Positions 1 to 34,700 of a stretch of DNA of 34,700 bases are shown piece after piece. Below the pieces are notes generated by a model. That model had not been told where the DNA came from, made no database searches, and worked only from the letters and a program-made list of their open reading frames with translations. The number at the start of each line of letters is the position of its first letter. The stretch's first letter is position 1. This DNA is from a virus. Its lineage: Duplodnaviria > Caudoviricetes. Where the stretch lies: positions 1 to 34,700 of IMG/VR virus record IMGVR_UViG_3300022666_000343; one strand, written 5' to 3'. A program made the position numbers and the translations under genes.

Positions 1-966
1 ATGAAATCACCGATTCAAACGGTAGCCCTGGACTTCGGGGCAGGGAATTTTAAGATGTTCGGCCCTGATGGAGGCGTCGTTATCCCTTCGCACGTGGCAG
101 CGTTCTCCGGCGATCAAATCGGAGAAGTGGCGGGAGTTCGCAGCGTGGCCGGATCCACCCGGATCTCGATAAACGGGTATCGGTTTTACGTTGGCCGCAA
201 TGCTCACGCCTTCGGCCGGCCCGTCGAAAACCTCGACGACGGACGGTTCGCGGCCGGGACACCGGAATTACGGGCGCTCACCTACTCCGCGCTCTCCAGC
301 CTCACCCAGTCCCAAATCAACATCATCGTAGGACTGCCCCAGACCACCCTGGCCGGGGCTCAGGCCAGGACAACGACGGAAGGGCTGCGGGACTGGCTGA
401 CGGGAACGCACACCTGGACGGTCAATGATACCGAACGCGCCATCGACGTGCAAAAGGTGACGATCTCCAGCCAGGCAGCCGGCGGGATGTTCGATTACCT
501 GCTCGACCAGGACGGAAAGTTTCTCCCCGAACGGAAGGCCCGGTTCCGGGAAGAGATCGGGGTAATCTCGATCGGGATGAATACCATCGAATTCCTGGTA
601 GTAAATGGGGGGGAATCGGTGGGGCGCTTCTCCGGGAGCGTTACAGCCGGCGTGCGGAGGCTACTGGAACTGGTCGATCCCCGGGGAATGTACTCCAGGG
701 GCGAACTCGACACCATGCTCCAGGCAAAAAAGCTCGACGTGAAGCCCGCGCTTCCCATCTGGGGGGCAGAGGTGGCCGGGCATGTCGAACGGATCTGGGG
801 GCGCGACCACCGTCGCTTCGCCGCCATTGTGATCGTGGGAGGAGGCGCCGTTCTTCTTCGTGAGGAGCTCGTCAAACTTTTCAACGGCAAGAGCTTCTTC
901 CCCGACGACCCGATCCTGGCCGTCTCCCGCGGGCTCTTCAAACTGGCCTTGATGAAGGGGAAGTAA
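1..966 (+). CDS. parM: ParM/StbA-family actin-like plasmid partition ATPase
   Basis: 321 aa. N-terminal actin phosphate-1 motif (VALDFGAGNFK), IIVGLP, phosphate-2 region (GVISIGMNT) and adenosine motif (IVIVGGGA). Followed directly by a small adaptor-like gene. Confidence 0.85.
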   Translation: MKSPIQTVALDFGAGNFKMFGPDGGVVIPSHVAAFSGDQIGEVAGVRSVAGSTRISINGYRFYVGRNAHAFGRPVENLDDGRFAAGTPELRALTYSALSSLTQSQINIIVGLPQTTLAGAQARTTTEGLRDWLTGTHTWTVNDTERAIDVQKVTISSQAAGGMFDYLLDQDGKFLPERKARFREEIGVISIGMNTIEFLVVNGGESVGRFSGSVTAGVRRLLELVDPRGMYSRGELDTMLQAKKLDVKPALPIWGAEVAGHVERIWGRDHRRFAAIVIVGGGAVLLREELVKLFNGKSFFPDDPILAVSRGLFKLALMKGK

Positions 967-968
967 AA

Positions 969-1187
969 ATGGGTCGCCCGCGCCGCGCATCCAACATCGT
1001 CGTCCACCAGGTCAAGCTTTGGCTCGTTCCTGGGCAGGATGATGATCTCATCGAATTTTTTGCGGGGCTTACCGAGGGCGGCAAAGCGGCAGCGGTCAAG
1101 TCGGCCATGCGGTCGGGAAATATCGCCAGCTACGAAAACTCCGAAGATGACGATATGGAGGCCCTGTTAGATCAGTTCGTTTTGTGA
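969..1187 (+). CDS. Putative ParR-like (ribbon-helix-helix) partition adaptor
   Basis: 72 aa, starts 2 nt after the parM stop. Beta-strand/helix/helix pattern (HQVKLWL..DDDLIEFF..KAAAVKSAMR) and an acidic C-terminal tail. Position matches type II par operons. Confidence 0.55.
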   Translation: MGRPRRASNIVVHQVKLWLVPGQDDDLIEFFAGLTEGGKAAAVKSAMRSGNIASYENSEDDDMEALLDQFVL

Positions 1188-1224
1188 TGCACTAAACCCA
1201 GCGCGGGTTTAGTGCATCACAAAA
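1180..1224. repeat. Perfect 20-bp inverted repeat with 5-nt spacer
   Basis: TTTTGTGATGCACTAAACCC-AGCGC-GGGTTTAGTGCATCACAAAA, overlapping the stop codon of the ParR-like gene. Confidence 0.95.
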
Positions 1225-1254
1225 AAAAGCGGCTCTCCTGCCGGGGAGGGCCGC
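1221..1254 (-). terminator. Intrinsic terminator on the minus strand
   Basis: Minus strand reads GCGGCCCTCC-CCGGCA-GGAGAGCCGC followed by T8. Confidence 0.7.
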
Positions 1255-1284
1255 AGGGCAGGAGGGGTCAAGTCTTCTCTGCCC
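1221..1284 (-). ncRNA. Candidate ~64-nt antisense (countertranscript) RNA
   Basis: Lies between an extended -10 (1291-1299, minus) and the minus-strand terminator. Predicted two-hairpin fold: GGGCAG...CUGCCC, then the terminator stem. Confidence 0.5.
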
Positions 1285-1290
1285 ACCAAG

Positions 1291-1299
1291 ATTATAGCA
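1291..1299 (-). promoter_or_regulatory. Extended -10 promoter element (TGCTATAAT)
   Basis: Plus strand ATTATAGCA = TGnTATAAT consensus on the minus strand. No strong -35. Confidence 0.55.
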
Positions 1300-1312
1300 C
1301 GCGGAGGGAAAT

Positions 1313-2821
1313 ATGAAAGAGCGGACCACTCAGCAGGTGGCATTATACCTTGCCGGAGGTTTGCTTGTGGCCGGTATCGTGATCGGGCTGCTGGTGGCCG
1401 TTGCGATCGGCGGCGGGGCGCGCTGGCTGGACTCCGACCAGCGTGCCCTGGGCCTGGAGCGCGATCAGGCGCTGCAGGGGCTGCGCGTGGCCACCACCGC
1501 AGTCACCGAGTCGGCCCTGGCCGGGGGTCTGGTGGGGAGCATCATAATCGGGTTGTTTTGGCTGGAGCGGCGCTCCCGCCAGGTCTATGCAGCCGGCGGA
1601 TTGTTTCCGCTCCTCCGGCTCCGGCCGGGCGAAACGCTGTACGATCCCAACCGCGCCGCCGGCGCCATCCTCCGCATCACCGCCGACGGGCACATCGTGG
1701 AATCTCTGGCGTCTCCGTGGTCGGTAGCCGGGGCCCTGGAAGTGCAGAAAGCCGCCGCGCTGGCCACCAGCGGATCAGAACTCCGCATAGACGCCCCGGC
1801 CTTCCGGGACCAGGCCGACCAGGCACTGCCGGCGGCGGAGCCGATTGTAGATCTTCCGGGAATTCCATCCCTGGTAAATCTTCCCGATCTTTTCATCGGA
1901 AAAAATCCAAGCCTGGAAAGCCTGGTTATTGGGGTTGGGAATTCCGGGCCAGTTTCGCTCCCCCTACATGATCTAATGCATATGCTGGCTGTGGGGGCCA
2001 GCGGGTGGGGGAAGTCTACCTGGCTGCGCAGCTTGATCTGGCAACTGGCCCAGGTGCCTGAACCGGTTGAGGTTATGGCCATTGATATCTCAGGATCGGA
2101 ATTCAATATCCTCCACCAGTGGGATCGCTTGCGGTACCCGGTAGCCCGGACAACAGATGAGGCCGAAGGATTACTGGACCAAATCAGAAACGAGATCGGG
2201 CGGCGAAAGGCCCTTTGGGAAAAAGTTCCCCTGGCCAGCAGCCTCCCAGAGTACAACGAATTGACCGGTGAAAAACTTGCCCCCTGGATCTGCTTTGCCG
2301 ATGAGCTCACAAACTTGATGAACCAGGGCGGCGTCATCCGCCCTTTCCGTGAAACGGTCCAAACTGCCCGCCAGTATGGGCTTTTCATGGTCGTTTCCGG
2401 GCAGTCGGTCGTTTCGTCGGTCATCGACACGCAAACCCGCGGTCAGTTTTCCACCCGGCTTTGCTTTCATGCCGAGCCGAGCTCTAGCCGGGTCGTCGTC
2501 GATGATCGATCTGCAGCGCGGATCGGAATAAAGGGCCGGGCCATCGCGCAACTGTTCGGAATGCCCCGCATGGAAATTCAGGGTCCCTACGTTTCCAAAT
2601 CCGATCTGGCAATGGTTCTTTCAGACGGAGGCCCACGTCGCCCGGCTCCGACCCCGGCCCCCACTCCTGCCCCGGTCATAGACGAAACCGCCCGGCGGGT
2701 CTGGGCAATGCACAATGCAGGATCCTCAGACACGGCCATTGCCCGGGCTGTGTTCGGATATGGAAATTCGCACTACATAGATCGAGTGCGAGACATCTTA
2801 CAACAACAACACAACGGCTGA
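1313..2821 (+). CDS. Membrane-anchored FtsK/SpoIIIE-family ATPase (TraB/TcpA-like DNA translocase) with C-terminal HTH
   Basis: 502 aa. Two N-terminal hydrophobic segments, Walker A GASGWGKS, Walker B ICFADE, ARQYGLFMVVSGQ motif, PAPTPAPTPAP linker and a C-terminal HTH-like segment (SDTAIARAVFG). RBS GGAGG. Confidence 0.85.
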   Translation: MKERTTQQVALYLAGGLLVAGIVIGLLVAVAIGGGARWLDSDQRALGLERDQALQGLRVATTAVTESALAGGLVGSIIIGLFWLERRSRQVYAAGGLFPLLRLRPGETLYDPNRAAGAILRITADGHIVESLASPWSVAGALEVQKAAALATSGSELRIDAPAFRDQADQALPAAEPIVDLPGIPSLVNLPDLFIGKNPSLESLVIGVGNSGPVSLPLHDLMHMLAVGASGWGKSTWLRSLIWQLAQVPEPVEVMAIDISGSEFNILHQWDRLRYPVARTTDEAEGLLDQIRNEIGRRKALWEKVPLASSLPEYNELTGEKLAPWICFADELTNLMNQGGVIRPFRETVQTARQYGLFMVVSGQSVVSSVIDTQTRGQFSTRLCFHAEPSSSRVVVDDRSAARIGIKGRAIAQLFGMPRMEIQGPYVSKSDLAMVLSDGGPRRPAPTPAPTPAPVIDETARRVWAMHNAGSSDTAIARAVFGYGNSHYIDRVRDILQQQHNG

Positions 2822-2864
2822 GTGTTGTAGGGTTGTTGTTGTTGTCTTTGTTGTGTTGTTGTAA
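2798..2864. repeat. CAA/GTT-rich imperfect inverted repeat cluster
   Basis: TTACAACAACAACACAAC (2798-2815) is complementary to both GTTGTTGTTGTTGT (2832-2845) and GTTGTGTTGTTGTAA (2850-2864). Confidence 0.85.
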
Positions 2865-2877
2865 CGAAAGGAGCAGG

Positions 2878-3003
2878 ATGAATGCAGGAGCGACGTTTAT
2901 GCTTTTGATTATCTCGATGGGGATCTACTTCATCATCGACGCCTGGACATCTCCCCCTCCACCGCCACCGCCTCCACCCACCATCAACGTGAAATTGGTC
3001 TGA
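2878..3003 (+). CDS. Small (41 aa) single-pass membrane protein with a 9-proline tract; absent from the ORF track
   Basis: RBS AAAGGAG at 2867-2873. Translates to MNAGATFMLLIISMGIYFIIDAWTSPPPPPPPPPTINVKLV and fills the ftsK-rep gap. Confidence 0.65.
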   Translation: MNAGATFMLLIISMGIYFIIDAWTSPPPPPPPPPTINVKLV

Positions 3004-3025
3004 AAACATCAACCCGGAGGGCAGT

Positions 3026-4045
3026 ATGAATAGCACAATGGTCTCGATAGATCCCCGACAACTTTGGAACCAGGCCCTGGGCGAATTAGAGTTACAAATG
3101 ACCCGGGCAACCTTTGACACCTGGCTGCGAAACACCCAGGGGATTGATATATCGGACGGGAAATTGCACGTCGCAGTTTTGAATACCTATGCGGTGGAAT
3201 GGCTGAACAACCGGCTGGCCTCCGTCGTGGCCAGGACTGTAAACCGGCTGGCCGGGCAAGAGATCCCCATTGAATATATCGTCCAGGAACCAGGCGCGCC
3301 GGCGATCGCCGCTGCAAAGCCCACCACAGCCCCTTCACAGCCCACGCCAGAGCAACCTGACGACACTGCCGAAACGCTGCGCCGGCTGCTGGAGCAGATC
3401 ACCGACCCGGCCGCCCGGGAGGTAATCGAGGGACAGATCGCCAGGCTGGCCGGAGGAGCTGGCGCAGCGCCGGAGCAGCCCACATACTCGTGGATCCAGA
3501 AATATGGCGGCATCGACCCGAAGACCTGGGGATACACCCAGGTCGCCAACTACGCCTACAAATTCTGGCAGCCCGTGATGAACCGCCAGATCCGCGCCAC
3601 CTTCTCTGTCTACCTGGTCGTCAGATCGGCCTACAAATCCGCCGACGGAGAGTGGACAACGCCGAAACTCTGGGCGATCGAAGAGCTTGCCCGGGCGGCC
3701 GGATGTGGACGCCAGTCCATCACCGGAGTCAGCCGGCGCTGCGCAGAAGACGCCCAGGGCGCCGTGCTGGTCCATCCGGAGGATCTGGACGGGAACCAGG
3801 CCGAAAAAGCAGTATGGATGGCCTACCGGCCTGGGGCGCTGGATGTGCTACATGACTACGGGCTGGCCACCGTCGATATCCGGGGCAGCGGCCGCCACAC
3901 CACCTACTGGATCTCGGTTAAAGTCTCGCTCCCACTGCTCTCTCCCGGCCAAGCGGCAACGTTGCCGGCATCACTCCAGGCGGAGCACTCCAAGTTCCTG
4001 GAGGAGCATGATATCCCGGCTGAGGATTGGAAAATGGTTGTGTAA
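3026..4045 (+). CDS. Replication initiator: N-terminal DnaA domain I fused to a winged-HTH-like domain
   Basis: Residues ~9-86 match DnaA_N (LWNQALGELELQMTRATFDTWL...NTYAVEWLNNRL). C-terminal HTH/wing (IEELARAAGCGRQSI...ALDVLHDYGLATV). No AAA+ domain. An iteron array begins at its stop codon. Confidence 0.75.
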   Translation: MNSTMVSIDPRQLWNQALGELELQMTRATFDTWLRNTQGIDISDGKLHVAVLNTYAVEWLNNRLASVVARTVNRLAGQEIPIEYIVQEPGAPAIAAAKPTTAPSQPTPEQPDDTAETLRRLLEQITDPAAREVIEGQIARLAGGAGAAPEQPTYSWIQKYGGIDPKTWGYTQVANYAYKFWQPVMNRQIRATFSVYLVVRSAYKSADGEWTTPKLWAIEELARAAGCGRQSITGVSRRCAEDAQGAVLVHPEDLDGNQAEKAVWMAYRPGALDVLHDYGLATVDIRGSGRHTTYWISVKVSLPLLSPGQAATLPASLQAEHSKFLEEHDIPAEDWKMVV

Positions 4046-4120
4046 AAGCACAACCATTGTTATGCAAATACATAACCAGCGTTGTGTAAATGCATAACTC
4101 CGGTTGTGTAAATACACAAC
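4037..4120. repeat. Four 18-bp quasi-palindromic iterons at exact 22-bp period (putative origin)
   Basis: GTTGTGTAAAAGCACAAC (4037), GTTATGCAAATACATAAC (4059), GTTGTGTAAATGCATAAC (4081), GTTGTGTAAATACACAAC (4103). Confidence 0.9.
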
Positions 4121-4128
4121 CAAAACAT

Positions 4129-4150
4129 AACCGGCCCGGCCGGTTTTTTT
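4129..4150 (+). terminator. Intrinsic terminator after rep, inside the origin region
   Basis: AACCGGCC-C-GGCCGGTT running into a T7 tract. Confidence 0.65.
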
Positions 4151-4227
4151 AATCGGAACGTTAAGTGTGTACTCTGCAACGCAAAACACAACGGGCTTAT
4201 GTATTCTGCACCACAATACACAAGGGC

Positions 4228-4266
4228 CTTGTGTATTTACACAACACGGTTGTGTAAATACACCGA
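4228..4266. repeat. Two further iteron copies preceding an AT-rich tract
   Basis: CTTGTGTATTTACACAAC (4228-4245, inverted orientation) and GTTGTGTAAATACACCGA (4249-4266). An AT-rich stretch follows at about 4280-4345. Confidence 0.8.
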
Positions 4267-4395
4267 CCAGGAAGGGACAAGATAAAGATAACATTCAGAA
4301 ACATAAGTATTGATATTTATCTTAATATCTGATCTTCTTTCTTTACGTCTCAACCCGAAACACAAACACAGAAAACTCCAAACGGAGGAATTCAA

Positions 4396-4608
4396 ATGCC
4401 ATCAATGCAAACGGTTTACGGTAACCAAGTAGTCGCCGAACTCGTTCTGTCTGGAAAGAAACCCACAAACCTGGACTTCGTTAACATCAGGATTGCGGCC
4501 GCCACCTACATAGATGAAACCCGGAAGGAAAAAATCGGCATCATTCCGGCATTCGATTTTGCCGCGATCGTCATGGCCACCTGGCCGGAGTGGGTCAATG
4601 AGCGATAA
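4396..4608 (+). CDS. Hypothetical phage protein
   Basis: 70 aa, RBS GGAGG; first gene after the origin. Confidence 0.7.
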   Translation: MPSMQTVYGNQVVAELVLSGKKPTNLDFVNIRIAAATYIDETRKEKIGIIPAFDFAAIVMATWPEWVNER

Positions 4609-4837
4609 CGACGAGTCCGAATTTCGCCCGGGTGACCAGGTCCTTTGGGGAGAGTCCGGGGCTGGAAAAATCTCCTATCTATCGCTGGACGGAACGCGGG
4701 CCTACATCGTAGACCTTCACGGCCAGCCATGCACAATCCCAACGGAACGCCTTATCAAACGCACAAATCGCCATCTTAAATCTGAGGGCGGCATTATCCA
4801 GTCAGGTAATTCAAGCGGAGGAACCGATGAGCACTAA
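4598..4837 (+). CDS. Hypothetical protein, SH3/KOW-like beta-barrel pattern
   Basis: Starts MSDNDESEFRPGDQVLW; the F.PGD.V motif is typical of small SH3-like phage proteins. Overlaps neighbouring genes. Confidence 0.6.
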   Translation: MSDNDESEFRPGDQVLWGESGAGKISYLSLDGTRAYIVDLHGQPCTIPTERLIKRTNRHLKSEGGIIQSGNSSGGTDEH

Positions 4838-5249
4838 ATTCTATGTTGTTGAGGCCGGGAAATGCCCGGAATGCCATGGGGAGCAATTTACCGGAACGCG
4901 CCTATATTGCGAGGTCTGTGATTCAACATTAACTTCCGATGATATTAAACCCGGCTTGCATATTATGTCCTGCGGGCACGATAGCAGCTCGTTACGGGAA
5001 GAAGACACTATCTGCTCTACGTGCGAAGGCGAGGGAACGATCCGCCGCGAGATCCCGCTGGAAGAAGCGCTGAACACATTGCGAAAGCAGTCCACAATGA
5101 ACCAGGATATCGATACCATCATCAAACAAAACGAACGGCTCAAGGGACTGATCAGTGATGTTGCCGACCGAAGTTACATCTGCCCCTGGTGCGGTCACGC
5201 CCGGGGAGAGCATACCAAAGACTGCGAAGCCCTTGAGGTGCTGCGATGA
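4827..5249 (+). CDS. Cys-rich zinc-finger protein
   Basis: 140 aa with CPECHG, CEVC, CSTCEG and CPWC...H...C motifs. RBS GGAGG. Confidence 0.7.
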   Translation: MSTKFYVVEAGKCPECHGEQFTGTRLYCEVCDSTLTSDDIKPGLHIMSCGHDSSSLREEDTICSTCEGEGTIRREIPLEEALNTLRKQSTMNQDIDTIIKQNERLKGLISDVADRSYICPWCGHARGEHTKDCEALEVLR

Positions 5250-5671
5250 ACGCCAAAACCATCGATGCCCGCCATCTCCGGGCCAGTAACGTGAATTCCT
5301 TGCTTTGTTTCATAGCGGAACGTGGACAACACTTCTTTGAGCACAACAACAAAGTGTCCCATTTTGAAATCGATGAGGATGGGAAAATATCGTGGCTCGA
5401 TGAGGGAACGCTGGAACGCACAACCGCAGTGCGCTACCTCGAAAGCTGGAACCATTTCAGTGAAGAAGAACAGATATTTTTTTTGGTAAAGGATCTTTGG
5501 GATCACATTGCAACAGGTGACCTAGTTGACCGTTTGCATTTTGGTCCCTGGCCGAAGTTTTTCCATAATGGAGATCCCTGGGGCTATGGCCTTGAAACCA
5601 TGGCCGATATCCGAGACGCAGCCGCCGTCCTGGAAATTATCCCTCATGCAGATCCGGCAAAGGAGCAATAG
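5246..5671 (+). CDS. Hypothetical phage protein
   Basis: 141 aa, ATGA-coupled to the upstream gene. Confidence 0.7.
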   Translation: MNAKTIDARHLRASNVNSLLCFIAERGQHFFEHNNKVSHFEIDEDGKISWLDEGTLERTTAVRYLESWNHFSEEEQIFFLVKDLWDHIATGDLVDRLHFGPWPKFFHNGDPWGYGLETMADIRDAAAVLEIIPHADPAKEQ

Positions 5672-5672
5672 A

Positions 5673-6110
5673 ATGAACCACTACGCGGGAGCAAGCTGGA
5701 TTCAAGGTCAGATTGAACATGGTCGTTACAAGGGGCCTTTGTCGCCTATCGGCCGGAAAGCCGCCACCATTCTGGGAGATCTCTATCAGGGAATCTACCA
5801 CATAGAGGATCAGGCCCAGAAGGTCAATTGGAGCAATCCGGATTTTATTACCATCGTTGTCTATAAAAGCCATGGGCTGGCAACCTTCGACGGCGATCAG
5901 CTCACGCAGCTGGTGCTCATGGCTCACCTTCTGAGCGTCAGGGTATCGATCGAGCCAGCGAGTCCCCGTCATTTGCGCTTGGTCTTCGCCCACCGGACCC
6001 GCGAGGGGGATCTGTATTTCCGCCACCCGGGCCTTTCTGAGGCTATCGAGATGTTCAATGCCCACTATGGCGTCGATGTGCTCAAAGACGACCTGGCGGA
6101 TGAGCAATGA
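5673..6110 (+). CDS. Hypothetical phage protein
   Basis: Start MNHYAG with RBS AAGGAG; globular composition. Confidence 0.7.
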   Translation: MNHYAGASWIQGQIEHGRYKGPLSPIGRKAATILGDLYQGIYHIEDQAQKVNWSNPDFITIVVYKSHGLATFDGDQLTQLVLMAHLLSVRVSIEPASPRHLRLVFAHRTREGDLYFRHPGLSEAIEMFNAHYGVDVLKDDLADEQ

Positions 6111-6424
6111 ACATCCCCATTGATCCGACAGAAATACACGACGAACTCAGCCCGGTCGCCCGGTACGTCAAACGCAGCCTTACCGAGCAGCTGCGAGAGG
6201 CCCTGGGGGCAACCTGGGACGAGACGACAAACCAGGCCGCCGAACGGGTAGCGGAGGAGCGCAACCAGGCGCTGCAGCGGGAGGCCGCGGCGATCGCCGG
6301 CATTAAAGCGCTCAATGACGAATTGCAGCACATATACGCCAGGCTGCACGACGCGCTGTCAGCGTCCCGTGAGCGCGCCCTGGGCCGCGTTGAGCAGATC
6401 CTGGAAGAGATCCTGGAGGAATAG
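6107..6424 (+). CDS. Coiled-coil hypothetical protein
   Basis: 105 aa, helical E/A/R/L-rich, ATGA overlap. Confidence 0.7.
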   Translation: MNIPIDPTEIHDELSPVARYVKRSLTEQLREALGATWDETTNQAAERVAEERNQALQREAAAIAGIKALNDELQHIYARLHDALSASRERALGRVEQILEEILEE

Positions 6425-6426
6425 CC

Positions 6427-6669
6427 ATGAAAAACAGCGGTTACAACTACATCGGGCGGATGCCGGATTGCCGGTGTTGCGTCGCCGTATGTGTCGATAA
6501 CGGCGATAAGCGCACCGCGAAAAACATCTCTGATTTCATCACCAGCGGCCTGATCGTTGAACGAGTCAGCGATCAGGATTACCAGGAAAAAGTCTGCAAA
6601 GAGCCGGGTTTCTTCAAATGTCCCCACCAGGCCCCCGCCGCCGGCGCTACGCAGGAAAAGCTCTTTTGA
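6427..6669 (+). CDS. Small Cys-rich hypothetical protein
   Basis: 80 aa, CRCC..C and C..C motifs, RBS GGAGG. Confidence 0.65.
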   Translation: MKNSGYNYIGRMPDCRCCVAVCVDNGDKRTAKNISDFITSGLIVERVSDQDYQEKVCKEPGFFKCPHQAPAAGATQEKLF

Positions 6670-6690
6670 GGCATAGATACGTATCAAATC

Positions 6691-6718
6691 GGTTCCGATA
6701 ATCGGCGTTATCGGCAAC
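6691..6718. other. dif-like 11-6-11 site A (putative tyrosine-recombinase site or operator)
   Basis: GGTTCCGATAA-TCGGCG-TTATCGGCAAC. Intergenic; the arms share an inverted CCGATAA. Confidence 0.6.
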
Positions 6719-6739
6719 TGACAGAAAGAAAGGAGACCT

Positions 6740-7120
6740 ATGGGAAAGCGATGTGGTTGGATGAGGAAAAACGAATTCAGTCCTGTTGTGAAGCATATGC
6801 TGCAAGCGTTCGAAACCGTTTTTCACGAGCATACCAATGGATACACGGTTACCTATTTCAGGGATGATGCCGTGTTTGTAATGGTCAACGGGTATCTGAA
6901 TTGTTATTATCTGGCGCGGATGGTTTGCCAGTTCCCTGAAATCGGTTTCGACGTAGAGGCGGCAGCGCCGGGATATGTGATTCTGCGGATGTTCAGCAAT
7001 GCATACGAGATCAAAAACAACGAGAGCCGGCTCCCTGAAATTCAAACCCCGGTAGAAATCCATCAATGGACCGAGACCACAGGGGTCAGAGTTCGCGCTG
7101 ATGCAAAGCATGGGTGGTGA
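6740..7120 (+). CDS. Hypothetical protein (cassette gene 1)
   Basis: 126 aa, RBS AAAGGAG; immediately after site A. Confidence 0.65.
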   Translation: MGKRCGWMRKNEFSPVVKHMLQAFETVFHEHTNGYTVTYFRDDAVFVMVNGYLNCYYLARMVCQFPEIGFDVEAAAPGYVILRMFSNAYEIKNNESRLPEIQTPVEIHQWTETTGVRVRADAKHGW

Positions 7121-7123
7121 AAA

Positions 7124-7450
7124 ATGTCACTTTTTGAAAAATCGCAGTATTGCAAACTTTGTGGTGAATATAGCTACGGCCCCTGCAAGTGCAAGGAGTT
7201 CTACTGCACGATTGATGAGCCGGAAACGATTGAAGACTGGGAGCACGACTCCGACAAGATCAACGCCAAAAGCGCTGGCTCCGCTGCCGTCAAGTTTTGC
7301 GAGCGTTCAGACATTGACGGGTGGTTTGAGGGTACGCGCACTGTTTTTGTTCGACTGGGGATTGATGGGGCAATCAAACGGATCGAAGTTGAATCATGGC
7401 TGGAGCCGTCGTATGAGGCGTCAGAGGTTGTTGAGTGGGTGGCAAAATGA
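7124..7450 (+). CDS. Hypothetical protein with N-terminal Cys cluster (cassette gene 2)
   Basis: 108 aa, CKLC...CKC motif. Confidence 0.65.
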   Translation: MSLFEKSQYCKLCGEYSYGPCKCKEFYCTIDEPETIEDWEHDSDKINAKSAGSAAVKFCERSDIDGWFEGTRTVFVRLGIDGAIKRIEVESWLEPSYEASEVVEWVAK

Positions 7451-7668
7451 AAAACGAAGACCGTGACATTACGATTCTTAACATCTCCAGCATGCCCTGT
7501 TTTTGCGTGGTGTTGAAACGCGCTGTAGATGGTTCATGGGAACCGGCTGGGCCGTTTTCTACTGAGAATGAAGCTATTGCTTTTCACGATACGTTGCCGA
7601 AAGACATGGAGAAGGTCATCATCCACTATAAGGCCCATTGCGGATTTGCTTTCAAGGACGAGGAGTAA
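7447..7668 (+). CDS. Hypothetical protein (cassette gene 3)
   Basis: Start MKNEDR with ATGA overlap; GPFSTENEA motif is common in small phage proteins. Confidence 0.6.
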   Translation: MKNEDRDITILNISSMPCFCVVLKRAVDGSWEPAGPFSTENEAIAFHDTLPKDMEKVIIHYKAHCGFAFKDEE

Positions 7669-7683
7669 TTCTATAGGCCTTTT

Positions 7684-7711
7684 GGTTCCGATAATCAACA
7701 TTATCAGCGGC
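7684..7711. other. dif-like 11-6-11 site B
   Basis: GGTTCCGATAA-TCAACA-TTATCAGCGGC. First 13 nt are identical to site A, same orientation, intergenic. Confidence 0.6.
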
Positions 7712-7753
7712 CCGATCGGGGAACCGGCCGGGCCGCTGGAAAGGGGAAATACG

Positions 7754-7837
7754 GTGGGAAAGAATGTACCGGTTATCGTTGGAGCATTTTGGCTTTTGGT
7801 CGTAGTGGTAGCAATTTCAATCATCATCAGTCTGTAG
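7754..7837 (+). CDS. Tiny (27 aa) hydrophobic membrane peptide
   Basis: GTG start after AAAGGGG; (M)GKNVPVIVGAFWLLVVVVAISIIISL. Confidence 0.5.
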   Translation: MGKNVPVIVGAFWLLVVVVAISIIISL

Positions 7838-7851
7838 AAAGGAAAATCATC

Positions 7852-8070
7852 ATGGACCAACACGAAGCCCTTTACAAAAAGGCCATTGAGGCTATCTATG
7901 CAGTATTTGGAGACACTTCTGTTTCCAAAGAAAGAACCGAAGAATCCCTCAATGGGATGATCGAAGAGATTGAGGACTTGCGCTCTACCTTGAATCCTGG
8001 GAAAGGCTGGTTGCCGGACGATGGGGGGCCGGATGATCCGGATGAACAGCTTGATCTTGACGACGACTGA
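7852..8070 (+). CDS. Small acidic helical hypothetical protein
   Basis: Start MDQHEAL with RBS AAAGGA; very acidic C-terminus (DDPDEQLDLDDD). Confidence 0.65.
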   Translation: MDQHEALYKKAIEAIYAVFGDTSVSKERTEESLNGMIEEIEDLRSTLNPGKGWLPDDGGPDDPDEQLDLDDD

Positions 8071-8073
8071 ACC

Positions 8074-8106
8074 AAAGGGGGGCCACACCGGTGGCCCCCC
8101 TTTTTT
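8074..8106 (+). terminator. Intrinsic terminator ending the left-arm operon
   Basis: AAAGGGGGGCCAC-ACCG-GTGGCCCCCCTTT, running into T6. Confidence 0.85.
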
Positions 8107-8194
8107 GTTGCGTTTTAGGCGCAGGGTTTACGACCGGTGGACCCTGGTGCCGGCATGTTCTCAATGGCGAACATATCCCCAGTTTATCCCAACC

Positions 8195-8203
8195 TGTGGA
8201 TAA
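8195..8203 (-). promoter_or_regulatory. Consensus DnaA box
   Basis: TGTGGATAA = reverse complement of TTATCCACA. Two 2-mismatch boxes lie at 8173 and 8184. Confidence 0.45.
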
Positions 8204-8583
8204 CTATTGCAAAACAATAATCACCGGTGCTCTCGATCGTTCCAAATAAATTCCCCAGGTACACCGGGTACACCAGGTAGTAGATATTTACAACGCCGTG
8301 ACTACCCGGGTCCGTTCATCGGTTCATCGATGAATGAATCGAGGCAATGTCCACCGGTGGACGTGGATAGAGCGCAGCTGCGGCAGCAGATCCGGACCCG
8401 CTGGCCAGCAGCCCCATCACCGGCCCGGGCGCCGTGGCCACCGCCCGACGGCAGGACGCAATGCCGGCAGTGGGGGGAACAACGGGGTATGGAGGAATTC
8501 ACAACGGTCAGGGCGGAGGATCGGCAGTGGGACGGAATGCCGGATTGCCACGGGAGGTCGGAGCTGCGGGAGAGGGACAAGGC

Positions 8584-8616
8584 AAGCCGGCCCGGGTGGT
8601 GGACCTGGGCCGGCTT
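8584..8616. terminator. GC-rich hairpin just beyond the last late gene; possible late-operon terminator
   Basis: AAGCCGGCCC...GGGCCGGCTT. Only short T tracts on either side. Confidence 0.45.
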
Positions 8617-8634
8617 TGAATACGTGCGTAATCG

Positions 8635-8883
8635 CTATTCCGTCACGTCGGGAGGAGCGGCCGACGCCGGCTGCGGGTCGATGCGCACCAACGCCAGCTT
8701 TCCCCCCTCAACCTGCTGGAAATCCCACTGCCCATCCTGGCCGGCAGCGCCGGCGTAGGCAGTAGCCAGCGCCTGGAGGCTGTTTTCAACCAGGCCGACC
8801 TTTTGTAGCAACTGAGCCCGATCCTGGGCCAACATCATCACGGGTAAAGATTGGCCATCGGTCAAAATGATTTTGTTTTCCAT
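8635..8883 (-). CDS. Small protein after the tail fibre (possible fibre chaperone)
   Basis: MENKIILTDGQ...; alternative start at 8922. Product call is from position only. Confidence 0.6.
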   Translation of the reverse strand: MENKIILTDGQSLPVMMLAQDRAQLLQKVGLVENSLQALATAYAGAAGQDGQWDFQQVEGGKLALVRIDPQPASAAPPDVTE

Positions 8884-8914
8884 CGCTTTTTCTACCTTTC
8901 GAGTTCTGTTTTGT

Positions 8915-11443
8915 TTAGACATAGTATCCCCACAACTGCAAATAAACCCCGGTGGCATTGGCGCCACCGATTACAACCTCGAAATCCCCGTTGGAGTCCA
9001 CCGGTACAACCGCCGTCATTTCAACGTACCCGGAAAGATACGATTTTACAATGGCTGTGAACTCCGTCGCTCCATTTGGACGTAAACCGGCGTAATATCC
9101 GGTATTTGTTGCGCCCCAATTGGCCGCCAGCCGGATTAAAATTGCCTTGACCCCGACCGGAAGACTCCAGGGGCTGGCCGAAGTGTCAATGTCGTAGGTC
9201 CCGATATTTTTCGCGTCGCTATCCCAATCGGTAGACGTTTTTGGCGTGGTGAGCGGGACAAAGATATACCCTGTTCTCAATGCCCCATCCTGCATTTTCC
9301 TCAGGTCGCCCTCATATTCAACATTGTTGTCGCCGGGTATAGTTCCTGTTCCACCAACATACAAACCCCGTCCTACTCGTAGATCGTGCGACGTAGAAAC
9401 ATAGGTTGCCGCGTTCAATTCTATGGCTCGTTTAACTGAGGAACTGAGAATGTTAATGCGCGCCTCTACAGAATTTTCAACAGCGACCAGCTCGACTGTA
9501 CTGGCCCGCCCGGTATATCCAGTCGCGGTCATCGAGATCCGGGTGTCGTGCGCGTTCGCTGAGGCCGCCGTTGCGAACAGTCCATTCTCCGATGCCGTCA
9601 ACACGGAATAAAGCTGGCCGTAGGTGGTTCCACCGGTGGAGAATTTTAAAGCCCGAGAGGCTGCATACGTCGTACTGGGAACGATGGTGGCTCCATCGAC
9701 ATCTAAAATCACGACTCCAGCGCCGGCGTATAGTTTCCCGTCCGTCGCGTCTATTTTTACCTGATAGACGTTTGACAGTAGCGAGTAAAACCCGGTCCGG
9801 TCCATCCAGAAACCGGTGCCGGAGGCGCTCGCCGTCGGCGGAGTCGCGCCGATCGCCAGCGCGCTCCCAGTTCCGGGCAACCGCAATTTGCCGAGGATAT
9901 CGGCATTACCGGCCTGGTCCAATTGGATGACCGTGGTAGCCCCAGAAAGTAAGCGCAATCCGTTGGTCGGGTCCCAGGTCATCGACCCTTTTCCCGTCGC
10001 ATACTCTCCGAACGCGGCCCCATATGTAGGCGCGGCATATCCCCAGTTCCCGTTCAGATCCCCGAGTCTCATCAACTCGGTCTTTGTATTGTAAGTGGCC
10101 CCCTGGGTCCAAATGTTGATCCTGGGTGTATCGTAGGCGTTCGCCTCGATCCACCCGTCACCAGCCACACCGATCACCCAGAACGGCGCGCCGGCGGGCC
10201 AATCGTTGGCCCCCGACCCGTCGAGGTTCCTGGTCACGTTGTACGTGGTCCCACTGACCAGGCTAAGGACTTTTACATACTCGACCTGCCCCAACCCGCG
10301 AAAAACCACAAAGCTGTTCAACGCGACGGCCTTCCCGAAATTGATGGTGGTCGCAGCCGCAGCCAGCGCCGCCGGCAAAACGCCCTCATCTTTGCCCACG
10401 ATGAGCCACCCGCCCAGGAGCGTTACCGTATTAGCCGCGAACAAAACCGTGTCGAACTCCGAAGCGTAGACTTTTCTCCATAGTAAAGACGCGCTGCCCA
10501 GATCATAGGTATCCGTCGCCATCGGATAATGATGCCCCGTTTTTAGCAACCCGGCGTTGCTCATGCTGGCCAGTAGGCTGGCCCCGTTGTACCACTCAGT
10601 GATGGTGGCAGCCGTGCCGTTGATCTTGAGCGGGAGCACGTCGGGGTCAACTGACTCCAGGTGCAACAGGTCCGTTGCACCTGGGTTACCAGTGTGCTGG
10701 TGAATATGCACCAGGTCCCCCACGAATGCGCCGGTGGCTTCTATCTCAAAGGCTCCATCATACGTGGGGGCTCCACTGGGGTTTGTATAGCTGAAGGCCA
10801 GCGATTTATTCGCCATATTGAACGTTTTACTCGCCGCCGGCGCTGCTATCTCATCCAGCGAAATTCCAGTGATCGTTCCGTTGAACGTCACCGCACCGTT
10901 GAAAACATGGTCGCCTGACCATGTGGGGCTGATGCTCACATCCAGCGCGTGCCGATGATCCTCACGCGCCGATTTCGTGGCCACGCCGACGGCGGCCGCG
11001 GTCAGGCTCACCGACAACGGCGATGCAGCTGCAAAATCTACCGCCAGGGTCCGGTCGGCCGTGAGCAATCCGCCGCCGGTGAGGCCGGAGCCGGCCAGGA
11101 TCGACCGGTTGAGACGTTCCGCCATGTAGGCGCTGCGCGTTCCGGCGCCGTCGGCGCTGGCATAGATCGTATGCGAGTCGGCCAGCAGGTGGGCGTCATA
11201 GGTCGATTTAAACGCCGACACATCGACGCCATCGATCGTTACGCCATCCACTACCGTCAAATTTCCAGTCAGCGATCGAGACCCATCCCGCAGCAGGAAC
11301 TGCGGGGCCTGATCGTCGGCCAGCTGGCCTGTGTGCAATGGTCCATTTAGCGCGTGCGCCGCGTCGCTGGATTCCGTAATTGCCTGCCGCTGCCAGCCAA
11401 TCACATATGGCTTTATTGCCTGAAGAATTTCTTCAACTGTCAT
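8915..11443 (-). CDS. Tail fibre / receptor-binding minor tail protein
   Basis: 842 aa from MTVEEIL (ATGA overlap with the upstream gene). G/T/A/S-rich, fibre motifs (AGSGLTGGG, REDHRH, YDLGSASLLWRKVYA). Last large gene of the tail cluster. Confidence 0.75.
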   Translation of the reverse strand: MTVEEILQAIKPYVIGWQRQAITESSDAAHALNGPLHTGQLADDQAPQFLLRDGSRSLTGNLTVVDGVTIDGVDVSAFKSTYDAHLLADSHTIYASADGAGTRSAYMAERLNRSILAGSGLTGGGLLTADRTLAVDFAAASPLSVSLTAAAVGVATKSAREDHRHALDVSISPTWSGDHVFNGAVTFNGTITGISLDEIAAPAASKTFNMANKSLAFSYTNPSGAPTYDGAFEIEATGAFVGDLVHIHQHTGNPGATDLLHLESVDPDVLPLKINGTAATITEWYNGASLLASMSNAGLLKTGHHYPMATDTYDLGSASLLWRKVYASEFDTVLFAANTVTLLGGWLIVGKDEGVLPAALAAAATTINFGKAVALNSFVVFRGLGQVEYVKVLSLVSGTTYNVTRNLDGSGANDWPAGAPFWVIGVAGDGWIEANAYDTPRINIWTQGATYNTKTELMRLGDLNGNWGYAAPTYGAAFGEYATGKGSMTWDPTNGLRLLSGATTVIQLDQAGNADILGKLRLPGTGSALAIGATPPTASASGTGFWMDRTGFYSLLSNVYQVKIDATDGKLYAGAGVVILDVDGATIVPSTTYAASRALKFSTGGTTYGQLYSVLTASENGLFATAASANAHDTRISMTATGYTGRASTVELVAVENSVEARINILSSSVKRAIELNAATYVSTSHDLRVGRGLYVGGTGTIPGDNNVEYEGDLRKMQDGALRTGYIFVPLTTPKTSTDWDSDAKNIGTYDIDTSASPWSLPVGVKAILIRLAANWGATNTGYYAGLRPNGATEFTAIVKSYLSGYVEMTAVVPVDSNGDFEVVIGGANATGVYLQLWGYYV

Positions 11444-12969
11444 AGTTCGTTCCTGATCCTCTCTTCTTTGACGTGAATTCGCCCCGATCGGGCGTTGTAA
11501 ACCACGTCTTCGATGAAAAACACAGTAGGGTCGGCCTGCCCACCGACCCGCATTCCGGCCGGAAGCGCATCTTTCAGCCGCCCCCACACTCCGGCCGGCA
11601 CGATGGTCGGGAGTTCGTTGTCCATCAGATCAGTGAAGCTCCCGTCAGGTTTAATGAACACTCCGCTGGTCGCTGTTTTTTCCGGCTGGGCATAGATGCG
11701 CACTGCCCGGTCGCGGGTTACCGTGGCCAGTATCCGCGTGCCCGTCGATGTGCCAGCCCGGGCCAACTCTGAAACCACATCGAGGGCGCTGTAGTCGCCG
11801 TCCTGATACGGGCACGAGTAAACTCCTGATGCAACTTCGAGCGAAACGCTGGTCACAAACTGCCCGGCGGCAATAATTGTCTGCAACTGCGTAGTGGTTT
11901 CGACGACTCCCCCAACCACAAAACTCATATCGGCTGCCGGAGAACGCGCCCCCCAGGTGCTTCCGTTGTAAATAAGCAGGCTTCCGTCAGGATACGAAAG
12001 CGCCGTATCAACCGATAAAATTGCATAATTTGAGGCGTCGTAGCTTCCCGATCGCGCCACCACAAGCCAGTAAGTTACGCCTGGCGTGATAGCGACGCGG
12101 GAATTCAACGTCCCTTCGATCCATCCGGCCGTCGTCGCTATGCTGCTCATGGCGATCGTGGCAGAGGCCAGCAGCGTTCCCGGCTCACCAGCATTGTCGG
12201 AGTGAATGGCCAGCGTCAAATTGTCCGCCGGCGACCCGACCCGGCGCACCCGGACCTTCACCGTCTGCGCACTCCAGCCGGCACCGGAAATCGCAAACGA
12301 TTGCGCGGCGCGCTGGTTAGTTGACAAACTTCCAATGATCTGATCGGCATCCCCCGAAACCTCATTGGAAGCCCGGCCGGATGAATTTGCGTAGAATTTC
12401 CATCCCAGGGACGACCACCACCCCGATAATTCAATCTCTGCAGTCGGACGCGCTGCCGGATCTGCCTGAAGTTCGACGGTAGGCGCTGGATAGGCCCATT
12501 TTGCCAGCAGTGTCGCCACTGCCGCCAGGGCCTGGGACTCGGTGGCCTGTGATATTGATTTGCGTCCCTCTTTGGTCCCATAATCTGCCACGCTTAAATC
12601 ATCCTGGACCCAGGCAGTGCTGGCCCGGTCCCCAACCGTGCCGGCGGCCGTAACATTGGCATATGTCACCTGGATACGATTGGTCATACTGTCAATCGAG
12701 ACCCCGACTTTTGCCATTCCTGCGGCAACATTGGCCGCTGAGACGAATCCCCACCAGATCGGGTTGTAATCATCCCAGACTTCTACAGGGCACCGCAACA
12801 GATCAATGAGTGACCATATTTCAGCGGCATTGTCACTGGAGGCGCTGACCATTCCCAGTTTCGATCCTCCCATAGCCGACCAGCGCAATTCCTGAACTGT
12901 CAATTCGGCCAGCGGCTGCGAAACGCGAGTCGTAAAATTCCGATTGAAAAACATAACCCGCAGGCTCAT
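11440..12969 (-). CDS. Tail tip hub (Tal-like) protein with an inserted beta-sandwich domain
   Basis: 509 aa, second gene after the tape measure. Hub-like SVADYGTKE motif; internal AQSF...LAIHSDNAGEPGTLLA...YWLVV domain. Confidence 0.6.
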   Translation of the reverse strand: MSLRVMFFNRNFTTRVSQPLAELTVQELRWSAMGGSKLGMVSASSDNAAEIWSLIDLLRCPVEVWDDYNPIWWGFVSAANVAAGMAKVGVSIDSMTNRIQVTYANVTAAGTVGDRASTAWVQDDLSVADYGTKEGRKSISQATESQALAAVATLLAKWAYPAPTVELQADPAARPTAEIELSGWWSSLGWKFYANSSGRASNEVSGDADQIIGSLSTNQRAAQSFAISGAGWSAQTVKVRVRRVGSPADNLTLAIHSDNAGEPGTLLASATIAMSSIATTAGWIEGTLNSRVAITPGVTYWLVVARSGSYDASNYAILSVDTALSYPDGSLLIYNGSTWGARSPAADMSFVVGGVVETTTQLQTIIAAGQFVTSVSLEVASGVYSCPYQDGDYSALDVVSELARAGTSTGTRILATVTRDRAVRIYAQPEKTATSGVFIKPDGSFTDLMDNELPTIVPAGVWGRLKDALPAGMRVGGQADPTVFFIEDVVYNARSGRIHVKEERIRNEL

Positions 12970-14273
12970 AGCGATCTCCGGCGTGGCCTGTAGAATATTT
13001 GCACCGTTCCAGTTCGGGACGGATAGCTCGTTCCATCCGCGGTGATATAGAGCCGCTGATCTCTCCCTGGATGCAGCTCGATCTTCCCCCCATACGCCAC
13101 CGAATATCCACCCAGTTGAGTGTGAATTGTGTCCTCGATCTGATCGTCCTCCAGGGTGTCGTTGTACGGAATCCCATACCCGGCATGTACAATATTCCGC
13201 CAGGAGTCCAGCGGGCAGAGCTGGAGATAATCAATAGATACTGTTGCTGCGCCGGAGGGGCGCTTCGTCCATAGCTCGAGGTAGAGGTTTGCCGTCGGGC
13301 CGGTATCTGTGACCAAATACGGTGGCAAACGCAGGACCCCCAGCGACTCCAGGTTATTGTTTCCAGTGATCCAGACCCACGGGGTTTCTCCCACTATCGT
13401 AACCAGGCTGAATGACAACTTCAGCTTCGCCCACATTCCCCCGATAGAAAAACGCCCGGCAATCTGCATAATATTGCTGCCGATCAGTTCCAACGTTTCT
13501 CCTGTCAAAATCCAGGCCATTGCACGCGATTCAGTGACCGCGACGCTGCCCTGAATATATTGTCCGTTGCTGTAAGATCCATAACTCGGACTCACAGGTA
13601 GCACGCTGCCGCCCCCCACTGCCGCCTCACCCTCTAACATGCAATTCAGATCGCTGGGTGAGCTGTGCACATTGAGCATCAAAAAAATGTTCTGTGTCGT
13701 AAAGGTCACGTTGTTGTACGTATTTTTATAGAGGAACTTTATAGGAGCCGGAAGATCGCCCTCAATGCTGGCGCCGTCGATATCGACGAAGCCGTCACGT
13801 CCGGACTGCGAGTCCGTAATGAGATAAACCAACAGAGGGTCAGTCGTCGCCGTCCCGTTGCGATTACTCAGGGGAACGGCCGTCAACGGCCCTTCCCACC
13901 AGGGATCATGCTCAACGACGATTTTGACGCGGGCATTGTTGGATAGCCAGCGCCTGGTGGCCACCGGATCATGCAATACGGTCATCGTCCGGATCCGGGA
14001 CCGCCACGGTGTCGCAGAATCTGGGGAGAAATTCAGGTACGATTTTTTGTTGAGTGATTTACCGTACCTTGTAGCGTAGTCGGCCAGGCGTTGCAGCGCC
14101 GCGAGTTTTGCGCGGAGATCGCTGGCCGACGTGCCCGCGATAAAAATAGAAATTGCTTCCGTAATGTACTTTGCACCATCCGCGGGAGTTTCCGGGGTGA
14201 AACCATCAGCGACCCGGTATCCGCTAGTCTGTAAGTCGAGCGTTGTATCACCCTGAATTGTAAGTTGCATCAT
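12966..14273 (-). CDS. Distal tail (Dit-like) protein, extended form
   Basis: 435 aa, directly after the tape measure. DPWWEG motif and a C-terminal L.PG.Q.L...YRPR pattern. Confidence 0.65.
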   Translation of the reverse strand: MMQLTIQGDTTLDLQTSGYRVADGFTPETPADGAKYITEAISIFIAGTSASDLRAKLAALQRLADYATRYGKSLNKKSYLNFSPDSATPWRSRIRTMTVLHDPVATRRWLSNNARVKIVVEHDPWWEGPLTAVPLSNRNGTATTDPLLVYLITDSQSGRDGFVDIDGASIEGDLPAPIKFLYKNTYNNVTFTTQNIFLMLNVHSSPSDLNCMLEGEAAVGGGSVLPVSPSYGSYSNGQYIQGSVAVTESRAMAWILTGETLELIGSNIMQIAGRFSIGGMWAKLKLSFSLVTIVGETPWVWITGNNNLESLGVLRLPPYLVTDTGPTANLYLELWTKRPSGAATVSIDYLQLCPLDSWRNIVHAGYGIPYNDTLEDDQIEDTIHTQLGGYSVAYGGKIELHPGRDQRLYITADGTSYPSRTGTVQIFYRPRRRSL

Positions 14274-17041
14274 CGGGCTTTCCTCATTTCGTCGGCCACT
14301 CGATTGGCCAGCGTGTACATGTCCACATCGTTGGCGACGGTGGCATTGACGATTACAGTCGGTGATGACTGCCCTTGTGGTGGCAATGCCCCAAATGACG
14401 TTCCAGGTGTCGGCGATCGCGCACCGGCCGCTGCCGCAGCGGCTCTAATTCCAGCAGTGTCCACTGCCCCGCCAACCCGCTCAACCGTTGGAACTCCGCC
14501 CACATCCTGCCCATTAAATCCAGCCACGGCGCTATCAATAATCCCCTGAACAAAACCTGATAGATTTTCGAGCAGCCATGATCCGCTTCCGGAAATTCCA
14601 TCCCAAATTTTCGAGACGATATCTCTTCCTGCTTGGCTAAATCCCGGTCCACCATCAACACATGCATCGATAATTTGTCTCACGATGTCAATGGCGGCTT
14701 CTCCCACGGAGGGAAGGGCCTCAATAATTCCAGTTATCAGTACTCCCACAATATCTACAGCTGCATCTAATAGCATTGGATATAGTTCGATAAATGCATC
14801 CAGGAATGCCCTGACAATTTCCGGAACATATTCGATCAGCATCGGCAATGCCTCAGCCAGGCCCTGGATTAGAGCAATGATGATCTGAAGGGCTGCATCG
14901 ATTAGCTGCGGAAGATTTTCCAACAAGATCAAAACAATCTGCGGGATAATCGTCAGAATGGTGGGGATCAATTCCGGCAATGCCTCCGCCAGCCCAGTGG
15001 CCAGCGTGATGATCATTTTCAGCGCGGTTTCAATCAACATCGGCAGCTGCGGCACAATCCCGTTTACTAGCGTCAAGATAACCTGGATTGCGGCGTCGGC
15101 GATCAGGGGGAAATTATCCCCCAGGAATTTCACCAGCATCGTAATGATATCAACCGCAGCCCGGGCCAGCTGCGGCAGGGCCTGAGTGATAAATTGGACC
15201 AACGACGTGAGGATCTGGGTGGCTACTGGTAGCAATTCCGGGATTGCTGCGACCAGTGCCGTTGTAATTCCCGTTAAAACATCCAACGCCAGGGCGATAA
15301 TTTGCCCCCGCCCAGAGATCATATTTTTCAGGATATTGGACACCAGAGCGCCGAGCCCCTGCCCCAATTTCGACATATCACCGTCAGCCGTGGTAATAAC
15401 CCTGATAAATTCCTGCACATAGCCTACCACGGTGGATATAATCCCGGCCAGGGGCTCAAGAACGGGACTCAGCTCACCGACCCGGGCGAGGAATGTCTGA
15501 ACGTTGCCCAGTAGCCCGGCTTTCGGATCAAACCCCTCTTTCAGCGCCGCAACGACTCCCATGGCGGCCTGTCCAGCCTCGCCGCCAAACGCTGACGCCT
15601 GGTCGCTGGTCAATCCAAATAATTTTCCCAATGACGAGACGGCGGCCGCCACACCCTGATATGCCCCTGCGGTATCCTCAGATACGATTGATGTGAACGC
15701 CTGAGCCAGGCCAGCCAGGCCGGCCGACAGGGTAGTAATGCCGTCCCGCACTTCGGCGCTGCCCAGGAATCCAGTGAGCGATTGGAATACGAGCTGCACT
15801 GCCGGCAGTAGACCAGTCCCGAGCTCTGCCTTCAAGTTTGCCCACTGGGCTGCCAGGATGCGCTGCTGGTTGGCCAGGCCGTCGCTGGTACGGCTGAAAT
15901 CCCCCAACGCAGCCCCGCCCTGCTCCAGGATCAAATTGTACGCGGCCAGGGTTTTCTGTTGCGGCGTAAGCGCTTCTGTTGTGCTGCTGGTTATCCCCAG
16001 TTGGAACGCCTTCTGCCTCAAGGTAGCGTCGTCCAACATGATGCCGTACTTGCGCACCCCCTCAGTTTCCCCCCGCAGAGCGGCAGTAATGGCCTCAATA
16101 GCGCCCTTGGGAGTGTCATTGAAAAACGACGCAAAATCAGACGCCACGCTCACCAAGTCTGTGCTGAAATCAACCAGGGCCCCACCGGTGAGGCCCGCGG
16201 CTTTCCCGAAGGTTGCAAAGGTCGCAGCGGCGTCCAGCGCCTGCTGCTTTGATTGTCCCAACGAAAACGCCGCGTCAGCCGCGAACTCATTTATCGTGAC
16301 GGCGCTTTCCCCGAACAACGTATTGATTTTGTTGGCTGTTTCGGCCAAGTCGCTGGCCGGGCCGATGGTAGTGCCGAAAAATCCGACCAGGGCCACAGTC
16401 CCAGCCAGGGCAACCGTCGTCAGTGTAGTAGCCACTCCCACGCCGATCGCCGCCACATCTTCCAGAACGCCGCCCACCGCAGATTTTACGGATTGAGCGG
16501 CGCCGGCGGCTGCGCTGCCAAGCCCTTTCAATCCAGAAATCCCAGAGACCGCCGCCCGGGCCAGCCCTGAAAGCGCGCTTCCCAGTCCTTTTGTCGCCTG
16601 AGTGGCGTCAGTTTCTGCATTCTCCAAATTCTGGACGCTGTTTTCGGCGTCGTCGGCGGCGCTGGCCATCTCGCCCAGGGCGTCGTTCGTTTTTGATAGC
16701 TCACGCTGCATTTTATTCAGCGTTTCTGTTTCTCGATTGAGCTTGATCTGCAGCTCCTGGGCGGCTCGACTATTCGCTCCCTGCTCCGCCGCCACCCGCT
16801 CATATTCCAGGCGCAGGGCACCTGCTTTTACCTGTTGCACCTCGATTTGCCGAGTCAGGGACTGGGCACGCAGCGTCAATCCATCGGCGCTCTTAGCCCA
16901 ATCCCCCATCGTGGCCGAAGCGGCACGAAATCCCGACTCCAATACCCGAAGTTCCCGGTTTGCTGCCGTGAGTCCGGTTTTGAGGTCTGTCGTGTCTAGT
17001 CCCAACTTACCGAATAAATCTCGTACCGCTTCGTCGCCCAT
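14270..17041 (-). CDS. Tape measure protein
   Basis: 923 aa from MGDEAV (RBS AGGAGG). Ala/Leu-rich helical protein with an N-terminal coiled coil and periodic ..LP.L.. repeats. Follows the tail chaperones. Confidence 0.92.
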   Translation of the reverse strand: MGDEAVRDLFGKLGLDTTDLKTGLTAANRELRVLESGFRAASATMGDWAKSADGLTLRAQSLTRQIEVQQVKAGALRLEYERVAAEQGANSRAAQELQIKLNRETETLNKMQRELSKTNDALGEMASAADDAENSVQNLENAETDATQATKGLGSALSGLARAAVSGISGLKGLGSAAAGAAQSVKSAVGGVLEDVAAIGVGVATTLTTVALAGTVALVGFFGTTIGPASDLAETANKINTLFGESAVTINEFAADAAFSLGQSKQQALDAAATFATFGKAAGLTGGALVDFSTDLVSVASDFASFFNDTPKGAIEAITAALRGETEGVRKYGIMLDDATLRQKAFQLGITSSTTEALTPQQKTLAAYNLILEQGGAALGDFSRTSDGLANQQRILAAQWANLKAELGTGLLPAVQLVFQSLTGFLGSAEVRDGITTLSAGLAGLAQAFTSIVSEDTAGAYQGVAAAVSSLGKLFGLTSDQASAFGGEAGQAAMGVVAALKEGFDPKAGLLGNVQTFLARVGELSPVLEPLAGIISTVVGYVQEFIRVITTADGDMSKLGQGLGALVSNILKNMISGRGQIIALALDVLTGITTALVAAIPELLPVATQILTSLVQFITQALPQLARAAVDIITMLVKFLGDNFPLIADAAIQVILTLVNGIVPQLPMLIETALKMIITLATGLAEALPELIPTILTIIPQIVLILLENLPQLIDAALQIIIALIQGLAEALPMLIEYVPEIVRAFLDAFIELYPMLLDAAVDIVGVLITGIIEALPSVGEAAIDIVRQIIDACVDGGPGFSQAGRDIVSKIWDGISGSGSWLLENLSGFVQGIIDSAVAGFNGQDVGGVPTVERVGGAVDTAGIRAAAAAAGARSPTPGTSFGALPPQGQSSPTVIVNATVANDVDMYTLANRVADEMRKAR

Positions 17042-17048
17042 GTTCCTC

Positions 17049-17270
17049 CTACAGCCAGTCAACCTGGTCGCAATATGTACGCCCAGCTGGCCCGGCCTGG
17101 TCACCGGCCAGCGCAAAAACGATCCTCAGCAGCGTGTCCACATCCGTCTCGTCAATCAACGATGGGGGCCAGCCATAGGCCCGGATCAACGATATCTCCG
17201 TGGCCACCAGGTCATCGATATCCAGTGAGTTGCTGGCCGGCGGGGTTAATCCCCCGCCGGCGTAGGGTTT
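17049..17270 (-). CDS. Tail assembly chaperone C-terminal extension (gpT-like, reached by -1 frameshift)
   Basis: The -1 frame is open from the slippery site to 17049 (...LIRAYGWPPSLIDETD...YCDQVDWL), ending just before the tape measure start. Confidence 0.7.
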   Translation of the reverse strand, partial: KPYAGGGLTPPASNSLDIDDLVATEISLIRAYGWPPSLIDETDVDTLLRIVFALAGDQAGPAGRTYCDQVDWL

Positions 17271-17587
17271 CGCGCCGGAACCGCGCCGCGGGCGCGGGCC
17301 ATGATCGCTTTCAACACGGTCGTAACCTCTTCGATGCTGGAATAATTCCCCAGATCTTCCGTGGTAAATTTGTTGCCGAAAATCGCCACAATCAACACAT
17401 CGATAGCGTTCAGGGATTCCTCCGAAAGATTTTCGGGATGTTCCAGATCGATGTGTTTCAGGAGTTTGGTCAACTCTTTGAGGATCTTCCACTGAATAAA
17501 GGCGCGGCTATGCTCCGCGACCACTTCCCCAGTGTCAGGATCATAGAACGTCAGAATGATGGGCGGGGGAGGAAGAGGAGTATGCAT
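17246..17587 (-). CDS. Tail assembly chaperone (gpG-like)
   Basis: 113 aa between tail tube and tape measure; IFGNKFTTEDL motif; RBS GGAGG. Confidence 0.8.
   Translation of the reverse strand: MHTPLPPPPIILTFYDPDTGEVVAEHSRAFIQWKILKELTKLLKHIDLEHPENLSEESLNAIDVLIVAIFGNKFTTEDLGNYSSIEEVTTVLKAIMARARGAVPARNPTPAGD
17264..17270 (-). other. -1 programmed frameshift slippery heptamer A_AAC_CCT
   Basis: XXXYYYZ in the correct frame (CGA AAC CCT). A 10-bp GC hairpin at 17236-17261 lies just downstream. Confidence 0.7.
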
Positions 17588-17597
17588 TGATTACCTC

Positions 17598-18524
17598 CTA
17601 TGCCGTCGTAAAACTGACGACAGTCGTCAGGGTTTGGCCGTACACATCGGCGACACCATTGATCATGATGTAATACTCGGTCGCTGCCGCCAGGTTTCCG
17701 GTTGGATTAACGGTCATAATCGTCTTTCCAGCGTTCAAGGATCGCACAGTAGTGAAAACACTGGCGTCGCTCGCCTTAATCAAGGCCACATTGTTGATCG
17801 CCGCATTGACCAGCGCGTTGTTGAAGGTCAATGTGAGGTCCGCCCCGACCAGCACACCAGTCGCATTGTCAACCGGAGAGCTGCTGGAAAGTGCCAACGC
17901 CGACGGCGCGCTGGAACCAGGAACCTGCACGGCACTGAACCAACCCGTAGCGCTGAAATTCGTCACGTCGTCGTCACCAACCACGCGCTTTAAGGTGTTG
18001 ACGCTGGAATCAGCCAGGGTCCACTTGTAGGTAGTTTTGATAGCCGTGAAGGTGACCTGGATAGTTTTAGGCTCCGGCTGGGCCTTTTTAGTCGTCGCCT
18101 CCTCTTTGATGCTGTCGAATTTCCCTTTCAGATACCAGAAATACCGATATCCACCGCTGGAACGAAGGGAGCGAAAACCCAGGGCGAAATAAGGCGCGAC
18201 GCCGGCCTGGTCGAAAATTCGTCCAGTAGCAGAATCGAAGACACGGCCATTAATCAGGGCCTGGAGCTCCAGCGGCAGGCCGGTTACCGTCAGGGTGATC
18301 TTAGTTTCACCTTCGGCGGTCATCACATCGAAAGGACCGTCGTCGGCAAACTGGATCTCAAACGAGCTACTCGGTTCCTGGCTGGCCTCAGCCGCCGGCG
18401 CGAACCACTGTGGAGTTTCCGCAACATAACCAGCCGCATCGTCCTGCGTGATCAGGGCAATGTAGATGGAATCAAGGCCGATCGGGGATTTATATTCCCC
18501 GGGATTTGCATTAACAGGAGTCAT
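17598..18524 (-). CDS. Major tail (tube) protein, phi13-like, with C-terminal Ig-like domain
   Basis: FADDGP, APYFALGF and YRYFWYLKGKF motifs. The C-terminal SSSPVDNATGV...LTLTFN...VADVYGQ segment resembles Big_5. Confidence 0.88.
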   Translation of the reverse strand: MTPVNANPGEYKSPIGLDSIYIALITQDDAAGYVAETPQWFAPAAEASQEPSSSFEIQFADDGPFDVMTAEGETKITLTVTGLPLELQALINGRVFDSATGRIFDQAGVAPYFALGFRSLRSSGGYRYFWYLKGKFDSIKEEATTKKAQPEPKTIQVTFTAIKTTYKWTLADSSVNTLKRVVGDDDVTNFSATGWFSAVQVPGSSAPSALALSSSSPVDNATGVLVGADLTLTFNNALVNAAINNVALIKASDASVFTTVRSLNAGKTIMTVNPTGNLAAATEYYIMINGVADVYGQTLTTVVSFTTA

Positions 18525-18529
18525 CGCCT

Positions 18530-18877
18530 TTACCCTCCTTCGAGGTAAGAAAATTCCATCGCCAATCCATAATGGCGGCTTTGGAGAGAAAAGGGCTGTT
18601 CGGTGTCCGGACCATGCGTAAATCCGGCCACTATCATTGCCCCCGCAATGTCAGGAACAGAATTCAGCCCGGCCCGGCTCCAAAACGTAACCTGCATGGT
18701 GCGCCGGCGCGAAACTTCGCCATCGTCAGCGTGCTGCAGGGGCGGGCTGGAGATCATCTGGTAAACGATATAGGTGTCGGGTAGACTGGTGCCCGATTCA
18801 ACGATGTAGGTATTGGCCGCCAGGGGGAGTCCCAGCGGCGTCAGCGCCGATTTGACGCGCTCCCAAATCGTGGTCAT
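18530..18877 (-). CDS. Tail terminator/completion protein
   Basis: 115 aa, PDTYIVY and MQVTFWS motifs; synteny. Confidence 0.7.
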   Translation of the reverse strand: MTTIWERVKSALTPLGLPLAANTYIVESGTSLPDTYIVYQMISSPPLQHADDGEVSRRRTMQVTFWSRAGLNSVPDIAGAMIVAGFTHGPDTEQPFSLQSRHYGLAMEFSYLEGG

Positions 18878-19269
18878 CGGAATTTCTCCCGGAGATAGTC
18901 TTTCATCGCCCGACGGGCCTTTGTTCCATCTTCGTCGAAGGTCGGGCGGATATATGGATGTGCCGGCATTGAGCTGGTGCCGTACTCCTGAGAATTACCA
19001 TATCGAGCTGAGTCTGCATCAGTCCCGCGCAACAAGCCCACCTCTATGTAATAAAAGTTCCCGTCCCGTTTTACATCGGATTTCCGAAGCTTGGACTTCA
19101 AATTTCCAGTAAGGACTTTTACTCTCTCTTGCATGCCCTCCAGCAAGACATCGGCCCCCACATTGAGAGCATCCGCCACGGCCTCATCAATATTGGCGCC
19201 GATCGCCGCCAGTTCCTCCAGAAACGCATCAAAGCCCCGCGTGCTAAGGTATGCCCGGTTTGCCATCAT
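18874..19269 (-). CDS. HK97 gp10-family tail component
   Basis: TGNLKS and QEYGTSSMPAHPYIRPTFD motifs. Confidence 0.88.
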   Translation of the reverse strand: MMANRAYLSTRGFDAFLEELAAIGANIDEAVADALNVGADVLLEGMQERVKVLTGNLKSKLRKSDVKRDGNFYYIEVGLLRGTDADSARYGNSQEYGTSSMPAHPYIRPTFDEDGTKARRAMKDYLREKFR

Positions 19270-19616
19270 CCACCTACCACGGCCCGGACCTTGAGCTCCA
19301 GGATCTCTGATCTTTCACCAATGTTGTCTATCGAGACGATTTCAAAGACCTCGCTCCCCTTCTGTACCCTCCATGTCAGGCCCAGGTCGGCCCTGTACCG
19401 GATGCGCACTGTGGCGGCCCGGGTCGCCTGGATAGCGGCGGCGGCCCAGGCCTCCGCCCCGTGCGCGTTTTTCCAGTCGGCCATCACGGCCCCGTTCGTC
19501 GCCGCCGTGTAGGTGGGCGTTTTAAAGCCGCCGGCGTTGGCAGACTCCACCGGCTGCAGCAACGTGATAGGCGTGCGTAAATCGCCCGGATTGAACGTCT
19601 TTCCCCCTATGTTCAT
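19266..19616 (-). CDS. Head closure / head-tail joining protein (SPP1 gp16-like)
   Basis: PGDLRTPITL...IRYRADL...FEIVSI motifs. Confidence 0.85.
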   Translation of the reverse strand: MNIGGKTFNPGDLRTPITLLQPVESANAGGFKTPTYTAATNGAVMADWKNAHGAEAWAAAAIQATRAATVRIRYRADLGLTWRVQKGSEVFEIVSIDNIGERSEILELKVRAVVGG

Positions 19617-19912
19617 GATCCCGCCTCCAGTTCCAGTGCCAGGACCTCTAGCTGGAGCAATACCGCAGTCAGGCCATAGTCCAACGTCGTCATGCCGCTG
19701 GCCGCCATCGCGGGATTCTCATACCACAAGGTCAACAGCATCATGGCGGCCGCCTTGGCCTCATCCCGCACCGGATTATCTGCGGCCCAATCCCGACCGG
19801 TGGCCCTCTTGATGTGCGCGTCCACCAACGGCATCAGAAACAACATCGTGGCATCGGTGCTTGACGTTCTTAAAACATTCGCCCCCTCCGCCGCTGTCAG
19901 GATATTAGCCAT
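19613..19912 (-). CDS. Head-tail connector (HK97 gp6-like)
   Basis: IKRATGR...KAAAMMLLTLWYENP motif. Confidence 0.85.
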   Translation of the reverse strand: MANILTAAEGANVLRTSSTDATMLFLMPLVDAHIKRATGRDWAADNPVRDEAKAAAMMLLTLWYENPAMAASGMTTLDYGLTAVLLQLEVLALELEAGS

Positions 19913-19920
19913 AGGGCCTC

Positions 19921-21102
19921 CTAAACCAGGTACACCAGAGTTACCTCTTTGGACCCGTCAGGAGTCCCGCTGAGGCTGTACAGATTGCGCTCCAGATCGG
20001 CGCTGACGGCCAGACTACCGCCGTCGGCACTGCCATTGAAAAGCTTGACTAGCAACATGGCCGCGTTTTCCACTATGTGAGGAAGCCCAAGTTTCTTGGC
20101 AATTCCAACCGAAACCGTATCTACCGGCACCCCGGCCTGAGTGTTGGCGCTGGCCGGCGCCGCCGTGATCCCCACACAAGTGCCGTCGGCAAGCGCGACA
20201 TTCAACGTGCCATCGTCGGCGGCATACACCTTTCGCGTTAAGATGATGCTGGCGTCAGCTCCGCCCACAGTAAACATAGCGGTGATCGCAGCGTCGTCGG
20301 TCAGTGCAGTCCGGATCTTTTCCGCCCACTGCGCCGCCGTGTCGTTTTCTAGCACGGCCACCGCCAGGGTCTTGGGATTCCCCGTCATGCCGGCAGCCGT
20401 CACAATGACCTGAGCGTCGCCGCTGGAGGTGATCGTGCCGGCCGCCGTGGCCGTCTCGATTTGGTACGCCGGGGCGTGGGTCTGCGCCGGCAGGTCCACC
20501 TGGTCGACCGAAGCGAAGGCTTCGACGCCCTCTACCTCCGCCGACCCATTGAGTGTAATCGTATCCTCGATCGTTGTGCCGGCGACATTGGTCCCCGTCA
20601 CAACTACGTTCCCCACAATCCCTGCCACATTGCCCTTTATCGTGACCGTGCGGGGGAAATCCGGCGCCGTCAGGCCCTCCGTAATCTCCTGGGGGCTCCC
20701 CCCCAGATTGGTGGCCGGCAGCACAGCGACGGCCGATACCGCCGCCGGCGCCAGAGTGTACCGCTGGGCGAACATTGCCTGCAGCGTTCCGGCATTCAGC
20801 GCAGGCGCACCCTGCCGCAGATTGGCCGGTGTCAGGGCCCGCGTCCCCAGCGTTTCGGCCTGGGCCTCTGCATCCGTCGCCAGCTCCACCAGGCCGGCCG
20901 CCGTCGTGCTGGCTGCGGTTGCATCCAGCACGGCGGGCAGATTGGCGGGGGTGAGTAGGGCGGCTTGGGATGATTTGGCTACTGCCTCCGCATCCGTGGC
21001 CAGCACGGGCGCGGAGAAGGTGCCGTCGCCGTTGACGATCTCCAGCTGTAGTCCGGCAACCCGCTTTCGATCAAGGTCATTAATCCTCAGCGCCCGTCCC
21101 AT
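19921..21102 (-). CDS. Ala/Thr-rich virion structural protein (putative head fibre/decoration)
   Basis: 393 aa in the head cluster, with two LATDAEA...LTPANL fibre-type repeats followed by beta-rich domains. Confidence 0.55.
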   Translation of the reverse strand: MGRALRINDLDRKRVAGLQLEIVNGDGTFSAPVLATDAEAVAKSSQAALLTPANLPAVLDATAASTTAAGLVELATDAEAQAETLGTRALTPANLRQGAPALNAGTLQAMFAQRYTLAPAAVSAVAVLPATNLGGSPQEITEGLTAPDFPRTVTIKGNVAGIVGNVVVTGTNVAGTTIEDTITLNGSAEVEGVEAFASVDQVDLPAQTHAPAYQIETATAAGTITSSGDAQVIVTAAGMTGNPKTLAVAVLENDTAAQWAEKIRTALTDDAAITAMFTVGGADASIILTRKVYAADDGTLNVALADGTCVGITAAPASANTQAGVPVDTVSVGIAKKLGLPHIVENAAMLLVKLFNGSADGGSLAVSADLERNLYSLSGTPDGSKEVTLVYLV

Positions 21103-21111
21103 GGCTCCCGC

Positions 21112-21537
21112 TTACGCGGTACCCTCAGCAGGCGAAACATGCAGTTCCCCGACATTGGTCTGCGGGAGTTCTTTCGCGTTGAATTGGAACGCCAGGCAAC
21201 AGGTAGGCGTGGCAGTGTTGGCGTTGGGCACCGTGATAACGGGTCGAACATAGCGCTCCAGCGGTTGCACGATCTCCAGTACGGCCAAACCTTTGGCCGA
21301 AATCGTAGTCGAGAAAGCCTTGGCCGTGCCGGCCAGGTCGGCCGCCCCGGTAAAGTCAGACACCGCAGCCTGCTGCGCCTTGATGCTGAAATCAAGAGCT
21401 TCCCCCTCCAGGGCGCAGACGACAAAGGTCACGCTGTCGAAGCCCTTCATATCGACGCCCGTCCCAGTAAGGGACTCATTGTCGGCGCTTTTCAGCGCCT
21501 GCACCGAAACCTTGCTGTCTCTGAAAATGCTGAACAT
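21112..21537 (-). CDS. Putative capsid decoration protein
   Basis: 141 aa immediately after the capsid gene; beta-rich (GVDMKGFD...RYVR). Confidence 0.55.
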   Translation of the reverse strand: MFSIFRDSKVSVQALKSADNESLTGTGVDMKGFDSVTFVVCALEGEALDFSIKAQQAAVSDFTGAADLAGTAKAFSTTISAKGLAVLEIVQPLERYVRPVITVPNANTATPTCCLAFQFNAKELPQTNVGELHVSPAEGTA

Positions 21538-21552
21538 TGATCCATTCCCCCT

Positions 21553-22917
21553 TTACGCCGTCAGGATATCGACCATGGCCGCAAAACTGGCTTTACGCCG
21601 GATCACCGTGTCCACATCCTGCATGGCAGTGATCAACACCTTGCCCGACGTGCTGTTGCTGTAGGGGTCCACGATCAGATCCAGGCCGCCCCAGTAGGCG
21701 AACGTCAGGTCGGCCCAGTTCCCGAAAATCATCGCCGAGCACGTGGACGCATTACCCTTCACCAGGTCAGACCGGATCTGATTGGTCGCGTAGGCGTCGT
21801 ACCCGTTAACCTGGTTGTTCTCCCAGATGAAGCCGTTTTGGTTGGTGACCTTAGTGGTCTGCTTCAACTTTCCCCGCACCAGGGCATTGGTGATGTACGC
21901 CGTCCGCCCGATGTCGGCATTGGCCACGGCAACTTTGCTCTCCAGGCCGACCATATGAGCCCACGTAGGGGCAGCCCCATTGGTACCGCCTTCGACAATC
22001 TCAATGCCGGCGTTGAGAACGCCCAACGGCTGGTTCTCACTGCCGAGGCCATGGATGCCCACAAAGTCGGACTCCAGGGCCAGCGACTCGGCCAGATCAT
22101 CCCGCGCCAGCATCTCCACATCGATGCTGGATTGCTGGAGCATCCGCCGCGTGAATTCGAGATAGGCCGCTACCGTCCGCGGGCGCACCGCAATCTGCCC
22201 AAAGCCCAGGGTGCTCTTGGTCGGGGCGTTCCCTTCTCCAATCCAGTAGGCCCGGGCACCGGCGGTTTTGGTCGGGATGTCCAAATTACCGACCAGGCCG
22301 GTCAACGTCACCGCGCCGGCAGTGCGCAACACCATCTTGTTGCGGAGCAGGTCCACGAAGGACGCCGACGCCAGTTCGGTAGCGATGGTATACCCGCCCA
22401 GGGCCGGATCTCCCGCCATGTTGGTATCGACAACCCGCCGTCCTTTCACCGGATGAACTGGAGCCTGCTGGATATCGAACGGGACGAAGAACCCCTGCGG
22501 AGTGCGTCCCAATTTTTCAGCCATCGCCCGGCTGGCATCCAGTTCCAGTCCCGCATTGTCCCAGGCCCGAGGGTTGGTGTGGGCTTCGGCCGCCGCGTTA
22601 ATGGCCCGGATCAGGCTGTATTTCCGGATCTCCTGATTAGACATCCCGATCTGCAGATCCTGATCGGCGCGCCCGGGCACAAAAAGCCGGCCCGGATCGC
22701 CGCCGGCCGGAGCCGTCCCCTCGCCGCTGGCCCCACGCATCGACAGATAGAGCTTGTTGGCATTATCGGCCTGGGCGCGGGCCTTATCCAGGTCCGGGAG
22801 GATTTTCATAGCCTCATCGGTCTTCTCCTGAGTGAACAGGTCATCCATGCGCCCGGCGATTTCCCGCACGCGCGCCTCCGCCGTCTGAACCGCATCGTAG
22901 TAGGGTTTCAGATTCAT
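21553..22917 (-). CDS. Major capsid protein, HK97 fold, with N-terminal delta domain
   Basis: 454 aa. GGYTI, AYWIGEG, GLGSENQPLGVLN and MIFGNW motifs. Confidence 0.93.
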   Translation of the reverse strand: MNLKPYYDAVQTAEARVREIAGRMDDLFTQEKTDEAMKILPDLDKARAQADNANKLYLSMRGASGEGTAPAGGDPGRLFVPGRADQDLQIGMSNQEIRKYSLIRAINAAAEAHTNPRAWDNAGLELDASRAMAEKLGRTPQGFFVPFDIQQAPVHPVKGRRVVDTNMAGDPALGGYTIATELASASFVDLLRNKMVLRTAGAVTLTGLVGNLDIPTKTAGARAYWIGEGNAPTKSTLGFGQIAVRPRTVAAYLEFTRRMLQQSSIDVEMLARDDLAESLALESDFVGIHGLGSENQPLGVLNAGIEIVEGGTNGAAPTWAHMVGLESKVAVANADIGRTAYITNALVRGKLKQTTKVTNQNGFIWENNQVNGYDAYATNQIRSDLVKGNASTCSAMIFGNWADLTFAYWGGLDLIVDPYSNSTSGKVLITAMQDVDTVIRRKASFAAMVDILTA

Positions 22918-22926
22918 AGGTCTCCT

Positions 22927-23694
22927 TCACCGTAAGAGTTTTACTTCATCGCGGAGGCGCTTTACCTCCGGCGCGATGACCGCCGTAGCCGGCTCCTGCA
23001 TAAACTGATCCCGCAGAGAAGCCGGAACGTTCGCATAGTTTCGGAGCGCGTTGGTAACCGCGATCGCCGCCGCCGGCGCCGCTTTGTTTCCCCCGATCAC
23101 TTCATCGGCAAAGCCCATCGTAACGGCCTCGTTGGCCGTCATCCAGGTTTCCGCTGCCATCATCCGCGTCAACCGGTCCACGCTCATCCCGGTACGCGCC
23201 GCGTAGGTCTCCACAATCCCGTTCCGAATCGTTTTCAGCTCACTCAATAAACCTTCTAGGGTCGTAATATTGAGCGACGCCAACCAAACAACGACCGCAG
23301 GATCGTGGATCATCATGTAGGCGGAGTCTTGAATCAAAACCCGATCCCCCGCCATGGCCACGATTACCGCAGCCGAAGCGGCCATGCCGTCGATTTTCAC
23401 CGTGATTTTTCCCGGGTAATCCTTCAGGATGGCGCGGATTACCGACGCCGCAATCACATCCCCGCCCCCAGAGTTCAATCTGATGGTAATCGGCCCACCG
23501 GCACCGCGGTCGTGAAGATCTTTCTTGAATTTCCCAGGGGTAATATCGTCTTCGTACCAGCTATATTCAGAGATATACCCATAGAACTCCAGCTCCGGAT
23601 CTCCCCCTTCGCTTTCCACAGCATCCCGGAATCTCCAGAATGCCTCATGAGGTTTTTTCGTCCCGTCGAAACAGCGAATAGGCTCCCCCATCAA
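22927..23694 (-). CDS. ClpP-type (S14) prohead protease
   Basis: RLNSGGGDV, DGMAASAA, MMIHDP and ETWMTANEAV.MGFAD motifs. Confidence 0.93.
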   Translation of the reverse strand: MMGEPIRCFDGTKKPHEAFWRFRDAVESEGGDPELEFYGYISEYSWYEDDITPGKFKKDLHDRGAGGPITIRLNSGGGDVIAASVIRAILKDYPGKITVKIDGMAASAAVIVAMAGDRVLIQDSAYMMIHDPAVVVWLASLNITTLEGLLSELKTIRNGIVETYAARTGMSVDRLTRMMAAETWMTANEAVTMGFADEVIGGNKAAPAAAIAVTNALRNYANVPASLRDQFMQEPATAVIAPEVKRLRDEVKLLR

Positions 23695-24956
23695 TGCTCT
23701 TCCTCCTTTCGTTCAGTTCGTTCAGTCGCCGATTTCACAACCGTCTGGAGCCTTCCGTCTGGAAGGACTACGGCCATATTCGCAGGGACATAATGACTAT
23801 CCCCACCGGGGAACGACGGGTTGTCTTCAATCGCCCGGGCTTCATTGATGGTCATCAGGCCGGATAAAACCTTCTTCGAGAGATATTCGCCCCGCGTTTT
23901 AGAATCCGTCCGCATCAGAGCGTCACGATTGAAGCGCCAGTAATACGAGGATTGCTCTTCCAACGTCAGCCAGTGCAGCTGTGCGGCCTGCTCCCAAGCC
24001 ACCAGATAAGGGTCGAGAGTAGTGGCCAGATAATCCAGGGCCTGCTGCTCATTGCTGGAATAACTCTGTTTGCCCATGTTCAGCTTGTACAAGGGCAAAC
24101 CGAAGAAATTTGCAATATCGAGATCCGTAGCCTCGATGGACTGAAGGAACTGGGCATCGACGGGACTGATCTGAACGGCCTTGTAGTCTTCGACCTTGTT
24201 ATCCAGGATGGCCAGCCGGTAAGCGTTCGCGCTTCCACTCATCGAAGACTCATACTCCTCTCGGATCTTTTGACGAGACTCCGGCGACAAGGCCCCGTTA
24301 AATTTCATGATCGCCGCCGGCATTAACCCTTGCGAGTACAGCATATCCTGAGTTTCTCCGGCCCCCTGCCGCCTCCCCAAGGTATCCCGCGCAAAGGCGA
24401 TCACGCTGCGCCCCAGGAAACCATCCTCCGAGTTGATCATCAGGTGCAGAACCTCAACTGACGGCAGTTCCTCGGTTTGTCCGTTAGAGAACGTTGTCCG
24501 ATACCACAATTGCCCATCCTCGGCGATATAGGGCAGGGTCGCATTGGCGGCCAGGAGGAATAACTCCCGCTGCCGGCCTGGAGGCATCCATATGTAAGCG
24601 TTCCCCCAGTAAAGCAACCACATCACCGCCGTTTTTTTTAGGTAGAAGGCGGTCTGGTAGCGGTTGGGCTGGATCTCCACCACATAGGCCATATTCCTGT
24701 TCCGTCCATCCGGGCGGATGCGTTGAATATTCCCATCTCCCCGGGCCAGGAACAGCTGCAACGGAAGCTTTGCAATATCGTCGCTCAACACCGCCCCACA
24801 TCGGTAAGCTGTAGCAATCCGTTTCACGCTGTCAGGTGTTATAGATTGCCCGGATCCGGCCGTCAATGAATATCCACCCCCGACCAGTTCAGGGCGGGTC
24901 CAGGTCGGCGTGACCAGATTTGTTCTAAGAGCCCTTTTCAGCCGACTGATCAGCAT
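23691..24956 (-). CDS. Portal protein, HK97 family
   Basis: Start MLISRL (RBS GGAGG). IAKLPL, QPNRYQT, LLYWGNAY, DAQFLQ and GLMTINEARAIE motifs. Confidence 0.93.
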   Translation of the reverse strand: MLISRLKRALRTNLVTPTWTRPELVGGGYSLTAGSGQSITPDSVKRIATAYRCGAVLSDDIAKLPLQLFLARGDGNIQRIRPDGRNRNMAYVVEIQPNRYQTAFYLKKTAVMWLLYWGNAYIWMPPGRQRELFLLAANATLPYIAEDGQLWYRTTFSNGQTEELPSVEVLHLMINSEDGFLGRSVIAFARDTLGRRQGAGETQDMLYSQGLMPAAIMKFNGALSPESRQKIREEYESSMSGSANAYRLAILDNKVEDYKAVQISPVDAQFLQSIEATDLDIANFFGLPLYKLNMGKQSYSSNEQQALDYLATTLDPYLVAWEQAAQLHWLTLEEQSSYYWRFNRDALMRTDSKTRGEYLSKKVLSGLMTINEARAIEDNPSFPGGDSHYVPANMAVVLPDGRLQTVVKSATERTERKEEEH

Positions 24957-25119
24957 CGTTTCCTCCATCGTTCCCCAACCCAACGGCAACGCCTCCCACA
25001 ATCAGAAGGCCCCCTGCCATAAAAATGCCGGCGATCGGATGACACAAATAGGCGCCATACGTGATCAGGCCGGCGCCGGCCAGGATCATCAGATCATCCA
25101 AATAACGGAAAATTTTCAT
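24925..25119 (-). CDS. Small two-TM membrane protein between terL and portal
   Basis: MKIFRYLDDLMILAGAGLITYGAYL...; a common feature of HK97-type head modules. Confidence 0.65.
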   Translation of the reverse strand: MKIFRYLDDLMILAGAGLITYGAYLCHPIAGIFMAGGLLIVGGVAVGLGNDGGNDADQSAEKGS

Positions 25120-26693
25120 CACATCCCCCATTGCCCGGTCCGGATCAGTTCGTCGAGATCCACCGTGCCCTCGTAAAAGATTGCCCGGGCCTCAGCAATT
25201 ACCATAGCGGCAGTAAAATCAATCCGTTTCGTTGTAATGGTCCCGCGTCCCTTTGTTTCCTTGACGTACTTCTTCAAACCGGACCCATTGACAGCGATAG
25301 ATGTATTACCAAAGCACCAACGGGCAGTAAGGTTATCTTGGTGCGTCATTGTGCCGGCTTTCAATTCGACCTCAATCTGATTCATCGCGTTGGTCAGGCC
25401 CACCATGGTTTGGGGAACATGAACGCAAACCAACTGATAATCCTTTTCCAGTTCCTGGAGCAACATGGCCGCAAAAGCCCGATCCGCGTCGATTTCCTTC
25501 ACTTTGTAAAGTGCACACCACAATAAAATCGTTTGCTTAACGATGGTGTAATCGACCACAGTTCCAGGAGTGGCGATGATATATCCCTTCTCTACCCATT
25601 GATCGTAGGGAACGTGATCTTTTTCAATCCGCTCACGCATGTTCTCTTCGGGAATGAAGCCTAACCAGATAACCCGCCAATCCAGTTGCGCTCCCTGAGG
25701 AGGAAAAATAGCCGATATCGCTGTCAGATCGGTAGTGCTGGAAAGGTCCAAACCGATGTAGCACTCCTTCCCCAGCAGGCTTTCCATATCCCAATCGCCC
25801 ACAGTATTGTCAAAAAGTTCCAGGGGTAACCACCCCGTTAGTTTTGTTGAAACCCACTGGTTCAACACCAGCCAACGGAATAATTTTTCATTGGCTGCAT
25901 TCTGCTGAGCCTTGTGAGCTAATTTACGAATTGCATCAATCTTGATGGTGTGTCCCAGCGAGGGATTGGCTTTATACCAGTTCTCCTCGTTGTAGATGTC
26001 ATCTCCGTCATATGCAAAAATGACGACATACCAGGTAGGATCGATAATGTCTCCCGAAGCAACGCGCATGGCATAGTCATGCAATTCCCATGCAATAGAA
26101 TTTCTGTCCGGATCATCGCCGGCGGTCGTAATGACCCATACGATGGGCTGGTCGCGCGCCGATCCAGACCCAAAGGTCATCACGTCCCACAAATGCCTAT
26201 CCGGTTGGGTATGAATCTCGTCGAAAATAATGGCCGACGGATTCAAGCCATGCTTGGTCGGGACATCTGAACTGAGCGCCATGTAATAGGAGTCGCCGGC
26301 ATAAATAGTGTTCTCTGAAGCAACAATTCGGCTACGTCGGCTCAAGGCTTTGCATTTTTGAGTCATTACCTTGGCGCCTTTGAAAACTATCTTGGCCTGA
26401 TCCTTATCTCCAGCGCAACCGTAAACTTCGGCCGATGGTTCCCCATCGGCATGTAAGTGGTAAAGAGCAATCCCGGAAGCGAGGGTACTTTTCCCGTTCT
26501 TTTTGGGCAGTTCAATCCAAACGTATTGATATTGTCGGAACCCATCTTCATCAACCGTGCCATAAACATCCCAAAGCGTATCTCTCTGCCACTTTAACAA
26601 GGTGAAAGGCTTGTCTTTATGTCGTCCGGACGGCGGCACCAACGCCTCAAAAAACGTGATGACATTCTGGGCTTTGCTTTCATCGAACGGCAT
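25119..26693 (-). CDS. terL: Terminase large subunit
   Basis: LLKWQ, Walker A PKKNGKS, Walker B IIFDEIH, ITTAG, nuclease GLDLSSTTDL and KRIDFTAA. Start MPFDES; alternative upstream start at 26756. Confidence 0.95.
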   Translation of the reverse strand: MPFDESKAQNVITFFEALVPPSGRHKDKPFTLLKWQRDTLWDVYGTVDEDGFRQYQYVWIELPKKNGKSTLASGIALYHLHADGEPSAEVYGCAGDKDQAKIVFKGAKVMTQKCKALSRRSRIVASENTIYAGDSYYMALSSDVPTKHGLNPSAIIFDEIHTQPDRHLWDVMTFGSGSARDQPIVWVITTAGDDPDRNSIAWELHDYAMRVASGDIIDPTWYVVIFAYDGDDIYNEENWYKANPSLGHTIKIDAIRKLAHKAQQNAANEKLFRWLVLNQWVSTKLTGWLPLELFDNTVGDWDMESLLGKECYIGLDLSSTTDLTAISAIFPPQGAQLDWRVIWLGFIPEENMRERIEKDHVPYDQWVEKGYIIATPGTVVDYTIVKQTILLWCALYKVKEIDADRAFAAMLLQELEKDYQLVCVHVPQTMVGLTNAMNQIEVELKAGTMTHQDNLTARWCFGNTSIAVNGSGLKKYVKETKGRGTITTKRIDFTAAMVIAEARAIFYEGTVDLDELIRTGQWGM

Positions 26694-26752
26694 ATAATCC
26701 CTCACCGTTAAAAGAAAAACAAAGATAAAAATCATCCCGTAAAGGACTCGTT

Positions 26753-27334
26753 TCATTCTTCATTCCTCGAAACTCTATTCAGCAAGGCTTCCATCGGATC
26801 TACTGTCTTATTCTTGGATGTTTTATCCTTTTCCTCAGGAGCAGTGCCGGCCCGTGCTCGTGGTGTCATGTAAAGTGATTGCCGCAGGAGCAGCAGAAAT
26901 TTCCGTTTTGAATCGCAACGGGCGTCGATAACTCGTAGTTGGTTTTGTGCCTTCAGAAGTTTCGAGAAAATATCTGCCCGCAGCTCCACATCGCAATCAT
27001 CAGGGAGTTCCTTGAACGTCTTATCCATCGTGCGCCAGGCCGAGTGAGCCGCCGATCTCATATCGTCCAAATCTGCCAGTTGCGACATTGCCAGGCAGTA
27101 ATCGACCATCAAATCAAAGTCCAGCGCCGTGACAATCTCCGCCTTCACGCTGGAAAACAAACGCCTTAATCGGCGCCAATGGGAGGAGGCCACCGGATCT
27201 GAAGAAATAGACGCAGGGGCTTTTACCGGTAAATCGCGAGTCGGCGTCAACGCCTCTTCGGCCTGCTCCCGTCGGGCGATTTCCTCTTTTGTTTCATGCC
27301 GTACTACTAAATCAGACGGCTTTTTAGCTGGCAT
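26753..27334 (-). CDS. terS: Terminase small subunit (P27-like)
   Basis: Start MPAKKP. WRRL..., DYC and LYMTPRAR motifs; directly upstream of terL. Confidence 0.8.
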   Translation of the reverse strand: MPAKKPSDLVVRHETKEEIARREQAEEALTPTRDLPVKAPASISSDPVASSHWRRLRRLFSSVKAEIVTALDFDLMVDYCLAMSQLADLDDMRSAAHSAWRTMDKTFKELPDDCDVELRADIFSKLLKAQNQLRVIDARCDSKRKFLLLLRQSLYMTPRARAGTAPEEKDKTSKNKTVDPMEALLNRVSRNEE

Positions 27335-27425
27335 TGCAAAAATCTCCACATTGGGAAAAAATCTCGCGTTCGTCCCCGCTTGCGCTCGACAATCCCCCAC
27401 CAAAACTTTCCGAGGGGGTTATCCC
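27335..27425 (-). other. Probable cos/packaging-initiation region
   Basis: Interval between HNH and terS, where cos lies in HK97-like phages. The exact cohesive end is not identifiable. Confidence 0.4.
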
Positions 27426-27766
27426 TGCCTTACCTCTTCTCTTGTGCGCCGCGAGTGGCACTCGTGGCACAAAGAAAGCAACGGGCTCGATACAAACAGG
27501 GCAGGGTCCCCGCGGTGCCGCACCTGGTGGTGCACGTCGGTCGCCGCGACGTAAAGACCCTTCGCCAAACAATCGGCGCACCATGGATTAGCCTCAAGAT
27601 GAGCCTTCCGACGCTTCTGCCACGATCGTCCGTAGAGCCGGTGCTTGATCTTGTCTTCCCGCGTCTGTCTCGTCTGGCGCTGCGATGCGGCCGCTGCGTG
27701 CTTTGCGCAGTAGCCACGTTCTACTAAGGCTGAGCAGCCTGGTGACGAGCAAGGCTTAAGAGGCAT
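27419..27766 (-). CDS. Terminase-associated HNH endonuclease (HK97 gp74-like)
   Basis: PCSSPGC...YCAKH, NPWCADC, DVHH and LCHECHSRRT motifs. Confidence 0.92.
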   Translation of the reverse strand: MPLKPCSSPGCSALVERGYCAKHAAAASQRQTRQTREDKIKHRLYGRSWQKRRKAHLEANPWCADCLAKGLYVAATDVHHQVRHRGDPALFVSSPLLSLCHECHSRRTREEVRQG

Positions 27767-28112
27767 GGTCCAACTCGAATTCCAACACTGCGATATGCGC
27801 CGTAAGACGCTCGATCTCTGCCCGCAAATCGTGAACGGATCTGGTTGCGTCCTTCAATTTGATAGGCATTGCTTTGTAGATTTCTTTTAAGCACTCGACT
27901 TCAACATGGGAATGTTGCGAAAGACGATTCTTTTCCACGAGGCCATAAAAGAAAAAAAGGATGGGATAGGTAAGGCACATCTTGAAACTGAGCTTGCGTA
28001 ACCGCTTCAGCTCAAATTCTGCATGCACCAACAATTCCCGCATTGTTACCAATCGGTTCACATTGTCGACCAACTCGGATTGAAGTTTCTCTCGATAGTT
28101 AACGCTGTTCAT
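27756..28112 (-). CDS. Hypothetical coiled-coil protein, AT-richer than its neighbours
   Basis: 118 aa, overlaps both neighbouring genes. Confidence 0.55.
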   Translation of the reverse strand: MNSVNYREKLQSELVDNVNRLVTMRELLVHAEFELKRLRKLSFKMCLTYPILFFFYGLVEKNRLSQHSHVEVECLKEIYKAMPIKLKDATRSVHDLRAEIERLTAHIAVLEFELDHAS

Positions 28113-28369
28113 CTTCGTCCCTTCCTGCGCTGCGCGGGATCTACCTCATGCCGTCGGATAGGCCTCATTGCCACCTGCGGCCGCTTAGAGTAGCGCAGCA
28201 CCGGTGCGCCTTTCCGTACAACAGACTCTTCTTCCCTTAATGCGAGTCTTGCTTCTTTCAAAGCATTGGCCAAAAATGCATTAAAAGCATCCCATTCTTC
28301 AGAAGAAGAAAACATATTAGGCGATTGCATCATCGTCACCATCGGGGCTTTAATTACCTGCGTATTCAT
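28109..28369 (-). CDS. Hypothetical protein
   Basis: 86 aa, basic C-terminus, operon-coupled. Confidence 0.5.
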   Translation of the reverse strand: MNTQVIKAPMVTMMQSPNMFSSSEEWDAFNAFLANALKEARLALREEESVVRKGAPVLRYSKRPQVAMRPIRRHEVDPAQRRKGRR

Positions 28370-28871
28370 CGGCGCCTTTGAACGCTGGATAGTAGAGGCC
28401 CGGCCAGTTGTCGCGTTCCCAGGGAAGGGCTTCGTTCAGCGTTGCCGGCGCGACGAACATATTGGGGTTTCCCTTGCAGGCCTCGACGGCCATTGACTCC
28501 GTCTCGAAGAACCCCATGAATTCCCATTGTTCACCTTCTCCGCACCACTTGCCAACAATCCAAAACGGAACTGCACTGGGAACAATGGGGATTGGCAACC
28601 CTCGTCCTGATAGAATCTCAAACATGGCCTTATCAGCATCTCCGAGATCCTGGTTGCAGGCCGCCGCCGAAGGGGTGACCGGCAATGCCTCGTGGCCCAG
28701 GGATAGAGAAGCATTCCAGTGCCGTCCCCGGCCTCTGCCCCCAGATCCTCCACTCCAGGAACCACCCAGGCCACGCCGGCCTGGACGACCTGGGTGGCAC
28801 TTACGGCAGTAGGGGCCGGCATACGTCCGGCCACAGTTCTTACATGTTTTTGGGGTATTTCGCTTCACCAT
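28350..28871 (-). CDS. Hypothetical protein: N-terminal zinc ribbon, G/R-rich linker, C-terminal globular domain
   Basis: CKNC...CRKC, then GGSGGRGRGR, then WEFMGFFETESMAVEAC. Confidence 0.6.
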   Translation of the reverse strand: MVKRNTPKTCKNCGRTYAGPYCRKCHPGRPGRRGLGGSWSGGSGGRGRGRHWNASLSLGHEALPVTPSAAACNQDLGDADKAMFEILSGRGLPIPIVPSAVPFWIVGKWCGEGEQWEFMGFFETESMAVEACKGNPNMFVAPATLNEALPWERDNWPGLYYPAFKGADEYAGN

Positions 28872-28984
28872 GATCCACCCGCCTGTTCCAAACCGGATAT
28901 AACGGCCAACAGTAGCAACGTCCAGATGACGATCAACACAAAGTCAAACAGGTCGGGATCTGTTGGCCAACGTTCAGCGCTCAT
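28865..28984 (-). CDS. Small single-TM protein
   Basis: MSAERWPTDPDLFDFVLIVIWTLLLLAVISGLEQAGGSW; ATGA overlap with the upstream gene. Confidence 0.5.
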   Translation of the reverse strand: MSAERWPTDPDLFDFVLIVIWTLLLLAVISGLEQAGGSW

Positions 28985-29346
28985 GATCCAAACATCACCC
29001 GCGCCTGCCCCGTGACCACAGCCCAAAGTAATCCAACGATGAGGGCCCCCACAACGGTGGCGACCCACTTTAGGCTGTCGATGGCCGGCTTGATCTCGGG
29101 AATTGTTTTCTCAAGGGCTACGACCCGTTTGTCCAACCCGTCAACTTTACCTTTGAGGTCGGATTGCATCCATTCATCCCGCAGGGTTTCCAGGCGGGCT
29201 CGCTGTTCTGCGTTGGCAGTATCGATGCGAGAAATCCAGGCCGTGAGATCCTCCCGGAGTCCCTTAACGGACTCATTGAGCAGCGCGATCTGCGTGCTCA
29301 CGCTCACTTCCTGGTCTGGTACTGAACGGCTGGTCTGCGGAGTCAT
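28981..29346 (-). CDS. Coiled-coil protein with C-terminal TM (XhlA-like/holin-like lysis protein)
   Basis: Heptad region (VDGLDKRVVALEK) followed by LKWVATVVGALIVGLLWAVV. Confidence 0.6.
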   Translation of the reverse strand: MTPQTSRSVPDQEVSVSTQIALLNESVKGLREDLTAWISRIDTANAEQRARLETLRDEWMQSDLKGKVDGLDKRVVALEKTIPEIKPAIDSLKWVATVVGALIVGLLWAVVTGQARVMFGS

Positions 29347-29840
29347 TTTTTGTCGCCCTGGGGAATGATAACCTGGGGAGGAGTGACAACCGGACGCGCC
29401 ATGACGCGCTGCAGCTGCTTTGCAGCCAGCTGCTGAGGTTTAATGATCGCGTGGTAGGTGGCCGTTCCGAAACCACATGCTATCAGGCCGCCGGCGATCG
29501 GCGCCCAGTAGGCTTCAATGACGGGCCAGGCGTCCGCCGGAATGAACTGCATAAGCAGCCGCGCAATGACAGGAACGCCGATAATCAACACAGGAAAGAC
29601 GATGCCTTTGATATCCGACGGCAACCGCTGGAACCAGGCCTGTTTTTCCGCCAGAAATGCCGCGACGACGCCACCGCCGGCAGCCGTGCCCAACAACAGG
29701 ATGAGATCCCGCAGCCCCGGAAGGCCCACCGGTGCGGACCCGTCACCGGCCGGAGGCTCTCCCTGAGCCATCACCCCACCTACCAAAACCAACGTCATCA
29801 AAACAACCAGCCCGGCAACTGCAAAACTCTTCGCCTTCAT
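29343..29840 (-). CDS. Multi-pass membrane protein, putative holin, with signal-peptide-like N-terminus
   Basis: Start MKAKSF. N-terminal hydrophobic segment ending VMA/Q plus three further TM-like segments. Confidence 0.55.
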   Translation of the reverse strand: MKAKSFAVAGLVVLMTLVLVGGVMAQGEPPAGDGSAPVGLPGLRDLILLLGTAAGGGVVAAFLAEKQAWFQRLPSDIKGIVFPVLIIGVPVIARLLMQFIPADAWPVIEAYWAPIAGGLIACGFGTATYHAIIKPQQLAAKQLQRVMARPVVTPPQVIIPQGDKK

Positions 29841-29862
29841 CGAAAACCCCCTTGATTGAAAT

Positions 29863-29902
29863 AAAAAAAAACCGGGGCCACGTTTACGAACGTGGTCCCG
29901 GT
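29863..29902 (-). terminator. Strong intrinsic terminator at the head of the late operon
   Basis: Minus strand ACCGGGACCACGTT-CGTA-AACGTGGCCCCGGT running into T9. Confidence 0.85.
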
Positions 29903-29925
29903 ACTTAAAGCCGCTGACGAACCGC

Positions 29926-30126
29926 TTACGGGTATGCCTGCCGGCGCCCTGGGGGTCCGGCCCGGCACCGCGCCTTCGGTGGGAGCTTGCGGTCATACTC
30001 GCGGCGGATACGAACTAATTCACCATCCTGGATCACCAACACGACTTCTCCAAAGCCGCCGCTCTCTTCGCAGACGGCGTTAAAATCCCGTTCTATTTCT
30101 TGAATTGCTTCTTGTGTTAGCGCCAT
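29926..30126 (-). CDS. Small DUF2292/YezD-like protein
   Basis: GFGEVVLVIQDGELVRI motif; first gene of the leftward late unit. Confidence 0.6.
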   Translation of the reverse strand: MALTQEAIQEIERDFNAVCEESGGFGEVVLVIQDGELVRIRREYDRKLPPKARCRAGPPGRRQAYP

Positions 30127-30159
30127 GATTTATCCAAACCCCAACCGTGTAATAACTCA

Positions 30160-30196
30160 ATTATAACGAGATACAAAAAAGAGGTTAATCTGTCAA
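30160..30196 (-). promoter_or_regulatory. Candidate late-operon promoter
   Basis: Minus strand has TTGACA (30191-30196) and TATAAT (30160-30165) 25 nt apart, which is non-canonical. TTAACC-17-TATAAT is an alternative reading. Confidence 0.4.
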
Positions 30197-30225
30197 GCTA
30201 CAATTGTGTTACGAATTCGTTAACG

Positions 30226-30253
30226 TTGGCTTTTATGCAGTAAATGCTATAAC
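30226..30253 (+). promoter_or_regulatory. Candidate sigma70 promoter for the Zn-finger gene
   Basis: TTGGCT-16 nt-TATAAC with a TG extension. Confidence 0.45.
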
Positions 30254-30278
30254 AGGTATTCATTTATGGGAGGATACA

Positions 30279-30503
30279 TTGAAAACTGAGCATAACTGCA
30301 TTTATTGTTCGCGCCCTGCGACCCAGGGCGTTAGCCTCATTATAAAAACGGCAGCGCGCCGCGTGGGGGCTTTGCCCCGTTTTGAACGAGCCGGCGGGGT
30401 GGTATGGGTTTGCGATGAACACGCGCCGCTCTTGGCCGTGTTTGTGTGGACAGATCGGCCGCGGGCTGGTGACCATCCCACGGCCGTACCCCAAGCGGAC
30501 TAA
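30279..30503 (+). CDS. Small CxxC...CxxH zinc-finger protein (paralogue A)
   Basis: TTG start after GGGAGG; CIYC...VCDEH. Homologous to 31660-31905. Confidence 0.75.
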   Translation: MKTEHNCIYCSRPATQGVSLIIKTAARRVGALPRFERAGGVVWVCDEHAPLLAVFVWTDRPRAGDHPTAVPQAD

Positions 30504-30544
30504 TAAGAAACGCCGGGATGGTGACCATCCCGGCGTTTCTTATT
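30502..30544. terminator. 43-bp palindrome / bidirectional terminator between convergent genes
   Basis: AATAAGAAACGCCGGGATGGT-G-ACCATCCCGGCGTTTCTTATT, with perfect 21-bp arms. Confidence 0.8.
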
Positions 30545-30992
30545 TTATGTTTGGAACCCCGCTTGGACCGCCCGAAAATTCCCCCGTTTGAGCCTGTTGC
30601 TTTTCCTGTTGCTTGTCTGGTAATTGCGGATGAGCCTGATTAAGAATCTGGTTCATAATAAATCCATAGGCCCAATGTGCTTTATCAGCTCCTCGGAACT
30701 CAAATGTAAACTTTCCGGCCGCAGTCAATAAGGTTATTTCGCTGGTTTGGAAAACAATCCCTTCGTCGGCCGAAGCAACTGCGATAACCTGGTTGTAAGG
30801 AAGTGATACCATCGACTTCTTTTTCGTAATTACACCCTGATCATAAAAAATGATCCGTTGATCCGAGATCCCGACAAACCCGGTGCCACCACCCTTGCAG
30901 TCATAAACGGCATACAACGTCTCGCCTTTGATTATATAAGGCACAATTCGATCATATTGATTCTTGATATCATAGACGGTTTGGAATGCCAT
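30540..30992 (-). CDS. Bacterial PH-domain protein (accessory/moron-like)
   Basis: GETL...ISDQRIIFYDQG...KKSMVSLPYNQV motif of bPH domains. RBS AAAGGA; AT-richer than the core genes. Confidence 0.75.
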   Translation of the reverse strand: MAFQTVYDIKNQYDRIVPYIIKGETLYAVYDCKGGGTGFVGISDQRIIFYDQGVITKKKSMVSLPYNQVIAVASADEGIVFQTSEITLLTAAGKFTFEFRGADKAHWAYGFIMNQILNQAHPQLPDKQQEKQQAQTGEFSGGPSGVPNIK

Positions 30993-31020
30993 AGGATCCT
31001 TTCCTGATATAGAATTTATG

Positions 31021-31048
31021 AAAAAGGACCGGATCTACCCGGTCCTTT
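31021..31048 (-). terminator. Hairpin/terminator between the divergent PH and HTH genes
   Basis: AAAGGACCGG-ATCTAC-CCGGTCCTTT, with T5 on the minus strand. Confidence 0.55.
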
Positions 31049-31053
31049 ACTCG

Positions 31054-31081
31054 TTGACAACTATCTTAAACGATGTATAAT
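31054..31081 (+). promoter_or_regulatory. Consensus sigma70 promoter
   Basis: TTGACA-16 nt-TATAAT, 29 nt upstream of the HTH start codon. Confidence 0.8.
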
Positions 31082-31110
31082 TTTTACACGCAACGCTTAG
31101 GAGGCACACC

Positions 31111-31317
31111 ATGGCTTGGACCACTAAACAGCTGGCCGAAGCCGCCCGGGTGACGAGCATCTATGTTCGTCAAGAAATACGAGCCGGAAACATTAAGTGT
31201 GAGAAAATAGGACGGGATTGGTTGATTGATGACGAGGAAGCTCAGCGTTGGTTGTCAGAACATCGGTTTACTCGTCGAGATTACGTCCAAAAGATCTCAG
31301 ATGAATCTGGTAAGTGA
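31111..31317 (+). CDS. Excisionase-like HTH (HTH_17/MerR-like) DNA-binding protein
   Basis: WTTKQLAEAARVTSIYVRQEIRAGNIKCEKIGRDWLI; RBS AGGAGG. Confidence 0.85.
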   Translation: MAWTTKQLAEAARVTSIYVRQEIRAGNIKCEKIGRDWLIDDEEAQRWLSEHRFTRRDYVQKISDESGK

Positions 31318-31517
31318 GGGCGCCTAAAAAGCGTTTGGGGAACGTCGTACTCACAAAGCAAAACGTTCCCCGCCCGTGTGGAACCTTAACAATTGAATAT
31401 CTGATTATAACATAATTGAGACACTCAATTGTCTCGGCCTGTTTAGCGTTACACCTACATCTTGCAGGATGAAGGGGTAACGTCGGACACTATCCTTGTA
31501 AATTGATGGCAACGAAG

Positions 31518-31591
31518 TGGGCGGTATAGGGCTCGAACCTACGACCTCCTCTGTGTAAGAGAGGCGCTCTAACCGACTGAGCTAACCGCCC
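31518..31591 (-). tRNA. tRNA-Val (anticodon TAC), CCA not encoded
   Basis: Cloverleaf on the minus strand: acceptor GGGCGGT/ACCGCCC, D arm GCTC/GAGC, anticodon arm CCTCT-CTTACAC-AGAGG, T loop TTCGAGC. Confidence 0.96.
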
Positions 31592-31626
31592 AAATTGCAG
31601 CATTAAAACCAGTTAATCGCCTTAAG

Positions 31627-31654
31627 ATTGTATCATTTTTTAAGGATTTAGCAA
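31627..31654 (-). promoter_or_regulatory. tRNA promoter
   Basis: TTGCTA-16 nt-TACAAT with a TG extension, 35 nt upstream of the tRNA 5' end. The -35 lies inside an AAGGATTT-N3-AAATCCTT inverted repeat. Confidence 0.6.
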
Positions 31655-31659
31655 ATCCT

Positions 31660-31905
31660 TTAAGCTACCAAAGGCCGGCCCTCCCCACCGCTGTTATCCT
31701 GGGCCGGCTTGGCGGCGGCATGTCGCCCTTCGGCCCGGTCCACAAACACGCCCATCCGTTGCACATGTTCGGCGCACACATAGACCACGCCCCCTACCCG
31801 CTCATACTTCGGCAGGATCGTCGTCCCTGGAATGCGATCCGTCAATTGCAGAATCAAGGTTACGGCGTGCCGTGCCGGCTTCCCGCAGTAAATACACTTT
31901 TTCAT
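31660..31905 (-). CDS. Small CxxC...CxxH zinc-finger protein (paralogue B)
   Basis: CIYC...VCAEH; ATGA-coupled to the upstream gene. Confidence 0.75.
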   Translation of the reverse strand: MKKCIYCGKPARHAVTLILQLTDRIPGTTILPKYERVGGVVYVCAEHVQRMGVFVDRAEGRHAAAKPAQDNSGGEGRPLVA

Positions 31906-32297
31906 GTTGTTCGCTCCTCGATAGATACCACGGTCAACACCGTGGCTTCAACCAGGCTCCCCCATAACCGGCCCTGCACCAACACGCGATTCCCCTTCAC
32001 GATCTGGGCCACGCGTCCGGCCGGCCCGTGCACAGTGACCAGCGGCGCCCCTACCTCCGTCTGGATGTCGATCAACCGCTGATTCAAATCCATCGCTACC
32101 ACCACGCCCCACAAAGTGACCAGGCTCCCTTGAGGCTCCCGGCCCGCCGGGACCACCACCAACACCCGCAGATCGGCCTCTCGAAAAGCCAGGATGTGCA
32201 GATCCCGCTTCAAGGCCGGCAGCGGCGCATTCACGTCGCCGCCGGCCAGGGCTATGATCTGCCTGATGATCTTCTCGGTGGGTTTCCCCGCCGTCAT
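31902..32297 (-). CDS. Hypothetical protein with OB-fold-like C-terminal domain
   Basis: LWGVVVAMD...IVKGNRVLVQGRL...VEATVL pattern; ATGA-coupled to the recombinase. Confidence 0.55.
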   Translation of the reverse strand: MTAGKPTEKIIRQIIALAGGDVNAPLPALKRDLHILAFREADLRVLVVVPAGREPQGSLVTLWGVVVAMDLNQRLIDIQTEVGAPLVTVHGPAGRVAQIVKGNRVLVQGRLWGSLVEATVLTVVSIEERTT

Positions 32298-33163
32298 CTC
32301 AAGAGACGCCCCACAGGTGAAATGCGCGCCTGTACTTCGCGCACATCCTCCGGGGTCGTATTGACGTACCGCATGGTCGTGGATATTCGACTATGGCCCA
32401 TCACGGTTTTCAAGGTCACTAAGTCGCCGCCGTTCCGCATCCAATTATGCCCAAAGGTATGCCGGAAAAGCTGCGGACCAACGTTCCGCTTGACCTGGGC
32501 CTGCCGGCCACAGCGTTTCACCAACTGCCGCAGTCCCGACGTGGTAAACTGATCCGTGCCGATGCCCGGAAAGGCCCAGGTGCCGTGGATATGATCCGCT
32601 TCCCAGTAGTTCACAATCGCCTGAACCACCAGCGGTTCCAACGGCACGCACCGCTCTTCCTGATCCTTGCCCAACACCCGGATATGCAACTCACTGAGGT
32701 CCACTTTCTCCCGCGGCAAGCTGACCAGCTCGCCGGCCCGGATCCCCGATCCCAGCAACAGCGTGAGGACGGCATAGCTTTTCTCCCCCTGGTCCAGGGT
32801 CTTGGAGGCCGCCAACATCGCCTTCACTTCATGGTCCTTCAAGAAATCCGGCAACCGCTTTTTCTGCGAAGGAGACTCCATCCCCTTCATCGGCGATTCG
32901 ATCCGATATTTCGTATTACACCAGTTGAAAAACGCGGACAGCGTGTTGTAATACGTAACAATCGACCCGGGCTTCGCGCCGTTTTTGCGCTTGTACTCCA
33001 GGTATTTCAAAATGTGCTCCTCTGAAAGATCCTCAATGTGGGGGTTGTTTATCTGCGATGCGAACGCCAACACTGTCTCATAGTACCGTTCGATGGTCCG
33101 TGGTGATCTCCCCAACGTGGTTTTGGATTTCAGCAGAGCGCTTAACGCTTCACATAACCGCAT
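32294..33163 (-). CDS. XerC/D-like tyrosine recombinase
   Basis: 289 aa from MRLCEA (RBS AGGAG). SAM-like domain (SPRTIERY), GIRAGEL, VLGK, PQLFRHTF, MGHS and TTMRY motifs. No N-terminal arm-binding domain. Confidence 0.92.
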   Translation of the reverse strand: MRLCEALSALLKSKTTLGRSPRTIERYYETVLAFASQINNPHIEDLSEEHILKYLEYKRKNGAKPGSIVTYYNTLSAFFNWCNTKYRIESPMKGMESPSQKKRLPDFLKDHEVKAMLAASKTLDQGEKSYAVLTLLLGSGIRAGELVSLPREKVDLSELHIRVLGKDQEERCVPLEPLVVQAIVNYWEADHIHGTWAFPGIGTDQFTTSGLRQLVKRCGRQAQVKRNVGPQLFRHTFGHNWMRNGGDLVTLKTVMGHSRISTTMRYVNTTPEDVREVQARISPVGRLLR

Positions 33164-33482
33164 AATCGACTCCTGAGTTTCTAGTATGGTACAGATGTAA
33201 CAACTCAAACGGTACAGAAACAACTTTATTATTTTAAAAGATGAAATCTTAAAATCAATGCAGTTAACATCTTTGTAACTCTTTTGTTATGAAGTAGCAA
33301 CAAAAAGCATTATTTTTCAAACTAATTTCTAACTACTAAGCTTCTCACCTGCCTTTCAACAAAATCTCCATCGTAATCCTCGTCACCTCTTTAAAGGATT
33401 GTCGTTATTATATTACCCAAAGACAAATACACAAACAGGAACACAGTTTCAGCGGGCAAGTCCCCGGCCTACTCTGCTTCCC

Positions 33483-34700
33483 TCATCGTTCACAATGAAT
33501 GAATGACCATTGCCAGTCCCCCTTGTCCATCGCTTCGATGCTGATGAGCCTGACCGCCCCTTTGAAGTGGGCCTTGTCCAGGATGCGTTGTTGCCGGCTC
33601 CGATCGCTTTCACTGACCAACACCAGCGCCAACGCCCCCATCAGCTCCAGCGACTTGAGCCACTTATCCAGCAGCCGTTCATTGACCTCTCGCTGTACCT
33701 CCACCGCCCACCGCCGGCCGTCGATAGTGGCCACCAGATCCGGTTCAGTGCGGATGCCCTGGGGATTATCCCCCTTGAGCACTGGGGCCGGCTCCGCGTC
33801 CACTTCATAGCCCTGCGCCCGCAGGTGATCGCGGGTCTCCAGGATCGCTACCCCATGCAGGACGCTCTTGTGCTGCTTCGCCATGACCAGCAGCTCCGAC
33901 TCCACCGGCGGCCGGCCGTAGGCTTGCTCATACCACGCCCGCCCCTGCTTGGTCAACATGACCAGCCGGCGCGCTCCCCCCACCGTCGTCGACCAGGTGA
34001 TCGGCTCGTTGGTCTTGGTATCCTTGAAATCCTTGATCAGCTCATCGTCGATCAACGCCTTGAAGACATTGCGCACCGTGTTCTCGTTCCGGGTCAGGCC
34101 GTCGTCCATGAGCTGCTGGATGATGCGCCAGGAGCGCCCCGCCCCCTCGGAGCCCATGAGATGCAACACCGCCTGGCTGACACCGCCGGCCACCTGAATC
34201 TGCGTCCCGGGAATTTCCAAAGTGGTCGCCCCGGTGGGCTTCCGCGCCTCCGCCCGCCGGCCGGCCTGGATCTTCCGCTGTAACGCTTCGTTCTCCGCCG
34301 TGAGCCGCTCCAGCTCCGCCCGGCTGCCGGCCAGTTCCTCTTGCAAAGCCACGACCCTGGCCTGCAACGCCTGCACTTCGGCACGATCTACGGCCAGCGG
34401 CGGCACCGGCAACGGCACAACCGGCAAGTCCGGGCCCGGGCGCTCCGGTGGGTCTTCGTAATGCTCCACCAGCAGCGCCAGGACATCGCGCAGCCCCATA
34501 AAGACCGTCGGCCAGGCATAGGCTCTGGCCGACGGTTTATAGTGCTGGTGAATGGCGTGTACATAGTGGCTGGCAGTCCAGCGAAAATTCTCGATCCGCT
34601 CCGGCGGCCGGCGGCGGGAGTGGCCCCGCGCTACCAAACGATAGGCACGGGTCAATAACTGGGTAACCTCTTCAAGTTGAGCCGTGGTAATTTTATCCAT
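33483..34700 (-). CDS. Replication-relaxation (Replic_Relax)-like protein: coiled coil + wHTH + PD-(D/E)xK-type domain
   Basis: Coiled coil at about aa 105-150; wHTH with LTKQGR; HGVAILE...EPDLVA...WAVEVQR pattern. Confidence 0.6.
   Translation of the reverse strand: MDKITTAQLEEVTQLLTRAYRLVARGHSRRRPPERIENFRWTASHYVHAIHQHYKPSARAYAWPTVFMGLRDVLALLVEHYEDPPERPGPDLPVVPLPVPPLAVDRAEVQALQARVVALQEELAGSRAELERLTAENEALQRKIQAGRRAEARKPTGATTLEIPGTQIQVAGGVSQAVLHLMGSEGAGRSWRIIQQLMDDGLTRNENTVRNVFKALIDDELIKDFKDTKTNEPITWSTTVGGARRLVMLTKQGRAWYEQAYGRPPVESELLVMAKQHKSVLHGVAILETRDHLRAQGYEVDAEPAPVLKGDNPQGIRTEPDLVATIDGRRWAVEVQREVNERLLDKWLKSLELMGALALVLVSESDRSRQQRILDKAHFKGAVRLISIEAMDKGDWQWSFIHCER

Follow-up and report, generated by a model that had tools for sequence, protein, structure and literature searches.

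The stretch of DNA analysed here (the window; 34,700 nucleotides) is most of a 37.1-kb temperate HK97-type siphovirus that sits in a tRNA-Val gene, and in the sequenced state the element is a bacterial virus integrated in the host chromosome, not a free plasmid. The host is probably an Anaerolineae bacterium (Chloroflexota), since the named relatives are Anaerolineae, a group with many filamentous members. The virus may also move DNA between cells without particles, which is conceivable because its gene for a predicted membrane pump of the FtsK type ends in repeats that are likely the pump's own loading address, as predicted from sequence.

Integration in tRNA-Val

The window occupies G000:C62:10017-44716, within a parent contig of 44.9 kb that runs on for 10,016 bp leftward and 183 bp rightward and shows no terminal repeat when its ends are compared; the near-complete circle proposed in the initial annotation is thereby contradicted. 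The integration target is a tRNA-Val(TAC) gene at 31517-31591 (minus strand), the 3′ end of which forms the 36-bp right att core (31516-31551), and an exact copy of this core at C62:4457-4492, 5.5 kb left of the window, forms the left att. The prophage between them measures 37.1 kb and would yield an excised circle of 37,075 bp. Left of the window and inside the att pair lie an integrase gene, the product of which keeps the R175/K210/H293/R296/H322/Y332 motifs, and a gene for a CI-like HTH repressor; an excisionase-like HTH protein is encoded at 31111-31317 (plus strand; phrog_1840, E 7e-7). The flank outside the left att carries host genes. The assembled contigs of the run break at the att core and show neither an attP nor an attB junction. 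Contig depth is flat across att (52.1 to its left, 54.1 and 50.6 inside, 45.6 to the right), a rough measure taken from contigs of a single run that is possibly the source sample, and is about chromosomal, with no plasmid-like difference. The att pair, host flank and depth refute an extrachromosomal phage-plasmid for the sequenced state.

The late module (8915-27766, minus strand), delineated by profile searches and by comparison with a sister prophage, runs uninterrupted from terS to the tail genes, in agreement with the intact HK97-type module first described. It comprises HNH, terS, terL, portal, Clp protease, HK97-type capsid and head–tail connector genes, followed by tail tube, chaperone, tape measure and distal tail genes. 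The element thus combines an integrase, a repressor and an att pair with complete head and non-contractile tail genes, as an integrating temperate siphovirus does. Two membrane proteins with one and three hydrophobic segments (28981-29996, minus strand; weak match to phrog_1193) are holin-like by position, and the 50 ORFs scanned included no recognisable endolysin gene.

The sister prophage lies in the same genome, inside tRNA-Val(CAC) with a 40-bp att pair; it has the same actin–adaptor–ftsK block, and 37 of the 48 genes are common to both. Virion genes also stand near ftsK in 8 of 11 viral relatives. The left arm and the virion module belong to one element, as had been supposed, and only the right end of the window does not: 31660-34700 lies outside the prophage, because tRNA-Val and the 36-bp repeat bound the phage. 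The same genome further contains integrative elements that look non-virion and carry a recombinase, a primase-polymerase, an actin-like gene, an FtsK gene and a repeat array.

The neighbouring region on the right contains two small genes and an intact XerC/D-like tyrosine recombinase gene (together 31660-33223, minus strand, by profile searches), the latter at 32294-33223; the tRNA, the att site and this second recombinase had been overlooked. The last gene (33483-34700, minus strand) encodes a 405-residue protein that, by alignment and model, appears to consist of a coiled coil, a winged helix and a PD-(D/E)xK-type nuclease, with conserved residues H277, H282, P320, D321 and E334. A winged helix plus a PD-(D/E)xK nuclease is the architecture expected of Replic_Relax, which for this gene was no more than a lead from Atlas (score 0.87, rank 16, 24% of members). 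PF13814 gave no match at E ≤ 1 for the protein and was absent among the best 25 of 63 families for an 18-member alignment of the nuclease; its matches in this genome are confined to C45 and C13. Structural comparison of the model with the PDB gave PadR/MarR-like and restriction-type domains only at E > 0.001. With PF13814 membership failed and the gene outside att, its assignment as a Replic_Relax relaxase is not supported.

A predicted membrane-anchored FtsK-type pump

The gene at 1313-2821 (plus strand) encodes a 502-residue protein with two hydrophobic segments (residues 14-32 and 64-82), an FtsK/SpoIIIE ATPase (PF01580) and, in the predicted structure, a C-terminal three-helix HTH (residues 458-501), bearing out the membrane FtsK ATPase originally annotated. 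Walker A and B are intact and R353 is conserved; Walker A is present in 101 of 106 homologues. The model has no β-wing at high pLDDT in the HTH, and FtsK_gamma gave no match at E ≤ 1. The motor adopts the FtsK fold (Z 31.5, rmsd 2.4 over 266 residues), its best structural match being chromosomal FtsK, although this fold fails to separate FtsK, TcpA and EccC (Z 31.5, 28.5 and 26.8). Membership of the TraB family was not found, the protein scoring 18.6 bits where NCBIfam TraB (NF041214) requires 800. The TraB-like reading of the initial annotation gains support from a clt-like repeat cluster that appears to vary with the recognition helix of the HTH: an N-terminal membrane anchor, an FtsK/SpoIIIE ATPase with intact motifs and an adjacent short-repeat locus in cis (2800-2862), as in TraB/clt systems, are all present.

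Genes of this family are placed among early and replication genes, often close to ParA, ParB or actin-like genes, and their PHROG class is moron/host takeover. Zinc-finger-type members (12 of the 106 homologues) keep the ATPase and have neither HTH nor array.

Opposed repeat arrays at the ftsK end

Repeat scoring places a candidate clt-like loading site at 2800-2862, where a (CAA)n array (2800-2815) and a (TTG)n array (2822-2862) lie on opposite sides of the ftsK stop codon. These are the top-scoring windows for opposed repeats in the whole 37.1-kb prophage. Of 35 HTH-type ftsK ends, 24 have opposed arrays that score at least 5, compared with none of 6 zinc-finger-type ends and 19 of 362 other gene ends; the GC-rich ends of chromosomal FtsK genes reach this score in 3 of 14 cases.

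The class of the recognition helix, defined post hoc after inspection of the data, predicts the repeated trimer in 30 of 33 loci (AAC 9/9, TAC 10/13, GAC 11/11), compared with 22 in the best of 5000 shuffles. Helix classes are scattered over the ATPase tree (11–12 changes among 31 rows). In a pre-set held-out test, the strict helix–repeat rule held for just 4 of the 7 new loci, and tests on independent pairs offered 2–5 pairs, none against the rule and none of the tests significant. Moreover, helix and array adjoin, so that their co-variation is expected from co-inheritance alone. RNA from either strand of the array region can fold into a hairpin (z −2.4 and −3.2).

Another FtsK family, with a winged helix, is present on this genome's mobile elements and has one-directional 7-bp arrays, in 4–12 copies at 8 of 17 FtsK-like ends; the two chromosomal-type FtsK ends have at most 2 copies.

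Replication genes

Downstream of the arrays, an ORF of 41 residues (2878-3003, plus strand) with one hydrophobic segment and a proline run is conserved in the sister prophage and is a candidate spread-type accessory. The next gene (3026-4045, plus strand) encodes an initiator with a DnaA N-terminal domain (PF11638) and is followed by four repeats spaced 22 bp apart (4035-4120), so that the iteron replicon described earlier stands; these repeats and the ensuing AT-rich stretch (4035-4263) are the likely replication origin. In locus L043, 22-bp repeats likewise lie 3′ of a homologous initiator gene. The sister prophage, which otherwise keeps the actin–adaptor–ftsK block with virion genes, carries an unrelated initiator-like gene in this place.

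Actin-like protein, adaptor and palindrome

The gene at 1-966 (plus strand) encodes an actin-like (ParM/Alp-type) ATPase (PF17989, E 8e-16; PF21522; phrog_691) with weak sequence matches to Alp12 and pCBH ParM. It keeps D11, G13, Q158, G192 and G280-282 of the actin-fold nucleotide signature, and the phosphate-2 Asp is replaced by Ser (S190) here and in its subfamily. The following gene (969-1187, plus strand) encodes a putative ribbon-helix-helix, ParR-like adaptor of 72 residues with an acidic C-terminal tail. Profile search gave no Pfam or NCBIfam match for it; gene order and conservation suggest the role, homologues standing after actin-like genes in C22, C32, C65, C79 and other loci. Of the parM/parR pair annotated earlier, the first gene is thus confirmed by its profile and the second, as an adaptor-like gene, by context.

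A perfect palindrome with 20-bp arms at 1180-1224, found by repeat search and absent from the terminator listing, is a candidate centromere-like site for the adaptor. A palindrome with arms of at least 19 bp follows 9 of 20 actin-like genes (several of them closely related) at a distance of up to about 450 bp, and such palindromes occur in 8 of 400 random windows. The parC repeats of ParMRC lie upstream of parM, whereas here the gap between the actin-like gene and the upstream ORF is only 29 bp, with no such site, and the candidate is the downstream palindrome. The actin-like gene is not a constant partner of ftsK: it is nearby in 3 of 11 viral relatives, and ParA takes its place in another 3.

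Comparison with known systems

In the portions of the literature compared (PMC3583192, PMC4447253, PMC3218068), the TraB/clt systems of Streptomyces (pSVH1, pIJ101, pJV1, pWTY27) and AICEs resemble this element in three ways: one FtsK/SpoIIIE protein is anchored in the membrane and has its DNA-binding domain at the C terminus, short repeats lie at the gene end or run across it, and there is no relaxase. In pWTY27, clt spans the last 16 bp of traA and the adjoining 159 bp, with direct and inverted repeats bound by TraA (PMC3583192). AICEs also integrate in tRNA genes, and by the AICE features given in PMC3218068, in which the FtsK protein is the transfer protein, the present element likewise joins an integrase, a Rep and an FtsK-type Tra in one tRNA-integrated element. 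However, AICEs are non-prophage elements of actinomycete hosts, whereas this element has a full virion module and Anaerolineae relatives. It also differs from Streptomyces TraB/clt in belonging to a tailed prophage that is complete and whose host is probably a member of the Chloroflexota, in its wingless three-helix HTH, in its score far under the TraB cut-off and in its repeats, which are units of 3–6 bp in two opposed arrays instead of direct repeats of 7–9 bp. The Streptomyces plasmid-phage pZL12, as cited in PMC3583192, transfers its prophage via a tra gene; it is described as a theta-type plasmid, whereas our element is integrated.

The prophage CGP3 of Corynebacterium is similarly integrated and, according to the sections consulted of PMC4446434, pairs an actin-like protein with a small DNA-binding adaptor (AlpC/AlpA/alpS); the role proposed for AlpC/AlpA is to bring excised DNA to the membrane. 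In CGP3, which is cryptic, the binding repeats are located upstream of the operon and the genes are ordered differently from ParM–ParR; here the actin gene precedes the adaptor gene, followed by the candidate palindrome and then the pump gene. The Bacillus siphoviruses BtCS33, phi4I1, PfEFR-4 and BceA1 are also temperate phages of about 40 kb with an integrase and an FtsK-like gene, with 26–28% identity to our protein in the ATPase only. In BtCS33 the gene (388 aa) is followed by one annotated for replication initiation, and its end bears no repeat array; no partition gene occurs within the 10.5 kb covered. The Bacillus plasmid prophages B83 and IEBH combine an actin-like motor and an RHH adaptor in a siphovirus, but replicate as plasmids, as described in the relevant part of PMC8026635, whereas our element has an att pair; the same source cautions that partition genes alone do not prove a plasmid stage.

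Proposed mechanism and alternatives

We favour, with moderate confidence, a mechanism in which the integrated siphovirus, after excision, uses a TraB-like pump together with the actin-like protein and its adaptor to move or position the circle. The integrase and excisionase would release the 37,075-bp circle, which the DnaA_N initiator would replicate from the iterons. The actin-like protein and the adaptor would bind the palindrome at 1180-1224 and carry circles to the membrane or septum, like AlpC/AlpA of CGP3. The FtsK HTH would bind the CAA/TTG arrays, and two hexamers could load back to back because the arrays point in opposite directions. The motors could then drive uncut double-stranded DNA, as a loop, into the adjoining cell of a filament or into a touching cell, without a relaxase, and the circle would re-integrate. 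HTH and arrays, within about 150 bp, would be swapped as one specificity unit.

A broader reading, which we offer tentatively, is that temperate tailed phages of Anaerolineae acquired a TraB-like dsDNA pump whose address code can be read. A recognition motif of five residues would select among several short repeat units, helix and repeats would be swapped as one cassette, and the two motors loaded on back-to-back arrays would carry the excised circle across septa or from cell to cell without virions, in a relaxase-free system common to phages and virion-less integrative elements of the group. In the portions of the literature compared, such transfer has so far been described in actinomycetes only.

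It is plausible, if somewhat doubtful, that the pump acts inside one cell, as a membrane tether of excised phage DNA for replication or assembly, or to free a closing septum of circles, which both daughters would then inherit, with no new host reached. The CGP3 precedent in PMC4446434, the structural match to chromosomal FtsK and the early-gene neighbourhood of ftsK point this way, and opposed arrays would serve for convergence or tethering no less well than for a start. However, the non-virion-looking integrative elements of the same genome match the AICE recipe outlined in PMC3218068, and element-specific, swappable specificity fits selfish transfer.

We consider it unlikely that the arrays are regulatory (an operator for the downstream replication genes or an RNA hairpin) or merely linked, with FtsK an accessory, for example in exclusion or division control. 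The foldable RNA directly upstream of the next genes, the held-out result, the PHROG category and the array-less BtCS33 gene would fit; yet a hairpin needs no short repeat unit that tracks a protein helix, the one-directional arrays of the second FtsK family cannot form such hairpins, and arrays are absent in all six zinc-finger-type loci.

The extrachromosomal conjugative phage-plasmid of the initial annotation, with a near-full circle, ParMR segregation and a relaxase, is very improbable: partition-type genes and an own iteron origin do accompany the virion genes, as in phage-plasmids of the P1/N15/B83 type, plasmid prophages with ParM and RHH proteins exist in Bacillus (PMC8026635, in the part consulted) and a third prophage, which is on C2 and has an FtsK gene, carries a homologue of the nuclease between its integrase/CI and tail genes, but phage-plasmids are extrachromosomal prophages, circular or linear, without an att pair, apart from the chromosome in copy number or assembly, whereas this element has an att pair, its own integrase and repressor, a host flank, flat depth and no terminal repeat, and the nuclease, outside att and without PF13814, has no homologue inside the sister prophage.

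If the arrays are not loading sites, what remains is a tRNA-integrated prophage of ordinary kind that has partition-type genes, as CGP3 did before it. If they are, TraB/clt-type transfer extends from actinomycetes to another phylum and to intact prophages, and lysogeny gains a virion-free route along a filament. The helix–repeat pairs form a natural specificity series that is accessible in vitro with a 50-residue domain and no host culture and, if the proposal is true, FtsK-like genes long annotated in temperate phages would acquire a testable role.

Integration at a tRNA-Val gene

The window spans positions 10017-44716 of contig C62 (44,899 bp), part of a genome of 7.97 Mb in 136 contigs. A tRNA-Val(TAC) gene was identified at 31517-31591 by both ARAGORN and Rfam, the latter matching nothing else, and its 3′ 36 bp are exactly duplicated at C62:4457-4492, with a distance of 37,111 bp between the copies on C62. 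This att repeat is by far the longest between the two ends (the runner-up is 14 bp), and the assembled contigs break at its core. Left of the window, within the att pair, are genes for a CI-like helix-turn-helix (HTH) protein, a tyrosine integrase with catalytic motifs and a ParB-domain protein, and outside the left copy lie an NADH:flavin oxidoreductase gene and further non-phage genes. The C62 element is an integrated prophage. The initial annotation had proposed inspecting the flanks for att repeats, and the resulting exact pair, together with the integrase, the CI-like gene and the host-side genes, overturns its title of candidate conjugative phage-plasmid. The near-complete circle that it envisaged was not recovered either: C62 has no terminal repeat and no prefix–suffix overlap, and the window ends are thus cuts.

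A sister prophage on contig C22 has a 40-bp att pair at tRNA-Val(CAC) and has 37 of the 48 tested genes in common with the C62 prophage. The predicted co-occurrence of modules held in part, as the sister keeps the block of actin-like gene (1-966), adaptor gene (969-1187) and ftsK (1313-2821, plus strand), although the initiator is not common to both. The host probably belongs to the class Anaerolineae, because the titled relatives of the FtsK protein do. Spacer matching, also proposed for host assignment, gave nothing: none of 74 CRISPR spacers from a crude finder matched this prophage, its sister or a third prophage, on C2.

Holin-like genes occupy 28350-29996, and no endolysin was recognizable among the ORFs scanned with Pfam, PHROG and NCBIfam. 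Next to the right att site, a palindrome with 21-bp arms (30502-30544) adjoins a bacterial PH-domain gene (30540-30992); neither is found in the sister. At C65:41773-41812 (L027:18774-18813), a 40-bp stretch duplicates the 5′ half of tRNA-Val(TAC) exactly, suggesting a second element that targets that half.

Outside the att pair are the 405-residue gene (33483-34700), a second tyrosine recombinase gene and two small genes. The 405-residue protein, called relaxase-like and assigned to the element in the initial annotation, combines a coiled coil with a winged helix and a PD-(D/E)xK-like domain and is not matched by PF13814, for which the Atlas offers no more than a lead. Homologues occur in an integrative element on C32 that appears to lack virion genes (81%) and within the C2 prophage (40%). 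The gene probably encodes a mobile-element nuclease and is no part of the C62 phage. A 200-bp non-coding leader lies at window 34684-34700 and beyond (C62:44700-44899) and recurs at C65:42628-42827 and C32:73401-73599. The copies are 88–95% alike and lack an Rfam match, two contigs end in the leader, and the genes that follow it differ.

The FtsK protein and its family

The FtsK protein comprises an N-terminal pair of hydrophobic segments, an FtsK motor whose motifs are intact, and an HTH of three helices. The motor's fold matches to FtsK (Z 31.5), TcpA (Z 28.5) and EccC (Z 26.8) do not decide function. The protein does not belong to the TraB family, as it scores 18.6 bits against an NCBIfam TraB cut-off of 800 and its HTH lacks a wing, but it probably works in a TraB-like manner. 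For the HTH, Atlas gave no usable family, and BLAST detected no resemblance to the winged helix that ends the C2 FtsK.

The family contains 106 proteins at E ≤ 4e-32. None of sixty close relatives has a close homologue (best E 1e-20), and in profile searches 18 of 401 and 17 of 401 genomes contained matches at E ≤ 1e-40, of which many were distant FtsKs or chromosomal ones. When viral contigs were scanned with a single protein, no FtsK locus and one actin-like locus emerged; viral FtsK loci were recovered only with an alignment-based search. At 11 distinct viral loci (L032-L038, L040-L043), virion genes lay within 10 kb in 8 and an integrase in 6, with an actin-like gene in 3 and ParA in 3, counts that rest on 104 hand-chosen ORFs from 15 loci in a collection selected for viruses. 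Ten longer genome or metagenome loci had an actin-like gene in 6, a recombinase in 8 and virion genes in none among the ORFs scanned (55 of 128 listed ORFs in one part, with incomplete flanks). L031, which is C22 prophage DNA, was excluded from every count. In 12 of the 106 homologues (among them L032, L098, L099, L108, L114 and L128), a multi-cysteine, zinc-finger-like tail replaces the HTH, and the repeat arrays described below are gone.

Repeat arrays at the end of ftsK

The ftsK stop codon is flanked by (CAA)n (2800-2815) and (TTG)n (2822-2862), and these arrays are the best-scoring windows of the whole prophage by an opposed-array score. With a predicted membrane-anchored FtsK, an HTH and arrays at the gene end, the TraB-like lead of the initial annotation stands. 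Scores of at least 5 were reached at 24 of 35 HTH-type, 0 of 6 zinc-finger-type and 2 of 9 other ftsK ends, compared with 19 of 362 other gene ends as a control. These 50 distinct loci have both a C-terminus and downstream DNA; 4 duplicates, 13 loci lacking either and 1 without a match had been dropped.

The repeat unit follows the helix class: GN[SPT][HF]Y accompanies AAC (9/9), xGGxA accompanies TAC (10/13) and xNxR accompanies GAC (11/11), or 30/33 overall, with classes defined post hoc on data already seen. On a quick ATPase tree (four rows skipped, long branches flagged), the classes are scattered, with only 2–5 independent pairs, none contrary and none significant. For the proteins examined as amino-acid sequence only, 7 of 8 GNxHY helices run into a poly-Gln/Asn tail, against 0 of the 43 other helices. 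With the rule fixed in advance, 4 of 7 held-out loci were correct; in one of the misses the top-ranking array consisted of the expected 6-mer, and one extra fitting locus was left unclassed by the script. Among GC-rich chromosomal FtsK ends, 3 of 14 also reach a score of at least 5. Given these two results, the helix–array link appears real but looser than 30/33, and part of it could come from the two being physically linked.

Other mobile elements of the genome

In this one genome there are 14 copies of actin-like genes alongside 17 FtsK-like frames, some of which may derive from another strain, as the stated contamination is 5.5%. Opposed arrays occur at 4 of the 17 FtsK-like ends, one-directional 7-bp arrays of 4–12 copies at 8, all of a winged-helix mobile family, and no arrays at 5, including both chromosomal-type FtsKs. 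This second family (C22:84-95 kb, C84, C21, C18, C38, C88, C30 and C2; L025, L161, L163), present also in relatives L004, L015, L017 and L030, has one-directional arrays of 7–8 bp, up to 12 copies, spanning the stop codon, closer still to Streptomyces clt than those of C62. Its C2 member sits in the prophage bearing capsid, portal and terminase genes; PHROG detects that terminase, although PF03237 matches nothing in the genome. A perfect 20-bp palindrome, likely a repressor operator, occurs three times across the C2 prophage (C2:95672, 113274 and 138283).

Elements resembling actinomycete integrative conjugative elements (AICEs) occur at C32:47.6-81 kb, C65 and C79 (L023, L024, L027, L028). 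They carry genes for a recombinase, a CI-like protein, an actin-like protein and adaptor with a palindrome of 25-bp arms, a primase-polymerase/D5, a 691-residue FtsK, a glycosyltransferase and an O-antigen ligase, and no virion genes among the ORFs scanned.

Discussion

Prophages with partition genes, whether integrated or plasmid (PMC8026635), and FtsK-like genes in Bacillus temperate phages are known, as is, by citation only, a transferable Streptomyces plasmid-phage (mentioned in PMC3583192). In a literature search that covered few subscription papers and no supplements, and so does not establish absence from print, neither FtsK-bearing prophages nor AICE-like elements of Anaerolineae came up, and none of the AICE papers listed names Chloroflexi.

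Streptomyces TraB resembles FtsK/SpoIIIE and binds the 8-bp repeats of clt (PMC4447253). The clt of pWTY27 takes in the end of traA, and TraA binds the direct and inverted repeats that this clt contains; the same paper cites helix 3 of the winged HTH as the specificity determinant (PMC3583192). The anatomy of the C62 ftsK with its end-of-gene arrays is the same. For this reason, we favour, by a little more than an even chance, a relaxase-free pump that would load at the end of its own gene and move the excised circle across a membrane, assisted by the actin-like protein, the adaptor and a palindrome at 1180-1224. The main rival, that the pump positions DNA inside one cell, a role proposed for AlpC/AlpA of the Corynebacterium prophage CGP3 (PMC4446434), shares the same genes and is a possible but distinctly less probable reading. 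That the arrays, opposed around the stop codon, are regulatory or form a hairpin seems unlikely to us. A plasmid state is highly improbable, the depth (exact-match contigs) being 54.1 and 50.6 in the prophage, 52.1 in the left flank and 45.6 in the right, figures from one run that is possibly the source of the DNA. Under the relaxase-free pump reading, the opposed arrays might load two motors that would pump a loop of DNA.

What the first reader, a model, noticed from the sequence alone, without database searches (positions are those of the whole stretch)
6691..7711. Two dif-like 28-bp sites bracket a three-gene cassette: possible recombinase-driven gene-cassette system in a phage
Seen: GGTTCCGATAA-TCGGCG-TTATCGGCAAC (6691) and GGTTCCGATAA-TCAACA-TTATCAGCGGC (7684). 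They are in direct orientation and both intergenic, shortly after a stop codon and before the next RBS. They enclose about 1 kb with three genes that look AT-richer than the genes upstream. Spacers differ only by G/A transitions (TCRRCR). Known: Xer sites have this 11-6-11 ...ATAA-N6-TTAT... layout (E. coli dif GGTGCGCATAA-TGTATA-TTATGTTAAAT), and pdif sites delimit mobile modules on Acinetobacter plasmids. Inference: accessory early genes are captured or shuffled as dif-like modules, by host XerCD or the element's own Xer-like recombinase.
Basis: partly seen in the sequence, partly recalled or inferred. Interest (0 to 1): 0.8.

Follow-up and report, generated by a model that had tools for sequence, protein, structure and literature searches.

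The report
Address-coded gene-swap slot in phages
Two short mirror-symmetric DNA sites bracket three small genes of a prophage; unrelated phages keep the same 6-letter site centres in the same order, and this gene block also turns up in another sample with different neighbours, so the sites likely act as matched crossover points for swapping gene blocks between phages.

Summary
Observation confirmed; interpretation partly right. The two 28-bp sites (centres TCGGCG and TCAACA) lie in a 37-kb prophage of an Anaerolineae genome. Two other prophages of that genome and one IMG/VR phage carry the same site type with the same centres in the same order (TGACAG, GTGGAA, TCGGCG, TCAACA). Centres never differ between same-position sites (0/84 letters); arms do (63/308). 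A virome from another study holds the three-gene block almost letter for letter from 6691 to 7709, with other DNA on both sides and without this phage's flanks. The two centres differ at 3 of 6 letters, so an excised circle is unlikely; the likely mechanism is double-crossover exchange between co-resident phages, as proposed for Acinetobacter pdif modules. It fails pdif membership: symmetric arms, no XerD arm, no host dif found. The 32294-33163 recombinase lies outside the prophage's attR, and no recombinase is shared by the four phages, so the enzyme is unidentified. Not found in print in 10 searches. Earlier scan notes report the same kind of system in gut SPbeta-like phages.

The parts
6691..6718 (+). 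Site A: 11-bp arm, spacer TCGGCG, 11-bp arm. The same spacer occurs at the equivalent place in the C22, C2 and G061 phages
   Evidence: left breakpoint of the X2 copy is at 6691
6740..7120 (+). Cassette gene 1, 126 aa, unknown function; homologues in the A-B slot of C22 (47%) and G061, and in site-less elements on C18, C21, C84 (44%)
   Evidence: (no family)
7124..7450 (+). Cassette gene 2, 108 aa, Cys-rich N-terminus, unknown function; not found in the C22, C2 or G061 slots
7447..7668 (+). Cassette gene 3, 73 aa, unknown function; no homologue elsewhere in G000
7684..7711 (+). Site B: 11-bp arm, spacer TCAACA, 11-bp arm whose outer part overlaps a GC hairpin. Same spacer in C22, C2, G061
   Evidence: X2 copy matches to 7709
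7704..7739 (+). GC-rich RNA hairpin between site B and the next ribosome-binding site; a hairpin sits here in all four phages
   Evidence: z -3.5 to -4.3; 0 of 200 shuffles as good in each of 4
6427..6669 (+). Gene just upstream of the slot (80 aa); 55% identical to the gene before site A in C22; different genes in C2, G061 and X2
7754..7837 (+). 27-aa hydrophobic ORF just downstream of the slot
31516..31551 (.). attR of the prophage: 36-bp repeat of C62:4457-4492, overlapping tRNA-Val(TAC) 31517-31591
32294..33163 (-).

Best explanation
The two sites are likely crossover sites for a tyrosine recombinase, and each 6-bp centre is kept at a fixed position across phages, so it likely serves as an address that lets two phages in one cell swap the whole block between matching sites. 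Shown: the sites, their fixed spacer order in four phages, invariant spacers with variable arms, and the same block in another context with edges at the sites. Inferred from tyrosine-recombinase chemistry and the pdif precedent: site A cannot recombine with site B (3 of 6 mismatches), so the block would not be deleted. A-with-A recombination between a resident prophage and an incoming or induced phage would form a cointegrate, and B-with-B recombination would resolve it, exchanging the slot in register and in the operon's direction (natural recombinase-mediated cassette exchange). A single crossover would swap whole genome arms. The enzyme is unidentified and would act in trans. My best guess is a single recombinase binding both symmetric arms, related to the Anaerolineae family found here beside similar sites; host XerC or XerD is the next candidate.
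For: (1) Same ordered spacers: TCGGCG then TCAACA in C62, C22, C2 and G061; TGACAG then GTGGAA before them in C2 and G061. (2) C2 and G061 share almost no DNA: of 6 blastn hits, 4 are the sites, 1 is a site plus a short adjacent motif, 1 is the gene after site B. C62 versus C2 gives 2 hits, one being site B. (3) 14 same-address pairs among 12 sites: 0/84 spacer mismatches, 63/308 arm mismatches (pairs not independent). (4) Run X2 (viral metagenome, another study): three contigs cover 6691-6851, 6847-7510 and 7532-7709 with 0, 0 and 1 differences. One runs on 489 nt of unlike DNA before 6691, another 15 nt after 7709. Depth is 0 over 3800-6664 and 7811-8383. (5) Slot lengths and genes differ among phages (A-B: 993, 848, 1567, 743 nt), and sites sit 0-22 nt after stop codons in most cases. 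(6) The same arm sequence marks in-frame fusion points of alternative tail-fibre C-termini, with matching inverted spacers, in phage L016. (7) A matrix built only from inverted repeats upstream of an Anaerolineae recombinase family ranks phage sites 1, 2, 6, 8, 9 and 13 in the 8-Mb genome. (8) Precedent: spacer-matched cointegration of Acinetobacter plasmids (PMC11705084, passages).
Against: No recombinase is assigned: the four phages share only a CI-like repressor (24-43%) and have unlike integrases. The site-adjacent recombinase family was not found in G000 or in 70 genomes of its family at E<=1e-45; the nearest G000 relative (C56, 34%) has no such site near it. Gene turnover is not confined to the sites: C62 and C22 also differ one gene upstream of A and just after B; gene 1 is first in the slot in C22 but second in G061 (85% DNA identity starting at its start codon, not at a site); its homologues occur without sites on C18, C21 and C84. 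Five of the 12 sites depart from the inner TTAT of the right arm (TACT twice, AACT once, TTAC twice); in Acinetobacter a site diverged there did not recombine. The X2 pieces are not bridged by one contig (5-nt overlap, 21-nt gap), depth is about 5, and the right loose end is only 15 nt. No hybrid junction among co-resident prophages is seen in X1. Window site B is not among the top 22 hits of the independent matrix. Three of the four phages come from one genome.
Confidence: 0.72

Rival explanations
1. The sites are conserved homology patches (boundary sequences, recalled from lambdoid phages) where short-homology recombination crosses over; no site-specific enzyme is involved.
For: No cognate recombinase found. 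Identity often extends a few bases beyond the site (33 nt at 100% around GTGGAA in C2/G061). Swaps also occur at shared start-codon microhomology: C62 and G061 share 20 nt over the RBS and start after site A, then differ.
Against: Homology-driven conservation would not single out the spacer (0/84) over the arms (63/308), nor keep dyad symmetry with different centres at each position. The same arms mark an inversion system in L016.
Confidence: 0.13
2. The sites are operators of a repressor or roadblock protein in the early operon; the shared spacers are inherited.
For: Palindromic, intergenic and before RBSs. Site A overlaps a weak promoter match (TAGATA-17-GATAAT, 9/12; chance level). All four phages encode a CI-like protein. 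A conserved hairpin follows site B.
Against: The scans at the sites' matrix show no site near the CI genes of C62 or C22. The seven seed sites score 30-39, C22 site B scores 19.4, and the best hit outside prophages is 17.4, so there is no host regulon. An operator gives no reason for position-specific invariant spacers in phages without DNA homology, or for X2 edges at the sites.
Confidence: 0.06
3. One reading: the block is excised as a ~993-bp circle by A-with-B recombination, using XerCD or the 32294-33163 protein, and re-inserted elsewhere.
For: Direct orientation and 11-6-11 layout; the host encodes XerC-like and XerD-like proteins.
Against: Spacers mismatch at 3 of 6. No hybrid or empty site in four phages; order is fixed rather than shuffled. 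No circle joint. The named recombinase is outside attR.
Confidence: 0.04
4. The sites are decaying relics of a once-active system whose enzyme this host lineage has lost; later exchanges used them only as homology.
For: Right arms are eroded in C62, C22 and G061; C62 and C22 lack the two upstream addresses; no enzyme found.
Against: The near-identical X2 copy (1 difference in about 1000 nt) implies a recent exchange; C2 sites are near-perfect palindromes.
Confidence: 0.05

Closest known systems
pdif (xrs) sites and dif modules of Acinetobacter Rep_3/OrfX plasmids (PMC11705084, passages; PMC13141974, abstract and introduction; PMC6449649, two passages)
   Same: 28-bp 11-6-11 sites with an ATAA-N6-TTAT core between accessory genes; only sites with matching centres recombine; exchange is proposed to go by cointegration and resolution between co-resident replicons, not by circle excision.
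   Different: Here the carriers are tailed temperate phages of Anaerolineae. Both arms are one motif (no distinct XerD arm). All sites point the same way instead of alternating C and D modules. Spacer order is fixed across unrelated genomes. The recombinase is unknown. PMC13141974's abstract calls the dif module system unique to Acinetobacter.
Recombinase-mediated cassette exchange with heterospecific lox/FRT sites (engineering method; recalled, and seen in search listing)
   Same: Two mutually incompatible spacers flank a cassette, so it can be replaced but not deleted.
   Different: Natural, with 11-6-11 sites instead of 13-8-13; no enzyme assigned.
Single-recombinase Xer systems XerS/difSL and XerH/difH (recalled)
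   Same: An Anaerolineae recombinase family found here has a symmetric 11-6-11 site just upstream of its gene, and its arms resemble the phage arms.
   Different: Those are single chromosomal dimer-resolution sites; the family was not found in this host's family at E<=1e-45.
IMEX phages (CTX, TLC, dif-type DJR; PMC12715192, passages)
   Same: Phages carrying dif-like sites.
   Different: IMEX use one dif-like attP to integrate. This prophage integrates at tRNA-Val with its own integrase, and its sites are internal.
Integron cassettes in phages (PMC9892861; seen only as a citation)
   Same: Small genes each followed by a recombination site.
   Different: No attC hairpin layout, no IntI in the prophage, several genes per slot, fixed order.

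Membership tests
pdif / dif module | 28-bp site, 11-6-11, inner ATAA..TTAT | tested here: met
pdif / dif module | Distinct XerC and XerD arms resembling the host's dif | tested here: not met
   Arms are inverted copies of one motif; no recurrent dif-like 28-mer in G000 or 144 genomes of the order with the patterns tried
pdif / dif module | Alternating C and D modules (inverted sites) | tested here: not met
   All 12 sites in four phages read in one direction by spacer and gene strand
pdif / dif module | Same module in different contexts with edges at the sites | tested here: met
   X2 copy 6691-7709 with other flanks; pieces not bridged by one contig
pdif / dif module | Recombination needs XerC/XerD and matching spacers | not testable with these tools
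   Host has XerC-like and XerD-like genes, both below the TIGR equivalog cut-offs; spacer conservation is consistent
pdif / dif module | On an Acinetobacter Rep_3/OrfX plasmid | tested here: not met
   tRNA-integrated tailed prophage of an Anaerolineae genome
IMEX | dif-like attP used for integration, no own integrase | tested here: not met
   att at tRNA-Val and a 356-aa integrase at C62:6154-7224
Integron | IntI integrase with attI, and attC sites | tested here: not met
   No window-linked recombinase reaches integron-integrase cut-offs; sites are 28-bp palindromes
Cre/lox-type simple site with its own recombinase | Cognate recombinase gene next to the site or shared by carriers | tested here: not met
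   none near the sites and none shared by the four phages
Repressor operator | Copies at promoters of the immunity region or a host regulon | tested here: not met
Repressor operator | Protein binding and repression | not testable with these tools
   needs EMSA and reporters

The most novel reading that the evidence does not exclude
Unrelated temperate phages of one Anaerolineae lineage, with different capsids and integrases, share a common address code: an ordered series of spacer-labelled recombination sites, worked in trans by one symmetric-site tyrosine recombinase, that lets any of them trade accessory gene blocks (methylases, a PAPS-reductase-like gene, unknown small proteins) in register. 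This would be natural cassette exchange as a programmed source of phage mosaicism, probably borrowed from an undescribed single-recombinase dif system of Anaerolineae.
Probability: 0.45. Interest if true: 0.87.

Novelty: new variant of a known kind. Interest (0 to 1): 0.74.

Why it matters
Phage mosaicism is usually put down to homologous or illegitimate recombination (review PMC13492144, passages). An ordered set of spacer-matched sites shared by unrelated phages would be a dedicated, testable route for module exchange at fixed gene boundaries. This case adds a near-identical block caught in two contexts with edges at the sites, and extends the pattern from the scan's gut-Firmicutes notes to Chloroflexota. 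It also supplies four natural orthogonal spacers and a candidate recombinase family for engineering.

Tried and rejected
A fifth address, CTGGAA, in C22 and G061: it lies inside gene 1's coding sequence, so it was dropped before the counts. Host dif: recalled-consensus scan of G000, pattern searches of 61, 5 and 145 genomes and the Dehalococcoides rows of PMC3025954's supplement gave nothing conserved. More arrays: 0 of 144 other genomes of the order with the strict pattern; 6 of 400 class genomes had one match, of which I opened 1 (G364); 3 of 144 had the A core, of which I opened 1, G070 (single intergenic site among toxin-antitoxin-like genes). G087's and G000:C16's look-alikes score poorly or are coding. 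The metagenome scan with the B pattern gave 9 loci, none an array. Viral scans with the B, A and TGACAG patterns gave 3, 5 and 10 loci; only the records of C2, C22 and G061 were arrays. Protein-seeded viral scans with two genes found nothing. Laying X1-X4 on the G061 array: X2 does not hold it. The joints at the sites in X1 are the C22 and C2 contigs aligning there; their loose ends match C2's flanks, so they are not recombinants. C56 recombinase: 0 of 144 orthologues in the order at E<=1e-35, no matching site nearby. Promoter reading: chance level. GC skew of G266 from 20 windows of 20 kb is noisy: raw skew positive in 8 of 11 before the recombinase locus, negative in 7 of 9 after; a weak hint only. 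The literature search for the arm sequence returned unrelated primers (30 of 427 listed). bioRxiv supplements are closed and most subscription papers are not searched, so a prior description may have been missed.

Full report
Setting. The window is G000:C62:10017-44716 of an 8-Mb, 95%-complete genome. Named relatives of its XerC are Anaerolineae. It holds most of a tailed temperate prophage: ParM-like, FtsK-like and replication genes on the + strand, then small unknown genes, then tail, head and terminase genes on the - strand. A 36-bp repeat at C62:4457-4492 and window 31516-31551, overlapping tRNA-Val, gives attL and attR; the integrase is C62:6154-7224. The Xer-like gene 32294-33163 is therefore outside the phage, and the related prophage on C22 has no close homologue of it.

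Observation. Both sites are as written, 993 nt apart, intergenic and in direct orientation. The enclosed genes have no Pfam or PHROG family. Their GC content (46-51%) is below the prophage mean (55%) but not unique in this operon.

Other copies. A search of the genome found the same site type in two more prophages. C22 is a relative of the window's phage (about 65-81% DNA identity in patches). C2 is unrelated and has a serine-type integrase. With a matrix built from seven of these sites, the seeds score 30-39, C22's second site 19.4, and the best hit outside prophages 17.4. IMG/VR record G061 is a fourth carrier. Read along the early operon, the spacers are TGACAG, GTGGAA, TCGGCG, TCAACA in C2 and G061, and TCGGCG, TCAACA in C62 and C22. 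The A-B distance is 993, 848, 1567 and 743 nt. Slot contents differ: two DNA methyltransferase-like genes in C2's first slot, a PAPS-reductase-like gene in G061's second, a promoter with small genes in C2's A-B slot. Between C2 and G061, 5 of 6 blastn hits involve the sites; between C62 and C2, site B is one of 2 hits. Over 14 same-address pairs there are 0/84 spacer mismatches and 63/308 arm mismatches, and GATAA plus spacer is invariant. The pairs are not independent, and one apparent extra site was dropped as coding. A more distant G061-like prophage in G077 has a site with spacer TGACAA after its parA region, where G061 has TGACAG, and two further related sites.

The block in another context. 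Of 4 runs listed, 3 hold part of 5200-9000. X1 may be the source sample. X2, a viral metagenome from another study, covers 6691-6851, 6847-7510 and 7532-7709 with 0, 0 and 1 differences at depth about 5. The first contig continues 489 nt upstream in unlike sequence, starting exactly at site A's first base; the last ends with 15 unlike letters after 7709; 3800-6664 and 7811-8383 have no cover. The pieces are not bridged by one contig, and a hole in contigs is not proof of absence, but the unlike upstream flank is direct. The 30 letters shown match none of the four known upstream flanks, and X2 does not hold the G061 array. A protein 93% identical to gene 1 also exists on an ENA contig (context unknown).

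The arm type. An exact pattern gave 65 loci across many phyla in GTDB genomes, with varied spacers; I estimated about 13 by chance. A tyrosine-recombinase profile hit 13 of 78 loci scanned, two of them by construction. In phage L016, one site inside a tail-fibre gene and two inverted sites with the same spacer join alternative C-termini in frame, the layout of an inversion system. One site-adjacent recombinase (L069) belongs to a family with one match each in 24 of 26 genomes of a sister family and in several other Anaerolineae families. Picked without the phage matrix, an 11-6-11 inverted repeat lies within 800 nt upstream of the gene in 33 of 38 loci, two of these of another motif; consensus arm GATTCGGATAA. 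A matrix from them ranks phage sites 1, 2, 6, 8, 9 and 13 in G000; window site A is 6th and site B is not in the top 22. So the arms resemble recombinase-associated sites of the host's class.

The enzyme. The four phages share only a CI-like protein. G066 (the IMG/VR record of the C2 prophage, 69% complete) has no PF00589 match; G061 has one beside its att. My profile found 21 tyrosine-recombinase ORFs in G000, including XerC-like and XerD-like genes. The L069 family was not found in G000 or in 70 genomes of its family at E<=1e-45. The nearest relative, C56:23583-24686 (34%, sister with 100/99 support), sits in a parM/parR element without such a site. No host dif was found. The enzyme is open.

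Mechanism. Established for Xer sites: strand exchange happens in the central region, and excision needs direct sites with identical centres. In A. baumannii, sites with matching centres on two plasmids formed cointegrates, unmatched ones did not, and a two-step exchange is proposed but was not observed (PMC11705084, passages). Applied here (inference): A and B are incompatible, which protects the block, while like-with-like crossovers between co-resident phages exchange it in register. Three carriers live in one genome, so partners are available. Against: gene changes also occur away from the sites; gene 1 shifts position within the slot and occurs in site-less elements; five of 12 right arms lack a perfect TTAT; no hybrids are seen in X1 contigs. 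The sites are thus one route of exchange, not the only one. A hairpin after site B in all four phages suggests a second, RNA-level role that may explain the eroded right arm.

Known versus new. It works like the pdif module system, but fails membership on arm asymmetry, module alternation and carrier (PMC13141974 abstract and introduction; PMC6449649 passages). It is not an IMEX (PMC12715192 passages). Ten literature searches (listings and abstract starts only, apart from the papers named) showed no report of ordered spacer-addressed sites in tailed phages. RMCE, XerS/XerH and boundary sequences are recalled. I reached the address reading before consulting the scan's notes. Those notes describe the same kind of system in SPbeta-like gut phages, one marked as partly fallen on a later check; none covers this DNA or this system in Chloroflexota. 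They are unchecked and are not counted as support.

Verdict. Real, and likely a slot in an addressed cassette-exchange system (0.72); enzyme unknown; new variant of a known kind; interest 0.74.

Noticed in passing
L163-L187, L193-L198, L204-L205, L069:4001-5053: A tyrosine recombinase family, one match per genome in several Anaerolineae families, has a symmetric 11-6-11 site upstream of its gene, often just after the -10 box: a candidate XerS/XerH-like single-recombinase dif system. In closed genome G266 it lies at 2.387 of 4.40 Mb, near a weak GC-skew change.
   Followed up: partly
L016:4498-7435 (G062): Tail-fibre inversion system: three sites with spacer TGGGGC join alternative C-termini in frame; a second inverted pair has spacer TCAAAG. 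No PF00589 gene on this 63%-complete record.
   Followed up: partly
window 1-4122: The integrated prophage also carries plasmid-like functions: a ParM-like gene with a small partner, an FtsK-like ATPase, a replication protein with a DnaA N-terminal domain and 22-bp repeats at 4037-4122. ParM homologues occur at 12 places in G000.
   Followed up: no
window 4757-4795; C2 just after the GTGGAA site; G061 reversed before the TGACAG site; C22: A second short motif ending GAGGGCGGCATT is shared by all four phages; it overlaps a gene end in C62 and C22 but abuts a site arm in C2 and G061. Unexplained.
   Followed up: partly
L154:5129, 7534, 19031 (G077:C1): G061-like prophage in another family with three related sites (spacers TGACAA, TAGCGA, TCAACC on the - strand); the second is followed by a strong promoter and small genes, as in C2.
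   Followed up: partly
L035, L036, L040/L054, L060/L061, L071 (Alphaproteobacteria MAGs): Two or three sites of the same arm type with different spacers, 0.5-2.7 kb apart: possible further cassette arrays.
   Followed up: no
L068, L078, L088 (Lachnospiraceae); L034, L048, L095 (Prevotellaceae): Pairs of these palindromic sites 150-190 nt apart; in the three Lachnospiraceae loci the spacers are inverse matches and a tyrosine recombinase is adjacent, like invertible promoters.
   Followed up: no
L005:6500-7020 and L001:18295-19465: C22 and C2, otherwise unrelated, share about 1 kb at 76% DNA identity at the end of the tail module (proteins 85% and 73%), an exchange not bounded by these sites.
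   Followed up: no
G000:C62:1-161: A ~68-bp-period repeat at the contig start matches many contigs, often near their ends: a chromosomal interspersed repeat family.
   Followed up: no
window 1180-1224 and 30502-30544: Perfect 20-21-bp inverted repeats in intergenic DNA.
   Followed up: no
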